From positions 45,858 to 109,857 of IMG/VR virus record IMGVR_UViG_3300028048_001412: a DNA stretch of 64,000 nt; one strand, written 5' to 3'. This DNA is from a virus. Taxonomy: Duplodnaviria; Heunggongvirae; Uroviricota; Caudoviricetes. Position 1 is the first letter of the stretch, and each line of letters starts with the position of its first letter. Both the position numbers and the translations under genes were made by a program. Of this stretch, positions 1 through 64,000 are shown one piece after another. Below the pieces are notes generated by a model. It was given only the letters and a program-made list of their open reading frames with translations. It ran no database searches and was not told where the DNA came from.

Positions 1-1449
1 TGTTTTTTGATTTACTGTATAAGGTTTCCATCCATTATCTTCAAAATTATCCCATTGCCAATTTTGACCTTCATCATTATCTTGTTTAGTTAATACTGCT
101 GTTTTTGATTTATAAGATTCTCCTGTAAATTTACCATCATCAAATAATTCATCTATTTCTGAAGTATCTGCGTTATTTGAAATATTAGAACTATTATTGG
201 TATTTCCTGTATTATTTGATGGACTAGGATTAGGAATTACAATATTAGATTGATTATTTATTGAAATTGAATTATTTGGTGTTAATGGAGTAGAATTATT
301 TTGAGATGTTGAAAAATTACTACTTCCTGATTTATATTCTGATTGTTGTTTATTAAATAATGATAATAAATCATCTCCTACTTCAGAACTTCCTTTTTCT
401 TCTACGTTTTGTAATACCTGAATATTTCTATTATCTTGTTGAGGAACTGATGGTTGATAATTATTAGATTGATTACTTTGAGTAGTTTGAGAAGATTTAT
501 TTGAAGTAGATGATCCGCTTCCCCATGTTTGATATCCTTGTGAAGGATCATTTTTTGAATAATATTGAGGTCTCCAATAACCTTCATTATCAAACCAATA
601 ATAATAATTTTCCCAACCAGGTGCTCCTCCATTAGTAGTTATATAATACCATTTATTTCCTGAAGGATATTGACCATTGCCTTGATCAAACCAGTAACTA
701 CCTTCTGATCCTTTCCAAGTTCCTAAAGATATAGTAGGATAATTATTAGATGCTTTTGCACTAGAAGTACTTCCTCCAGATGAAGAAGATTTTGCATTTA
801 CATCTTTTCCTGTTTTACCATTATAAGTTTTACCATTTACTATTATATCATAATAAGTATTTATGTAATAACCTGACATTTCAGTAACTACATTATCTTC
901 GCCGGTTAATACTTCATAATATTGTTTAAATGCACTTTGCAATCTAGTTTTTAATTTTTTTAATGCATCTTCTGCTGAAACATTTGATTCTCCTGAATAT
1001 TCTGTTGAATTAACTTTAGTTTTTGCTTTATAATATTTAAATCCTTCAGGTAAAGCAGGCCCTTGAACTTCTTTTTTAGTTATTTCTAAAGTATATATAA
1101 AAATGACCCCTGTAGAATTATCTTTTCCGTATTGTTTATATAAAGAGTCTTTTATATCATAATCATTATATGTTTGTTTTAAAGAATTTAAAGTTTTAAC
1201 ATAAGAAGTATTTGCTGTATTTACGGTTATGCTTGCTTTTTCTTGATTAGAAACGGGATCTTTATAATAAATCACGTATAATGCTTGATTAGGACTTCTT
1301 TTAATGTCTGCAGTTGAAGTTCCTATAAGATAAGTAAGAGTTCCTTTTGATTCATTCCATATCCATTCAGAAGGATGTTTTGCAAATACACATGAAAAGA
1401 TATTTAAAATAAAAATATTTAATAAAATTAAAAATTTTAATTTTTTCAT
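1..1449 (-). CDS. Secreted protein with cell-wall-binding-type aromatic repeats and S/N/Q-rich linker; 3' end runs off the window (not in ORF track)
   Basis: Hand translation from ATG at 1449 (AAAGGA RBS) is open for 483 codons to the window edge. It begins MKKLKFLILLNIFILNIFSCVFA (signal peptide) and contains GSYWFDQGNGQYPSGNKWYYI and YYYWFDNEGYW. Confidence 0.85.
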   Translation of the reverse strand, partial: MKKLKFLILLNIFILNIFSCVFAKHPSEWIWNESKGTLTYLIGTSTADIKRSPNQALYVIYYKDPVSNQEKASITVNTANTSYVKTLNSLKQTYNDYDIKDSLYKQYGKDNSTGVIFIYTLEITKKEVQGPALPEGFKYYKAKTKVNSTEYSGESNVSAEDALKKLKTRLQSAFKQYYEVLTGEDNVVTEMSGYYINTYYDIIVNGKTYNGKTGKDVNAKSSSSGGSTSSAKASNNYPTISLGTWKGSEGSYWFDQGNGQYPSGNKWYYITTNGGAPGWENYYYWFDNEGYWRPQYYSKNDPSQGYQTWGSGSSTSNKSSQTTQSNQSNNYQPSVPQQDNRNIQVLQNVEEKGSSEVGDDLLSLFNKQQSEYKSGSSNFSTSQNNSTPLTPNNSISINNQSNIVIPNPSPSNNTGNTNNSSNISNNADTSEIDELFDDGKFTGESYKSKTAVLTKQDNDEGQNWQWDNFEDNGWKPYTVNQKT

Positions 1450-1467
1450 TTTAAATTATCCTTTTAA

Positions 1468-1827
1468 TTAATTGGTGATTCTACATGAGAATCTATGTAA
1501 AATATATCCATTGTTTAATTTAACTGGAGTTGCTGGTCCATAATAAGAAGGTTCAATATTATATGTTTTTCCAGTATTATTTTTTATTACTTCTTTTAAA
1601 TTATCAATTCCTTTTTGACTCATTTCAGGAATCATTGAACAATAATATTTATTATCTATTGTTATATCATAAATATACATATCTTGTCCAAATTTAATTT
1701 TTGAATTATTTACTAAATCTTCAAATTTATTTACTTCAATTTTAGCAATATTTTGTGCAAAACAATTGAAAGATAAAGAAAATAATAAACAAATCCCTAC
1801 AATTATTCTAAATATATTCTTTTTCAC
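1468..1827 (-). CDS. Small secreted hypothetical protein
   Basis: N-terminal signal peptide ending CFA; GTG start; tightly packed in operon. Confidence 0.75.
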   Translation of the reverse strand: MKKNIFRIIVGICLLFSLSFNCFAQNIAKIEVNKFEDLVNNSKIKFGQDMYIYDITIDNKYYCSMIPEMSQKGIDNLKEVIKNNTGKTYNIEPSYYGPATPVKLNNGYILHRFSCRITN

Positions 1828-1851
1828 TTTTAATCACCATCCTATAATTAA

Positions 1852-2364
1852 TTATCTTTTATCTTTTAATTCTGTTAATTGAGCTCTTAATCTAGAAAGT
1901 TCAATTACCATATTTGATATATCAACCGGATCTTCTCCATTTTCTCTTGCTCTTTTTACTTCTTCTTGTAAATTATCTATTTCTTTAAGTAATCTTTTTT
2001 CTTCTTCATTTTCAGTATTTTCTATAACTTGGTCTGAAAAAGTAGAACCGTTCCAATTACCATGATCATCATAAATTCCTGTCTCTGCTTCCATTTTAAC
2101 AGTTGAAGCTTCTGTAGATTTTTGGATCACCTCCTTAACAACCTTCTTTTTTGGTTTAGTAATAACTTTAGTATTTTTCTTTACTACTTTTTTAGTCTCT
2201 TTCTTTTTAGTATTAGTAGTTTTCTTTTTAGTTGCCGGCTTCTTATTTGTCTTTTTAGAAGCTTTAGAAGTTGATTTTTTAACTGCTTGCTTTTTAGCTT
2301 TTGCTTTAGTTGCTTTTGGTTTATTTACTTTCTTAACTGTTGCTTTCTTTTTTACTGTCTTCAT
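1852..2364 (-). CDS. Lys/Thr/Ala-rich (histone H1-like) protein with acidic C-terminal domain
   Basis: First ~80 aa: KKKATVKKVNKPKATKAKAKKQAVKKSTSKASKKTNKKPATKKK; C-terminal half is E/D-rich and coiled-coil-like. Confidence 0.7.
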   Translation of the reverse strand: MKTVKKKATVKKVNKPKATKAKAKKQAVKKSTSKASKKTNKKPATKKKTTNTKKKETKKVVKKNTKVITKPKKKVVKEVIQKSTEASTVKMEAETGIYDDHGNWNGSTFSDQVIENTENEEEKRLLKEIDNLQEEVKRARENGEDPVDISNMVIELSRLRAQLTELKDKR

Positions 2365-2422
2365 TTCTTTTTCTCACTCTAACTTATTTTTTAAGTAAGT
2401 TCCTTTCATTTTAAATATATTC

Positions 2423-2602
2423 TTACTGAATTTCTGAAAGATCTATTGGAATTTGAAATAGACCTTCAAATAAATCCATAATCGACATTTCTTTTTTAGT
2501 TTCTTGGGTTTTATTATTTTTTATTATAATTGAATAATCTTCTATATTTTCATCAGGTTTAATTCCTAATATTAAAGATAATTCTTTTACATTTAAATTC
2601 AC
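2423..2602 (-). CDS. Small hypothetical protein, 59 aa (not in ORF track)
   Basis: GTG start; MNLNVKELSLILGIKPDENIEDYSIIIKNNKTQETKKEMSIMDLFEGLFQIPIDLSEIQ*; fills the gap between co-oriented genes; weak RBS. Confidence 0.55.
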   Translation of the reverse strand: MNLNVKELSLILGIKPDENIEDYSIIIKNNKTQETKKEMSIMDLFEGLFQIPIDLSEIQ

Positions 2603-2610
2603 TCTTTCTA

Positions 2611-3204
2611 TTACCTCTTAATTAACTGAGCTATATATTGTGCTGTTTTGGCTGTTGGATAAATATCTTGTTTATTTGATACATAATGTATAGGTTTAAA
2701 TGTTTTATATTGATTTAATAATAATTCTTCATTTGAAAATATATTTTTAATTCCTATTTTCTTTGTTGGAACTTGATTTTCAAATGAATAAGAATTTAAT
2801 AATATATCTATATTTGGTTCTTTATAATTATCAGATTTAAATACATTATCTTGTGTTCTATATGAATATTCAGGCCTTGATAATAATAATCCTAAAAAAC
2901 TAATTTGAATTAACATAGATTCATTAGGTTTTAAATCTTTAGATTTTATAGAACAATCTATATCTAAATATTTTATATTTTTTATAATATTATTACTATT
3001 GTTTAATATTTCATATCCTACTATTTCTGCTATTTCATTACTTTGTTCTATTATAAAAGGCAATGTATTTTGATTTATTTCTGAAGAATTATAAGAATAT
3101 GACATAAGAGCTAATTTATTTAATATTTTTATATCATTTGAATGAGAACCTAATTGTTCTAATAATGTTTTATTTTCTTTTGCTAAAGTAGCTATATTAC
3201 TCAT
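2611..3204 (-). CDS. Hypothetical protein
   Basis: 197-aa ORF with GGGAGA RBS, in operon. Confidence 0.75.
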   Translation of the reverse strand: MSNIATLAKENKTLLEQLGSHSNDIKILNKLALMSYSYNSSEINQNTLPFIIEQSNEIAEIVGYEILNNSNNIIKNIKYLDIDCSIKSKDLKPNESMLIQISFLGLLLSRPEYSYRTQDNVFKSDNYKEPNIDILLNSYSFENQVPTKKIGIKNIFSNEELLLNQYKTFKPIHYVSNKQDIYPTAKTAQYIAQLIKR

Positions 3205-3221
3205 CTAAAATATAATCTCCC

Positions 3222-4115
3222 TTAAGCTCTTACTAAAATACTACTATTATGATTTTCTTTAATTAATTTATCTGTTATATAAAATTTTGTCTTTATATTA
3301 TTCTTATTATTAACTTTATTAAATACTTGTTCTAAATAATTAGGAATATTCATGCTTTCTTCATACACTTTATGTAAAAATTGTTTTGCAAATTCTATTC
3401 CGCCTTCTGAATATTCTAATATTTTTGGAAAAGATAATAATGCAGATGTCCATTCACTTATTAAATCTATAAAATTATTACTATTTACTAATTGTTTTGT
3501 ATTTGATGGAGCTAATGATAATATAAAGTCTAATTCTTGTTTTTTAGATAGTTTTCCTATTAAAGCTTTATTTCCACTATTTATCGCATTTATATGATCT
3601 TCTATTTTTTTAGATTCATCAGATAAATTCCATTTTTCTTTCTGTAATAATTTAGTAGGTTTAATATCATCTTCTATATAATCTATCTTTTCAACTAATT
3701 CATAATCTCCTTTAATTGAAGATATGTAAGAATTATTTACTACTTTACCATTAGTAATTCCATTTTCTCTTGCTATCTTAACTATATTTTTTTCATTTTC
3801 AAATAATATATCACCTTTAAAATTAGAAACGCAAAATCCTTTTTCTCCATTATGATTAGTTCTACATAATATAGTTATTGCAGTTCTGTTTTCTTCTCCA
3901 CCTTTAAAAAAACAAGGATATCTTAAAATATTACCATTAGTCCCTTCTAACATTGTTCTATTAAATTTTGCATTTTCGCATTTAATTTTTTTAAAGTCGG
4001 AAGGATTTAATTTTAATAATTTAAATTCTTTATTTAAATCAGTCGATATTACACATAATTCTGTTATAGAAGAATTTTGAGATTCTTTTCTATAACTCAC
4101 TAAAAAGTTTTTCAC
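3222..4115 (-). CDS. Hypothetical protein with an element-specific N-terminal module (ENxxFN...RYP...G-F-x-VSNFKG...ITNGKVV)
   Basis: 297-aa ORF; module resembles segments of 44024..48100, 49930..50961 and 7907..8704. Confidence 0.75.
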   Translation of the reverse strand: MKNFLVSYRKESQNSSITELCVISTDLNKEFKLLKLNPSDFKKIKCENAKFNRTMLEGTNGNILRYPCFFKGGEENRTAITILCRTNHNGEKGFCVSNFKGDILFENEKNIVKIARENGITNGKVVNNSYISSIKGDYELVEKIDYIEDDIKPTKLLQKEKWNLSDESKKIEDHINAINSGNKALIGKLSKKQELDFILSLAPSNTKQLVNSNNFIDLISEWTSALLSFPKILEYSEGGIEFAKQFLHKVYEESMNIPNYLEQVFNKVNNKNNIKTKFYITDKLIKENHNSSILVRA

Positions 4116-4130
4116 AATTAATATATCCTT

Positions 4131-4895
4131 TTAAATGTTCCAATAATAGATACGATTACTTTGATTTTTACCTTTTAGGCTCTCATGATTTTCTTTTTGC
4201 CAGTCATTCATTACTTCACCATCTTTATCAAACCAAATTTCAAAATAAGTATCATCTCCATTAAAATTAAATACCACATAAGATTTATTTTGTCTAAATG
4301 TATTTACCAATTTTCCAGGACATACTATATTCTTTTTAGTATCTTCATCTTTTATAGTAATTTTAATTGTTTTTTCCAACCCAGTTCTAGTTTTAATTTT
4401 AGAAACATCTGAAATAGATTTAATAATCAAATTATCACAAAATCTTTTGTTACCTATTAAAGTTACTTCTGGAAGAATTAAATAACCTTCTTTCTTATCT
4501 TCAAGTACTTTACAACCTCTTTTTCTCATCATATTAACTATATCTTTATCTTTGGTTGCTATAATTGCTTCCATTGGAATAGGTTTTCTTTCTTCAACTT
4601 CACTAACAATAAGTCTCTTTTTATCTTGTTCAAATTTATGAATATCAAATATATATAATTTTGAAGAATTAGAGAAATATAAGCATTTATTATCTAAACA
4701 TACAAATAAAGTATTACTATTTTTATTTAGAAATTCTAATTCTTTAGAAGATAATTGACTATGGTCTTCTTTTAAGTATCCTTTAACATCTTCTACATTA
4801 TTATAACTGATTTCATAAAAGAATCTACAAGTTCCTAAAGAAGATATTTTGAAAGTATCTTTTCTTTTGTCACCTATGAAAATAAGTTTTAACAT
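4131..4895 (-). CDS. Hypothetical protein
   Basis: 254-aa ORF in operon; no recognised motif. Confidence 0.75.
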   Translation of the reverse strand: MLKLIFIGDKRKDTFKISSLGTCRFFYEISYNNVEDVKGYLKEDHSQLSSKELEFLNKNSNTLFVCLDNKCLYFSNSSKLYIFDIHKFEQDKKRLIVSEVEERKPIPMEAIIATKDKDIVNMMRKRGCKVLEDKKEGYLILPEVTLIGNKRFCDNLIIKSISDVSKIKTRTGLEKTIKITIKDEDTKKNIVCPGKLVNTFRQNKSYVVFNFNGDDTYFEIWFDKDGEVMNDWQKENHESLKGKNQSNRIYYWNI

Positions 4896-4919
4896 TATCT
4901 CTAATCCTTTTCTTTAATT

Positions 4920-6329
4920 TTAAATTTTATTTTCTTCCATATCTTTTTGCTCATCATATCCTTCTTCCCATTCATATTTCTTTTCTTTAGTACTTATAGG
5001 AATAATTTTAGTTGCAAGTTTGATATGATTTGCTATTTCTTGTAATATATCTGAAAGCTTTAATTCTAGTACTTCTCCATCTAATAAACCTTTTCTTTTT
5101 GCTTCTATAACTGCTCTTTTTTCACACCATAATATTTTAGCATTTAATTCTCTTATTCCAAATCTTTGTTTATTAGCATATGTATCTACAATTCCTATTT
5201 GTTCTTCATCTACATCTTCTATAAGTTTAAACATTTTATTCTTTTTTACTTCGAGTTTTATATAAGGCACATAATGTTCAGGAACGTAAAATACTGATCT
5301 TAATTGAAATCTTGATAAGAAAGCTTCATCTATATTTGATTCAAAGTTAGAAGCCGCCATTACAATTAGTCTAGATTCTTTAGATTCATTTTGCTCGTTT
5401 AATACCTGCATTATATAGTTAGTACATCTATTATCTGCTAAACTAGCCTTATTATTTTCTCTTGATTGAGCTAATCCATCACACTCATCCATAAATAATA
5501 TACAAGGCTGATTTTTCGGATTGGTTACAAAGTCAAATATCTTTCTTAAGTTTGGTAATCCTGATTCTGGATTTTCTAAAGTAGAAGATATATCAACTAT
5601 ATAAATAGGTAATTTTAATTCAGTGGCCATTATCTTTGCTAAAAATGTATTATGAGTAGGAATATAATTATTGCATAAATAAGTTTGATCTCTACTTTCT
5701 ACCATAAAACATATGGCTTCATCTTTACCTACATATTCTATATTTTTTATGTGTGCAATTTTATTATAACAATGTTCATTAGTTAATGGTCTAATTATAT
5801 AGTATTTATTATAATCGTTTTCTTCTAATAATTTATCAGTAGTTATATCTAAAGGTTCATCGTCTTTTAACCATAATCTATTTATATGATCTTTAGTTAC
5901 TTCTATATAAGAATCATCGTCAAATGTAATTTTATAAATATCCATTATTCCTTGAGGAAATTTACCACATACAGTAGTTAATTTACCTCTACCATCACAT
6001 ATTTCTTCACCTATTCTAACATTTCTTGCTTCAGTGAAATTCCATTTAGTAACAATTAATGTATTAGCTCTAACTGCTTTTCCTAAACCAGGTGCTCCAG
6101 TAAATAGAATAGTTCTAGTAGTTCCTAAATTATAATCATATAAATCTTGAGCGGCTTTAAATTCTTCCATAAAGTCTCTCGCCTGATCTTTTATTTTAGC
6201 ATTTTTATCAAGTAATAAAATATCATCCATTTTATTATTATTGTCTGTAAATGCTAAAACTAAATCTTTTATATCATCATAAGTAGTTGTCCATTTACCT
6301 TTAATTTGACTTTCTTTTTTCTCTGACAT
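4920..6329 (-). CDS. Classic AAA ATPase (SpoVK/FtsH/Cdc48-like single domain) interrupted by an intein
   Basis: Walker A GAPGLGK|T is split by an insert; Walker B ILFMDECD; sensor/SRH MAASNFESNIDEAFLSRF. Confidence 0.9.
   Translation of the reverse strand: MSEKKESQIKGKWTTTYDDIKDLVLAFTDNNNKMDDILLLDKNAKIKDQARDFMEEFKAAQDLYDYNLGTTRTILFTGAPGLGKAVRANTLIVTKWNFTEARNVRIGEEICDGRGKLTTVCGKFPQGIMDIYKITFDDDSYIEVTKDHINRLWLKDDEPLDITTDKLLEENDYNKYYIIRPLTNEHCYNKIAHIKNIEYVGKDEAICFMVESRDQTYLCNNYIPTHNTFLAKIMATELKLPIYIVDISSTLENPESGLPNLRKIFDFVTNPKNQPCILFMDECDGLAQSRENNKASLADNRCTNYIMQVLNEQNESKESRLIVMAASNFESNIDEAFLSRFQLRSVFYVPEHYVPYIKLEVKKNKMFKLIEDVDEEQIGIVDTYANKQRFGIRELNAKILWCEKRAVIEAKRKGLLDGEVLELKLSDILQEIANHIKLATKIIPISTKEKKYEWEEGYDEQKDMEENKI
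5649..6077 (-). mobile_element. Mini-intein (143 aa), Ala1 start, class 3-like
   Basis: Starts AVRANTLI after GLGK; block B TKDH; block F AICFMV (Cys); block G IPTHN; +1 Thr; no endonuclease domain. Confidence 0.88.
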
Positions 6330-6355
6330 TTATATAAACCTCAATTAATTATAAT

Positions 6356-6979
6356 TTATGAAATATAATCTGCTTGTGTTAATTCTATAGTATATCTTAT
6401 TCCGTCATGTGGATCTATCATCTCATTTTCTTGAATAGTAGCAATTTTTTTATTTATTTGAGCTAATACTCCATTTAAATCTGTTATATCTTCTTTAGTT
6501 AAATAAAATCCGTGAATATTCTTTTTATAATTAGTTTTATTTTTAGAATCTTCAAGAATTATTGTTTTAATTCTATCTCCATTCATTTTATATAAATAAA
6601 CATCTATTCTATTTTCTTTAACTGTTTTTATATAATCTCTAAAATATTCTAATTCCGATTGTCTAATTTTATTTAAATCTATTTTATTCTTACGTCTAGG
6701 AAATTTAGGATTTGCTTGATAAGTTTTTTCAAACATTTCATTAGCAACAGTTTGATAAATATCTTTATTAAAAATTAAAGTAGTTGCATCATCAGTTTTC
6801 TTTACTTTTAATACATTATCTACTTTTTCTCCAACTTGAATAATAGATTGTTTTACTCTATTAATTTCTTTATCTAAATTAGGTTCATCTACATAATTTA
6901 TCCAATAAACTCCATTTAATACAGCTGTTCCAATAAAGTTAGCACCTAATTCCATAAATTTATTTTTTGGATATTTCAT
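6356..6979 (-). CDS. Hypothetical protein
   Basis: 207-aa ORF in operon. Confidence 0.75.
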   Translation of the reverse strand: MKYPKNKFMELGANFIGTAVLNGVYWINYVDEPNLDKEINRVKQSIIQVGEKVDNVLKVKKTDDATTLIFNKDIYQTVANEMFEKTYQANPKFPRRKNKIDLNKIRQSELEYFRDYIKTVKENRIDVYLYKMNGDRIKTIILEDSKNKTNYKKNIHGFYLTKEDITDLNGVLAQINKKIATIQENEMIDPHDGIRYTIELTQADYIS

Positions 6980-6988
6980 AGTTAAAAA

Positions 6989-7888
6989 TTACCTCACATA
7001 TAAAGAATTTTTCCTAACTTTTATATTGCTAATTAAGTTATCAGCGGCAGTCATTCCATAATTATCATATATTAAGAAATCATATTGAATCATATTTCCA
7101 CCTACATTACAAAGTCCTACTCTATATGTAGCTTGAATTTCTTTATTTCCATCTACTTCTACTTTAATATTAACATCTGAATCTTCACCTAATTTCCAAT
7201 ATTCTAATTGATCTATATCTATAATTGAAGTTGCTGGAACTGTTAATTCTTGACCATTTGTAGTAGTATCTATAATTGAAATTGTTCCATATCCTTCTTC
7301 ACCTACTTGATTATTATTACAATATATTTGTCTCTTTTTAGAAGCAGTTATATTATTATTATCAAAGAAGTGTCTTATAAAATCATCATAAGTATATTCG
7401 GGCTCCCAATCACCTTTATATTTATATAATCTTATCAATCCATATGCGTGTTCAGGAATACATACATTAACTTCACTAGTATTAGTTTTAGTATTCCAAC
7501 TATCAGTATTTATAGAAACTATTCCACCAAAATCTACACTTGCTTCTAGTCCTATTTTTTCTACATCCATATCTTCTTCATCGATAAGAAAATTATTAAG
7601 AACTATCTTATCACTTATTTTATTATAAGTCCATTTGCCTGCTTGTAATACAGATTTCTTTTTGAAAGCACCTAAAGTTTTATAGCTTTCATCATAAATG
7701 GCAATTTCTTTTCTTAATTGATCATTTTCATCTACTACTTCATCATATTCTTCAGCAGAATAAGTAGTAGTATTTTGAGAATCATCTTCTTTCTTATCTT
7801 TTTTATTTCCTATTGATTTACAAGCAAATAGATTTAAAGTCAATATTCCAATTAAGAATATACTTAAAATTTTTTTCATTATTCGCAC
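6989..7888 (-). CDS. Putative lipoprotein
   Basis: MKKILSIFLIGILTLNLFAC lipobox, then a short coiled coil and a globular domain. Confidence 0.75.
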   Translation of the reverse strand: MRIMKKILSIFLIGILTLNLFACKSIGNKKDKKEDDSQNTTTYSAEEYDEVVDENDQLRKEIAIYDESYKTLGAFKKKSVLQAGKWTYNKISDKIVLNNFLIDEEDMDVEKIGLEASVDFGGIVSINTDSWNTKTNTSEVNVCIPEHAYGLIRLYKYKGDWEPEYTYDDFIRHFFDNNNITASKKRQIYCNNNQVGEEGYGTISIIDTTTNGQELTVPATSIIDIDQLEYWKLGEDSDVNIKVEVDGNKEIQATYRVGLCNVGGNMIQYDFLIYDNYGMTAADNLISNIKVRKNSLYVR

Positions 7889-7906
7889 CTACCGAAATAA
7901 ATATTT

Positions 7907-8704
7907 TTATGATTTATAATCTTGATCTAAATCAGCTAATACTAATCCAATTCCTTGTAATATTTGTTGCCCACCTTTATTAACTAATTTAGCATTTTTA
8001 ATTTTCTTTTGTCCTGCTAATTTATTAACTTCTTGTTTTGGAAGTTGTAATGTTTCTCCTGTACTATCATCTTGTAATAAATATCCCCAATGTTTAGTTC
8101 CACCTGCTTGAGTTTCTTCAAATAATGATTTAGTAATAATATATTGACCATTCTTATATGAAACATCTTTATCTTTAGACCAATCTTCTGATGCTTTAGT
8201 TGATTTAGCAGGAGTATCAAAAATATTAGAGAAATTATCTTCAGTATTTATATTATTAGAATTATCAACTCCATAAGAATTACCTCTTATTCCATTCTTA
8301 TGATTACTTACAGCTTTTTTCAAATCAGGCATTTCAGTAGTTTTAATCTCCATTATAAACATTTTATAATTTTCATAAAGTTTAGGCGGATTAGTCATTA
8401 AAACTACATCTCCAATATTTATAGGTTTTCCATCTATTGTTAAATTATCATGATTTGCAATAATATATGCACAAGGAGAATTTACTAACTTTTTAGCTAC
8501 CACTTGAATATTTTTTCTCATTTTAGATTTAATGAATTTTCTATTATCACTTAATAGTAATTTAGAAGGGTCAACTATTTCTTTTTGACCACTAATTCTT
8601 CCGGTAAATTCCAATTCACCTTTTTTATTTAAAGACACTAATCCTAATTCATATTCAATAGTACATTTTGTGAAAAAATCATCATTAAGTTCTCTTATAT
8701 CCAT
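7907..8704 (-). CDS. Hypothetical protein; C-terminal module WGYLLQDDSTGE...KIKNAKLV
   Basis: 265-aa ORF, first gene after box-promoter A; AGGAG RBS. Confidence 0.75.
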   Translation of the reverse strand: MDIRELNDDFFTKCTIEYELGLVSLNKKGELEFTGRISGQKEIVDPSKLLLSDNRKFIKSKMRKNIQVVAKKLVNSPCAYIIANHDNLTIDGKPINIGDVVLMTNPPKLYENYKMFIMEIKTTEMPDLKKAVSNHKNGIRGNSYGVDNSNNINTEDNFSNIFDTPAKSTKASEDWSKDKDVSYKNGQYIITKSLFEETQAGGTKHWGYLLQDDSTGETLQLPKQEVNKLAGQKKIKNAKLVNKGGQQILQGIGLVLADLDQDYKS

Positions 8705-8737
8705 ATTATTAATTCCTTTTCTCCTTCTATTAATATA

Positions 8738-8780
8738 ATTATATATTTTAATTATTTGTTTTTTAATAAAATATATTATA
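8738..8780 (-). promoter_or_regulatory. Box-type promoter A (15-bp box - N22 - TATAAT)
   Basis: TATAATATATTTTAT-taaaaaacaaataattaaaata-TATAAT, ~34 nt before the 8704 start. Confidence 0.7.
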
Positions 8781-8791
8781 AATGGTTAAAA

Positions 8792-11485
8792 TTACATGTC
8801 AAAACCATCTTCATCTTCAAATTCAATAGAAGGATTTTCTGAACTTTCATCATTTAAATCAAAGTCGAAATCTTCTTCATTTCCTTCTTTTTCATCATTT
8901 GAAAAATCGAATTCATTTTCTTTATTGTTTTCTTCAAAATCAAATTCTCCATCATTATTTGTTTCCTCTTCTTTTGTTTCATCATCTTCTAAATCAAATC
9001 CGTCATTAGATTCTTCATTGTTATTATCTTCATTATCATCTCCAAAATCAAATATATTATCTGAAGAATTATCTTCATTATTATTAGAATCTAAATCATC
9101 TGAATTATCATCATCTCCGAAATCAAAATCATTATCTTCGGAATCATTTGAATCATTTTCTACTTCATCGTCAAAATCTTCCATATCTTTATGTTTTGAA
9201 GAAGAATTATCATCAAATTGAACTATATTATCTTTATTTCCGTATAATTCAGCTTTAACTTTTTCTATATTCTTTACATAAGGTTTTCCTAATACTGACA
9301 TATCAGGCATTTCAACACCCATCTTATAAAATTCTTTAGCTAAAGCTTCAATTATATTATAAGAATCTTCATCATCAAGACAAACTCCTAATGTTCTAGC
9401 ATATTGAACTTTTGCTTCACCTAATTTAATAGCCGCATCACCTGCATTTATAAGAGTTTTAGTAAAATCTTTAATTTCACTTTCATCAAATACTTGTTTC
9501 ATTAAATCCATAGATCTTAATACTAATCTAAATGGAGTTAAATCTCTAGTAGTCTTATCTATATAATTAGTTAATCTTTGTGCTATTAAATATACATATA
9601 TTCCAGATGATCTTAATTTAGTAACTGCTCTTGCTAACATTGCATCCCATTCTTTAATATAATCTACTTTATCTTTTTTAGATTCTACTTGGGCATTTTC
9701 TTCATCTCCCCACTCTTTAATATTTCCTTTAAGAGTTGGAACCTCATCTATGAAACAGAATATTGTTGGTAATTTATGACCTTTCTTTCTCCATCCTTGT
9801 ATATTAGCTGTATTTTCAGTAGCAAACATTTCTTGTCTTCTAGTTCCTTCATCAATAAGAGTTTTAATCATATTGAAAGTTTCTTCACCGGTTCTTGGAT
9901 TATCTCCTTGAATCAATCTACATACATTTGGATGTAATGCAAATTTATTAAACATTGCATCACCTTTAGGATCAACTAATATAATTTGAACCATTTCAGG
10001 AAGATAGAATGCTAATAATTGAATTACTAATGACATAAAGAACCAAGATTTACCTGAGCCTGGACCACCTGCAAATGTTCCTGAATACATTTCTGCACCT
10101 TTGGCTCCCATTTCATATATAATAGGTTCACCAATTGAATCTACACCTATAATTAATGGAATATCTTTACTTCTTGTAAATAATTCCTTAACTACTGGAT
10201 GATTTATAATATCACCTATTAATATTGCATCTTTATTAGGTTTAGTTATTATTACATTGAAATGATCACCATCTAATTCTGCTGAACAAGAAATTTTATT
10301 TTTATCTTTTGCATTATTTCCAGTAAATTTTCTTTTTTCATCTACTAATAAATCTACTATATCAGAAGAATAATTATTCATTGTATCTTCTAATTGTTTT
10401 GCAGTTACTTTATTACCAATTGGTTTCTTTATTGTTAAGTAAGCACACATTACAGAATCTTTTAATTCAAGTAATTCTATACCTTTCTTAATTACTTCAG
10501 ATTCATCTTTTCCATAAATATCTGCAAATACTCTTCCTATAATAGCAAACATTCTTGTCCATTTATCAGAACCTGTTTCATAAGAAGTCATTTTAGCATA
10601 ATTTGGATTAAATGCTGGGAATATTTTATGTAATGAATCATATAAAGATGCAGTATTTATAATTCCTTTTGGCATTTCTAAATTATCTACATCTGGTTTA
10701 CCTTTATCTTCTTCTCCATCATCCCAAACGAAATTAGAAGATGAATCATTTGAATTATTATCATCTCCTAATAAACTATCTAAATCAGAATCAAATGAAC
10801 TATTATTATCTGAAGATGAATTAGAATCATCTCCTAATATATCATTCATAATTTCATCAAATGATTGATTATAATCATTAGCTAAAGTTACTACTTCATT
10901 TAATTCTTCATTATCATCTTTTACTTCTTTTTCTACTTGTTTATCTAAATCTTCTACTGTGGCTGGTTTATAACAATTTGCAAGTATTATTCCTAATGCT
11001 GATCCTGAAATTGCACAGTCAAAAATCATACCTATTATTCCCATTTGTCCAATGAAATAAAAGGTATTATCTCCTACATATCCAAATATAAAACATACTA
11101 AAAATGCGACGAATAAACACCCACAAGTAATAAGTAAATGTTTTAAAGCATTTATTGATTCATCTGCACTTTGTTGGCCTAATATTTTAAATATTTCTAC
11201 TAAAGCAGATATACCACCTATAATTATTAAACCACAAGTTTTAAAGAATCCTATTATGGAATAAATAATTACATCTAGAAAATCTTTAGGTTTTTCTCCA
11301 TCTGCACTTGTTGTTCCTGAATTTTGAGGTTGCATATTTGAAGCAAATGGATCATCATTTGAATCAAAAATACTTTTTGAGCCTGTTAAATTACCATCAC
11401 TTCCTGAATCATGACCCATAAAAGGATCCGAATTCAAGGAGTTAAATAAATTATCGGCTGTTTCATCTAAATAATCTCTAGCCAT
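8792..11485 (-). CDS. Membrane-anchored FtsK/SpoIIIE-family ATPase (TcpA/Tn916 ORF21-like coupling protein) with long acidic tail
   Basis: About 3 N-terminal TM helices; IPLIIGVDSIGEP; Walker A AGGPGSGKS; PEMVQIILVDPK; Walker B CFIDE; RSSGIYVYLIAQR; ~130-aa D/E-rich C-terminus. Confidence 0.88.
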   Translation of the reverse strand: MARDYLDETADNLFNSLNSDPFMGHDSGSDGNLTGSKSIFDSNDDPFASNMQPQNSGTTSADGEKPKDFLDVIIYSIIGFFKTCGLIIIGGISALVEIFKILGQQSADESINALKHLLITCGCLFVAFLVCFIFGYVGDNTFYFIGQMGIIGMIFDCAISGSALGIILANCYKPATVEDLDKQVEKEVKDDNEELNEVVTLANDYNQSFDEIMNDILGDDSNSSSDNNSSFDSDLDSLLGDDNNSNDSSSNFVWDDGEEDKGKPDVDNLEMPKGIINTASLYDSLHKIFPAFNPNYAKMTSYETGSDKWTRMFAIIGRVFADIYGKDESEVIKKGIELLELKDSVMCAYLTIKKPIGNKVTAKQLEDTMNNYSSDIVDLLVDEKRKFTGNNAKDKNKISCSAELDGDHFNVIITKPNKDAILIGDIINHPVVKELFTRSKDIPLIIGVDSIGEPIIYEMGAKGAEMYSGTFAGGPGSGKSWFFMSLVIQLLAFYLPEMVQIILVDPKGDAMFNKFALHPNVCRLIQGDNPRTGEETFNMIKTLIDEGTRRQEMFATENTANIQGWRKKGHKLPTIFCFIDEVPTLKGNIKEWGDEENAQVESKKDKVDYIKEWDAMLARAVTKLRSSGIYVYLIAQRLTNYIDKTTRDLTPFRLVLRSMDLMKQVFDESEIKDFTKTLINAGDAAIKLGEAKVQYARTLGVCLDDEDSYNIIEALAKEFYKMGVEMPDMSVLGKPYVKNIEKVKAELYGNKDNIVQFDDNSSSKHKDMEDFDDEVENDSNDSEDNDFDFGDDDNSDDLDSNNNEDNSSDNIFDFGDDNEDNNNEESNDGFDLEDDETKEEETNNDGEFDFEENNKENEFDFSNDEKEGNEEDFDFDLNDESSENPSIEFEDEDGFDM

Positions 11486-11488
11486 TAA

Positions 11489-11683
11489 TTATCCCACCTC
11501 ACTAAAGAAATTTATAAAGAATTCATTGCCAGTATATGCATTATAAAGTAAAAATAATGCTATAATTACAAATAATGGAATTCCTTTTAATACTTTATCT
11601 GAAAATTTACGATTTAATAATAAAAATACAGTTATTAAAATGCAAATTCCAAATAATAATCCATATCCAAAATATTCAGTCAT
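11489..11683 (-). CDS. Small two-TM membrane protein
   Basis: 64 aa with two hydrophobic helices; lies between the VirB4-like and FtsK-like genes; GGAGG RBS. Confidence 0.7.
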   Translation of the reverse strand: MTEYFGYGLLFGICILITVFLLLNRKFSDKVLKGIPLFVIIALFLLYNAYTGNEFFINFFSEVG

Positions 11684-11705
11684 TTATATACCTCCGGACA
11701 TTACT

Positions 11706-13898
11706 TTACGTAATATCTTCATCTAATTCACCTGGGTTAAATATATTCTTATCAAATAAAGCTTGATCTACTGCGGCTTTTACTATAGTTTGTACTGCTG
11801 GTGATTTAGTAGAAGCATCTAATTTAATTAAGAATGCTTTTCTAAATGGACTATCTATAGTATTACCACTACTATCTCTTGCACTTATAGAGTTTTCATA
11901 AGCAATTTTATCTAAATCTTTCTTAAATAATTGTAAGTCAAATGTTTCACAAACTCTTTCTCTCGTTCCTGCATCTTTAATATATCCAATACAGAATCCT
12001 GTTAAGTTTGTTTTTAATGCTTTCATAAAGTTACTTGAACCATCTAATAATTGAGAAAGGTTATTTGTAATTATGAATGCAATATCTCCTCTTTTTCTTC
12101 CACCTGTTACACAGTTAGTCATTATATCTTCTGCACCTGGAATATCAACGAATCTTTGAACCTCTTCCCATATCTTTAATGTAAAGTTTGATTTCTTTAC
12201 ATATTTATTATAGTTTGATATTTCATTAGTAACTTTAGAAACACATAATTGTTTTAATGCTAATTTTACTTGGTTTGCACCTTGTTGGTCAGCACCTTTA
12301 TTACCGAATGAGAATACAATAAATCTTGCATTTCTTATATCTTCTATATTTAATATTTCTTTAAATGTTCCGTATTCTGATTCACCCTTTACAAAATATT
12401 TCATAAGTTTTAATTTCATTGTTTCAGCGGCTTTTTGTAAAGAATCATCACCTCTTTTATTTATCCATTCTCTTTGTTCTATTAATCTACAAAGAACATC
12501 ATATACCATTGTTATATTTAAATCTTTTGATTTATGCCAAGTACTAGGATTATCAGTTACTCCTGCTTCTGCATATATTCTTGCAATTATTTGTGATAAT
12601 ATTGAATCTTCTTCAAGTGATATTTGACCACCCAATAATATTTTCATCATTGCTTTAGTAAAGTCTAATGATGCAGTTTTACCATCTTCATCTAATTCTT
12701 TTGAACCTGTTACATCTGAAATTCTTAATGGATCAAAATATCTACCATTTCCAGCTTTCATATTTATAACTACTGCTTCACCTTCTTTACCCGAATTTAA
12801 GAATTTAGCTAAATTAGTATATTCATCACCTTCATAGTCAAGAACACAAACAGACATTCCTTCTCTTAAACACCAAAGAATACAATTTTTAGTGAATACA
12901 GATTTACCACCACCTGTTCCTGCTGTAACTAATACATTTTCTGCATTATCTTTATCTTCTCTAAATACATGGAATACAGGTAATCCACTATATACATCTA
13001 ATCCCATTGGAACACCTTTATCACCTATCTTTCCTTGGTTATTAGATTGTAACATAGTAATTGTATCATCAGACATTATTTGTATAGGTATTTTTCTATC
13101 AATTCCATTTACCCATTTCATAGAAGTAGGTAATTCATATCTCATATAATCAAATACTTCACCTGATAATTCAGTAGCTTGAATTCCACATGATCTACAT
13201 CCTGCTTTAAAATTAGTAACAGCTTGATCTAATGCATCTAAATTATTTCTATTTCCTATTATTTGTATAAATAAAGATGTTTTAAAAATACTTCTTCTAT
13301 AAGTTATATCTGCATCTGTGAAATATTTAATTGTTTGTTCCATATTTTTTAATTTTGCTGTTTCACCTGCAGTTGATCTTTGAGTGAATGTATTTGTTCT
13401 ATCTACATCATCATTTTCAATTCTTCTTTGCCATTGTCTATTTAATTGAACCATTTTAGGACTATCCCAATCAATAGTATGAGGAGCTATATCCATAAAA
13501 TAATTAAATTGAACATCATAAACTCCATTTAAAGTCATTTCTTTTAAATATTGCAATAAATTCTTATCGACCCATGATTGATATTTTTCTACTATAAACA
13601 TTTTTATAATAGAAGTTTTAGTTACTACTCTTCCCCATTCAAGAGATAATTGTTCATTATTTAATACTGCTGAAGAAGGAATCATTAATTTCTGTGCTTT
13701 TATATTAGAAAGCATATCATCATATAATTCTAACGCACTTACATGATTAGGATCAAAATTCTTTTCCTTCTTTTCTTCTTTCTTTTTAATTATAGGTTTT
13801 TTAACCTTATTATCTTTAGCAATAGGTTTTTTTGTTGTTTTTTTATTCTCTAATTGAGTCTTATTCTCAACTTCTTTCTTTTTTCCGAATCCAAACAT
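11706..13898 (-). CDS. virB4: VirB4/TcpF-like conjugative ATPase
   Basis: GVPMGLDVYSGLPVF; Walker A VTAGTGGGKS; CVLDYEGDEY; FDPL; Walker B variant IWEEVQRF; GGRKRG...IITNNLSQ. Confidence 0.85.
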   Translation of the reverse strand: MFGFGKKKEVENKTQLENKKTTKKPIAKDNKVKKPIIKKKEEKKEKNFDPNHVSALELYDDMLSNIKAQKLMIPSSAVLNNEQLSLEWGRVVTKTSIIKMFIVEKYQSWVDKNLLQYLKEMTLNGVYDVQFNYFMDIAPHTIDWDSPKMVQLNRQWQRRIENDDVDRTNTFTQRSTAGETAKLKNMEQTIKYFTDADITYRRSIFKTSLFIQIIGNRNNLDALDQAVTNFKAGCRSCGIQATELSGEVFDYMRYELPTSMKWVNGIDRKIPIQIMSDDTITMLQSNNQGKIGDKGVPMGLDVYSGLPVFHVFREDKDNAENVLVTAGTGGGKSVFTKNCILWCLREGMSVCVLDYEGDEYTNLAKFLNSGKEGEAVVINMKAGNGRYFDPLRISDVTGSKELDEDGKTASLDFTKAMMKILLGGQISLEEDSILSQIIARIYAEAGVTDNPSTWHKSKDLNITMVYDVLCRLIEQREWINKRGDDSLQKAAETMKLKLMKYFVKGESEYGTFKEILNIEDIRNARFIVFSFGNKGADQQGANQVKLALKQLCVSKVTNEISNYNKYVKKSNFTLKIWEEVQRFVDIPGAEDIMTNCVTGGRKRGDIAFIITNNLSQLLDGSSNFMKALKTNLTGFCIGYIKDAGTRERVCETFDLQLFKKDLDKIAYENSISARDSSGNTIDSPFRKAFLIKLDASTKSPAVQTIVKAAVDQALFDKNIFNPGELDEDIT

Positions 13899-13902
13899 TT
13901 AA

Positions 13903-15060
13903 TTATCTCCTACCCTTCCCCGTAACATTTATACAATAATCGTCTAATATTTCAAATAATAATCTATTATCTTCTCCCATATTAGGTAATTTCGAATACC
14001 AATATAATGCAGTATTAAGATCAGGTAATGGTTTATTTATTTTACTAATACATAATTGTTGATTAGATATATCTGGAATTATTTCTTTTACTGCAAACAT
14101 ATAATCATTAAATAAATTACTACTTATTACATAATCTATCATTGCTTTATTTGATAAAGTAGCTAATTTATGAACATTTTTGCCTCTAATCATTTCTTGT
14201 CTATTTAATATTCTATCAATAAATATTAATTGATCAAAAGATGATTTATATAAATCTAATATTACTGCTGGAAATACTTGATAACATACAAGAACTCCCG
14301 GTTTTAAATACATTCCTCTATTGCTTGTATATGCTTCTGCAGAATCTACTTTAAGTTCATCTTTATATAAATAATCAAACATTCTATCATCAAATATTAC
14401 TATTTTAGCTCTTTTACCTTTCTTTATATCCAAGTAATTTACATAACTTAATAAAAAAGTATTAAAGTAAGGTAAATTATTAAATTCCCTTACATATAAT
14501 ATTGATGTATTAGAAGTTACACCATTTAAATCTACAGTTGTTCTTACAAATTCAGTACTTTTAGATAAGTTTTCATTTTGAGTTCTTAACATATCTAGTT
14601 CAGCTAAAGCATTATTCTTTTCTGCTTGTTCTTTTCTTAATTTTTCAGTCAATCTACTCATTGTAGCATCAGCTCTTACATCTTTTTGACCTTTTAATAA
14701 TTCTTTAGCTAAAGACATCATTCTTTTTTGATTCGGCTCTAATTTTAATGAATCAATACATTCATTAATCATTTCAGATAATGGTCTTCCTACATATGTA
14801 ATTACTTCTTCTTTAGTTCTATCTTCAGTAGTAACATTATCTAAATATTCCTCATCTACATCCTCAAAATCATCTACAGGATATAAATTAAATTGACCAT
14901 ATCTTTCCAATAGAGCACCATAAAAAGATAATACATCTTCATCTTTAGCAATTATAGCTACTCTTAAAGATTTATCAAGATCTTCAATTACTGAATTCTT
15001 TTCTTTATAATCTTCTACTAAATATGCTATTCCTTCTTCTTTTTCAATTCTTCTATTCAT
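13903..15060 (-). CDS. Hypothetical protein with coiled coil and a possibly degenerate P-loop-like C-terminal domain
   Basis: Central coiled coil, then TSILYVREF...KIVIFD strand-helix pattern without a Walker A motif. Confidence 0.7.
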   Translation of the reverse strand: MNRRIEKEEGIAYLVEDYKEKNSVIEDLDKSLRVAIIAKDEDVLSFYGALLERYGQFNLYPVDDFEDVDEEYLDNVTTEDRTKEEVITYVGRPLSEMINECIDSLKLEPNQKRMMSLAKELLKGQKDVRADATMSRLTEKLRKEQAEKNNALAELDMLRTQNENLSKSTEFVRTTVDLNGVTSNTSILYVREFNNLPYFNTFLLSYVNYLDIKKGKRAKIVIFDDRMFDYLYKDELKVDSAEAYTSNRGMYLKPGVLVCYQVFPAVILDLYKSSFDQLIFIDRILNRQEMIRGKNVHKLATLSNKAMIDYVISSNLFNDYMFAVKEIIPDISNQQLCISKINKPLPDLNTALYWYSKLPNMGEDNRLLFEILDDYCINVTGKGRR

Positions 15061-15063
15061 TAA

Positions 15064-16503
15064 TTAAGGCTTTCCTCCGAAAATCTTTAATATCATATTT
15101 TTAGTTTCTTTTTCATTATCTTTTGGTTTAGGCCCCATATATCCTTTTATATCTTTATTTTTCATTATAGAACCTACATTTGGAATATCTTCATATTTTA
15201 ATTCATTTATATTACCAAAAGATGCAAGTAAATCATCAATTGCTTTTATATCTGAATGTTTTGAATTTAATTTTTTATCTTTATTATCATTTACGGATAA
15301 ATAAACTGATTCTTTAAATACTTTTTCTCTTAAACTTACATCATCTTCTAAAGTTTCTACTGTTCTCATAAATGTTATATAATCTTTAGATTCAGATGGA
15401 ATATTAAATACTATCTTATTTGTTTTCATTACAATATCGTGTAATATATTTATATCACTTAATTGCATATCTAATAATAAGATATTATAGAATTTTTTAT
15501 GTTTTTCAATTAATTTATCTAATAATTCTAATGATTTTACATGATCTAATGATTCTCTATTAATTGGTGAAGTTAATAAATGTAAATTATTCTCAATTAA
15601 AAAGCTATTAGATATCATATTATTTTCTCTTAATGCTTTTTGTAAATTATTAGTATCTGATATTTGTACTGTATCATAAACCGCTTTATCTACAGTTCCT
15701 AATGTGTAATTTTTAAAATCTAAATCTATCAACCCTACAGTTAATCCTATTTTTGCTAAATATCTTGCTACTCTTAAAACTGTAGTTGATGTATAAGCTT
15801 TTGGACAACCTGTAAATACTACTATACATCCGCCTTTATAATATTTGATTATATTTTTAATATCTTCATCAGGATCAATAGATCTTCCGGTTGCTAAAGT
15901 TGGAATTATTTCTTCTTCTTTTTCTAATGATACTTCTCTTTTTGGAGTCTCATCAAAATCAACTTCAGTAAATGATTCTTTTCCTTCATCTGTTAAAGTA
16001 GGAACATCATCTTCCTCTTCAATTTTATATGAAGAAGTATCACCTTCATTTAAATTATCTAAATTAGTATCTTCTGGAATAAGTTCATCTTTTATTTGAG
16101 TATTTTCAACTTCAATATCTTCTGATTTATATAATCTATAAGGTTCTATAGTAGAAGCACTAATTAACTCTCTTATATAAGGGAAGGTGATTTTAGCATT
16201 CTTATTATCTATGATTTGAATATTATCATATGAAAAATAATCAATATCATATTTTTGCATTAAATCTAATTTATTCAATATAAAGATAGTATCATAATCA
16301 TTATTTTTAATGCATTCAGGAATATCTCCATCTATAGAATTTTCAAATATAAGTATTTTAGATATTTTTCCTGATTGTTTTATACATTTTTCTAATCCAC
16401 TTGTATATGGGCAACCAATAAGATCAATTCCACCAACATTATAATCTAGCTTTTCTAATGCTAGATTACTTTTATCTCCCAAACACAATATGCATTTTGC
16501 CAT
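15064..16503 (-). CDS. Degenerate MinD/ParA/CpaE-like protein with acidic linker
   Basis: IVVFTGCPKAYTSTTVLRVARYLAK...VGLIDLDF; YNILLLDM; Walker A lysines absent. Confidence 0.7.
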   Translation of the reverse strand: MAKCILCLGDKSNLALEKLDYNVGGIDLIGCPYTSGLEKCIKQSGKISKILIFENSIDGDIPECIKNNDYDTIFILNKLDLMQKYDIDYFSYDNIQIIDNKNAKITFPYIRELISASTIEPYRLYKSEDIEVENTQIKDELIPEDTNLDNLNEGDTSSYKIEEEDDVPTLTDEGKESFTEVDFDETPKREVSLEKEEEIIPTLATGRSIDPDEDIKNIIKYYKGGCIVVFTGCPKAYTSTTVLRVARYLAKIGLTVGLIDLDFKNYTLGTVDKAVYDTVQISDTNNLQKALRENNMISNSFLIENNLHLLTSPINRESLDHVKSLELLDKLIEKHKKFYNILLLDMQLSDINILHDIVMKTNKIVFNIPSESKDYITFMRTVETLEDDVSLREKVFKESVYLSVNDNKDKKLNSKHSDIKAIDDLLASFGNINELKYEDIPNVGSIMKNKDIKGYMGPKPKDNEKETKNMILKIFGGKP

Positions 16504-16542
16504 TTTTCTATCACCTCGACAATTTTTTTATATTATAATAAT

Positions 16543-16585
16543 ATTATAACATAAATCTTATATTTATATTATAAAATATATTATG
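16543..16585 (-). promoter_or_regulatory. Box-type promoter B
   Basis: CATAATATATTTTAT-aatataaatataagatttatgt-TATAAT; also has an extended -10 (TGn). Confidence 0.7.
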
Positions 16586-16590
16586 AAGTT

Positions 16591-17883
16591 TTATAACTCA
16601 AATCCATCATCGTCTTCTAATTTTAATTCTTTATTTTCTGCTTCTAAATCTAAATCTCCTAATTTCTTTTTAGGTGCATTATCTTCTGTTTGTTTTACAT
16701 AATTAGGGATTTGTTGAGAAATATCTTCCTCTGTATCAGTTAAATCAATAGGTTCTTCTTCCATATTATCTACTGGTTTTTCTGTAATATTAATATCTTC
16801 TTCTGAAAATTCTTCCATTTGAATATTATCTTTTTTAGCTTGAGGGCCAGAAACTTCAGTTAATTCTTTAATAATATCAATAGGAGCACCTTTATCATGT
16901 ATATATCTATAGTAAATTTGAGATAATTTTTTAATTTGTTCTGGAGTTAAAGTTAATTCATTTCCATTATCTAAAGTAAATGAATAAACACTAAAATCTC
17001 TCTTTGATCTATTTTTATCCATTTCAAACATTTCATTTTTAGCAGTTAATACATCAAAATAAGTAATAGCATTTATTTGAGTATGTAAATCTATAATATC
17101 TGATTCTTCCATTACTTTTCTTGTTAGATATGTTCCTTGTAATAATGGAGAAGTTAATTCTAATGCATCTCTTACTATATCATTTAATTTCATTGAATCT
17201 TTAGTATATATAAGAATTACATCAGTATCAAAATAATTATATTCTGATAATCTTCTCATATGTCCAGTATTTAATTCTAATACTGATCTTAATGCTGGAT
17301 TATATTCTTCTCTACATTTATCTATTAAATATTGCAATCTTGGATCTTTACTTGCTTGATCCATTATTTTACATACTTTTACTTTATATCCATAAGCATT
17401 GGCACTCTTTAAGAATTCACTAAATAGATCCGCACCTACTTCAAGATAATTATCAGGTTGACCTACGATAGAACCTCTTTCTAATTTAATGAAACATCCT
17501 ATATTTCCTCCTGCAAAACCAACAGAAGCTCCTAAATCTGTATCATTTATATACATTATTCCCCAATTTATTGCAGAAGTTGCATTTGAATATTTTTTTC
17601 TTCTTAAATAAGATTGTTTTTTAAATCTTTCTTCAAATATAACAAATCTAATAAGAAAGAAATATCCTACAAATGTTAACATAAATAAGAAAAACTTTCC
17701 TAATGCTGGAGTATCTACTGTTAATACACTTAAAATTATTAACCAGAAAATCATTGCCACTACAAACATTGATTTTTCAGTAGTCCAGAATTTACTAGTA
17801 TATTTTGCATTAGTAGCTCCTTCTACATTCATTGGAAGGAATGTTTGATCTTTTTCATTTACTGTTATTCTATCGTAAATCAT
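16591..17883 (-). CDS. Two-TM conjugation protein (VirB3/PrgI/TcpE-like position and topology) with acidic tail
   Basis: Two N-terminal TM helices, a cytoplasmic domain and an E/D-rich C-terminus; lies between the VirB6-like and VirB4-like genes. Confidence 0.6.
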   Translation of the reverse strand: MIYDRITVNEKDQTFLPMNVEGATNAKYTSKFWTTEKSMFVVAMIFWLIILSVLTVDTPALGKFFLFMLTFVGYFFLIRFVIFEERFKKQSYLRRKKYSNATSAINWGIMYINDTDLGASVGFAGGNIGCFIKLERGSIVGQPDNYLEVGADLFSEFLKSANAYGYKVKVCKIMDQASKDPRLQYLIDKCREEYNPALRSVLELNTGHMRRLSEYNYFDTDVILIYTKDSMKLNDIVRDALELTSPLLQGTYLTRKVMEESDIIDLHTQINAITYFDVLTAKNEMFEMDKNRSKRDFSVYSFTLDNGNELTLTPEQIKKLSQIYYRYIHDKGAPIDIIKELTEVSGPQAKKDNIQMEEFSEEDINITEKPVDNMEEEPIDLTDTEEDISQQIPNYVKQTEDNAPKKKLGDLDLEAENKELKLEDDDGFEL

Positions 17884-17909
17884 CTATATCTCCTTGAAAT
17901 TATTTTATA

Positions 17910-20900
17910 TTAAATATCTGAATCTGAGAAAGATTTTATAGTTTTTGATTTCAAATATGCTTCTTTAGCTGCACTACCTTTTCCAGACATATTTAAATCA
18001 TGCGCTTTCTGTCTTAATCTCATTTTTTCTTTGCTTAATATTTGATTTCTAGCGCTAGCATCCATTCCCATCATTGCTCTTGCTAATCCACTTCCTGTTA
18101 CATTAGACTTGGCTAATTCTAATTTTGCTTTATTTTTTACTGTTTCAACTGCGGCCGTGGGAATATTAGATATTGCATTTGCGCCTGGTTTTAATAAATG
18201 ATTATATGCTAATCCTGAGCCACTCATTGCAAATGCTGCTCCTCCAACTACTCTGCCTATTTTTCCTAATTTACTAGCGGCATTTGATAATGAAGCTTCT
18301 CCTCCAAAATCAAAGAATTGACCCCAGTTCATTCTTCCAGTAGAAGGATCTATTCCTATATGAACTTTTAATAAATTAATAGCGGCTAAAGCGGCAAATA
18401 TACTTACCGCGGCTATTATTATAATTTGTAATTTTAATGATACATTAGCATTAAATTTAGAACCTATTTTCAAAGTAGAGAATGATAATAATACTAATGT
18501 AGGTAAAGTAAATACAAATATTACTTTAAATATTGCTATAAATATTCCTGATATAAATGTCCATGCTGATCCATTCTTTCTTAATGGCAAAGCAGCTGCA
18601 CATATATATACATGGAATACTAATGCCATACTTGCACCTATTTTAACTAATGGAAGTAAGAAACATACTACTAATGAACATAAAGCTAATAATAACATAT
18701 CAAATCCATGTCCACTTTCTTGCATTAAATTATATGATGCTGAAAAATCTGGATTTATAGCAATACCATTAGTTGCTAATAAATCTTTCCATAAAGTATC
18801 TATATTTACAGAGCCTATATCTATATATTGAGGATAATTTTGAACTCCTGGAATACTAAATGTCTTATTAAATTGAAGAGCAGTTAATATTGCTAATTGT
18901 CTAATAATAACATCTTTGCTCATTCCATTATTATTTATGCTTTCTAATATATCTTCTATTTGAGGAGTTAAATAAGCATAAAATTCTTGACATAATCCTT
19001 CAAATTTACTATTTATATCTAAACTATGGGCTTCACATACATTATCAGTATTCATTTCATTACAATAAGCATTCATTAATTTAACTGCCCAATTAGCTGT
19101 AAATAACCAAGCCTTATTATTATTTTTATATATTTTATAATCATCTTCTATTTTAGCATCTCCAAAATGATTAGTAGCGGCTAATGACATATGATAATAA
19201 TAAGGAACTACATTATGAAATAAAGTCCATAAATCTACATAATCTATAATTAAAGATTTATTCATTAAAACCGAATTTCTTGATGAAACTTGTGAAAATC
19301 CATCAATTCCGCCTGAACTATTTCTATCTGGAATTGATACCATTTCTGGAGTTCCTTTAAAATTATTATCTCTACTTGGTTCTGATGAATAATCTAAATA
19401 TCCTTGCAATAAATAACCTATATCTTTTGCATCACAATGAGCAAATGTATCCCACCATACACTATAGAAATATGGAATTACATTTTCTGTTCCTATGAAG
19501 TATCCGTAATCACCATCATATTTTTGAGTTGAATAAAAATTAAATCTTGATATTGGCGATGCACTTTCTTCATTCCAAGAAGTAGCTGCAAAATATTTAT
19601 CATAAGCGGAATCTAATCCACTTGCGGAATCATTTTCTGCTTTATAACTAAACCAATCAGGAGCATTTAATGATACACTATGTAATATATAATTTTGTTT
19701 ATGAGTTGATAAAGTTGTTAATAGATCTGTAGCGAAAGGAGAATACATTCCTGGTTCTGCATTTTCTTCTTCAGGCATTATTAAATATTTCCAATTATCT
19801 GTTTGTATATCTCTAGTTGCTTTATTAGCATAACTCATATAAGAATCTTCACCATTATGAACAAGCGGCGTAAATCCTCCTGAATCTGCTACTTGAGATG
19901 ATGCCGTTTTCAATGATTTAGAATGGAATAAATTAGAATAATATTGAGTGCTACTTATTAAATCTAAATCATCTGATCCTACTTCAGTATATAAATAATT
20001 AAGCATTGTCATTCTTTTGAACATTTCATCCATAGAACCAGAAACCATATTATCTCTTAAATATTGTTTAACAATATTTCCTAAAAATAATCTTCCAAAA
20101 TATCCTGAACTTAATGCACTAGTTACTTCTTCATTCCCATTATTTAATACTACTGGAGATTTATCTTGTATATATGATAAATTACTATTTGATTCAAATT
20201 GAGTTTGTGAATACATTTGAGCATATTGAGTATTTGCGTTCATATTTTGTTTTTCCCAATTTTGAGAATATTGTAATACCCAAGATGCTTGATTTAAACT
20301 AAACGCTTTAGTAATTAAATTATTTGCTCCTTGCATAAAGTAATTAAATATAGTAGGGAAAAAGATTAAAATAATAAGAGTTGCTATATATCTTACGAAT
20401 GCCTTTCCTGGAGCTCTAGATAATATACCTAATCCCATTACTACTATAAATGCAATTATAATTACCCAATCTATATTATTATCAATTAAATCTACTAGAC
20501 TGCTTACCCAAGGCAATTTATCTAAAGTAGAAAATCCTATCGTATTAGTATTTATTCCTCTAGATGTATTTTTATAATCTGATACTGATTCATATAAAGC
20601 ATTCCAAAGTCCATTTATTATACCCACTAACCAATCAATTATTTTAAATGGAGTGGTAACAACTGTATAAATAAAATCTAAAATCCCATTCGTTTTTTCT
20701 TCTTTAGAAACTGTTTTCACAGATTCAAGAATACTCTTTAATTGATTTATTTGTTCTATATTAAAGAAATCAGTATTTATTTTTAAACCTTTATCATTTG
20801 GTTTACCAGTAGGATTATATTTATCAGAACCAGAAGCCATAAATAAATAATTTAAATATAATTGTTTGCAGAATTTAGATTTAATGGAATTTTCTGTAAA

Positions 20901-21974
20901 TTTTCCTTCTAATTCTTGAATAGTAGGAACATATCTATTTACTACACCCCAAATACCTAATCCTAAATAACCTCCTGATTTTTGAGGATTAAAGGCAGAA
21001 GTTGCATTTAAAGTATCATAATCATACATCATGTGAATAAGTCTATCCGCTTTTATATGATTACTATCAATTATAATTTCTTGTTCTTGAGTTAAAGAAT
21101 TATATTTAGTTCCATCTGCTGAATCTATATGTAATTCCCACCAAGCATTTTTCAATCTATTTGCTAATTCTAATGTTAATAAATTAAATCTTCCATTATA
21201 TAAAGTTGGATTCATTGCTGCAGGAACAATTATTTTACCTGGTATTTTTTCATCTCCAGATACACATATATTTCCACAAGCATCTAAATATAAAGGTTTA
21301 GAATCATCTGAATCTAATGATCCTCTTGAAAAAGAACAAAATGCTCCATATTCGCTACTATTTAAATCAAATACTTTAATTGAAGTATCATCTTTCAAAC
21401 TTTTAGCATATAAAGTAGTAGGAGTATATATTGAGGATCCAGAACCATGATCATTATAATATTGATAAAATAAACTCATTTGAGATGCTTTATTAGTTAA
21501 TCCTTCATCTGTATAAACCCATCTAGTAGCATCACCTGATTCAGCATCAGCTAAAGTATCTACTTTTAAAGATTGAATTCCACAAATAGTTTCAATATAT
21601 TGAGTAATTATATTTTGAGCTTCATCTGATACAGATCTAAATTTTGTATATTCATTGAATTTACCTTTAGAACCTTCAGAAGCACCTGGATCAAAAGCAG
21701 TAGTAAAACTATCTTTTCCAGGAGTAATAAAAGAAGATAGATATAAAAGCATACCTATATGATCTTCTTCTGATATTTCATAAATATCATTACCATTTTC
21801 AGATAATAAAGGTGAACCTTGTTTTAAAGAATTTATAGATAAAGTGTTTTTCTTAATAGAAGAACTTTCTTTCTTTATATCATCAGCCGCAAAAGCAGGA
21901 ACAATTAATAAGAAAGTAGATAAAACTACTAAACTTAAACTTATTAATCTTTTAAATAATCTATTTTTCATCAT
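17910..21974 (-). CDS. Extended VirB6/TcpH-like polytopic membrane protein
   Basis: Signal peptide, large extracellular domain, ~3 central TMs, second large loop, ~4-5 C-terminal TMs and a G/A-rich tail. Confidence 0.65.
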   Translation of the reverse strand: MMKNRLFKRLISLSLVVLSTFLLIVPAFAADDIKKESSSIKKNTLSINSLKQGSPLLSENGNDIYEISEEDHIGMLLYLSSFITPGKDSFTTAFDPGASEGSKGKFNEYTKFRSVSDEAQNIITQYIETICGIQSLKVDTLADAESGDATRWVYTDEGLTNKASQMSLFYQYYNDHGSGSSIYTPTTLYAKSLKDDTSIKVFDLNSSEYGAFCSFSRGSLDSDDSKPLYLDACGNICVSGDEKIPGKIIVPAAMNPTLYNGRFNLLTLELANRLKNAWWELHIDSADGTKYNSLTQEQEIIIDSNHIKADRLIHMMYDYDTLNATSAFNPQKSGGYLGLGIWGVVNRYVPTIQELEGKFTENSIKSKFCKQLYLNYLFMASGSDKYNPTGKPNDKGLKINTDFFNIEQINQLKSILESVKTVSKEEKTNGILDFIYTVVTTPFKIIDWLVGIINGLWNALYESVSDYKNTSRGINTNTIGFSTLDKLPWVSSLVDLIDNNIDWVIIIAFIVVMGLGILSRAPGKAFVRYIATLIILIFFPTIFNYFMQGANNLITKAFSLNQASWVLQYSQNWEKQNMNANTQYAQMYSQTQFESNSNLSYIQDKSPVVLNNGNEEVTSALSSGYFGRLFLGNIVKQYLRDNMVSGSMDEMFKRMTMLNYLYTEVGSDDLDLISSTQYYSNLFHSKSLKTASSQVADSGGFTPLVHNGEDSYMSYANKATRDIQTDNWKYLIMPEEENAEPGMYSPFATDLLTTLSTHKQNYILHSVSLNAPDWFSYKAENDSASGLDSAYDKYFAATSWNEESASPISRFNFYSTQKYDGDYGYFIGTENVIPYFYSVWWDTFAHCDAKDIGYLLQGYLDYSSEPSRDNNFKGTPEMVSIPDRNSSGGIDGFSQVSSRNSVLMNKSLIIDYVDLWTLFHNVVPYYYHMSLAATNHFGDAKIEDDYKIYKNNNKAWLFTANWAVKLMNAYCNEMNTDNVCEAHSLDINSKFEGLCQEFYAYLTPQIEDILESINNNGMSKDVIIRQLAILTALQFNKTFSIPGVQNYPQYIDIGSVNIDTLWKDLLATNGIAINPDFSASYNLMQESGHGFDMLLLALCSLVVCFLLPLVKIGASMALVFHVYICAAALPLRKNGSAWTFISGIFIAIFKVIFVFTLPTLVLLSFSTLKIGSKFNANVSLKLQIIIIAAVSIFAALAAINLLKVHIGIDPSTGRMNWGQFFDFGGEASLSNAASKLGKIGRVVGGAAFAMSGSGLAYNHLLKPGANAISNIPTAAVETVKNKAKLELAKSNVTGSGLARAMMGMDASARNQILSKEKMRLRQKAHDLNMSGKGSAAKEAYLKSKTIKSFSDSDI

Positions 21975-21986
21975 TTCACCTTAACC

Positions 21987-22331
21987 TTATCCTAGAATTC
22001 TATCAAATACTATAATTCTTGCTACTAATATAACTATAATTAAAAGAGTATTTTTAATCAATACTTTCTTAAATAATATCTTTGTAGCGGATTCTTCTCC
22101 ATAGGCTACAGCTTCTACAACTGATTTACCTACTATAAATTCTGCTACTTTAGAATTTTCCCAAGTATTTTGAATGAAAGGAATCATTATATAAATACCA
22201 GCTAATATACTAGCAATAAATATCCATATAATTGCTCCAACCATAACCATTCCTGTAATTATAGAAAGGTTTTTTAATATAGTATTTTCAAAAAACATCA
22301 TTATAGAAGATGCAAATTTAAATCTACCCAT
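21987..22331 (-). CDS. Small membrane protein, pilin/VirB2-like; paralog of 22422..23171
   Basis: ITGMVMVGAIIWIFIASILAGIYIMIP aligns with LLGVLLVIAWVFYIFTVFVNGAAVIIP. Confidence 0.6.
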   Translation of the reverse strand: MGRFKFASSIMMFFENTILKNLSIITGMVMVGAIIWIFIASILAGIYIMIPFIQNTWENSKVAEFIVGKSVVEAVAYGEESATKILFKKVLIKNTLLIIVILVARIIVFDRILG

Positions 22332-22379
22332 AAATTATTTTGAATCCTTTATATTTTTGTATTTAAATATATAAATAAG

Positions 22380-22408
22380 CAAAAAGAGCCTAATATTTCA
22401 TAGGCTCT
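22380..22408 (-). terminator. Rho-independent terminator after the pilin-like gene
   Basis: 8-bp stem AGAGCCTA/TAGGCTCT, 8-nt loop, followed by TTTT(G)CTT on the minus strand. Confidence 0.65.
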
Positions 22409-22421
22409 TAATCTTATTTTA

Positions 22422-23171
22422 TTAAGCTCCAAAGAACTTGAAGAATAGATTAGACATAAATTTGATTAAACCTACGAATAATCCATTTGTTAAACCTACT
22501 GTAATTATAATGAATATAAGTAATGTTCTTAATTCGTGCATTATCCATTTCTTACCTGGTTCTTCTTCTTCACCTGAACTCATTAATTTCTTTGTGTAAT
22601 TAGAATAAAATCTTGTTAAGAAACCTTTTGCTTTTTCTCCACCTGTTGCTCCTGAATCAGCTGCTGCATTTTGTGAAGAATCATACCAACCTGGAATTAT
22701 AACAGCGGCACCATTTACAAATACAGTGAAGATATAGAATACCCAAGCTATAACTAAAAGTACACCTAATAATACTTGTGCTAATGGCATTACTCCTGAA
22801 AGTCTTCCTACTGAATCTCCTAAATCAGGTTTAATATTTCCGAATATAGCATCTATATCTGAAATATCAGTTTTTGCTTGTCCAGCCATTCCTTTTAAAT
22901 CTTCGGCACCATCTTCGTCTATAATAGCTTCGCCATCTGAAAATTCATCTGCATCAAAATAATAAGTAACTCCATCAACTTTAGCAGAACCAACTTTACT
23001 TACTCCTGCATCTTTAGCTTCTGTTCTACTTTCATAAGTAGTAACATTTTTAGTTACACCTTTGTAAGTAATTTTTTCTGCGAATGCAATATTAGTTAAT
23101 AATAAGCATCCGAAAACGATTCCTAATAATAATCTTTTAAATTTCATCTGTTTTTCTCCTAATAAATTCAT
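22422..23171 (-). CDS. Signal-peptide-bearing pilin/VirB2-like membrane protein (true start probably ~23148, MKFKR)
   Basis: Signal peptide ending IAFA, acidic loop and TM helices; AGGAG RBS upstream of MKFKR. Confidence 0.65.
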   Translation of the reverse strand: MNLLGEKQMKFKRLLLGIVFGCLLLTNIAFAEKITYKGVTKNVTTYESRTEAKDAGVSKVGSAKVDGVTYYFDADEFSDGEAIIDEDGAEDLKGMAGQAKTDISDIDAIFGNIKPDLGDSVGRLSGVMPLAQVLLGVLLVIAWVFYIFTVFVNGAAVIIPGWYDSSQNAAADSGATGGEKAKGFLTRFYSNYTKKLMSSGEEEEPGKKWIMHELRTLLIFIIITVGLTNGLFVGLIKFMSNLFFKFFGA

Positions 23172-23182
23172 ATTAAATAATT

Positions 23183-23497
23183 TTAAAATAATTCCTTTTG
23201 AGTTATGTCGTATTTAGTAGTATCATCAGTATGTTTTTTAACGACATAATCAGTTAAATTAGTAACTATATATTGATCAACTAAAGCTTCACTACTATCA
23301 TCAGCTTTAGTTGTAATAAACTTTAAATTTGGTATTTTTTCATAGCACATATTTATTATTTTTAATGTTTGTGCTAATTTGGCTTCAAATGGAAGTAAAT
23401 CTTTTAATTCTCTTTCTTGTTCTTTTATAAATGCTTCTTTCGCTTTCTTCCTACGTTTAATTTCACCAATTGTCCATAATGTTTTTTCAAATATCAT
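23183..23497 (-). CDS. Small cytoplasmic hypothetical protein
   Basis: 104 aa with GGAGGAG RBS. Confidence 0.75.
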   Translation of the reverse strand: MIFEKTLWTIGEIKRRKKAKEAFIKEQERELKDLLPFEAKLAQTLKIINMCYEKIPNLKFITTKADDSSEALVDQYIVTNLTDYVVKKHTDDTTKYDITQKELF

Positions 23498-23499
23498 AA

Positions 23500-24633
23500 T
23501 TAATTAACTCCTCCGGCTTCTCTAATATCTTGAACTGCATCTTTTACTTGTCCTGGTAAATTTCCTGGTAATATTCCTCTAATCCAATTTATAAATTTCA
23601 TCATATAATTGATAAGTATTGCTTGTAATGAAGGAGAAGCCATAAAACATCCTAATAATAAAAGTAATACTGCACTACTTACATATACTGATCTAAACTT
23701 AAATGGATAAGGAATCAATCCTCCCTCTTTAGTATCTAATTCTGATTTATTTATAGCTCCAAATGATAACCAACCTGTTAAATATTTACCAAATATACCA
23801 ACTTCATCAATAATACCACATATGAATAATATAATGGCATAGAATACTAAACAGAAACCTAAAAATCTAATAATACTATACATTATATCTTTTATAATGT
23901 TTCCTTTCATTATATTTTCACGTTTAACTCTGGCTTCCATTACATCTTCATATCTTTGCATAGTAGGCTTATTAGTAAATGCTTTTCTAACTATATTTGC
24001 TAACTTTTTAAGATTTTCAATCCATTCAACCCATTCTTCAGTTTTACTATATTTTAATATTTTTAATTTTTCTTCAAATTCATCTAATAAAGAATCATTA
24101 CTTAAGAATTCATCATTTCCTTTTTCTTTAAGAGCCGTTCTAGCCATATAAATACCAAATAAATCAAATTGTGAACCATCGCCACCTATTGATTCTAATT
24201 TAGAAAAAGGATATATAGGACTAATTCCATTTTCAATAGTAGTAGTTCCATATGGATTTTCCCAAGTTTCACCTTGTCCTATACTTGATCCACCCGAATT
24301 AGTAGAAGCTGAATAATTTCCACTATCATAATCACTTTTAGATATAGGATTATCATTATCATCTACCCAACATCCATCACCATTTACTTTATATCCATCA
24401 GGAGTAGTAGTACTAGTTTGCAATATTCCTGAATTATCAAAGTAAAAACAATAAGTATCTCCATTATATCCGATCCATTTCCATCCTGTTACCCAAACCG
24501 GATTTAAATTAACATCTACTACATACCAATTTCCATTACTTTCTAACCATTGATATGCAAATGCTTCAAATGAAAAAGAGAAGCTTATTATTAAAGTAAA
24601 TAATAATATAAAATTCTTAATTTTTTTCTTCAT
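23500..24633 (-). CDS. Cell-wall-binding-repeat protein with C-terminal membrane module
   Basis: Signal peptide; QWLESNGNWYVV, GWKWIG, YCFYFDNSGIL, TTTPDGYKVNGDGCWVD; two C-terminal TMs. Confidence 0.8.
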   Translation of the reverse strand: MKKKIKNFILLFTLIISFSFSFEAFAYQWLESNGNWYVVDVNLNPVWVTGWKWIGYNGDTYCFYFDNSGILQTSTTTPDGYKVNGDGCWVDDNDNPISKSDYDSGNYSASTNSGGSSIGQGETWENPYGTTTIENGISPIYPFSKLESIGGDGSQFDLFGIYMARTALKEKGNDEFLSNDSLLDEFEEKLKILKYSKTEEWVEWIENLKKLANIVRKAFTNKPTMQRYEDVMEARVKRENIMKGNIIKDIMYSIIRFLGFCLVFYAIILFICGIIDEVGIFGKYLTGWLSFGAINKSELDTKEGGLIPYPFKFRSVYVSSAVLLLLLGCFMASPSLQAILINYMMKFINWIRGILPGNLPGQVKDAVQDIREAGGVN

Positions 24634-25816
24634 TTAATTTAGATTGCTCCTCTTTAAATTTATTTAAAAGTTCTTCGTCTATATCATCAGAATTTTTTCT
24701 TTCATTGGATATTTCAATATCTTCTATTTGTCTATTATCTCTCGTTTCTTCTTCCATTTGAGATATTAATTTTTCCATTTCTTCTTGTTCTTTTGCTAAT
24801 CTTTTTTCTCTTTGTTCTATTGTTTCACCCATTGTTTTCTTAACTAAAGTTTTTTCACAATCAGTTAAACAATAATTATCTCCCGTTTTATAATTTATTC
24901 TGTAATAATATTTAATATATTTATCATCTTCTATAGTTTCTATTACTATATTTATCCATTTATTATCCCAACTATAATTATTTATATCATCTTTTGAATT
25001 TTCAAATGTATCTATATTGGTAATCTTATCAATTTCTCCTAAAAATCTATAATCTGGATATTTTTCTAACCATTCGTCTGAAGGAATAAAATTATAATCA
25101 TATGTTTCAAATGGAGATTCTGGAAGTTCATAATCATAACCTTTTTTAATTAAACTTTCAAAAACCCCAGTTAATTTATCTTTTTCTACAGGAGTAAATT
25201 CAGATAAAGAATTATATAATAATATTAAATTGTTTATTTTATTATGATTATCTTTTTTTACTATTTCTACTTTATATAAAGCATCATATTCATTATCTAA
25301 AAATAAATACTTAACTTCTAATTGTTCTGTAAAATAATTAAAATATAAATTTATTATTTCATCATATGATAAATCTGATAATAAACCTGACATTTCATCA
25401 TAATTATCTAATATATTTTGAGTTACATAATATTTTGCATTTATACTATCTTTAGTCATTTTATCAAAATATTCTTCTTGAGAAACATCCAACATCCAAT
25501 TTCCATTTCTTTTACAAAGTTTTGGAAATACTGTTGTATTCCAAAGATCAGTAGAATACATAAATTTATCATCTTTAGAATTCCATTTTCTTTCAATATT
25601 TATTTCATCATCACTAGGTTCTATTTTATTTAAATCATCATAGTCTTTATTATTGAAATATTCATCTACTGTTTCTTCTTCAGTCTCTAATTCTATATTT
25701 ACAGGTTCATCAATAACTTTATCCACTACAAATCTATCTTGTTTAAGATAATATATAGTAAATATAGTAATTCCTATTCCTAAAATTAATAAAATTATGA
25801 TTATAATTCTTTTCAT
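24617..25816 (-). CDS. Bitopic acidic membrane protein (VirB8/TcpC-like topology; unproven)
   Basis: Single N-terminal TM and a large acidic extracellular domain; overlaps the next gene by 17 nt. Confidence 0.6.
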   Translation of the reverse strand: MKRIIIIILLILGIGITIFTIYYLKQDRFVVDKVIDEPVNIELETEEETVDEYFNNKDYDDLNKIEPSDDEINIERKWNSKDDKFMYSTDLWNTTVFPKLCKRNGNWMLDVSQEEYFDKMTKDSINAKYYVTQNILDNYDEMSGLLSDLSYDEIINLYFNYFTEQLEVKYLFLDNEYDALYKVEIVKKDNHNKINNLILLYNSLSEFTPVEKDKLTGVFESLIKKGYDYELPESPFETYDYNFIPSDEWLEKYPDYRFLGEIDKITNIDTFENSKDDINNYSWDNKWINIVIETIEDDKYIKYYYRINYKTGDNYCLTDCEKTLVKKTMGETIEQREKRLAKEQEEMEKLISQMEEETRDNRQIEDIEISNERKNSDDIDEELLNKFKEEQSKLNEEKN

Positions 25817-25836
25817 TTATTAACCTCTAGATATTT

Positions 25837-26730
25837 TTAATATGGCCATGTATTATTTATTTTCTTAACACTATACCATTCTTTACTTACTTGATTTGGA
25901 CCTTTATTGAATTTAATTTTTCCACCACTTACAGTTATATCATTATTTGTAACATTAACTACTTGATTAGTTGATGGGTTAGTTGCAGGCCAATGATATA
26001 TAGTTAATCCTGATTGATTTACTTTTGCCACCATCATTACATGTCCATTTGAACCAGAATTAAAATATAATATATCTCCAACTTCTAAATTAGTTACTTG
26101 ACTTATATTTTTATTTGAAAAATATTCTTTATTTATATTACCAGAAGTAAATCTAAATGAATTAGTAATAATATCTTGCGTTAATTGACTTTTATTTTTA
26201 ACTAACATATAATAGAAATATACAAAACAACTTCCAAATCCACTACAATCTGGTATAAATTTTGCAGATATTCCATTTAATTCACAATTAATTGCTGTTG
26301 CAGAAGCTCCACTTGAATAAGAGCCGTGTCTTCTATAAATAGTTTTTACATTTTCTAATACTTTGGATATATTCCACCCACTTGCTGAATTACTTCCACC
26401 AGGAGGAGTATTATATCTTTCACCTTTGGAATTTAATGCATATCCTTCGGAATCTATTTTAACTCCATCTATAGTAATATCTGTTTTTAAATGACCATTA
26501 GCATCAAAAGCCCAATAATAACCATCTAAATACCACCAATTACCTACACATTTATATACACCACTTCCATTATCAATTATTGCTCCTTTAGTCTCATCAT
26601 CCAAATTAACATAAGTTCCTGCATCTACATAATAAGACCAATGACCATCAGAATTATCAAATCCTTGAGCAAAACAATTAATGGAATTAAAACTTATTAT
26701 AACTAAAATTAAAAATAATAATTTTTTCAT
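25837..26730 (-). CDS. Secreted NlpC/P60-type peptidoglycan peptidase with cell-wall-binding repeats
   Basis: Signal peptide; WWYLDGYYWAFDANGHL repeat; catalytic PDCSG, GDILYF and GHVMMV motifs. Confidence 0.82.
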   Translation of the reverse strand: MKKLLFLILVIISFNSINCFAQGFDNSDGHWSYYVDAGTYVNLDDETKGAIIDNGSGVYKCVGNWWYLDGYYWAFDANGHLKTDITIDGVKIDSEGYALNSKGERYNTPPGGSNSASGWNISKVLENVKTIYRRHGSYSSGASATAINCELNGISAKFIPDCSGFGSCFVYFYYMLVKNKSQLTQDIITNSFRFTSGNINKEYFSNKNISQVTNLEVGDILYFNSGSNGHVMMVAKVNQSGLTIYHWPATNPSTNQVVNVTNNDITVSGGKIKFNKGPNQVSKEWYSVKKINNTWPY

Positions 26731-26752
26731 TTATAATCCTTCTATTATTAAT

Positions 26753-29068
26753 TTATGGTAATCTATATACTGGAGTTAAACTCATATTTTCTCCGCTATT
26801 ACTTGTTCCACCTACCGCATTTTCCCATCCTGGAATTTGTTGACCACTACCTATATCTACAATTGCACCTAGATTTAATCCTATTTGATTACTATATAAA
26901 TTATTTACTGGTTCTGATAAATAAGCAAAAGGTTTAGTTGCAGGAGTCAACCATAGATAATTATTTCCACCATCATATCTCATATTATCTTTATTGAGAT
27001 ATAATTTTCTACCAATAGGATATCTTACATCATTTTCTCCATTTGTATATAATGGATAATATTGTATTAATAATATATGCCCTGTATCTGCACAATAGAA
27101 ACTTTGTCCTACATCAAATGTTTTTCTTAATTCATCTTGTTGTTCTTGAGTTATAGTCATTACATCTGAATTAACATTATTTACATCTGAAACTTTATGA
27201 AATGTATCATCAAAGAAATCATATACATAAGTTCCATTTCCATCATCAGCCGGAACACTTGTAAACCCATTAGTTCCTATTTGACTTACTATATCAATTA
27301 CGCACCAAGTTTTAATTGCTTGATTTCCTTGTTCTGTATATATTGTATGATATCCTTGAGTTTCTGCTTCTTCTTGAGATTTTTGTAATTCTCTTTGAGC
27401 ATTAGGATTTATTTCATTTAATCTTAAGCAAGCGATTGGAATATTTGCAAATCTTATATAGAAATCAGTTCCTAAATTCTTATTTGGATTTGCATATGTA
27501 TTATTTATTAAATCTTCTAATATTCCATCTATTGTGAAATGTGAATTAGGAGAAAATTCTTTAGTGCTTAAATATAAATCGTTTGTTTTTAATTTTTCAT
27601 TTTGACTTTCTAATATAGCACTATTTGATATTGCAGTTCCTATTTTCTTTTTATTTGCACTGGTTACTGTTCCATCTGAATTATCTGCTATTTCATTATA
27701 ATCTCTTAAATTATTTCTAAATTCTTGTAATGCTCCTGATTGATTTGAATATGCATAATTTATAACTAATACATCTGTTCCTATTAATGAATCTCCTGTT
27801 CCCGTATTTGTTATATTTGTTTGAGCTGTTGGAGCACCTATTAATGTACTTTTTTCAGCTGTATTTATATTATTTTCTTCTAATAAATTTACACTATCTA
27901 CTCCTGATTGAATTAATGATATTAAAGCACTATGATTTCCTATATTATCTTGCCCTGAATTGCTTCCTAACATTTTCGCTTCATTCCATAACCAATTGTT
28001 ATAATGTATTGTATTTACAAGATGTGCATCAATGGTTACAACTAATTGATAAGTAGTTACTCCATCAGTTGTTCTAACTTGTTCTTGAACTTCTGTAATT
28101 TTAGATACTAATGCATATCTTCCAATATCAGCACATGCATTAACAAAATTAGCAATAGTATTATCTATATCAGCAGGTGGAGAAGGAAGAGATTCTTGAA
28201 ATCCGCTTTTCCAAACTGTTTTATAATCGCATTTATCTTCACTTTGAGAAGGATCAGAATTATCTATTTTTAATTTATCTTTCCATTTTAATTTAGGACT
28301 TTTGCCTACATTAAACCACCAACCATCTTTTGCTATATAATCATTTCCTCCATCGGCATCTTCTTTAGACATATATTTATAAAAATTTCCAGGCGTTGCT
28401 TGATCAGTGGATGTAACTAAAGATTTTTTTGATTTTATAAAAGCGTCAAATTCTGAAATATATAATTCCATAGAACTAGTAGGAATATCTTCTTTGAAAT
28501 ATCTATGATAATCAAATTTTAAAGATTTTCCTGCTTGAGTGATATTAGATCCTTGCAAACCTTCTATATTTGTATATAAATATGCAGATTCAACTTTTGC
28601 AGATCCTCTTTTTTGTTCTAGATTTTTAACTGCATTTTTTGAATCTACCATTATTTTAAAAACATTATATATTCTCATCAAATTAGTAGGACTTTGAATC
28701 CAAACTAAATTATTTATTAATTGATTTGCTGATTCTCCTGAAACTGCTGATTCATCTCCTGATAAATATTTTTTATAAAAATCTTGATTTTCCTCTAGAT
28801 TTTTTATATAAGTAGATATTTCCGGAATATCATTAGAAGATTGTAATCTATTAAATATTTGTTTATATTTTTTCCATTTTTCATCTATTTCTTGGCAATT
28901 AGCACTTGAAGAACCGTTTTTATCTACTTTAATAAGTTCAGGTAATGTTTTTTTCATCATTTCACCTACATCAATATTTACTGCACCACCTGAACAACCA
29001 GAAATGGATAACATTAATGTAAAAATACTAAATATAATAAATAATTTTTTCAAAAAGTTATTTTTCAT
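26753..29068 (-). CDS. Large lipoprotein
   Basis: Lipobox MLSISGC; 771 aa; N/T/S-rich. Confidence 0.75.
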   Translation of the reverse strand: MKNNFLKKLFIIFSIFTLMLSISGCSGGAVNIDVGEMMKKTLPELIKVDKNGSSSANCQEIDEKWKKYKQIFNRLQSSNDIPEISTYIKNLEENQDFYKKYLSGDESAVSGESANQLINNLVWIQSPTNLMRIYNVFKIMVDSKNAVKNLEQKRGSAKVESAYLYTNIEGLQGSNITQAGKSLKFDYHRYFKEDIPTSSMELYISEFDAFIKSKKSLVTSTDQATPGNFYKYMSKEDADGGNDYIAKDGWWFNVGKSPKLKWKDKLKIDNSDPSQSEDKCDYKTVWKSGFQESLPSPPADIDNTIANFVNACADIGRYALVSKITEVQEQVRTTDGVTTYQLVVTIDAHLVNTIHYNNWLWNEAKMLGSNSGQDNIGNHSALISLIQSGVDSVNLLEENNINTAEKSTLIGAPTAQTNITNTGTGDSLIGTDVLVINYAYSNQSGALQEFRNNLRDYNEIADNSDGTVTSANKKKIGTAISNSAILESQNEKLKTNDLYLSTKEFSPNSHFTIDGILEDLINNTYANPNKNLGTDFYIRFANIPIACLRLNEINPNAQRELQKSQEEAETQGYHTIYTEQGNQAIKTWCVIDIVSQIGTNGFTSVPADDGNGTYVYDFFDDTFHKVSDVNNVNSDVMTITQEQQDELRKTFDVGQSFYCADTGHILLIQYYPLYTNGENDVRYPIGRKLYLNKDNMRYDGGNNYLWLTPATKPFAYLSEPVNNLYSNQIGLNLGAIVDIGSGQQIPGWENAVGGTSNSGENMSLTPVYRLP

Positions 29069-29073
29069 TAAAA

Positions 29074-30138
29074 TTAAAGTCCTTTATCATTTATAAAATC
29101 TATAGAAACTATATCTAATAAATTATCTTTCAATAAATATATAGTTTGTTTCTTAATTCCTTGTTCTAAAGTTTTAATATGAGAAACTAATAATTTCTTC
29201 ATTTTAGAACCGTATATTTCACCTGATTTAATTATTCTAGTAGAAGTTCCATTATTTGAACTATATACATCTTTTCCACACTGATAATAAACTACATTAT
29301 TAAGTTTAATTCCTTTAACCTCATTGCATTTATTATTATTTAATGTAAAGAATATATCTTGAAATAATGAACTTTCTTTAACTTCTTTTCCGAAATCTTT
29401 CTTTCCAGAAACTCCTTCAATAAGTTCTTGTTTATATACTGAAAAGTTATAAGTATCTATAGTCTTATTTTCATTTATTTTAACATCTGAAGAATCTAAA
29501 TCTATAATCAATCCATTAGATTTATTAGTTCTACTTCCTCCACTATAACTAGGAATTATTTTATATTGAACATTTAAGTCTAAATCTAATATTGTATTAT
29601 TTTCAATTTCAGTGGGTTTAATATCTTGAAAATGTAAAATATCATCTAATTCTTTATATAACTTATTTTCATTTTCATCTATTGCTTCCCATAATTCAGG
29701 AAAACAATTTTTAATGAAATTCTTTCCTTGAGTCTTTAAATATTGAGAATATATTTGATAATTAGGTAAAGTCTTACAATCTTTCCAAGTAATACCACCT
29801 TTAGGTTTCTTCTCTGTTAAACTCCAGTTCTCACCTCTAAAACAAAGAATATTATTATCTTTAGATTCTACATATAATCCATCTTGAACTTTATAAGGAA
29901 TTCCTAACATTTCTCCTATAATGCAATATTTCTGAACATTTTCTATAGTTTGCATAATAGGATGTAAATTATCATAAATATTTCTATATGCTTCTATTGT
30001 TTTAGAAATACTTTTTGTAAAATCTAAATTATCGTGAATATTACTTAAAGTTATTTTCTTTAATTCTTTTCCATATAAATAATCAGAAAAGAAATCAATA
30101 TTTATAGATATTTGACTACCATTTATTAGTTTCTTCAT
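29074..30138 (-). CDS. Hypothetical protein
   Basis: 354-aa ORF in operon. Confidence 0.75.
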   Translation of the reverse strand: MKKLINGSQISINIDFFSDYLYGKELKKITLSNIHDNLDFTKSISKTIEAYRNIYDNLHPIMQTIENVQKYCIIGEMLGIPYKVQDGLYVESKDNNILCFRGENWSLTEKKPKGGITWKDCKTLPNYQIYSQYLKTQGKNFIKNCFPELWEAIDENENKLYKELDDILHFQDIKPTEIENNTILDLDLNVQYKIIPSYSGGSRTNKSNGLIIDLDSSDVKINENKTIDTYNFSVYKQELIEGVSGKKDFGKEVKESSLFQDIFFTLNNNKCNEVKGIKLNNVVYYQCGKDVYSSNNGTSTRIIKSGEIYGSKMKKLLVSHIKTLEQGIKKQTIYLLKDNLLDIVSIDFINDKGL

Positions 30139-30170
30139 TAAATAACTATTTTCCTTCTCAATTTTATGAA

Positions 30171-30851
30171 TTATGATTCAAAACACATTGTATTTCCATA
30201 AGTTTTATAACTATCTATATTGAATATTCCATTATTATATGCAGGGCCCATCTTTTTATAATGACCTACTACTTGATTTTCACAATATTGATCTTTAATT
30301 AATGCATCCCAAGTAGAATATTCTGGGTGATGATATCTATATTTTAATCCGTCTTGATATTCGAACATTTCAAACATTCTAGCTACTAACATTTTATTAA
30401 GAATATCAATATTTCTATATTGTGGATTTCCTTTCGAACATAAATCTAAAAATTTATTTGTAATTCCAGTATGACTAAATAAAAATTTTCCATCGGAGAA
30501 ACAATATTCTAACTTATAAAGATTATCTAATAACATAGAATTTGTTTTTTCACAACCGTCTTTAGAAAATCTTAAATCAAATTTCTGATCTTCTTTATAA
30601 TCTAAATATAATGCATCGTGATTTCCTACTAAAAGATGTACTCTTTCATCTTTTTCTTTAATATCTAAAAGATCAAAGAATCTTTTTATTTGTAAATCTT
30701 CATTGATATTTCTGTTACTAAAATAATCTCCTAGAAATATTATGTTACAATTTTCATCCCAAGCATTATAATTATGTAAAACTTCATCATATACTTTTCT
30801 TGGATCTTCTCCGTGTAAATCAGCTATTGCTATTGATTTCATTTCAATCAC
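30171..30851 (-). CDS. Calcineurin-like metallophosphoesterase
   Basis: ADLHG, FLGDY, VGNHD, FSHTG and VVGH metal-binding motifs. Confidence 0.92.
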   Translation of the reverse strand: MIEMKSIAIADLHGEDPRKVYDEVLHNYNAWDENCNIIFLGDYFSNRNINEDLQIKRFFDLLDIKEKDERVHLLVGNHDALYLDYKEDQKFDLRFSKDGCEKTNSMLLDNLYKLEYCFSDGKFLFSHTGITNKFLDLCSKGNPQYRNIDILNKMLVARMFEMFEYQDGLKYRYHHPEYSTWDALIKDQYCENQVVGHYKKMGPAYNNGIFNIDSYKTYGNTMCFES

Positions 30852-30921
30852 ACCTCACAAATTAATTTTTAGTATCATTTATATTGTAAATTTTAATTAT
30901 TTTTCGTATTTATAATCTTAT

Positions 30922-30965
30922 ACTCATTTTCTGTATATCAAAGATTACATATACAGAAAATGAGT
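30922..30965. repeat. Perfect 17-bp inverted repeat with 10-nt loop
   Basis: ACTCATTTTCTGTATAT-caaagattac-ATATACAGAAAATGAGT; no clear U-tract on either side. Confidence 0.9.
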
Positions 30966-31095
30966 TAATAAGATAATTATTTCATACAACTTCAATATAT
31001 GCAAACCTAACTTAAATTAATATATTCTTTTTATAATTTGATTAGCTCAAAAAAGCTTTTTAGTGGAAATATATTTACATTGTATTTATACTTTT

Positions 31096-31138
31096 ATTAT
31101 AACTTATATATTGAAATACATATATAAAATATATTATA
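31096..31138 (-). promoter_or_regulatory. Box-type promoter C
   Basis: TATAATATATTTTAT-atatgtatttcaatatataagt-TATAAT. Confidence 0.7.
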
Positions 31139-31151
31139 AATGTTGATTTTT

Positions 31152-32258
31152 CTAGTATTTCTTACTTCTTCTACTTGATCTTGTTCTTGTGTTATTTTCC
31201 GAACTTATACTACTTGAACTTCCTCCTGAAGAACCACCTCTATTTCTAAATAGCCAATAAAAGAAGAATATTATCAATAATATAGCAAAAGCTTCATTCG
31301 ATTTACCAGATAAACTACTAGAAGAAGTAGTATTTTTAACAGTTTTAGAAGATGATTTTTTAGTACTTGTATTATTCTTTTTATTAGTAGATTTTTTAGT
31401 AGAAGAATTGTTAGTTACTCCTGGTCCAATTTCTTCTTCATCTTCTTCAATAGTAATTTCATCTATTACTATTTCTTTATCTTCTGATTTATTATTTTGA
31501 GTGTTTTCTTCTTTATAAAAAGGATCATCATATTTTATATTATCTGGTGCATTTTCTTCTAACCAATTTTCTCCAGTTTTATACGAGATTGTAATTCCTG
31601 GCTGAATATTTGGACAGAATATATTAAAGCAAATTCCTTCTCCTTCATCTTCTACTGACCAACCTTCCATTTGAACGCCTTCTACTACTAAATTATCTCC
31701 TTCAAATATAGGAGTAACTCTATATAATACGTGATTTCCGGTTTTCTTTATATATTTAGCACAGTCATTTTCAAATGGTAATTGACTGATAACATTCATC
31801 CATCTAGTTCCGGTTATTAAATTTTTTTTGTTTGCATTTTCGCCTGTTAATTGCCATCCAATCAAATGCGCTCTGTTATAAATATATCCACCGCTAACTA
31901 TTGAATATTTCTTATTATTAGATTTTTTATTATATTTCCAACCGGTAGGGATAACAGAATCTATTTTTCCTCTTTTTTCACCATCTTTAGGCATTAAATC
32001 TTTTCCTATATTTGCAAATGTTACTGTACATCTACCTAAATTATCTAATTCACCATAATATTCAAATGATTTGGTTGAATTTTTCTCGTCTTCAGTAAAA
32101 TTAGGAATATTATTATTGATTATAATATAAGCATCATTTGCATCACCAGACCAATCTCTATGGGATAAAGCAAATACATTAAATGAAGATATTATTACTA
32201 AAAATATACTTATAAATAATAAACTTAATTTTTTTATTTTATTTATCATTAAATTCAC
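31152..32258 (-). CDS. Surface DNA/RNA non-specific endonuclease (EndA/DNA-entry nuclease, streptodornase-like)
   Basis: Signal peptide; YGELDNLGRCT, PTGW, YNRAHLIGWQLTGENANKKNLITGTRWMN, YRVTPIFEG; S/T/K linker, C-terminal TM and basic tail. Confidence 0.9.
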   Translation of the reverse strand: MNLMINKIKKLSLLFISIFLVIISSFNVFALSHRDWSGDANDAYIIINNNIPNFTEDEKNSTKSFEYYGELDNLGRCTVTFANIGKDLMPKDGEKRGKIDSVIPTGWKYNKKSNNKKYSIVSGGYIYNRAHLIGWQLTGENANKKNLITGTRWMNVISQLPFENDCAKYIKKTGNHVLYRVTPIFEGDNLVVEGVQMEGWSVEDEGEGICFNIFCPNIQPGITISYKTGENWLEENAPDNIKYDDPFYKEENTQNNKSEDKEIVIDEITIEEDEEEIGPGVTNNSSTKKSTNKKNNTSTKKSSSKTVKNTTSSSSLSGKSNEAFAILLIIFFFYWLFRNRGGSSGGSSSSISSENNTRTRSSRRSKKY

Positions 32259-32259
32259 C

Positions 32260-33597
32260 TTATACTATTTTATTTATTAATTGAGTATGGATAATCTCTT
32301 TAGTAATAGGATTATCATATAAACTTAAATTTTCGGCTGTTATATTTGAAATAAATGGTATTCCTATACTTACATTACTAAAATTTTTAATATTTATGCA
32401 ACCTGGAAAATTAATCTTAAAATCATCTCTATAAATAAATATCATTTTTCCAATATTCTTTATGAATTCACATATTTTAGATTGTATGTTGTAACCACCA
32501 TATATACCGCAATCACATAATATATAATCATATTTACTTTCTTTATCAAATATTTCATTCCAAGGAAGACTTAATATTTCATAAGGAGTCCAATTCTTAC
32601 TTACTCCACCTATATAATCAACTACTTTACCATTCATAGTTTTAATTATATGTTCTACCAATAATGGTCCACCTTTCATTATATTATCTAATGCTTTATT
32701 ATCAGATCTAATATATTTACCTATATTTCCACCTTTAAAATCTAAATCAATAATTAAAACATTCTTTTGTGAAGATAATATTTTATAGAGAGTATAAACT
32801 AAGGAACTTACACCATAACTACCAGAGCTACAAACTCCAATAATATGAGAAGTCCCTTCATATTTAAAAGTAATATCAGGAATTACACCTGCTTTACCTA
32901 ATTCCTCATTTACTCTCTTTAATTCTTCTATTTGTTGTTCTTTAGAAGCAATAATTTTATTTTTTTCAGAAATAACATTATTTATTCTATCTATTTCATT
33001 ATTATATTCAGTAGATAATGCTTCCTTTTGTTCTTTTAATTTATCATCTGTTTCTTCTAAAGCTATTCCTAAATTTTCTTTATATGCTTCTAATTCTTTT
33101 TCAAATTTTTGCCTTTGAGATGATTCAGCACCTAATTTATCTTGTAATGCAGTTATTTGTTTATTTAAATCAGTTATTGTAGCATTATTTTTATCATCTT
33201 TTAATTTTAAATCTTTTATTTTTTCTCTTAATTCAGCAACTACTTCTTTATTAGAAGATAATTGTTGTTCAAGAGCTACTTTTTGTTCAGTAGTTTCTTT
33301 TATAGCATCAATAGAACGTTGTTTTTCTTTTAATACAGCATCTTTTTCATTTAATATTTCATCTAATGAAGTAATATATAAAGTTAATTGTTTTATAGCT
33401 GAATCAACTGCTCCTATTGAATAAGTAGAACCTTCTCTAGGTAATAATTTTACATTTTCAATATCTTCTTTCTTTACATTTTCAAGCAATCTAATATTAT
33501 ATTTATGCAATTGTTTCCATGACATACATCTTTTTAATTCTATGCCTGGAATAGCTTCTAATATTGATTGCCCTCTTACAAATACTCCTACTTCCAC
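32260..33597 (-). CDS. Coiled-coil protein with degenerate MinD/ParA/CpaE-like C-terminal domain
   Basis: ~170-aa coiled coil; IIGVCSSGSYGVSSL (Walker A without Lys), VLIIDLDFKGG, YDYILCDCG. Confidence 0.72.
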   Translation of the reverse strand: MEVGVFVRGQSILEAIPGIELKRCMSWKQLHKYNIRLLENVKKEDIENVKLLPREGSTYSIGAVDSAIKQLTLYITSLDEILNEKDAVLKEKQRSIDAIKETTEQKVALEQQLSSNKEVVAELREKIKDLKLKDDKNNATITDLNKQITALQDKLGAESSQRQKFEKELEAYKENLGIALEETDDKLKEQKEALSTEYNNEIDRINNVISEKNKIIASKEQQIEELKRVNEELGKAGVIPDITFKYEGTSHIIGVCSSGSYGVSSLVYTLYKILSSQKNVLIIDLDFKGGNIGKYIRSDNKALDNIMKGGPLLVEHIIKTMNGKVVDYIGGVSKNWTPYEILSLPWNEIFDKESKYDYILCDCGIYGGYNIQSKICEFIKNIGKMIFIYRDDFKINFPGCINIKNFSNVSIGIPFISNITAENLSLYDNPITKEIIHTQLINKIV

Positions 33598-33610
33598 AAA
33601 ATCACCGCCT

Positions 33611-33823
33611 TTAATTTAGTCTTTCAAATAATCCTGATAATCCTTTTGTTATATTTTTTGCAGGAGAATTACTCCAATCACTTTTTTTAATTTGATTTAC
33701 TCCATTTTCTATTTGATCAATTCCTTGATTTATTCCTATACTAGCGAATTTTTTTACATTAGCTCCACCAAATATTGCCACAAGTATTCCTATCAATATA
33801 ATCCATTTTATAATTCCCTTCAT
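33611..33823 (-). CDS. Small single-TM protein
   Basis: 70 aa with an N-terminal hydrophobic helix; AGGAG RBS. Confidence 0.7.
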   Translation of the reverse strand: MKGIIKWIILIGILVAIFGGANVKKFASIGINQGIDQIENGVNQIKKSDWSNSPAKNITKGLSGLFERLN

Positions 33824-33850
33824 ATCTTTATATTCTCCTTCTAATGATTT

Positions 33851-34780
33851 TTAATAGTTGAATTCTGTTTCTTCTTCTTTTTCTACCAACCAATTTGTTT
33901 TTTCTTCAAATACATGTTCTGGTTTTACTAAAACTACTACTCTTGGATCCACATATTTTTTAAGATATTCACAAGCTTTCATTAATAATGGCTCTAATTC
34001 TTTCTTTTTATATCCAATAGCCATAACTATTAAACCATTATTCCATCTTCCTAAATTATTTTCTATCTTTTTATCAAATTTTAAATCTCCTGCAAATTCT
34101 ACTGCATATACATATATAATATTTCCAGCGCTATTTAATATACAGAAACATCCACAATGAAAAGCAGGAGGTTTAGTAGAAACACAAATTGCAAATCTAT
34201 TTAATATACCGACATATTCATTCTTTATTTTTACTAAATAATTATTATCATCCATCTTTTCTATTTTAGCTTGTTCACTTTTTAAATCTTCTTCAGTTTC
34301 AGCATATGGATGCCTTTGAGTAATTATGGTACTTTCTTTAGTTCCTTTCTTAAATAATTTATATCTATCGGAACCATCTATAAATCTACCTCCATTATAA
34401 ATATCATATGGAGGTTCTAAATCTCTACATTCAACTAGACTTGCAGATTCTTTTATCATAAGAGATGAAAAATCATCATTTATGAAAAATTTACCACCTC
34501 TGTTAAAAGATTTTTTCATTTTAACATAATGTTTCTTTAAAACATCTAAACTTTCATGTGGAATCTCATAAAACACATGATTATTAGTAACATCTTTTAT
34601 GGCTTCTTGAAAATATTCATCATCTCTTAATTTAATACAATATTTAACTATTTCTTGCATTGAATCAAAATTATTACCCATTACTTCATGAGCTAATTTT
34701 GGAAGCCATCCACCTGATTCATTATATATTCTATTTGCATAATCTAATTCTTGTGGAGTAAAACCTAAATTTATAGCCAT
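33851..34780 (-). CDS. Hypothetical protein
   Basis: 309 aa; GAGGTG RBS. Confidence 0.75.
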   Translation of the reverse strand: MAINLGFTPQELDYANRIYNESGGWLPKLAHEVMGNNFDSMQEIVKYCIKLRDDEYFQEAIKDVTNNHVFYEIPHESLDVLKKHYVKMKKSFNRGGKFFINDDFSSLMIKESASLVECRDLEPPYDIYNGGRFIDGSDRYKLFKKGTKESTIITQRHPYAETEEDLKSEQAKIEKMDDNNYLVKIKNEYVGILNRFAICVSTKPPAFHCGCFCILNSAGNIIYVYAVEFAGDLKFDKKIENNLGRWNNGLIVMAIGYKKKELEPLLMKACEYLKKYVDPRVVVLVKPEHVFEEKTNWLVEKEEETEFNY

Positions 34781-34804
34781 CTATAATCACCTCAAAATCT
34801 TATA

Positions 34805-37800
34805 TTATCCTAGGAAAAACCATTTAATTCCTTTGAATACTGATTTAAAGAATCCACCCTTACTCTTTTTCTTTTGTATTTGATTTCTTCTCTTTGTAGC
34901 TATATATTCTAGTAAATCATCATAGAAAGTAATTCCTTTAGCATCAGTTACAGGTTTTCCTATAGATGAAGTTTTTGTATTAGTTGTAAATGTATCTTGC
35001 ATTGCTTTATCCATAGCAGTATTATATTCTTGTTGTTTTATATAATTTTCTTGTTGTTTAAGTTTATCTTCAAATTTAGTCATTTGTATTTCATATTGAG
35101 TTCTAGTTAATACTGGTAATCCTTGAATTACTATATTGTCTAAATGTTTAAATTGTTTGAAACTGTATTTACATATTTGACTTACTGCTTGAGTTTGATT
35201 TAAGTTTAAATCTTTTAACATCTTATACATAAATTTTCTAGTTAATTGTAATGTTATAAGATTTTTTAATCCTTTAAATCCAGGAGAATCAAAATCCCAT
35301 AATTGAGATAAATCTATTCCATTTCCTAATTCTACTTCTTTTCCTATTCTTTTAGAAGAATTTCCTGTAATAAATATAATTTCATTATCAAAGAATCTCA
35401 CTTCTCTAATATCTTTAGTTTTTATTTTTTCTTTCTTTAATGCTCTAAATGCATCTAATGTATATCTTTCTTTTAATTTTCCTATTGTTCTTATTGAATC
35501 ATTTTGGAATTGATTTAATATTGATTTTACTGTTTCATTTTTCTTTAAGAATGAAGGTAATACTGAATGGGTAATTATTAAGCCTGGAACATCATTTTCA
35601 GGAACAGATAATTTACCATTTTTTCCTTTCTTTACTTTTACTTTAGGATTAGCTGGTATTTCATTATATATCTTTACTACTTTACTTACATCAACCATTG
35701 ATTGAGGTGCAGATACGTTTTCAAGAACTGGACCTTCTTTAAGTACTTGTTTATCTAAATTATCAAATACTTCTTTTACTTTAGGAACATTATTAAATGA
35801 TTGATTATTATTTACATGAGATTCTGAAGAATTAGAAATATTTTCATTTAAATCATTAGATTCTACTATATTTTCTTCATTTCCATTTTCTACTTCTTCA
35901 TTTTCTTCTGATTCTTTTACTTTATCTATTTTGTTTTTCTTAATATAAGCTTTTAAATATTTAAGAATATATTCTTCTTGTTCTTGAGCATCTTCTTTAT
36001 TTCTTTTTTGACCTCTATTTTCTTGAGATGCTAATTGACTTTGATATATTTCATATAATCCAGTACTATCACTTCTTAACTCTTCTTCACATTGAGTATT
36101 AGTAATATAATATTGATTATTATCAACATCTAATTTAGCAACACTATTAAATACATCATTATAACCTTTTCTAGCATATTCGGTAATTTTTCTAATATAT
36201 TCAGTATAAGTTTCTTCTGGAATATTGTCTTTTAAACTCTCATCGTTATATTCTTCTCTATATTTTTCTTCTAAATCTGCTCTGAATTTTTCTTCTTCTT
36301 TTTCAGAAACTGTTTTTCCAGAAGCTTCTACTTCTTCTTTATATAATTGGAATTCTGCGTCTATTCTTTCTTTCTTTTCTTCTAATAATGTTTTAGGAGA
36401 ATATCTTCCTCTTTTTTCTAATAAGTCATCAAATATATTTATGTTATAAGGAACATCTTTTTCTTTAGCTACTCCATTAGATTGAGTTTCATAAACACCC
36501 CATAAATTATTAGTAGAAGATTCAGCTTTTAAATCCTCTAAATATTGAGAAGTATTTATTTCATATCTATTTTCATTTTTAAATAATTTAATATATCTAG
36601 TATCTAATAATATTTTATATTTAGGACCTTGAAGAGTTAATTCTATTTTATCTATAAATGCTGTATCTACAGATCTAGTCATTCCTAAACTTTCATATGA
36701 ATAATCATAGAATTTTTCCCATAATCCATTCTCATATCCTTTGCCATGAGATTTTAAATAATTAAATCCTTTTTCTAGATAATATGCAATGTCGTTTTCA
36801 TGTCCTTTTTTCTTTATAAGGAATTGAGTAAATTCTTTAAATCCGATATTGGTATTTATCATTTCTTTATCTGCTAAACTACTAAATTCACTTTCATCAT
36901 CAATTCCAAATAATTCTTTATTTACTAATCTTCTTACTGCAGGATTAGTAAGTCTTCCATACATATCTTCTACATATTTAGAAGGTTTATTAGTTCCATC
37001 TCTAGTTGCTTCATTTAATAAGAATATACTTTTGAATGGCTCATATGTAGATCCGGTTCTTAATATAAATTTACCCATTCCTAAATGATCTAATGCTTTT
37101 GAATTATCATTTACATAATGAGATTTAAAATTCATACATCCATATTTACCTGCACCCACACCTTGATGAGATTCATTTCCTAATATAAATGTAGCACCAT
37201 TCGCATATAAACTTAATGCTGATGCAACTGGTTTACACCAAGTATCTATATGAGTATGCTGACAAATAACAAATATCTTGAATAAACTTTGACCCAATTT
37301 AGATTGAGATAAGTTTCCGAAATTATTCCAAGTATTTCTTATATATCTAATTATGCTAGTTAAATATAATTTAATTTCATCTGGAGTATTACCATTATTT
37401 ATTAAAGAACCTACAAATCCCCCATATAATCCTCTACTTGGAACTTCTCCTGCAAAGAACATATCTTGAAGTTGTTTTGCATATTGTTCTATCTCATCTA
37501 TTACTACAAAACAAGGAGTTTTTCCATATGGAGAATTAGGATTAGTATTATTTTCTGCTTGTTTAGTAGTTAAATAAACTATATCTCCTATTGCTCTAGT
37601 ATATCCAATTAAGTTTACAAATAATCCTTTATTATCTCCTAAAAGATCAATTATTCCAGGAGCAACTTCTTCTAATTTTTCATAAGCATAATCATAATAA
37701 TTTTTACCATGAACTTTTATATTTATCTTTTTACTTTCAGATATAGTAAATCCATCTACTGCAAATGTTTCTCTTCCTGCTTTTTCTGCAATATCATTAT

Positions 37801-38755
37801 AAATAGACATACCCATATCTGGTTTACAGTCTATATAAAATGTATTATATCCTTTTGCAATGGCTTCACCTAATTGACATAATGTTAATACACCTTTTCC
37901 TGATCTTGAACCTGCAACTAGGAATACGAATTTTTCATTCATTCCTGCACCATTAAATGGTAGTCTTAAAGTTTCATTATCATGAGTTTTTCTACCAATT
38001 ACAGGTTTGAATTCTCCTGATTTAACACTATCTACTATTGCACCTTCTAATCTACTTGCAAAAAATGGTCTTGAATCATAAGCACCTTTATCTAAATATC
38101 TTCCGAATTCAAATCTACACATTCCAAATTGTAATCCATTTCCGGAAGTTATTATATTAATTTTATCAGCAGAATCTCCTGCAAAATATGAATTATTTTT
38201 TGCTTTTTCAGGATCAAAATCATTAGGTAGACAATATCCAATAAATTTAACTGCTGTATTATCAACATAATCATTTACAACTATTACACTACATTTATTT
38301 ACTAATTCTTTTTCTATGTCTTTGAATTCTTGGCTGTTTACAGTAATATTATTTTTTAATTTCTTAAATTTTTTAATTAAATCATTTTTAATTTCGTCTA
38401 ATCTATCTTGTAATTTTTTTCCAGATATATCTATAAGTATATCATAATAATCTTCACCATTGATAAATAAATCAGGATTCAATATATCTTTACAAGTAAG
38501 AAAATTTATAGTTCTTTTATCTTCATTGTCTAATAATTTTACTCCATCTTTACATAAAACAGCAATAGAAGATTCTTTTTTAATATATTCTATTTGTTTT
38601 ATCAATAAAGATTTATAATTATTAAATAATTGTTCAAGAATATTTACATTTTCTTTATTTACTCCAGAATAAATATCAGAATTAGATTCATTATCATTAG
38701 AAGATATTTGAGTAAATCCATATTCTTTTAATAAATTTTCTAATTGTTTTTCCAT
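34805..38755 (-). CDS. Large FtsK/HerA/VirD4-superfamily P-loop ATPase
   Basis: FVFLVAGSRSGKG (Walker A), YNTFYIDCKPD, CFVVIDEIEQ (Walker B), FKIFVICQH; long charged C-terminal extension; no obvious N-terminal TM. Confidence 0.8.
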   Translation of the reverse strand: MEKQLENLLKEYGFTQISSNDNESNSDIYSGVNKENVNILEQLFNNYKSLLIKQIEYIKKESSIAVLCKDGVKLLDNEDKRTINFLTCKDILNPDLFINGEDYYDILIDISGKKLQDRLDEIKNDLIKKFKKLKNNITVNSQEFKDIEKELVNKCSVIVVNDYVDNTAVKFIGYCLPNDFDPEKAKNNSYFAGDSADKINIITSGNGLQFGMCRFEFGRYLDKGAYDSRPFFASRLEGAIVDSVKSGEFKPVIGRKTHDNETLRLPFNGAGMNEKFVFLVAGSRSGKGVLTLCQLGEAIAKGYNTFYIDCKPDMGMSIYNDIAEKAGRETFAVDGFTISESKKINIKVHGKNYYDYAYEKLEEVAPGIIDLLGDNKGLFVNLIGYTRAIGDIVYLTTKQAENNTNPNSPYGKTPCFVVIDEIEQYAKQLQDMFFAGEVPSRGLYGGFVGSLINNGNTPDEIKLYLTSIIRYIRNTWNNFGNLSQSKLGQSLFKIFVICQHTHIDTWCKPVASALSLYANGATFILGNESHQGVGAGKYGCMNFKSHYVNDNSKALDHLGMGKFILRTGSTYEPFKSIFLLNEATRDGTNKPSKYVEDMYGRLTNPAVRRLVNKELFGIDDESEFSSLADKEMINTNIGFKEFTQFLIKKKGHENDIAYYLEKGFNYLKSHGKGYENGLWEKFYDYSYESLGMTRSVDTAFIDKIELTLQGPKYKILLDTRYIKLFKNENRYEINTSQYLEDLKAESSTNNLWGVYETQSNGVAKEKDVPYNINIFDDLLEKRGRYSPKTLLEEKKERIDAEFQLYKEEVEASGKTVSEKEEEKFRADLEEKYREEYNDESLKDNIPEETYTEYIRKITEYARKGYNDVFNSVAKLDVDNNQYYITNTQCEEELRSDSTGLYEIYQSQLASQENRGQKRNKEDAQEQEEYILKYLKAYIKKNKIDKVKESEENEEVENGNEENIVESNDLNENISNSSESHVNNNQSFNNVPKVKEVFDNLDKQVLKEGPVLENVSAPQSMVDVSKVVKIYNEIPANPKVKVKKGKNGKLSVPENDVPGLIITHSVLPSFLKKNETVKSILNQFQNDSIRTIGKLKERYTLDAFRALKKEKIKTKDIREVRFFDNEIIFITGNSSKRIGKEVELGNGIDLSQLWDFDSPGFKGLKNLITLQLTRKFMYKMLKDLNLNQTQAVSQICKYSFKQFKHLDNIVIQGLPVLTRTQYEIQMTKFEDKLKQQENYIKQQEYNTAMDKAMQDTFTTNTKTSSIGKPVTDAKGITFYDDLLEYIATKRRNQIQKKKSKGGFFKSVFKGIKWFFLG

Positions 38756-38763
38756 CGATTTAT

Positions 38764-40695
38764 TTATCCTTTTTTAAATTTTTCTTTTATTTCATTTATA
38801 ATAGAATTAGTTATTCCTTCAGGAGCCTTCCAACCTTCTTTTTCTAAATTTTCAAGAAATTTTTTATTTTCATCAGTCAATATAGAATCATCAGATCCAT
38901 TTTTATTTTCTTCTGAATTTTTATATAATTTAGAAATATTATAAATTATTTCATCTATATTAACGTCTTCAAATTTTTTAGGACCATATATTGTTTTATA
39001 TTTTCCTTCTGATTTTTCAGATTCATCTATTCTTACTATTAAAGCTTTATTTTCTTTATCTGAGATAAATTCATAAGTGGCTTCACCATTATCAGTAATT
39101 AAATATTTTCTATCATTTATTTTCTCGAAATAATTTTCATCTTTGTCTTCATTAATAGATTTCCAGACTTTTTTAGAAATGGTTTCTAGATTTAATACTT
39201 CTTTATTATTTTCTTTTAATTGTTCTTCATATTTTTTATAAGTATTTCTGAATACTAAACCATTTATAACTGATTGATCTTCTATATTAGGTTTTCCATC
39301 TTTGCCATAACATATTACCCAGTCTCCATCTCCATGTTCTATTCTATTTTGAGTTCCTTTAGCATAAGTTGCATTTATTTTTAGATTATCTCCCCATGAA
39401 GTAGTTATATAGAATTTATCTCTTTGATCTGCAGGAATATGATATGCAAAACATTTATCAGAATTAGATTTAGGTTTTACTTCTAATATTCCTTTACCTA
39501 AATTCATAAAATCTTCTTTTGTAATAGGAGAACCATCTAATTTAACATAAGTATCTATCACTTTTTGAGGTTTTGTTAACCATTGTTCTGATGCTGTTCC
39601 TGTTATTACTACTTTAGAAGGATCTGATTTATAATGGACATCTTTGAGATCATTATAATAATCTCTTCCTGGTTCGCATAAACTTATTTTAACAGTATAA
39701 TCATCTCTTTTTTGAACTTCTATTCCATTATTACCTTTATAATTATGTAAAAATCCTTTATTTAAACAAACTAAATCTTTTAAATCATCTTCTGATTTAT
39801 TTTCTTCTTTATTTTGTTTATTTTCAAAATCTTCTTTTGCCAATGAAGTATTCCAACCTGCTAAAAAATTATCATATGGCCATTGTTTAGGTTGTAATGA
39901 AAGATTTTGTTTTAAATTATTTTCTGCTTTATCTATTTGATATTGAGATATTTCTGGAATAAATTCTTCTATAGTTTTGAATTTTTCTTTTGCAAAATCT
40001 CTTATATTTTGTTCATATTTACCTAAAAATTCATCTGCATTATCTTTTAGATAATAAGCACCTTGCCATCTTTTACTCTTATCTGATAATTCTTTAATAT
40101 AATCTTTTAATACTCCTGCATTATTAAAATTAGAAACTGATAATGCTGTCCATGAAACTAATACTGTTTCTAAATTAGAAAAGATAAATCTGTTTATAGA
40201 TGATCCTAATGGATCTTTTTCTACACTAAAAGTATCATATTTAGATTTATCAGGATCAGGAATTGGTAAATTAGTTTTAGAATCTTTAGAACAATGTTTT
40301 AAATCAATATGATATAATGAATTTGAACCATCCACTATTCCAGGAATAGGATAAATCCATTCTTCACCTTTAACATTAACTTCTAATACTTTTTTAGAAT
40401 CAGAACCTTCACTTAACCCTCTATGAAATAATATAAAAGCTTTATTTACTCCTATAAAAATTGCTCTTACATTAGAAGGAGAAGTCCAAGTTTTAGAAAC
40501 CATTTTATCATAATCTTTATCAGTCTCTGCAATCTTTAATATGTTTTTATCATTAGTTTCTTCAGATCTTTTATAAAGAGGATTACCTTCAGGAGTAGAA
40601 GGCATATACCAAAGTTTTCTAAATCTTTTAATCCATTGATTACTATTCATTCTTTTATTCCTTTTTAATATTGACCGTCTGCATAAAATAAACAA
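38764..40695 (-). CDS. Hypothetical protein with a PGDYG-like domain
   Basis: VVITGTASEQW...IDTY, ITTSWGDNL, GDGDWVIC, INGLVFRNTY resemble the PGDYG family pattern as I recall it. Confidence 0.55.
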   Translation of the reverse strand: MFILCRRSILKRNKRMNSNQWIKRFRKLWYMPSTPEGNPLYKRSEETNDKNILKIAETDKDYDKMVSKTWTSPSNVRAIFIGVNKAFILFHRGLSEGSDSKKVLEVNVKGEEWIYPIPGIVDGSNSLYHIDLKHCSKDSKTNLPIPDPDKSKYDTFSVEKDPLGSSINRFIFSNLETVLVSWTALSVSNFNNAGVLKDYIKELSDKSKRWQGAYYLKDNADEFLGKYEQNIRDFAKEKFKTIEEFIPEISQYQIDKAENNLKQNLSLQPKQWPYDNFLAGWNTSLAKEDFENKQNKEENKSEDDLKDLVCLNKGFLHNYKGNNGIEVQKRDDYTVKISLCEPGRDYYNDLKDVHYKSDPSKVVITGTASEQWLTKPQKVIDTYVKLDGSPITKEDFMNLGKGILEVKPKSNSDKCFAYHIPADQRDKFYITTSWGDNLKINATYAKGTQNRIEHGDGDWVICYGKDGKPNIEDQSVINGLVFRNTYKKYEEQLKENNKEVLNLETISKKVWKSINEDKDENYFEKINDRKYLITDNGEATYEFISDKENKALIVRIDESEKSEGKYKTIYGPKKFEDVNIDEIIYNISKLYKNSEENKNGSDDSILTDENKKFLENLEKEGWKAPEGITNSIINEIKEKFKKG

Positions 40696-49937: not shown

Positions 49938-50961
49938 TATTTTTCATTCCTTTCTTAATTTTAGATTTAGCTTGATCTATAATCTTTCCTAATTTTTCAT
50001 CTTGGAAATGTCCTTTCTCCCAAGTGTCAATCATTTTCTTTAATTTAGATGGCATTGCAAATGAATATATTCCACCTTTTTCAAGTATTCTTCTTGCTCT
50101 AGCCATTTCAGTTGCATCTGTATCTAATGTTGCATATTTTTTAATATCTACTCCATGCATTATTCCTAAAGCAATTTCATGTAATTGCATTCTATCATAA
50201 GGTTCAGTTGTTAACATATTTGCAACTACATTAAAATGTTTATTTTTAAATAATTGTAAATAATACATTAAAGTTAAATCAGAATATGCTTTATTATTTA
50301 ATCTAAACTTTTCTACATAAGGACCATATCCTAATATATACATCATTTTGATAGGTTTTCTTAAATTATCAAGTTTATAATTTTTCTTTTCTACTTCAGT
50401 TTTAGTTTCAGTAATATCTTCTTCAACTAATTCTACTTTACCTTTAGTTAATCTAGTTCCTACTACTATTTTTGGTACACATGAAATAACTCCGTCTTTA
50501 TTTTCTATATAATTACCTTTAGTAAGAACCATTTCTGAACCATTTCTTAAGAATAAATTGTTTATAATATTATTTTTACCTTTTAAACAATTTACTGCTT
50601 GTTCAGAAGACATTTTATATAATTCACCATTACTATCACTTAATATAATTCCTAATCTTTCACCTTGTAAATTATAACATAATCCTACAGTAGTTAATGA
50701 ATTACCACCTAAAGCTTTTTTAGTTAAAGGAGATTCTATAATAGGTTGTCCATTTTTAAATCCAGAGAAATTAACATAAGGACATTTTATTGATAATTCT
50801 TTAGGTTGAGGTTCTCCTTCCTTATGAATAATAACTTTTTTATTAGTAATAGCTTCAGAAATTAAATCAGTAAAATTATCTAATTTCTCTTGAACATCTA
50901 TTAATAAATATACTGATCCTTTTTTAGGAATATGTTTTATTAAACATAAAACCTTACTCAT
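49930..50961 (-). CDS. Hypothetical protein with the shared element-specific module and a C-terminal helical repeat unit
   Basis: RLGIILSDSNGELY...IINNLFL; C-terminal YDRMQLHEIALGIMHGVDIKKYA...DATEMARARRILEKG. Confidence 0.72.
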   Translation of the reverse strand: MSKVLCLIKHIPKKGSVYLLIDVQEKLDNFTDLISEAITNKKVIIHKEGEPQPKELSIKCPYVNFSGFKNGQPIIESPLTKKALGGNSLTTVGLCYNLQGERLGIILSDSNGELYKMSSEQAVNCLKGKNNIINNLFLRNGSEMVLTKGNYIENKDGVISCVPKIVVGTRLTKGKVELVEEDITETKTEVEKKNYKLDNLRKPIKMMYILGYGPYVEKFRLNNKAYSDLTLMYYLQLFKNKHFNVVANMLTTEPYDRMQLHEIALGIMHGVDIKKYATLDTDATEMARARRILEKGGIYSFAMPSKLKKMIDTWEKGHFQDEKLGKIIDQAKSKIKKGMKNNG

Positions 50962-50963
50962 TA

Positions 50964-52316
50964 TTATAATTCTCCTTTTTCAAATAAATTAGCTTTAATA
51001 GCGGCTGATTGTAAACTTTCTTTCAATTCACTAATCTTAAGCTCTGGGAATCTTGATCTAACTGTATCTATAATACTTGTTAAAACTTCTACTGATGAAT
51101 TATCATAAATGAAATCTGTATTATTTAATACATTCTTATAAGCTTTTTGAGCTAATTTAGTATCTTTCATTATTTGATCATCACCTGCAATATTAGAAAG
51201 AGTAGTATATATAGATAATAATTTTAATTGATTACTTAATCCTTTATAATTTTTATATTTTGCTGGTGCTTTAGAAAAATCTTCAGTAGATAATAATTCT
51301 GGCGGAATCATATCTTGTTTATTTTCTATATAAATCATAAAGTCATCAGTTAATGAACCTATTAAAGTAAATGCTTCTTCTCTTATATAATCTAAATATT
51401 CATCTACTGATTTAAATATTCCACATTCTAAATAATAATCTGCATCATATATTGAAGCATTTAATTTTTCCCATTGTCTTGGATTTGGAGTAGTTGCACC
51501 TTCATTCATTCTTATATCTTCAGTTGTATCTATTTGTAAATTATCAGGTTTATCTTCAAGATAAGCCATAATTAATGGGTGAATACCTTTTCTTCCTGTT
51601 TCTTCTTCTACCCAATCCATAGCCCATTTTTTCCAATCTTTAAAATCAGGTTTTACAAACCAAACTTGGAATCTATTTTTAACATTATATCCAAAAGTAG
51701 TTGTTCCTTCTTGTATTGTATCCATTGTATTACCAGCGGCAATTACTATCCAAGATGGAGGAATAATTGGATATACTTTTTTCATTTCACCAGTAGTTTT
51801 TTGTAATGGAGTTCCACAAAGAGTAAGTAATTCAGTTCTAGTAGACCAATCCATACTTGTAATTTCGTCTAAAAATAATATACCTGGTTTATTATATGCT
51901 AAATTAGGATCTTTTGCTTCTTTCTCATCTTTTGGAGGTGGTGGTAAAATATAATCCATCATTAATTTAGATATACTATCTAATTTACCATCTGGTCTAG
52001 TTGATACTGGAACTGGAATACCATTAATTTCTCCTCTTTCTAATTGATCACAAGGAACACATTTAATAGCAACATCAATATCAACTCCAAATTCTTTTTT
52101 GATATCTTCACCTATACATTGAATTGATTGTGTCTTTCCGGCACCTGGTTCTGATATTAACCAATAATTTCTTTTAATTTTAGGTTTTACACCAGCTTTA
52201 ACAGCTCTATTTATACTTATAAGTTCAAGTTTAACATGTCTTAATGCCTCTTTTAAAGAACCTCTCATTTGAACTGGTTGTATTACTACTGTTTTTTCTT
52301 CTGCTTTTGAAGCCAT
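50964..52316 (-). CDS. MoxR-like (AAA_5 type) ATPase
   Basis: SEPGAGKT, GILFLDEIT, WIVIAAGN, NRF and PNPRQWE; directly downstream of a VWA/metallopeptidase gene. Confidence 0.88.
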   Translation of the reverse strand: MASKAEEKTVVIQPVQMRGSLKEALRHVKLELISINRAVKAGVKPKIKRNYWLISEPGAGKTQSIQCIGEDIKKEFGVDIDVAIKCVPCDQLERGEINGIPVPVSTRPDGKLDSISKLMMDYILPPPPKDEKEAKDPNLAYNKPGILFLDEITSMDWSTRTELLTLCGTPLQKTTGEMKKVYPIIPPSWIVIAAGNTMDTIQEGTTTFGYNVKNRFQVWFVKPDFKDWKKWAMDWVEEETGRKGIHPLIMAYLEDKPDNLQIDTTEDIRMNEGATTPNPRQWEKLNASIYDADYYLECGIFKSVDEYLDYIREEAFTLIGSLTDDFMIYIENKQDMIPPELLSTEDFSKAPAKYKNYKGLSNQLKLLSIYTTLSNIAGDDQIMKDTKLAQKAYKNVLNNTDFIYDNSSVEVLTSIIDTVRSRFPELKISELKESLQSAAIKANLFEKGEL

Positions 52317-52319
52317 ATA

Positions 52320-54203
52320 TTACTCATCTCCTTTTTTAGCTATACATTTTACTCCAAATGGAGCATTAAATGATCTATAATATGATTCATTGTATAATAC
52401 CCATATTACATATTTGAATTTTTTAGCCCATGATTTATCAGGCATATCAAAATATCCATCAGTATATACAACTAAATAATCAATCTTTTGTTTAACCGCA
52501 AATTCTAATGTCTTTTTTATATCAGTTCCACCAAATCCTTTTGCTTCTACTTTTTTAAATTGATTGAAATCTTTAAATTTACCCCAAGATGCAACTTCTG
52601 TATCCCAATAACATACAATACCTTCTACTCCATTTTGAAATTGTGTTAATAATGTATGTGTTTGATTATAAAATAAATTTAAATTATCATCATCTATTGA
52701 ACCTGAAGTATCTATTGCTAATAATAAATTCTTAAGTTTATTCTTTTCTCTTACTGCTCCTGGCATTATTGCTTTATATCCAGTAAATCTAGTAATTCTA
52801 TTTTGATGTGCTTTAGTATAAGTAGCAGACATATTTAGACTTTCTCTTAAGAATGGTTTTAATTTTTCTACCCATCCTACTGGTTCTGGTTGATTCCAAA
52901 GTTCAAATAATCTTGCTATATTTCCACATCCATCTCCGTGTTCTTTAGATTGAGAAAATTTTCTTAATGCTTTTTCTACTGAATCTTTTATTCTTTGTTC
53001 TACTGATTCATCTTTTCTATTTATACTTTCTGAATCTTCTTTTATATCTTCTAAATCTGCTTCACCTATTTCAATAGTATGACCATCTAAAGTAATTGTC
53101 TTTTTACCCTTACCTTTTCCTTTTTGGCTTTTAGAATTTTGATCTTGATTTTCATCTTGTGAATCATTATTTCCATTAGAATCTTGATTAGAATCACCAT
53201 CTTGACCATTTTCTGAAGAATCTCCATCACCATTCATATTACTATTAAAATTAGGATTTTGTTGAACTAATCTATTATAAATAGTTTCTGTAGTTTCTTT
53301 TTCTATGTCAATTGTACTAATATATAATCCACCATGAGCAAATTCTGCATCAGGACCTTCTTTAGATGGAGTACATTGTAAATCTAAAGATAATGTTTTA
53401 TTTATAATTAAGTCTCCTGCAATATTCCATAATTGAGAATTTCTTTTTCTTATTCTCGCATGATGTTTAAATACAATATGACCTGCTTCATGACAAAGAA
53501 TAAATACCATTTCTTTTACTGTTCTTTGTAAAGCAAATTCAGAATTGACAAATAAAAATCCTGGTGAAACTCCTAATGTTTTACATCTTTTATCATCAAA
53601 TCTAGTAGTTAATTCACTTAAAATTAAATAATAGAAAAGATATTTTTTCTTAATTATACTTTTAGCTCTTAATATTAAATCTTCTGCTTTTCTATCAATT
53701 GGTGTTTTTTCAAATGATAATTCTAATGTATTTATAAATCTAGGATTTGATTTTACTTCTTGTGATATATTTTGATTATAAATAGCATTTCTTTGTTCTT
53801 TAGATAAATCTTCTGAAAATGCACTTTGAACATCTATTTTGGATTTATCTAAAGATTTATCTACTTTATCTTTCAATGATTTTATATAATCATCTTGAGT
53901 AGATACTTTTATTCCTTTAAATGTTTTTCCTTTAGGTTGTACTTTTTCTACTATTTCTTCATAAGGAATATTTTTAGATTTTACACTATTAATGGCTTTT
54001 TCATAAGGAACATTTGTTAAAATCATTCCTTTACCATCTTTCAATCTACATACACTGCAAAGTTTTTCAGCAGGGCTAATTTCTTCAATCTTAAATATTA
54101 TTGTTTTTCCATCACAGTTCTTATCACAAACTGCATTAGTCCCTTTCTTTGTGTATTCATTTTCAGTATCTAATATTTGATTTTCACCAATATAAATTAA
54201 CAA
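52320..54203 (-). CDS. Metallopeptidase (HExxH) plus VWA-like protein (DUF2201-type)
   Basis: FILCHEAGHIVFKH zincin motif; WNIAGDLIIN; D/N/S/Q linker; LAIDTSGSI MIDAS; GGTD; VYTDGY. Confidence 0.88.
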   Translation of the reverse strand: MLIYIGENQILDTENEYTKKGTNAVCDKNCDGKTIIFKIEEISPAEKLCSVCRLKDGKGMILTNVPYEKAINSVKSKNIPYEEIVEKVQPKGKTFKGIKVSTQDDYIKSLKDKVDKSLDKSKIDVQSAFSEDLSKEQRNAIYNQNISQEVKSNPRFINTLELSFEKTPIDRKAEDLILRAKSIIKKKYLFYYLILSELTTRFDDKRCKTLGVSPGFLFVNSEFALQRTVKEMVFILCHEAGHIVFKHHARIRKRNSQLWNIAGDLIINKTLSLDLQCTPSKEGPDAEFAHGGLYISTIDIEKETTETIYNRLVQQNPNFNSNMNGDGDSSENGQDGDSNQDSNGNNDSQDENQDQNSKSQKGKGKGKKTITLDGHTIEIGEADLEDIKEDSESINRKDESVEQRIKDSVEKALRKFSQSKEHGDGCGNIARLFELWNQPEPVGWVEKLKPFLRESLNMSATYTKAHQNRITRFTGYKAIMPGAVREKNKLKNLLLAIDTSGSIDDDNLNLFYNQTHTLLTQFQNGVEGIVCYWDTEVASWGKFKDFNQFKKVEAKGFGGTDIKKTLEFAVKQKIDYLVVYTDGYFDMPDKSWAKKFKYVIWVLYNESYYRSFNAPFGVKCIAKKGDE

Positions 54204-54221
54204 TTTGTTTATTATCCTTTT

Positions 54222-54494
54222 TTACTTTTTAAATTTAGCCCATTTTTTATCGTTATATTCTTTTTCCATTTCTTCAACAGTTCTTTTTTTAGTATAGTCT
54301 TTTATAATTTTATCTAAAACTGTTATATATTCTTTAGTAACAGCTTGTCTATTTTTGCCAAGTTGTTCTTTCATTTTCTTTGCTTCAGCGGCAATTTTCT
54401 TTCTGTTTCCATCACCTACTAATAATGTAAAATGTTCTACTAAAGAATCATAAATTTCCTTCAAATTACTTTTTGCACTTATTTCGTAATTCAT
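54222..54494 (-). CDS. Small hypothetical protein
   Basis: 90 aa; helical and basic. Confidence 0.7.
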   Translation of the reverse strand: MNYEISAKSNLKEIYDSLVEHFTLLVGDGNRKKIAAEAKKMKEQLGKNRQAVTKEYITVLDKIIKDYTKKRTVEEMEKEYNDKKWAKFKK

Positions 54495-54550
54495 AATCTT
54501 TCTCTTTAAACCTCTTCTACTTCATTAAATATTTTTGCTTAACATAAAAA

Positions 54551-54712
54551 TTAAGATGTAAAAACTAGATCACCTTCAGAATTGTATACATTTATGAAGT
54601 CAGAAGACCAAAGATTTTCACCTTGAATATAACCTAAAGCTTCATTTAAATCAATACATCTTACAAAATGTCTAAATTTCTCACCTTTATAACTACAAAG
54701 TATCAACCACAT
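54551..54712 (-). CDS. Small hypothetical protein, 53 aa (not in ORF track)
   Basis: MWLILCSYKGEKFRHFVRCIDLNEALGYIQGENLWSSDFINVYNSEGDLVFTS*; AAAGGAG RBS; first ORF after box-promoter E. Confidence 0.7.
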   Translation of the reverse strand: MWLILCSYKGEKFRHFVRCIDLNEALGYIQGENLWSSDFINVYNSEGDLVFTS

Positions 54713-54782
54713 AAAAAAGAAATTACTCCTTTATAATTAAATGGTAATTTTAATAATTTCTTTCACTTTATTCATCTTTTAT

Positions 54783-54825
54783 ATTATATATGATTTTCAG
54801 ATATGAATATATAAAAAATATTATA
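54783..54825 (-). promoter_or_regulatory. Box-type promoter E
   Basis: TATAATATTTTTTAT-atattcatatctgaaaatcata-TATAAT; the box overlaps the stop codon of 54821..56338. Confidence 0.65.
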
Positions 54826-56338
54826 AAATCTCTGTTTTTTCAGATTTTTCAGAAAATAAAGACTTATATTCTTTAGAATTTTCAAATGTTTTTTCATATT
54901 CTCTAACTCTATTATATTCAGGTAATATTACTTGTTCAAATATCTCTTTTCTCATTTTTCTAAATTTATGATTCTTTTGTGAATAACAACAATCATATAC
55001 ATTCCATAATATTTCATCAGGATTATCTTTTAATATTCTTTTCATCAATTCAATGGCCATTACTGATTCCCACCAGAATACTTCATTAGATAAAGTTTTT
55101 CTACAATTCATTTCATCAAATAAAACATTACAGAATCTAGATAATCTTTCTTTATAATTAGTATCATCTATATTTAATAATTTAGATAAATTTTCTAGTC
55201 TTTTTTCATCTTTATTTTTAAATTCATATAATCCTTTTAATCTTGCATATGCTAATTTAGGAGAATGACTAAAATAAGCTGGTAAAAAGTTCATTTTAAT
55301 TGCTTCTCTTAATTCAGATTGTTTATGAGATTCTATATGAAATTCTTTACATAATTTATCAGCAACTTTTCCATAGATATCATGATTTTCATTAATCCAT
55401 TTTTTAGTAGAAATAGATTTTTGAAGTCTAGGAATTTCGGATTTAATATCATTTTCTCCAAAATCGTGTAAATTATATCTTTCCATTACTATTTGTTTTA
55501 CTTTTTTATGGCCTTGTTCTTTTTGTAATTTTTCAAATAAAATATCATCACCATTACATATTTTAGCTCTTCCGTTACACATAGAATTAGTTAATCTAAT
55601 TGATATTTTAGCTAATCTATCATTATTTTTTTTACAATGTTTTATATGTAAATCTAATGTTCCTTGAAGAGGAATAGGTAATGATTCATTTATCTTTTCT
55701 AATTTTTCTTTCCATTGATTTATATGATATTTATGTTCTATCTTTTTAGCAATTAATTCAGGATTATATTTAGTAAAGTTTCTATATTGGTCTGCGCTTA
55801 TAGTAACTGTATTATCATGTAAAGTTTTAGGTTTTCTATTTTTAGGTAATTCTTTCTTTTTAGTTCTTGATAATATAAACTTATCATTATGTTTTATTCC
55901 ATAATTATCAAGTTTAGTTATTAAATTCATTAATTTTTCTTGATTAACTTTGAATCTAACAGAAAAATTAAGTTTTTTCATAGGATAAGTATCATAGAAT
56001 ATATAAGTTTGACCGCCTTCTTCTTTAGGACATAAATAAAGTTCTCTTTTTCCTTTATCATTAATGAAACTTTTCAAATATAAAGGTTCAATAATATTTT
56101 CTTTTTTAAGATATCTTATATAACTATATCCTGTATTTGTATTTCCATTGAATATTTCCCAATTTTTAGAATATATAAAATCAGTATTTTCATCAACTTC
56201 ATTATAGTATTTATTTTTTCTTGCATTTTCAGACAGAGATTTTATATGGTAGCAAAAAGTAGATAAATTCACTGGACTTAAGAATTTACCCATATTTAAT
56301 TCTGACCTTATTTTTTGAAACGCTGTCTGTTCACTCAT
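54821..56338 (-). CDS. Divergent family-A-polymerase-like protein (TV-Pol-like); candidate replication initiator/primase
   Basis: Motif A-like ENDIKSEIPRL, motif B-like REAIKMNFLPAYF and motif C-like WNVYDCCY, in the correct order; no exonuclease domain. Confidence 0.5.
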   Translation of the reverse strand: MSEQTAFQKIRSELNMGKFLSPVNLSTFCYHIKSLSENARKNKYYNEVDENTDFIYSKNWEIFNGNTNTGYSYIRYLKKENIIEPLYLKSFINDKGKRELYLCPKEEGGQTYIFYDTYPMKKLNFSVRFKVNQEKLMNLITKLDNYGIKHNDKFILSRTKKKELPKNRKPKTLHDNTVTISADQYRNFTKYNPELIAKKIEHKYHINQWKEKLEKINESLPIPLQGTLDLHIKHCKKNNDRLAKISIRLTNSMCNGRAKICNGDDILFEKLQKEQGHKKVKQIVMERYNLHDFGENDIKSEIPRLQKSISTKKWINENHDIYGKVADKLCKEFHIESHKQSELREAIKMNFLPAYFSHSPKLAYARLKGLYEFKNKDEKRLENLSKLLNIDDTNYKERLSRFCNVLFDEMNCRKTLSNEVFWWESVMAIELMKRILKDNPDEILWNVYDCCYSQKNHKFRKMRKEIFEQVILPEYNRVREYEKTFENSKEYKSLFSEKSEKTEIL

Positions 56339-56401
56339 AAATATTCTCTTTTATTTATTTACTTAGTTAATTTTATTTATTATGTTATATTTATTTTTAA
56401 T

Positions 56402-56444
56402 ATTATACTATATTTTTTATCTTTATTATATAAAAAATAATATA
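56402..56444 (-). promoter_or_regulatory. Box-type promoter F (variant box)
   Basis: TATATTATTTTTTAT-ataataaagataaaaaatatag-TATAAT. Confidence 0.55.
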
Positions 56445-56556
56445 TTATATCCCATAACATTTAATATGTCCCTGAAATCAACTAAATTTAACATATTTTT
56501 AACACCTGAATTTTCATATGTTAATAAAAAATTAATAATTTTTTTTTATTAAACCC

Positions 56557-56585
56557 TTGATTTTTTATAATTATTATATTATAAT
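56557..56585 (+). promoter_or_regulatory. Canonical sigma-A promoter for the sigma-like gene
   Basis: TTGATT-N17-TATAAT, ~35 nt upstream of ATG 56621; GAGGAG RBS. Confidence 0.75.
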
Positions 56586-56620
56586 AATATAAAAATTTAA
56601 TAGAGGAGAAACTGTTTTTT

Positions 56621-57391
56621 ATGAAAGTAGAAATTAACGACATCGAGACTAATCCTGAATATCGTAGATGGGTAGGTGAAAAGAAAGAAGCTTACCCAGA
56701 TATAAACATGATTAAAAATTACTATGAAACTCATTCATTAGAAATGCTCAATGAAATATTGAGAAGATTCCAAAGACTCATTATTAAGATTCTAAATGAT
56801 AATTCTACATTATGGGAAAAAAATCCAAGAGTTAGTAAAGAAGATTTAATTCAAGAATTAAATCTAGCAATAGTAGAAACATTAAATGAAGAAGTGTATA
56901 AGATTAAAGATGGTGGAGTTCAGCCTTCTACTTATTTTTATGGAGTATGCTATTCACATATTTTGATTTATCTTGAAAAGAATTCTGATTCTATTTTTAC
57001 CCATAAGAATTTAGCAGATATCAAGAAAGAAAAAATTATTAAAGAATTTGGAGATTCAGATGAAGTTTTAAAGAAACATGGAATTAAAAAGAAAAATTTA
57101 AGTAGATGGTTGCCAAAGACTATTAAATCATTCACGGATAAACCATCTGAAGATAGTAAACATACTTATGAAGAATTAATTCCAGATGGTAGATTAAATC
57201 CAGAACAAGAACTATATCAAAGGCAAAAAGAAGAAATGGTAGATAATATTTTAAGAGAAAATCTTAAAGAAGAAGAGTATAATATAGTAAGAGATTATAT
57301 GGATGAAAATTCCAAAAGAAAAATTCCTATAAATATTAGAACTAAATTATCTAAAATAGATAAATTAAGAAAATTATTCGAGGAAGGATAA
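56621..57391 (+). CDS. Sigma-70-family-like RNA polymerase factor with degenerate or truncated region 4
   Basis: Region 2: EDLIQELNLAIVETL...PSTYFYGVCYSHILIYL; region 3.2-like SFTDKPSEDSKHTYEELIPDGRLNPEQ; no region 4.2 HTH pattern. Confidence 0.72.
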   Translation: MKVEINDIETNPEYRRWVGEKKEAYPDINMIKNYYETHSLEMLNEILRRFQRLIIKILNDNSTLWEKNPRVSKEDLIQELNLAIVETLNEEVYKIKDGGVQPSTYFYGVCYSHILIYLEKNSDSIFTHKNLADIKKEKIIKEFGDSDEVLKKHGIKKKNLSRWLPKTIKSFTDKPSEDSKHTYEELIPDGRLNPEQELYQRQKEEMVDNILRENLKEEEYNIVRDYMDENSKRKIPINIRTKLSKIDKLRKLFEEG

Positions 57392-57402
57392 GGTGAAAAT
57401 AT

Positions 57403-58356
57403 ATGTTAAAGAGATTTGAACTTAAAAAATTATTTGTAAATTTAATTCCTTTATATTATGCTATAATGATTTATTTTACAATAGGTCAACTTATATATTA
57501 TTTCATAGTTGATACTAATCTTACTAATGTGAGTATATTTAAGGCAATACCAATATTAGTAGAAAAGATGAATAATCATTCAGTAATATCTACAATATGT
57601 TTTCTATTTGGAATAGGAATTATGTATTTCATATTTTATGAATTAAATTCTGAATTGGATGATGTTTATAAAAAATATTCTGACACATTATTTTTAATAA
57701 TTACTCCTATTATGCTTTTATTATTCTTTGATATAATTGATGTAATATTTAAAATTATATCATTTTTATCTAGTTTTGGATTATCTTATATAATAGTCCA
57801 TTTATCAATAATGAGTGGAATATATTATTTGATAAATAAAAAAGATAAAAATCTAAAATGGAATGTATTATGTAGCTTTACTGATTATATATTTATATTT
57901 TCTGCATTTTTCTTCGCGATGAGAATAATTGCTCAAATGTTAGAATCCGATAAATACACCACTATATTATATTTTTTATTTAATCATAAATTAAGAACTA
58001 TCATTTGCATGTATGTGACTTTCCTTTTAATTCTTTTATTTTCAAATGCTCAAATAGATGATAAAGGAAATATTATACCTAGTAAATATCCTAATAAAAA
58101 ATATAGTAAAAAAGAAATAGAAGATATAAAATTTAGTTCTAAAATAAAAGCAATATTTTCTATGATATTATTTTTAATAATAGATATATGTGAATTAAAA
58201 ATATGGAGAATAATAGGTGATAAATTAAAGGAAATGTTCAATAATCTATATGATTGGGTAAATAGTTTTAAATTTATCCCTTGGATAATGGGAACAATTT
58301 GCATTATAATAATTATTATTGCATTTATATCAAGTATAAAGAAAGAAGGTAAATAA
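57403..58356 (+). CDS. Polytopic membrane protein
   Basis: About 8 hydrophobic helices; C-terminal FIPWI motif. Confidence 0.75.
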   Translation: MLKRFELKKLFVNLIPLYYAIMIYFTIGQLIYYFIVDTNLTNVSIFKAIPILVEKMNNHSVISTICFLFGIGIMYFIFYELNSELDDVYKKYSDTLFLIITPIMLLLFFDIIDVIFKIISFLSSFGLSYIIVHLSIMSGIYYLINKKDKNLKWNVLCSFTDYIFIFSAFFFAMRIIAQMLESDKYTTILYFLFNHKLRTIICMYVTFLLILLFSNAQIDDKGNIIPSKYPNKKYSKKEIEDIKFSSKIKAIFSMILFLIIDICELKIWRIIGDKLKEMFNNLYDWVNSFKFIPWIMGTICIIIIIIAFISSIKKEGK

Positions 58357-58357
58357 T

Positions 58358-59302
58358 ATGAAAAATATGAAATCTAAACGAAAGAATGAAGATAAAAATA
58401 ATAATTTCAAAAATATTTTTAAATTAAGTATTTTAAACCGAATATTAGTATTTATTTTGTTATGTTCATTTGTATTTGCATTACTTCAATTTTCATTTGG
58501 AATGTTTGGATTGAGTTCAGATCTCATCGAGACATATAAAAGTGATTTATATAAAACTTTTATTTATAGTTCTTCATTTGATGATAAAATTCCAGTAGAT
58601 GGAGGATATATTTATAATTATCAACAAGATGATTTTAATTGGGAACCTATTAATTATACAGTGGATGATAAAGGAATTCCTGTTGATAAAAAAGCATATT
58701 ATTATGCTTGTCAAAAACAAAATGAGATTCAAATTAAGAAAATAATGGAAGATGAATATAAAAAGCCAATAAAAGAAATTAGTCATTCTGAAATAGAAGA
58801 ATCTCTTAAAAAATATATTTCAAAAGCAGAAAATTTAAATATTTATTTCAAATCCTCTAATTTATTTGAAAATCAAAATGAATTATATAACGTATTAAAT
58901 AAAAATAGTGGTGTAAGTACAATAGCATTTTTAATTATATTTTTATTAATTTATTTTACAGTCTCTCAATGTAAATGCTATATGAGGAATCCGTTATTAT
59001 GGATATGTGATTTCAATCATTATTTAGAAGATAAAATACATATAATTAGTAATTATGAAGATATTAAAAAGGAATTAATAGAACAAAATTTATTTTATTC
59101 AGCAATTAGTATATTTTTAATTATGCCTTTATATGTAATTAATTTACTTAAAATAATAATTGAAAAAATATATAATTTCATTATTGAATTTACTATAGAA
59201 ATAAATTTCATTCCTTGGATTATATGTTCTTTTATAATGATAGGAATTGCATTGATAATTTTTGGAATACATAAGAAATATGATATTAAAAATATAAAAT
59301 AA
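58358..59302 (+). CDS. Membrane protein with extracellular loop; probable distant paralog of the upstream gene
   Basis: About 4 TMs; same C-terminal FIPWI-TM-basic tail. Confidence 0.72.
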   Translation: MKNMKSKRKNEDKNNNFKNIFKLSILNRILVFILLCSFVFALLQFSFGMFGLSSDLIETYKSDLYKTFIYSSSFDDKIPVDGGYIYNYQQDDFNWEPINYTVDDKGIPVDKKAYYYACQKQNEIQIKKIMEDEYKKPIKEISHSEIEESLKKYISKAENLNIYFKSSNLFENQNELYNVLNKNSGVSTIAFLIIFLLIYFTVSQCKCYMRNPLLWICDFNHYLEDKIHIISNYEDIKKELIEQNLFYSAISIFLIMPLYVINLLKIIIEKIYNFIIEFTIEINFIPWIICSFIMIGIALIIFGIHKKYDIKNIK

Positions 59303-59319
59303 TGGAGGAAGTATAAATT

Positions 59320-59472
59320 ATGAGCAATAAAGAAATAAAATCATATCTTTTAAGACTTCCAAAAGATATATTCAATAAAATAGAAAAAGAAGCAGAAAAG
59401 AATAAGAGAAGTTTTAATAACGAGATATTTTTCAGATTAGAAAAATCACTGGAAACAAAGGATAACAAGTAG
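59320..59472 (+). CDS. Arc-family ribbon-helix-helix DNA-binding protein, 50 aa (not in ORF track)
   Basis: MSNKEIKSYLLRLPKDIFNKIEKEAEKNKRSFNNEIFFRLEKSLETKDNK* matches the Arc pattern LRLP...A..N.RS.N.EI..RLE.SL; GGAGGA RBS. Confidence 0.9.
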   Translation: MSNKEIKSYLLRLPKDIFNKIEKEAEKNKRSFNNEIFFRLEKSLETKDNK

Positions 59473-59474
59473 AT

Positions 59475-59891
59475 ATGAAAACTATAATTATAACAGTTAT
59501 AATTTGTCAACTAATAAGCTTCATAGGTCTTATTATATGGGATAGAACTGGATGTAACGATGAATTATTAATTCTATGTTGTCCTTTATTTATAATTCCT
59601 TTAATAATAATTAGAGAAATAAATGTATTTATTCTTCATAGACCTACAATCAAAGTTCTAAAAAGACATAAAACTGGAACAAGATATGAAATGTGGATTA
59701 ATTATAATAGAAAAACTAAAATTTATGAAGTGGAAATAGAAAAAGAAAATTATGGCATTTGGAATTACAATATACTTTTATATAAAGGTGAGGATAAAAA
59801 AGAAGCAATATCTAAATTCAATGAGTATAAGAGCAAAACAGAAAAAGAATTAGAAGAAATATTCAAAGAGAAGTTTAAAGATGAAGATTAA
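59475..59891 (+). CDS. Membrane-anchored hypothetical protein
   Basis: Two N-terminal hydrophobic helices. Confidence 0.7.
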   Translation: MKTIIITVIICQLISFIGLIIWDRTGCNDELLILCCPLFIIPLIIIREINVFILHRPTIKVLKRHKTGTRYEMWINYNRKTKIYEVEIEKENYGIWNYNILLYKGEDKKEAISKFNEYKSKTEKELEEIFKEKFKDED

Positions 59892-60483
59892 AATTAAACA
59901 TATTTACAGTACTGATTTTATATTATGGCCCATACCGTTTCTTGTCATATTTATTAGCATTATAATTTTAATTATTTTTACAATAAATAAAATTGATAGA
60001 AATCTTTATTTAGATTTATTTTCTCCGTTTAATTATTTTAATGCTGGAGCTACTGATTATGTAAAAGAGAAGTTAGGAATAAATATAAAAATTCAAAATA
60101 ATCCAATTTGGGAGAAAGAAAACACAACGACTATATACATTCCCGAACAATATGAAGACAGAAAATCAGATATAATAAAAACCATAGAAGAATATAAACT
60201 AATATATAATCATAGAATAATAAATACTCAAGAAATAGTTCAAGCCAATATTGTAAGATTAGTTGAAAGAAATAGACATGGATATTTAGGTAGATTTGAA
60301 ACAAGAAAATATGAAATAGAATACAAAGGATTAAAAGGTTATTATATAGAAGAAGCTAGGTCAGAAATATTAGCAAATGCGGGTGGAGATAGACCTTTAG
60401 AATCAGGAGAAAAAGTATGGGCTAGATTAGTTACTGAGAAATATAATGATACAGGTGAAATTGTAAATCAATATTTGAGATAA
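59881..60483 (+). CDS. Bitopic hypothetical protein
   Basis: One N-terminal TM; overlaps the upstream stop codon. Confidence 0.7.
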   Translation: MKIKIKHIYSTDFILWPIPFLVIFISIIILIIFTINKIDRNLYLDLFSPFNYFNAGATDYVKEKLGINIKIQNNPIWEKENTTTIYIPEQYEDRKSDIIKTIEEYKLIYNHRIINTQEIVQANIVRLVERNRHGYLGRFETRKYEIEYKGLKGYYIEEARSEILANAGGDRPLESGEKVWARLVTEKYNDTGEIVNQYLR

Positions 60484-60506
60484 ATATTATAAGGAGGATA
60501 TCATTT

Positions 60507-60665
60507 ATGATAACAATATGTGAAATGTGTAAAAAGAATAAAGAACAATGTAAGTCTAAAAATATTTCTCAATCTTGGAAGGACCTCATAAATAAACCAG
60601 AATGTTTAGATTTTGAACAAAATGAAGAAACTAAAATAGAAAACTTGAAATTTAAAGATAAATAA
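60507..60665 (+). CDS. Small Cys-containing protein, 52 aa (not in ORF track)
   Basis: MITICEMCKKNKEQCKSKNISQSWKDLINKPECLDFEQ...; AAGGAGG RBS; CxxC-x6-C...C. Confidence 0.7.
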   Translation: MITICEMCKKNKEQCKSKNISQSWKDLINKPECLDFEQNEETKIENLKFKDK

Positions 60666-60675
60666 GAGACAATCT

Positions 60676-60718
60676 TATAAAATATTTTATAGTAAATTAC
60701 GATAATTTAAAGTATAAT
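60676..60718 (+). promoter_or_regulatory. Box-type promoter G (perfect palindromic box)
   Basis: TATAAAATATTTTAT-agtaaattacgataatttaaag-TATAAT; 60676-60691 TATAAAATATTTTATA is a perfect palindrome. Confidence 0.7.
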
Positions 60719-60795
60719 ATTATATAAGCATTAAAAATATAAATTGATAAATTATTAAAAATGCTTGGTAAAAATAACAAAAGGAAACAAATGAA

Positions 60796-63033
60796 ATGGC
60801 AAGTAATATAATTAGTGTAGAAATAAATAAACCATATAATGTAAGTCCAATATTATCTTCTAAATCCGCATTTTTAACTTTTGATTATGACCCAAAAATA
60901 GTAGATTATATAAAATCTATTCCTTATAATAAAAGAAGTTATAATCCAAAATTAAGAGAATGGGAGATAGAAGAATCTTTATTACCTAGTCTTATAAAAG
61001 CATTCTCAAATTATCAATTTAGAATTCATAATAAGATTTCAGAAGATGAATCTAATAAAATATTATGTCAAATACCGGAGAATTATAACTTCGGTAATTT
61101 TCAACCTTTTAATTTTCAACGTGAAGCTATTACTAAAGGTATAAATACTAATAATTTATTGCTGGCCGACGATATGGGCTGTATAGATGGTGATGCAATA
61201 ATAGATTTACATACTCCTCGTAAAAAAATTAAATTATCTGATTTATATAAAGAATTTAAAAATAAAAATCCTAAAGATAGATGGAATACTAGAACTTGGA
61301 ATAATCATTTCTTTCAAGATGGAGAAATAATAGACGTTTTAGATTCTGGGATTAAAGAATGTATAAAAATAATTACAGAGACAGGGAGGGAATTAATATT
61401 AACTCCTGATCATAAAATATTTACAGATATTCGTGATTATGATAATGGACATTGGATAGAAGCAAAAGATTCATTAGATAAAAAAATTTTATGTGATAAA
61501 ATATTTCATAAATGGGAAGATAAATTTGAAAAAGTAATAAAAATAGAAAGCGCAGGTAAAAGACAAGTATATGATATAAAAATAAATGAACCATTTCATA
61601 ATTTTTTAGCAAATGGAATAGTCGTTCATAATTGTGGCAAAACGATGGAAGCATATCATATAACTAATATACATAGTCAAAATAAAGTATTGGTAGTAGT
61701 TTGTTCTTCTGTTTTGAAATATAATTGGAAAAAAGAAATATTAAAAATAGATAATGGTGAACAAGCATATATATTAGGAGAAGAAGGAGATACTAAAGGA
61801 AAATTAGAAGATAAAAAGAATGATATTGCTTCTAAAATTACTTTTGCTTCTCCTTATAAATATTTTATTACTAATAAAGAATTATTTTCTAGAAATGAAG
61901 ATGCTTGTAAATTAATTCGAGAAAAAATTAAAATGGGTATTATTGATACTATTGTTATTGATGAGGCTCATTTAGGATTTACTAGTCCAAAAAATAAATT
62001 TTCAAAAGCAATGTTGAAAATGGAACCTAAATATAAAATGATAGTAACTGGAACTCCTATGAAAAATGTTCCTACTGATTTTTATTGTTATCTTAAATGG
62101 TTCGGATTAGTAAATCAAGATTATTGGCATTTTGAAAATGAATTGACTGTTAAAAATGAATGGGGTTCTGTAGTAGAATATGTTCATCCAGAAAAAATAG
62201 CTGAAAAAATAAAACCTTATATGATTAGACGTAAAAAAGAAGAAGTTATTGATGAATTGCCAGAAAGAACATTTGTAAATGAAGTTATTGAAATGACTCC
62301 AGAACATGATAAATTATATAGAAAGATTATAAACGATATAGTTGAAAATAAAAATGAAGGATTAAAAATCAAAGAAAGATTTATGCCTGAACAAGAAACT
62401 ATATTGGGTGAAATAGTTAATGCCCAAAAATGTACTAGTCTTCCTATATGGTGTGATGATAAATTTGATGAAAAGAAAGATAATAAGTTAAAGAGAATAG
62501 AAGAATTATTGGAAACTATTACTCAAGAAGGAAATAAATCAATATTATTTAGTCATTTTACTACCACTACTAATTTTTATAGAGAATATTTTAAGAAATA
62601 TAATCCTGCTTATATTACTGGAGAACTATCAGCTAAAGCAAAATCAGAACAAGAAGATAAATTAAATAATGATGATTCTTGTAAATTATGTATTATAAGC
62701 CAAGCAGGAGGACAGGGATTAAATCTTATTAAAGCTTCTTATTTAATTATGGTAGATTATCCCTGGAATAATTCAAATTACAGTCAGATTATAGATAGAA
62801 CGTATAGAATAGGACAGAAGAAGAATTGCACCGTGATAAATATGATATATAAAGATACAATAGATGAGCAACAATTAGATCTTATAAATAATAGAGGAAT
62901 TATGTCAGAATGTATGGTCAACGGCTCTGAAAAAATAAATGTTAAAAAATTATTACAATCAGTCAAGGCAATAATGAAAAAACAGCTTATAAAAAAGAAA
63001 AGTGTTAAAAGCAGATTTGAAAATGAAAATTAA
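60796..63033 (+). CDS. SNF2-family helicase (phage/HARP-like) interrupted by an intein
   Basis: LLADDMG|CGKT, IVIDEAH, VTGTPMKN, MIRRKKEEV, ILFSHF, AGGQGLNL, QIIDRTYRIGQ. Confidence 0.93.
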   Translation: MASNIISVEINKPYNVSPILSSKSAFLTFDYDPKIVDYIKSIPYNKRSYNPKLREWEIEESLLPSLIKAFSNYQFRIHNKISEDESNKILCQIPENYNFGNFQPFNFQREAITKGINTNNLLLADDMGCIDGDAIIDLHTPRKKIKLSDLYKEFKNKNPKDRWNTRTWNNHFFQDGEIIDVLDSGIKECIKIITETGRELILTPDHKIFTDIRDYDNGHWIEAKDSLDKKILCDKIFHKWEDKFEKVIKIESAGKRQVYDIKINEPFHNFLANGIVVHNCGKTMEAYHITNIHSQNKVLVVVCSSVLKYNWKKEILKIDNGEQAYILGEEGDTKGKLEDKKNDIASKITFASPYKYFITNKELFSRNEDACKLIREKIKMGIIDTIVIDEAHLGFTSPKNKFSKAMLKMEPKYKMIVTGTPMKNVPTDFYCYLKWFGLVNQDYWHFENELTVKNEWGSVVEYVHPEKIAEKIKPYMIRRKKEEVIDELPERTFVNEVIEMTPEHDKLYRKIINDIVENKNEGLKIKERFMPEQETILGEIVNAQKCTSLPIWCDDKFDEKKDNKLKRIEELLETITQEGNKSILFSHFTTTTNFYREYFKKYNPAYITGELSAKAKSEQEDKLNNDDSCKLCIISQAGGQGLNLIKASYLIMVDYPWNNSNYSQIIDRTYRIGQKKNCTVINMIYKDTIDEQQLDLINNRGIMSECMVNGSEKINVKKLLQSVKAIMKKQLIKKKSVKSRFENEN
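61180..61632 (+). mobile_element. Class 1 mini-intein (151 aa)
   Basis: Starts CIDGDA; block B LTPDHKIF; block F VYDI; ends HNFLANGIVVHN; +1 Cys; no LAGLIDADG domain. Confidence 0.92.
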
Positions 63034-64000
63034 TGATGAAAATATTTTAAAAATATTTATAATTAAAAATAATAAAATAAATAGTAATAAATGCAATGAT
63101 AAATGGCTTAATGAAAACATCGAAATTAAAGAATATTTGAAGAACAGATATGGTTATTTTAATGGTAAATATAAAGACGTTATTAATTTAATTAAAAATG
63201 GTTATAAAGAATGGCCTAAATGTAAAACGTGTGGAAAATATTTAAACGATCCTTGTAAAATTAAATATTGTTCTTTCAAATGCTCTAATTCAAATAAAGA
63301 AAAAATAGAAAAAGTTAAGGGTACTTGTTTGGAAAAATTCGGAAGTATTTGTCCTTTTGGAAATGAAAAAATAAAAGAAAAAACCAAACAAACTTGGATT
63401 AAAAATTTAGGAGTAGATCATCCTTCAAAATCAAAAAAAGTTAAAGATAAGATTAAAAATACTAATATTAAAAATTTAGGAGTAGAGAGTCCATTTAAAT
63501 CAAAAGAATGCAGGGAGAAAGCAAAGAAAACTTGTTTAAAAAAATTTGGTGTAGAATACGCTTCTCAATCAGACGATATTAAAAATAAAGTAAAACAAAC
63601 ATGTTTAAAAAATCTAGGAGTAGAATATCCATCTCAGAGCAAAGAAGTAAAAGAGAAGAAAAAACAAACTTATTTGAAAAATTACGGTGTAGATAATCCG
63701 TTTAAATCAAAAGAATGTAGAGAAAAGAGTAAACAAACTTTATTAGAGAAAACCGGATATGAATATAATTCACAAGATCCGAAAAATAAAGAAAAAGTTA
63801 AAAAGACATGGAAAAATAAATCTAAAGGAGAATTACAAAAAATAAGAGAAAAGACCGATAAAACTAATTTGAAAAAATATGGAACTAAAAATATTTTTCA
63901 AAATGAAAAAATAAAAGAAAAAGCAAAACAAACAATATTAAATAAATATAAAGTTGAGAATGTAAGTCAATCAGAAGAGATTAAAAAGAAAAAAGAGAAA
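63023..64000 (+). CDS. Homing-endonuclease-associated repeat protein (Zn finger plus 23-aa repeats); 3' end beyond the window (not in ORF track)
   Basis: Hand translation is open for 326 codons: PKCKTCG...YCSFKC, then ~9 repeats like TCLKNLGVEYPSQSKEVKEKKKQ; overlaps the SNF2 stop by 11 nt; nuclease domain not visible in the window. Confidence 0.75.
   Translation, partial: MKINDENILKIFIIKNNKINSNKCNDKWLNENIEIKEYLKNRYGYFNGKYKDVINLIKNGYKEWPKCKTCGKYLNDPCKIKYCSFKCSNSNKEKIEKVKGTCLEKFGSICPFGNEKIKEKTKQTWIKNLGVDHPSKSKKVKDKIKNTNIKNLGVESPFKSKECREKAKKTCLKKFGVEYASQSDDIKNKVKQTCLKNLGVEYPSQSKEVKEKKKQTYLKNYGVDNPFKSKECREKSKQTLLEKTGYEYNSQDPKNKEKVKKTWKNKSKGELQKIREKTDKTNLKKYGTKNIFQNEKIKEKAKQTILNKYKVENVSQSEEIKKKKEK

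What the first reader, a model, noticed from the sequence alone, without database searches (positions are those of the whole stretch)
8738..60718. Seven-site regulon: near-palindromic 15-bp box fixed exactly 22 nt upstream of a perfect TATAAT, with no -35
Seen directly at seven sites: 8738-8780(-), 16543-16585(-), 31096-31138(-), 43963-44005(-), 54783-54825(-), 56402-56444(-) and 60676-60718(+). Each reads [T/C]ATA[A/T][T/A]AT[A/T]TTTTAT-N22-TATAAT, pointing toward the downstream gene. Three boxes are identical (TATAATATATTTTAT). The core ATAAwATATwTTAT is a dyad, perfect at 60676. The sites occupy nearly every large intergenic gap of the minus arm and would divide it into transcription units: VirB4/FtsK; pilin/VirB6/hydrolase; the second ATPase; MoxR/VWA; the polymerase-like gene. 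A further site precedes the SNF2 gene. None has a TTGACA-like -35, while the sigma-like gene does. Inference: an element-encoded activator (dimer site at about -49 to -35) or an element sigma co-regulates transfer and replication genes.
Basis: partly seen in the sequence, partly recalled or inferred. Interest (0 to 1): 0.88.

Follow-up and report, generated by a model that had tools for sequence, protein, structure and literature searches.

The report
Jumbo-phage promoters with upstream AT box
An uncultured 284-kb phage-like replicon from cattle gut starts about twenty transcription units with one two-part signal, a 15-bp A/T box exactly 22 bp upstream of TATAAT in place of a -35 element; the signal is real and specific to this replicon, but the protein that reads the box is unknown.

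Summary
All seven sites exist as described. The same pattern finds six more sites in the rest of the 284-kb IMG/VR virus record that holds the window. A weight matrix gives 18 sites, plus one with a 23-nt spacer. All 19 lie between genes and point the way the genes run.

Each of the 15 distinct exact boxes in the genome sits 22-23 nt upstream of TATAAT or TAAAAT. Box-derived words are the commonest intergenic 12-mers. No other viral, bacterial or metagenomic stretch scanned holds more than two copies.

The replicon has three promoter classes:
- A: TTGATT-N17-TATAAT, plus arm only, and it drives regulator genes.
- B: AAG-TATAAT-ATAA with no upstream element. This scan noted it earlier in the neighbouring window.
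- C: the box class.

Box and -35 never occur together. Classes B and C share a G next to TATAAT, which class A lacks.

The "sigma-like" gene is a true sigma-70-family factor, with region 4 about 8 residues short. It shares a class-A-driven early operon with an Arc-like repressor-fold gene.

Best reading: these are -35-less promoters in which a sequence-specific protein bound near -42 replaces -35 recognition, as in class II activation or phage Mu Mor/C. The dimer claim and the "conjugative element" context are not supported. The scan previously noted the same geometry in T1-like coliphages.

The parts
8738..8780 (-). Class C promoter: box 8766-8780, 22-nt spacer, TATAAT 8738-8743. The start codon of the 265-aa gene lies 33 nt downstream.
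16543..16585 (-). Class C promoter (box CATAATATATTTTAT), 39 nt upstream of the 479-aa AAA_31/ParA-like gene.
31096..31138 (-). Class C promoter with a 244-nt leader that holds a long hairpin, ahead of the 226-aa metallophosphoesterase gene.
43963..44005 (-). Class C promoter, 34 nt upstream of the 172-aa gene.
54783..54825 (-). Class C promoter whose box overlaps the stop codon of the 505-aa gene. It precedes 53-aa and 90-aa ORFs and then the DUF2201 (VWA-like) and ATPase genes.
56402..56444 (-). Class C promoter in the divergent region, 63 nt upstream of the orphan 505-aa gene.
60676..60718 (+). Class C promoter (palindromic box variant), 77 nt upstream of the intein-containing SNF2 helicase gene.
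56557..56585 (+). Class A (host sigma-A-type) promoter TTGATT-N17-TATAAT of the early regulatory operon. Included for contrast with class C.
   Evidence: a relative (L063) has TTGAAC-N17-TATAAT at the same place
56621..57391 (+). Phage sigma-70-family factor (256 aa) with region 4 about 8 residues short. Candidate reader of the G-TATAAT -10 element.
59320..59472 (+). Arc-like ribbon-helix-helix protein (50 aa) in the same early operon. One candidate box binder.
   Evidence: PF03869, E 1.7e-9, above the curated cut-off

Best explanation
The sites are sigma-70-type promoters that have no -35 element.

Inferred steps:
- TATAAT is the -10 hexamer, and transcription starts about 7 nt after it.
- The 15-bp all-A/T box then lies at about -49 to -35, centred near -42.
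- The box is the docking site of a sequence-specific DNA-binding protein that sits beside or in place of sigma region 4 and recruits RNA polymerase, as class II activators and the Mu Mor/C proteins do.
- The binder is more likely replicon-encoded and made early from class A promoters. Candidates are the two Arc-like proteins and a 212-aa protein with several HTH modules. A host factor is less likely.
- The -10 element probably belongs to the same polymerase form that reads the class B promoters, most likely core enzyme plus the phage's own sigma, whose region 4.2 HTH is incomplete.

Shown here: the motif, its fixed geometry, its placement and orientation, its mutual exclusion with -35 elements, and the existence and early-type promoters of the candidate regulators.
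For: Motif and geometry:
- The spacing is fixed at 22 nt (one site at 23), while the spacer sequence itself is unconserved. Conservation of the box therefore reflects selection on the box, not recent duplication.
- All 19 sites are intergenic and co-oriented. The start codon lies 30-80 nt downstream for 14 of the 19 sites.
- One site, at genome 183147, has its TATAAT 7 nt before an ATG with no ribosome-binding site. That fits a leaderless start 7 nt after the hexamer.

Box replaces -35:
- Box and -35 are mutually exclusive. None of the 12 class A promoters has a box. Their upstream regions are ordinary A- or T-tracts, not box-like.
- Class C spacers carry at most weak TGA or AGA remnants at the -35 position.

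Link to class B:
- G directly 5' of TATAAT occurs in 11 of 19 class C sites. It defines class B as I sorted it, and class B sites share AAG/AGG just 5' of TATAAT. It occurs in 1 of 12 class A sites.
- Eight class C sites lack that G, which suggests the box compensates for it.

Specificity:
- No other stretch among IMG/VR viral contigs, GTDB genomes or JGI metagenomes has more than two copies.

Candidate regulators:
- The 256-aa early protein is a sigma factor. A profile of six homologues matches FliA at E 1.7e-13 and SigA at about 1e-12 over regions 2-4. The top 50 Foldseek hits are nearly all sigma factors.
- Its region 4 is 37 residues against 45 in FliA and in homologues P0003 and P0004.
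- The early operons also encode two Arc-like proteins and a GerE/HTH_7 multi-HTH protein.
Against: - No transcription start, protein-DNA contact or expression timing has been measured.
- No relative with the box was found, so there is no comparative support. The only syntenic relative fragment (L323) has class A and class B promoters but no box, and uses a class B promoter before its SNF2 gene.
- From memory (Estrem et al. 1998), the 3' two-thirds of the box resembles the UP-element consensus AAAWWTWTTTT in 10 of 11 positions. The box also lies where the proximal alpha-CTD subsite sits.
- Arc-family proteins are usually repressors.
- The genes downstream of the sites are functionally mixed, so no temporal class can be assigned.
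Confidence: 0.5

Rival explanations
1. The box is an unusually conserved UP-like element. The alpha-subunit C-terminal domains of host RNA polymerase bind it in the minor groove at the proximal subsite, around -42, and this makes up for the missing -35. On this reading the promoters need no factor and may be strong from the start of infection.
For: - The box is pure A/T with a T-tract and sits immediately upstream of the -35 position.
- It resembles the UP consensus (from memory, not tested here).
- No dedicated binder has been identified.
Against: - Fifteen near-invariant positions, including an alternating TATAATAT half, are far more specific than UP elements, which are degenerate.
- The replicon's own class A promoters use plain A/T tracts upstream and never the box, and the box never accompanies a -35, although UP elements normally add to a -35.
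- No bacterial genome stretch shows clustered copies, as a host promoter feature would.
Confidence: 0.2
2. The phage sigma holoenzyme reads both halves itself. Its region 2 reads G-TATAAT and its remodelled C-terminal domain reads part of the box, giving a bipartite promoter with an abnormally long spacer.
For: - A divergent sigma with an altered region 4 is encoded and made early.
- The strict spacing suggests one rigid complex.
- The shared G at -13 links classes B and C.
Against: - Region 4 sits on the beta flap and reaches only about -30 to -35. The box centre is about 9 bp further upstream.
- The sigma's 3.2-like linker is of ordinary length, about 30 low-confidence residues.
- The HTH is shortened, not elaborated.
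- Class B promoters, which probably use the same sigma, need no upstream element.
Confidence: 0.12
3. The box is an operator for a repressor, for example one of the Arc-like proteins. On this reading the class C cores are class-B-like -10-only promoters that are held off or shut down at some stage.
For: - Arc/MetJ-fold proteins are typically repressors, and two are encoded in early operons.
- Class B shows that a -10-only promoter can exist in this replicon.
Against: - Eight of 19 class C cores lack the G that every class B promoter has, and their downstream context is weaker, so they look dependent on the box rather than hindered by it.
- Repressor sites usually overlap the -35 to +1 region and tolerate variable placement, whereas this one is fixed at 22 nt.
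- The roughly 135-kb minus arm has almost no other promoter.
Confidence: 0.1
4. The box is the binding site of a host transcription factor that the replicon borrows. Earlier notes of this scan propose the same for T1-like coliphages, whose roughly 20-bp box also lies 22 nt upstream of the -10.
For: - The geometry and copy number match those notes, which are unchecked AI leads.
- The constant asymmetry fits a monomer with two HTH domains.
Against: - The host is unknown.
- The box matches no Firmicute regulator consensus I could recall (CodY, Fur/PerR 7-1-7, ComK, NrdR). This was checked from memory only.
- Bacterial genome stretches with the motif are single, scattered hits.
Confidence: 0.08

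Closest known systems
Class II activator-dependent bacterial promoters (CRP/FNR at -41.5, LuxR-type at about -42.5, class II MarA/SoxS sites)
   Same: The activator site abuts or overlaps the -35 position and is centred near -42. The -35 is poor or absent, the -10 is good, and the spacing to the -10 is fixed.
   Different: The box sequence is unrelated and only 15-17 bp long. It is all A/T and read asymmetrically. The binder is unknown, and the start site and activator dependence are not measured.
Phage Mu middle (Pm, Mor) and late (C protein) promoters
   Same: A phage-wide set of -35-less promoters is switched on by a small phage-encoded DNA-binding protein bound at about -33 to -55. These form a temporal class downstream of early genes.
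   Different: Mor and C sites are G/C-containing dyads. No Mor/C homologue was seen here. This replicon also encodes its own sigma factor.
T4 middle promoters (MotA box plus AsiA 'sigma appropriation') and T4 late promoters (gp55, a sigma without region 4)
   Same: A phage element replaces -35 recognition while a TATAAT-like -10 is kept. The regulators are early gene products. A phage sigma with defective region 4 resembles gp55, and class B resembles a -10-only late promoter.
   Different: The MotA box is a 9-bp TGCTT-containing motif centred at -30, whereas this box is centred near -42. No MotA, AsiA or gp33 homologue was identified. The sigma here keeps regions 3 and 4.1.
UP elements (e.g. 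rrnB P1)
   Same: An A/T-only element upstream of -35 with a T-tract.
   Different: The box is near-invariant rather than degenerate. It is never combined with a -35 and lies about one helical turn closer to the start than the best-matching UP subsite.
Box-N22-TATAAT promoters of T1-like coliphages
   Same: About 20 copies per genome, a box centred near -42, 22 nt to the -10 hexamer, no -35, and often touching the upstream stop codon.
   Different: The box sequence is different (a 20-bp marbox-like site), and so are the host phylum and phage lineage. There the proposed binder is a host AraC-family protein.

Membership tests
Sigma-70-type promoter | A -10 hexamer close to TATAAT, placed 20-300 nt upstream of a co-oriented gene | tested here: met
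   18 of 19 sites have exact TATAAT and one has TAAAAT. All are co-oriented, at 7-709 nt from the start codon.
Sigma-70-type promoter | A -35 hexamer (TTGACA-like) 16-18 nt upstream of the -10 | tested here: not met
   None in the seven window sites. Genome-wide there are only weak TGA/AGA remnants and one TTGAAA, at genome site 270858. The 12 class A promoters do have a -35.
Sigma-70-type promoter | Transcription start 6-9 nt after the -10 | not testable with these tools
The only indirect support is one leaderless arrangement.
Class II activator-dependent promoter | A protein-binding site centred near -41.5 that abuts or overlaps the -35 position at fixed spacing | tested here: met
   The box ends 22 nt before TATAAT in 18 sites and 23 nt in one. 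This gives -49 to -35 if the start is 7 nt after the hexamer.
Class II activator-dependent promoter | Activity depends on the bound activator | not testable with these tools
   Needs reporter or in-vitro transcription assays.
Symmetric dimer operator | Two-fold sequence symmetry beyond chance, with no constant polarity | tested here: not met
   The best axis gives 5.5 of 7 pairs and a neighbouring axis 5.2. About 5% of A/T-only 23-mers reach 6 of 7. The non-complementary T6/T11 pair keeps the same orientation in 18-19 of 19 sites.
UP element | A degenerate A/T-rich element at -40 to -60 that adds to a core promoter with a -35 | tested here: not met
   The box is near-invariant at 15 positions and never accompanies a -35. 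Class A promoters use other A/T tracts. Alpha-CTD binding itself was not testable.
T4 MotA-dependent middle promoter | A MotA box (TGCTT core) centred at -30, 11-13 nt from the -10 | tested here: not met
   The box has no G or C and ends 22 nt from the -10.
Sigma-70 family protein (the 256-aa gene product) | Regions 2, 3 and 4 recognisable by sequence profile and by fold | tested here: met
   The profile matches FliA at E 1.7e-13 over positions 39-260. The DLIQE motif of region 2 is conserved. The top 50 Foldseek hits are nearly all sigma factors.
Sigma-70 family protein (the 256-aa gene product) | A complete region 4.2 helix-turn-helix for -35 recognition | tested here: inconclusive
   Region 4 is about 8 residues shorter than in FliA and in homologues P0003 and P0004 (37 against 45). 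The model shows two short helices after a loop. Loss of function is inferred only.

The most novel reading that the evidence does not exclude
The replicon uses a two-piece promoter-recognition system. Its own sigma factor has an incomplete region 4.2 HTH and reads only G-TATAAT. A small DNA-binding protein made from the same early operon, the Arc-like ribbon-helix-helix protein, binds the all-A/T box at -42 and supplies the missing upstream recognition. It would in effect be a detachable region 4. Because the box contains no G, it would also be unaffected by the replicon's own 7-deazaguanine DNA modification.
Probability: 0.1. Interest if true: 0.8.

Novelty: new variant of a known kind. Interest (0 to 1): 0.5.

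Why it matters
Transcription programmes of uncultured giant phages are almost unknown. Here the sequence alone gives a three-class promoter map (A, B and C), a dedicated sigma factor with a defective -35-reading domain, and a short list of early DNA-binding proteins.

The box class gives a cheap, concrete test: core polymerase plus the recombinant sigma, with or without the Arc-like or multi-HTH protein, on class A, B and C templates.

If a phage protein reads the box, it adds a new example of how phages bypass -35 recognition. It would also supply a compact, orthogonal promoter-activator pair for low-GC hosts. If the box proves to be only a strong UP-type element, the finding is ordinary.

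Tried and rejected
1. Transcript evidence. Runs holding the stretch were found, all from ruminant gut, including one metatranscriptome.

2. Relatives for phylogenetic footprinting.
- The search for related loci with the FtsK-like and the 505-aa proteins found nothing.
- The 505-aa protein has no homologue at all.
- The 172-aa protein is not on record.
- The sigma has one 59%-identical homologue, on a 1.3-kb contig, and four distant ones.
- The only useful relative fragment (L323) has no box.

3. Scans for the motif itself in viral, genome and metagenome collections gave only single scattered hits. tblastn of all proteins of this replicon against those loci showed none is a relative.

4. The dyad or dimer reading is rejected as unsupported.

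5. The tandem -10 reading, in which the TATAAT at the start of the box is itself a promoter: the base 5' of the box is T in 17 of 19 sites, so the G is absent. Only one site (8738) happens to have TTGACA 16 nt upstream of it. Rejected as a general explanation.

6. Matches to the CodY, Fur/PerR, ComK and NrdR boxes were considered from memory only. None fits in both half-sites and spacing.

7. Pfam families for the large-terminase nuclease domain, HK97 capsid and tail sheath give no hit in the 284 kb. PHROGs and Pfam leave most minus-arm genes unnamed. I could therefore not call class C 'late'.

8. Rfam found nothing in the window.

Full report
**What the window is.** The window is bases 45858-109857 of a single 284,018-bp IMG/VR virus record with 25% G+C. 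CheckV estimates it about 92% complete. Genes run on the minus strand from about 102.2 kb down through the start of the record and again at 250-284 kb. They run on the plus strand from 102.2 to 250.2 kb. Runs that hold the sequence come from cattle, goat and sheep gut. Earlier notes of this scan call it an uncultured jumbo phage. I found no Pfam hit for the terminase nuclease domain, an HK97 capsid or a tail sheath, so 'phage-like replicon' is the safest name.

**Checking the observation.** That test is circular, so I looked for independent checks.
When the spacer is varied from 14 to 30 nt, 13 hits fall at 22 and one at 23. The two at 30 are a second TATAAT behind sites already counted.
- The 16 box matches are 15 distinct boxes, because the palindromic box at 60676 matches on both strands. 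Every one has TATAAT or TAAAAT 22-23 nt downstream.
- Boxes with one mismatch that lie inside genes or on the wrong strand have no such hexamer.
- A weight matrix separates 18 sites (20.5-44 bits) from the next candidate (13.9 bits). Five Markov-chain genomes peaked at 7.5-20.0 bits.
- All sites lie between genes and point the way the genes run.
- With no prior, the three commonest 12-mers in 150 intergenic segments are pieces of the box.
- The 22 spacer bases are not conserved. The conservation of the box is therefore selective and not a trace of recent duplication.

**Three promoter classes.** Aligning every intergenic, co-oriented TATAAT shows three kinds.
- Class A has 12 sites, all on the plus arm. 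It is a near-consensus TTGATT-N17-TATAAT, often as an almost identical cassette preceded by CCC and A/T tracts.
  - It drives the sigma gene, a 212-aa protein with several HTH modules, an operon with a second Arc-like protein, and radical-SAM, HAD and phosphoesterase genes.
- Class B has about 17 sites at 110-186 kb. It is AAG/AGG-TATAAT-ATAA with nothing conserved upstream. This scan already described it in the neighbouring window (e1-1687865).
- Class C is the box class, with 19 sites on both arms. It is almost the only promoter type on the roughly 135-kb minus arm.

Box and -35 never occur together. A G directly 5' of TATAAT is present in 11 of 19 class C sites. It defines class B as I sorted it, and class B sites share AAG/AGG just 5' of TATAAT. 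It is present in only 1 of 12 class A sites. So the class C core resembles class B, not class A. The eight class C sites without that G suggest that the box compensates for a weaker core.

**Geometry.** If transcription starts about 7 nt after TATAAT, the box spans -49 to -35. It lies immediately upstream of where a -35 hexamer would sit and is centred near -42. One class C site, at genome 183147, has its TATAAT 7 nt before an ATG with no ribosome-binding site, which fits a leaderless start. In the window the box begins 5-18 nt after the upstream stop codon, or overlaps it. There is no terminator in front of it, so these promoters add to read-through rather than delimit isolated operons. Elsewhere in the genome some sites do follow a terminator hairpin.

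**Is the box a dimer site?** The consensus gives 5.5 of 7 complementary pairs at its best axis and 5.2 of 7 at the next. About 5% of A/T-only 23-mers reach 6 of 7. The one non-complementary pair (T6/T11) has the same polarity relative to the -10 in essentially all sites. The box is therefore read as an asymmetric site, or its two halves carry different constraints. A symmetric dimer is not supported.

**Candidate readers.** The 256-aa product of window 56621-57391 is a sigma-70-family factor.
- Atlas feature and structure neighbours are sigma factors.
- A profile of six homologues matches FliA (E 1.7e-13) and SigA across regions 2-4.
- The alignment shows the DLIQE signature of region 2.
- An AlphaFold model (pLDDT 71) has nearly only sigma factors among its top 50 Foldseek hits.

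Its region 4 is about 8 residues shorter than in FliA or in homologues P0003 and P0004 (37 against 45 residues), and the model shows a loop where the first HTH helix should be. Loss of -35 reading is inferred, not shown.

The same class-A-driven operon encodes an Arc-like ribbon-helix-helix protein (window 59320-59472; PF03869, E 1.7e-9). A second Arc-like protein and a 212-aa GerE/HTH_7 multi-HTH protein also sit behind class A promoters.

**Specificity and relatives.** Scanning 2.9 million viral contigs with the motif gives 59 stretches, each with one copy (two of them with a tandem pair). GTDB genomes and JGI metagenomes give only single, scattered hits. None of these stretches encodes relatives of this replicon. 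So the box is not a general feature of any sequenced host or phage group. The only informative relative fragment is L323, which carries a sigma homologue followed by an SNF2 gene. It has a class A and a class B promoter but no box, and its SNF2 gene uses class B where this replicon uses class C.

**Mechanism.** I take these to be -35-less promoters in which a sequence-specific protein bound at about -42 replaces -35 recognition. This is the logic of class II activation, of Mu Mor/C and, more loosely, of T4 MotA/AsiA. The -10 is probably read by the same polymerase form as in class B, most likely the phage sigma. I put this at about 0.5. Within it, a phage-encoded binder is more likely than a host one. 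The rivals are:
- a UP-like element read by alpha-CTD (0.2);
- the phage sigma reading both halves itself (0.12);
- a repressor operator on class-B-like cores (0.1);
- a borrowed host factor (0.08), as earlier notes of this scan propose for the identically spaced boxes of T1-like coliphages (unchecked leads).

The comparisons with UP-element and regulator consensus sequences rest on my memory of the literature, not on a tool.

**Verdict.** The dimer claim, the conjugation context and the strict operon division are not supported. In kind, this is a new sequence variant of a known promoter architecture. Its interest lies in the pairing with a region-4-defective sigma and in how directly it can be tested.

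Noticed in passing
window 56557-56585 (+) and 11 further places on the plus arm of the genome (e.g. G000 143524, 173128, 188579, 206087): Twelve near-identical class A promoter cassettes (CCC-TTGATT-N17-TATAAT). Many are followed 5 nt later by a second G-TATAAT of class B type, so they are tandem promoters for two polymerase forms.
   Followed up: partly
window 30915-30973 (-): The 244-nt leader behind the class C promoter at 31096 holds a roughly 24-bp perfect hairpin. The leader folds at -43 kcal/mol (z -3.5 against shuffles) and has no Rfam match. It could be a regulatory or processing structure.
   Followed up: partly
window 22332-22421 (-): This is the only truly non-coding gap of the window's minus arm without a box. 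It holds an intrinsic-terminator-like hairpin followed by a T run.
   Followed up: no
window 8775-8802 (-): The 3' end of the FtsK-like gene carries TTGACA 16 nt upstream of the TATAAT that begins the box at site 8738. This may be a chance or accessory sigma-A promoter and is seen at this site only.
   Followed up: partly
window 60796-63033 (+): The SNF2 helicase gene carries an intein (PF14890, E 4.5e-13) inserted in the helicase N-terminal domain.
   Followed up: no
G000 183147-183199 (outside the window): A class C TATAAT lies 7 nt before the ATG of a 100-aa gene with no ribosome-binding site. This is probably a leaderless mRNA.
   Followed up: partly
whole genome G000; window 8792-16503 and 44024-48100: No Pfam hit for the terminase nuclease domain, an HK97 capsid or a tail sheath in 284 kb. 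The minus arm holds FtsK/HerA-type ATPases, a BspA-type LRR protein and a 1973-aa DUF285/Listeria-Bacteroides-repeat surface protein. The virion status of this 'phage' deserves its own check.
   Followed up: partly
window 54821-56338 (-): The 505-aa gene flanked by two class C promoters has no homologue among 5.8 billion proteins other than itself.
   Followed up: partly
L323 (Logan contig, 10.5 kb) and L063 (1.3 kb): These are distant relatives with the same sigma-then-SNF2 gene order. In L063 the SNF2 gene follows the sigma gene directly, so the five genes between them in this replicon, including the Arc-like gene, are an insertion or lineage-specific block.
   Followed up: partly

What the first reader, a model, noticed from the sequence alone, without database searches (positions are those of the whole stretch)
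54821..56620. Stand-alone family-A-polymerase-like protein next to the strand switch: candidate new replication initiator and origin
Seen: the 505-aa ORF has DIKSEIPR, RxxxKxxxxxxYF and VYDC in the order of motifs A, B and C of superfamily A (PolA/T7 RNAP). It has no exonuclease domain, and the K-to-Y spacing is one residue shorter than canonical. It borders a ~280-bp, almost GC-free intergenic region where gene orientation flips, and that region holds divergent promoters and a 9-bp inverted repeat (56488-56496/56516-56524). Known: the TV-Pol family of compact superfamily-A polymerases occurs in mobile elements and has been proposed to prime replication. Inference: a Rep/primase for this element, or less likely a compact RNA polymerase.
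Basis: partly seen in the sequence, partly recalled or inferred. Interest (0 to 1): 0.7.

Follow-up and report, generated by a model that had tools for sequence, protein, structure and literature searches.

The report
Winged-helix plus mini family-A polymerase
The 505-residue gene at the point where a 284-kb AT-rich mobile element flips gene direction encodes a DNA-binding winged helix joined to a stripped-down relative of DNA polymerase I / T7 RNA polymerase, from an unannotated family found in mobile elements; it most likely makes a primer that starts the element's replication, but this is untested.

The parts
54821..56338 (-). Gene for the 505-aa protein P0001 (stop codon included)
   Evidence: 100% match in the element's own record at C1:100681-102195.
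55892..56338 (-). N-terminal winged-helix DNA-binding domain (residues 1-149, with a low-confidence insert at 88-125)
54884..55771 (-). Compact superfamily-A polymerase-like domain (residues 190-485): two-helix thumb stub, beta-hairpin, palm and helical fingers
55595..55597 (-). R248 in the beta-hairpin (KISIRLTN), counterpart of Klenow R668
   Evidence: 49/49 invariant. Aligned to the TGR motif of PolA in the extended hhalign alignments. Strands 226-234 and 242-251.
55427..55450 (-). Motif A, DIKSEIPR (D297...R304), counterpart of DYSQIELR. The steric-gate Glu position is Ile or Val.
   Evidence: D297 and R304 are 49/49; position 302 is V43/I6. hhalign local alignment D297-D705 and R304-R712.
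55379..55381 (-). D320, the conserved fingers aspartate
   Evidence: 48 D and 1 E of 49. Aligned to the conserved 'D-h' Asp of the PolA fingers. TV-Pol is defined with such an Asp (PMC2579912).
55271..55309 (-). Motif B / O-helix, R344-x3-K348-x7-F356
   Evidence: R, K and F are 49/49. Aligned to R754, K758 and Y766. Helix 337-355.
55064..55078 (-). FWWES (F421, E424, S425), an invariant helix before motif C; probably the counterpart of PolA helix Q
   Evidence: 49/49. Helix 419-438. The helix Q assignment is inference.
54989..55000 (-). Motif C, VYDC (Y448-D449) at the turn of a beta-hairpin. There is no second acidic residue.
   Evidence: 48/48. Strands 444-447 and 450-453. Aligned to H881-D882 in the extended hhalign alignment.
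56339..56620 (.). 282-bp spacer at 12.4% GC between the divergent genes; candidate origin region, and the site of the sign change in GC skew
   Evidence: Global skew minimum at ~102.3 kb of the record. No direct repeat families. No DnaA-box excess.
56488..56524 (.). 9-bp perfect inverted repeat TTAACATAT / ATATGTTAA with a 19-nt spacer
   Evidence: Exact, but expected by chance in 82% of shuffles.
56444..56472 (-). Promoter-like site GGGACA-17-TATAAT pointing at the polymerase-like gene
   Evidence: 10 of 12 matches; the number of such sites in the region is at chance level.
56557..56585 (+). Promoter-like site TTGATT-17-TATAAT pointing at the first plus-arm gene
   Evidence: 10 of 12 matches; the number of such sites in the region is at chance level.
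56621..57391 (+). First gene of the plus arm (256 aa), possibly sigma-factor-like; it opens the replication module
   Evidence: 27% identical to the 243-aa gene downstream of P0002, separated from it by one 312-aa gene, in L003. The best PDB sequence hit of that L003 gene is an RNA polymerase sigma factor, E 0.018. No Pfam sigma hit.

Best explanation
P0001 is a two-domain enzyme. An N-terminal winged helix binds DNA. A C-terminal minimal superfamily-A polymerase (thumb stub, palm, short fingers, no exonuclease) keeps every catalytic landmark. It belongs to an unannotated, fast-evolving family of mobile-element proteins that is TV-Pol-like in architecture and gene context. In this 284-kb element it most likely acts as a site-directed primer-making polymerase: the winged helix brings it to the AT-rich region at the replichore-like switch, and it synthesises a short primer or primed loop there. 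That product lets the element's own DnaB helicase, DnaG primase and replicative polymerase take over. Shown here: the fold, the conserved active site, the context and the position at the skew minimum. Inferred: DNA binding at this spacer, priming activity, the sugar specificity of the product and any role in initiation.

For: Active site: R248, D297, R304, R344, K348 and F356 are invariant in all 49 aligned sequences; D449 is kept in all 48 that reach it; D320 is D in 48 and E in 1. The spacing is almost the same as in Klenow. The single best hhalign local alignment (P 0.016) puts motifs A and B in register, and its extension adds R668 and HD882.

Context: homologues lie upstream of SNF2-DnaB-DnaG (L003), directly after a full PolA (L009), beside a clamp-loader-like AAA+ protein in a tailed phage (L010), and next to Tn7-like genes and integrases. 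In bacterial genomes they lie between a serine resolvase (24 loci) and a tyrosine integrase (21 loci). Iyer et al. used the same contexts to predict primase-polymerase function for TV-Pol (PMC2579912), and the TV-Pol member CcPol with MP is a proven primase (PMC7581432).

Position: the gene lies at the only divergent switch and the cumulative GC-skew minimum of the record, with arms of about 136 and 148 kb. The replication module starts on the other side of the spacer.

Divergence: P0001 and its orthologue P0002 are 27.5% identical, while the flanking SNF2, DnaB and DnaG are 61-68% identical. This is the pattern expected of a protein that co-evolves with its own DNA site. The orthologue has an 830-bp upstream spacer with a cluster of ATACTATATATAGTAT palindromes.
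Confidence: 0.45

Rival explanations
1. It is a minimal single-subunit RNA polymerase, related to T7 and N4 RNAP II, whose main job is transcription of a subset of the element's genes. The winged helix would serve as its promoter-recognition module.
Against: Motif A keeps the DNAP-type Arg at +7. The T7 specificity loop, intercalating hairpin and N-terminal domain have no counterpart in a 300-aa core. The element seems to carry its own sigma-like factor next door, and it has sigma-70-like -10 boxes at a repeated promoter motif (an earlier first-reader note; one search recovered that note's core at five window sites but not at the two next to this gene). Both point to use of the host RNA polymerase. 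Many homologues live in 6-8-kb integrative elements with very few genes to transcribe. In L009 the gene is coupled to a PolA gene.
Confidence: 0.17
2. It is a gap-filling or strand-displacement DNA polymerase that serves transposition or integration of the small elements (replicative transposition or repair of joints). In the giant element it would be a passenger, or would be used for repair rather than for origin firing.
For: The commonest context is a serine resolvase plus a tyrosine integrase, and Tn7-like TnsB/TniB/TniQ genes. Iyer et al. proposed replicative transposons for TV-Pol elements. The adjacency to a strand switch is not conserved in L003.
Against: In the large elements the gene keeps company with replication genes, not recombinases. 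No recombinase gene was found among the nine neighbouring ORFs scanned. A sequence-specific winged helix is not needed for generic gap filling.
Confidence: 0.12
3. It is a catalytically dead polymerase fold used only as a DNA-binding regulator or structural origin-binding protein.
For: The winged helix is present. Rice's survey found MGE 'Pol' proteins reduced to an inactive RRM core (PMC10061031). The gene has an autoregulation-like position beside its own promoter.
Against: Both metal-binding Asp residues, the RxxxK motif, the O-helix aromatic and the hairpin Arg are invariant across 49 sequences of 20-30% identity. That is hard to explain without catalysis.
Confidence: 0.05
4. It is a polymerase-type effector of an anti-phage or inter-element conflict system (for example untemplated or abortive synthesis), carried as cargo on mobile elements.
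For: It is unannotated, fast-evolving and located on integrative elements. Other polymerase folds (DRT, AbiK) play such roles, which is established knowledge.
Against: There is no PADLOC hit for the protein, and its conserved neighbours give only one negligible match (Cas9b, E 0.0011, 15.7 bits). The linkage to replication modules in four different large elements is not the pattern of defence cargo.
Confidence: 0.06

Closest known systems
TV-Pol family (Iyer, Abhiman and Aravind 2008, PMC2579912)
   Same: Both have a minimal superfamily-A core without a nuclease: a two-helix thumb, a beta-hairpin Arg, two palm Asp residues, and a fingers Asp plus RxxxK. Some TV-Pols also have an extra N-terminal helical domain. 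The gene context is the same: gamma-delta-type resolvase, lambda-type integrase, transposase or replication helicases in phages and mobile elements.
   Different: No sequence link could be shown. The family HMM finds nothing in Microcystis phage Ma-LMM01, which carries a TV-Pol. No member hits Pfam DNA_pol_A even at E 0.1. No fusion or neighbourhood with a D5-like helicase was seen. Here the N-terminal domain is specifically a winged helix.
CcPol-MP primase of SCCmec (Bebel et al. 2020, PMC7581432; Rice 2023, PMC10061031)
   Same: Both are A-family polymerase domains on a mobile element next to replication genes. CcPol-MP is the only biochemically proven case of a family-A enzyme acting as a primase.
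   Different: CcPol needs the small OB-fold partner MP encoded just downstream. The 53- and 90-aa ORFs downstream of P0001 show no similarity to those after other family members, and the 90-aa product looks helical by eye. CcPol keeps the E710 and F762 equivalents and uses dNTPs, whereas P0001 has Ile/Val and Leu/Met at those positions. CcPol retains part of the exonuclease domain, while P0001 has a winged helix instead.
T7-like single-subunit RNA polymerases, including N4 RNAP II and mitochondrial RNAP
   Different: The core is about 300 aa against 400-880 aa or more. There is no specificity loop and no N-terminal promoter-binding domain. No PF00940 match was found in the record, but the control for that search was silent too.
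Origin-specific plasmid primases (ColE2 Rep; pRN1 ORF904 prim-pol with winged helix, PMC2777425)
   Same: The functional logic is the same: a DNA-binding winged-helix domain tethers a primer-making catalytic domain to the element's own origin.
   Different: Those catalytic domains have an unrelated archaeo-eukaryotic primase fold. This is an analogy, not homology, and was not tested here.

Membership tests
Superfamily A polymerases (Pol I / T7 RNAP fold) | Right-hand thumb-palm-fingers fold with an RRM-like palm | tested here: met
Superfamily A polymerases (Pol I / T7 RNAP fold) | Motif A and motif C aspartates, motif B RxxxK plus an aromatic at K+8, in canonical order and spacing | tested here: met
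   D297, R344, K348 and F356 are 49/49 and D449 is 48/48. Spacings D-to-R 47 (Klenow 49), R-to-K 4 and K-to-aromatic 8. In register in hhalign.
Superfamily A polymerases (Pol I / T7 RNAP fold) | Statistically significant sequence or profile similarity (Pfam PF00476 or PF00940) | tested here: not met
   No Pfam hit in any of 17 members at E 0.1. HMM against PDB sequences found none. hhalign against an 11-sequence PolA profile gave probability 0.4% and 2.9%, P 0.016, with a 48-sequence family profile.
Superfamily A polymerases (Pol I / T7 RNAP fold) | The two catalytic Asp residues lie side by side in the palm | not testable with these tools
   Model coordinates are not exposed. Only the secondary structure is available: D449 sits at a beta-hairpin turn and D297 in the coil just before a helix.
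TV-Pol (PMC2579912) | Minimal core: two-helix thumb, beta-hairpin with an invariant Arg, two palm Asp, fingers Asp plus RxxxK, no nuclease | tested here: met
   Helices 193-203 and 206-217, hairpin 226-251 with R248, D297, D449, D320 and R344-K348. There is no exonuclease domain.
TV-Pol (PMC2579912) | Neighbourhood with resolvase, integrase or transposase, or with replication helicases, on mobile elements or viruses | tested here: met
   Serine resolvase in 24 and tyrosine integrase in 21 of 36 genome loci. Tn7-like genes. IS605 OrfB, SNF2, DnaB and DnaG. No D5-like helicase was seen.
TV-Pol (PMC2579912) | Retrieval together with recognised TV-Pol proteins by sequence-profile search | tested here: inconclusive
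   The family HMM found nothing in the Ma-LMM01 genome at E <= 10.
CcPol-MP type primase | Small OB-fold ssDNA-binding partner encoded directly downstream | tested here: not met
   The downstream 53-aa and 90-aa ORFs showed no BLAST similarity to the ORFs of L002-L005, and by eye the 90-aa product is Lys/Glu-rich and helical. The 90-aa ORF has no PHROG or PADLOC family and only a sub-threshold Pfam hit (ERp29, 21 bits against a 24.3-bit cut-off). Its fold was not predicted.
CcPol-MP type primase | De novo priming with dNTPs | not testable with these tools
   This needs biochemistry. The E710 and F762 equivalents that CcPol keeps are Ile/Val and Leu/Met here.
Plasmid/phage replication initiator with cognate origin | Iterons or other repeated binding sites next to the gene, and an autonomously replicating fragment | tested here: inconclusive
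   The window's spacer has no direct-repeat family, no DnaA-box excess and no 10-mer seen more than twice. The orthologue's 830-bp spacer does carry a palindrome cluster. Replication was not testable.

The most novel reading that the evidence does not exclude
The family is the smallest known self-targeting relative of T7 RNA polymerase. In this reading a ~300-residue catalytic core, guided by a fused winged helix, makes an RNA primer or R-loop at a defined site. It would act as the replication initiator of giant plasmid- or phage-like elements and of small resolvase/integrase elements, a third route to priming besides DnaG and archaeo-eukaryotic primases, without the SSB partner that CcPol needs.
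Probability: 0.15. Interest if true: 0.85.

Novelty: new variant of a known kind. Interest (0 to 1): 0.52.

Why it matters
Only one family-A enzyme (CcPol-MP) has been shown to prime DNA synthesis, and TV-Pols have otherwise remained a prediction since 2008. This family has no database model. It pairs the minimal polymerase core with a DNA-targeting winged helix, and it occurs in at least 36 species-representative genomes, mostly gut Clostridia, as well as in several giant elements. If it is a site-specific primer synthase, it would explain how these elements start replication without DnaA-type or Rep-type initiators. It would define the minimal working core of the Pol I / T7 RNAP superfamily, and it could give a very small programmable polymerase. 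If it is only a divergent TV-Pol with an ordinary accessory role, the main gain is an annotation for a recurrent 'hypothetical protein'.

Tried and rejected
- Chromosomal oriC / DnaA idea: rejected. The 627-aa and 450-aa neighbours are a DUF2201/VWA metallopeptidase-like protein and an ATPase, not MnmG/MnmE. The record is a 284-kb virus-catalogue contig.
- Microviridae Rep idea for the 6.5-kb hit MT837627: rejected. That record is a fragment with a tyrosine integrase and HTH genes.
- Word-indexed protein searches found only the query and one fragment.
- tblastn gave one weak phage hit and one insignificant plasmid hit.
- hhalign of the family against single PolA or T7 DNAP sequences, and against an 11-sequence PolA profile, gave nothing significant.
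- The family HMM found nothing in Ma-LMM01, T7 or pXO16.
- Scans of viral contigs gave no close relatives. Nine SNF2-related viral loci carry no family member within 10 kb.
- Pfam PolA, PolB, Pol III alpha and T7-type RNAP models find nothing in the record. The RNAP control was silent, so that search is uninformative. A PHROG search later showed a divergent DNA polymerase that Pfam had missed.
- That 617-aa polymerase is not detectably related to P0001 or to PolA.
- Iterons, DnaA boxes and tandem repeats in the spacer: nothing beyond AT-rich low complexity.
- A downstream SSB-like partner was not found.
- PADLOC gave nothing of note.
Full report
**Setting.** The window is bases 45858-109857 of a single 284,018-bp contig listed as a virus record (CheckV 92%, no terminal repeats). 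GC content is about 25%. An earlier agent's note, which I did not test, says that no virion gene was found and that the left part of the window encodes a pXO16-type conjugation machine. "Element" is therefore a safer word than "phage". ORFs of at least 120 aa fall into just two blocks, apart from ten isolated opposite-strand ORFs, most of which overlap longer genes. The minus-strand block runs from ~250.4 kb through the contig ends to 102.2 kb. The plus-strand block runs from 102.5 to 250 kb. Cumulative GC skew has its minimum in the 100-104-kb bin and its maximum near 250 kb. The finding sits exactly at the divergent junction. At 250-bp resolution the skew changes sign between window positions 56.25 and 56.75 kb.

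**The observation.** ORF 54821-56338(-) encodes 505 residues. DIKSEIPR, REAIKMNFLPAYF and VYDC are at the stated places and in the stated order. The spacer 56339-56620 is 282 bp with 12.4% GC, and the 9-bp inverted repeat is exact. However, 82% of Markov shuffles of the spacer contain at least one perfect 9-mer inverted repeat. The spacer shows 30 imperfect inverted pairs simply because it is almost pure A+T. Promoter-like hexamer pairs are no commoner than in shuffles. There are no direct-repeat families, no excess of DnaA boxes, only weak AT-rich tandem repeats, and no 10-mer seen more than twice. The protein motifs are therefore meaningful, and the small DNA features are not informative on their own.

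**The protein family.**
- Pfam, PHROGs, NCBIfam and PADLOC give nothing for P0001.
- An exhaustive phmmer search of 1.84 billion representatives found 16 relatives (E 4.5e-14 to 7e-4).
- A pattern scan of species-representative genomes added 36 loci. Most are in gut Clostridia (Oscillospiraceae, Acutalibacteraceae, Lachnospiraceae). Single cases occur in Porphyromonadaceae, Treponema and Fibrobacter.
- No source gives these proteins a name.
- In the 49-sequence alignment, at 20-30% pairwise identity to P0001, the following are invariant: R248, D297, R304, W314, Y322, R344, K348, F356, F421, E424 and S425. Y448 and D449 are present in all 48 sequences that reach them (first seen).

**Fold.**
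- The full-length AlphaFold model (17-sequence alignment, pLDDT 73.7) is confident for residues ~190-490.
- A domain-only model (residues 185-505) reached pLDDT 83.4 and pTM 0.84. Its first 12 rows were again all family-A DNA or RNA polymerases, with 189-244 residues aligned. The first unrelated row aligned only 84 residues.
- Foldseek against the PDB ranks Klenow, Bst, Taq and mtRNAP near the top, but at non-significant E-values of 0.1-1.
- Against BFVD the best matches are compact 430-450-aa phage proteins, one of them named DNA polymerase (E 2e-3 to 4.5e-2, prob 0.99-1.0).
- The ESM Atlas gives DNA_pol_A as the nearest annotated cluster by features (0.85, lead level only). It gives a T7-type RNA_pol cluster by structure (TM 0.60 over 246 residues), beside three large unannotated viral clusters.

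**Residue mapping.** The secondary structure follows the TV-Pol / Pol I order:
- two antiparallel helices (193-217), the thumb stub;
- a beta-hairpin (226-251) carrying R248;
- D297 in the coil just before helix 301-311;
- helical fingers, with R344 and K348 on a long helix (337-355);
- an invariant helix (FxxES);
- a beta-hairpin (444-453) with Y448-D449 at its turn.

The spacings are D297-to-R344 = 47 (Klenow D705-to-R754 = 49), R-to-K = 4 and K-to-F356 = 8 (Klenow K758-to-Y766 = 8). With the 17-sequence profile, hhalign against an 11-sequence PolA profile found nothing. With a 48-sequence profile, its single best local alignment (P 0.016, probability 2.9%) covered motif A to motif B. It paired D297-D705, R304-R712, D320 with the conserved fingers Asp, and R344/K348 with R754/K758. 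The low-stringency extension also paired R248-R668 and Y448-D449 with H881-D882. This is weak statistically, but it was unsupervised and agrees with the structural reading.

Two differences from DNA polymerase I stand out. The steric-gate Glu (E710) is Val or Ile. The second acidic residue of motif C (E883) is Cys, Ala, Ser or Gly. CcPol, the one characterised TV-Pol, keeps E710 and F762 and uses dNTPs. Nucleotide-sugar preference therefore cannot be read from the sequence.

**Context.**
- L003 is a 74-kb metagenome contig and a true relative of this element. Its SNF2 helicase is 68%, its DnaB 64%, its DnaG 61% and its HD protein 58% identical. Yet its P0001 orthologue P0002 is only 27.5% identical.
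- In L003, P0002 heads the co-oriented block P0002 / 312 aa / 243 aa / SNF2 / DnaB / DnaG. It is preceded by an 830-bp non-coding stretch. That stretch has a cluster of ATACTATATATAGTAT-type palindromes which are found nowhere else in the 17-kb locus. No strand or skew switch is visible within 8 kb.
- Other members lie 2 bp after a full-length PolA gene (L009). Another lies beside a clamp-loader-like AAA+ gene in a tailed-phage contig (L010). Another lies near SNF2 and Toprim genes in a 303-kb contig (L005). Others lie next to Tn7-like TnsB/TniB/TniQ genes and tyrosine integrases.
- In the bacterial genomes the recurrent layout is HTH / serine resolvase / three small unknown genes / polymerase-like gene / tyrosine integrase. 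The resolvase is present in 24 of the 36 loci and the integrase in 21.
- This is the neighbourhood that Iyer et al. reported for the TV-Pol subgroup with an extra N-terminal helical domain.

**The element's own replication genes.** Right of the spacer lie a possibly sigma-like 256-aa gene, two membrane-like ORFs and an intein-containing SNF2 helicase. Homing endonucleases follow. Beyond them are a DnaB-like helicase, a DUF262-HNH nuclease, a DnaG-type primase, an HD protein and GyrB/GyrA-like topoisomerase subunits. The stretch also holds a single-strand annealing protein and a 617-aa DNA polymerase (phrog_1252, E 8e-166). That polymerase is missed by the Pfam PolA, PolB and Pol III models and only faintly resembles Pol alpha. 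P0001 is therefore neither the replicase nor the general primase.

**Interpretation.** A conserved active site argues for catalysis. A fused winged helix argues for action at a particular DNA site. Fast divergence beside slowly evolving replisome genes fits co-evolution with a cognate site. The steady company of replication genes or of the recombinases of small self-mobilising elements also points to element replication. So does the position at the single divergent switch and skew minimum. The most economical mechanism is site-directed primer synthesis that opens the origin for the element's DnaB, DnaG and polymerase. This is analogous to origin-specific plasmid primases, to CcPol-MP, and to priming by T7 RNAP at the T7 origin (the T7 case is established knowledge). 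I put this at about 0.45. The main rival is a minimal transcribing RNA polymerase (0.17). The others are a transposition-linked gap-filling polymerase (0.12), conflict-system cargo (0.06) and an inactive regulator (0.05).

**Novelty.** The kind of protein, a compact nuclease-less family-A polymerase of mobile elements, has been known since 2008. The idea that such an enzyme can prime has been proven once. What is new here is a separate branch that no database covers, and a winged-helix fusion in place of an SSB partner. The placement at the replichore-like switch of a 284-kb element that already owns a full replisome is also new. Membership of TV-Pol is met on architecture and context, and inconclusive on sequence. 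I therefore file it as a new variant of a known kind, with interest about 0.5.

Noticed in passing
window 56621-57391 (+): The first gene of the plus arm (256 aa) has a 27%-identical counterpart (243 aa) two genes downstream of P0002 in L003. That counterpart's best PDB sequence hit is an RNA polymerase sigma factor (E 0.018), and by eye it has region-2-like and region-4-like motifs. The element may therefore carry its own sigma factor right at the switch.
   Followed up: partly
window 60796-63033 (+): The SNF2-family helicase is interrupted by an intein (Pfam Intein_splicing, residues 138-279). The 68%-identical orthologue in L003 is 593 aa and aligns in two pieces, which suggests it lacks the intein. 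A DUF7487 homing-endonuclease-like gene follows at 63002-64000.
   Followed up: partly
L006:9757-11610 (record 118757-120610, beyond the window): A 617-aa protein matches PHROG 1252 'DNA polymerase' at E 8e-166. It is invisible to the Pfam PolA, PolB and Pol III alpha models and only faintly like the Pol alpha catalytic subunit (E 0.02). It is probably the element's replicative polymerase, of a poorly modelled family.
   Followed up: partly
window 50964-54203 (-): Three ORFs downstream of the polymerase-like gene (after the 53- and 90-aa ORFs) lies a pair made of a DUF2201_N/DUF2201 (metallopeptidase-like plus VWA-like) protein of 627 aa and an ATPase (phrog_1297) of 450 aa. This looks like a MoxR/VWA-type pair. 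Its role here is unknown.
   Followed up: no
L003:7340-7730: The 830-bp non-coding stretch upstream of the orthologue P0002 holds about six full or half copies of the palindrome ATACTATATATAGTAT, with 54-nt imperfect inverted repeats. It is a candidate iteron/operator array, or the origin of the related element.
   Followed up: partly
L033-L068 (e.g. L041:156-4574, L042:1252-5726): Small recurrent cassettes occur mostly in gut Clostridia genomes: HTH_3 / serine resolvase / three unknown small genes / polymerase-like gene / tyrosine integrase. They often lie next to GGGtGRT and NifU-like genes. They look like an undescribed class of 6-8-kb integrative elements.
   Followed up: partly
L004:82-1560: The homologue P0013 translates to the catalogued protein only with TAG read as Gln, so at least one family member lies on a stop-codon-recoded element or phage.
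   Followed up: no
window 54783-54825 and 56402-56444 (-): An earlier first-reader note lists seven copies of a 15-bp dyad box placed 22 nt upstream of TATAAT. My regex for its stated core found five window sites (8766, 16571, 31124, 43991, 60677), but not the two that flank the polymerase-like gene. Those two copies must be degenerate.
   Followed up: partly
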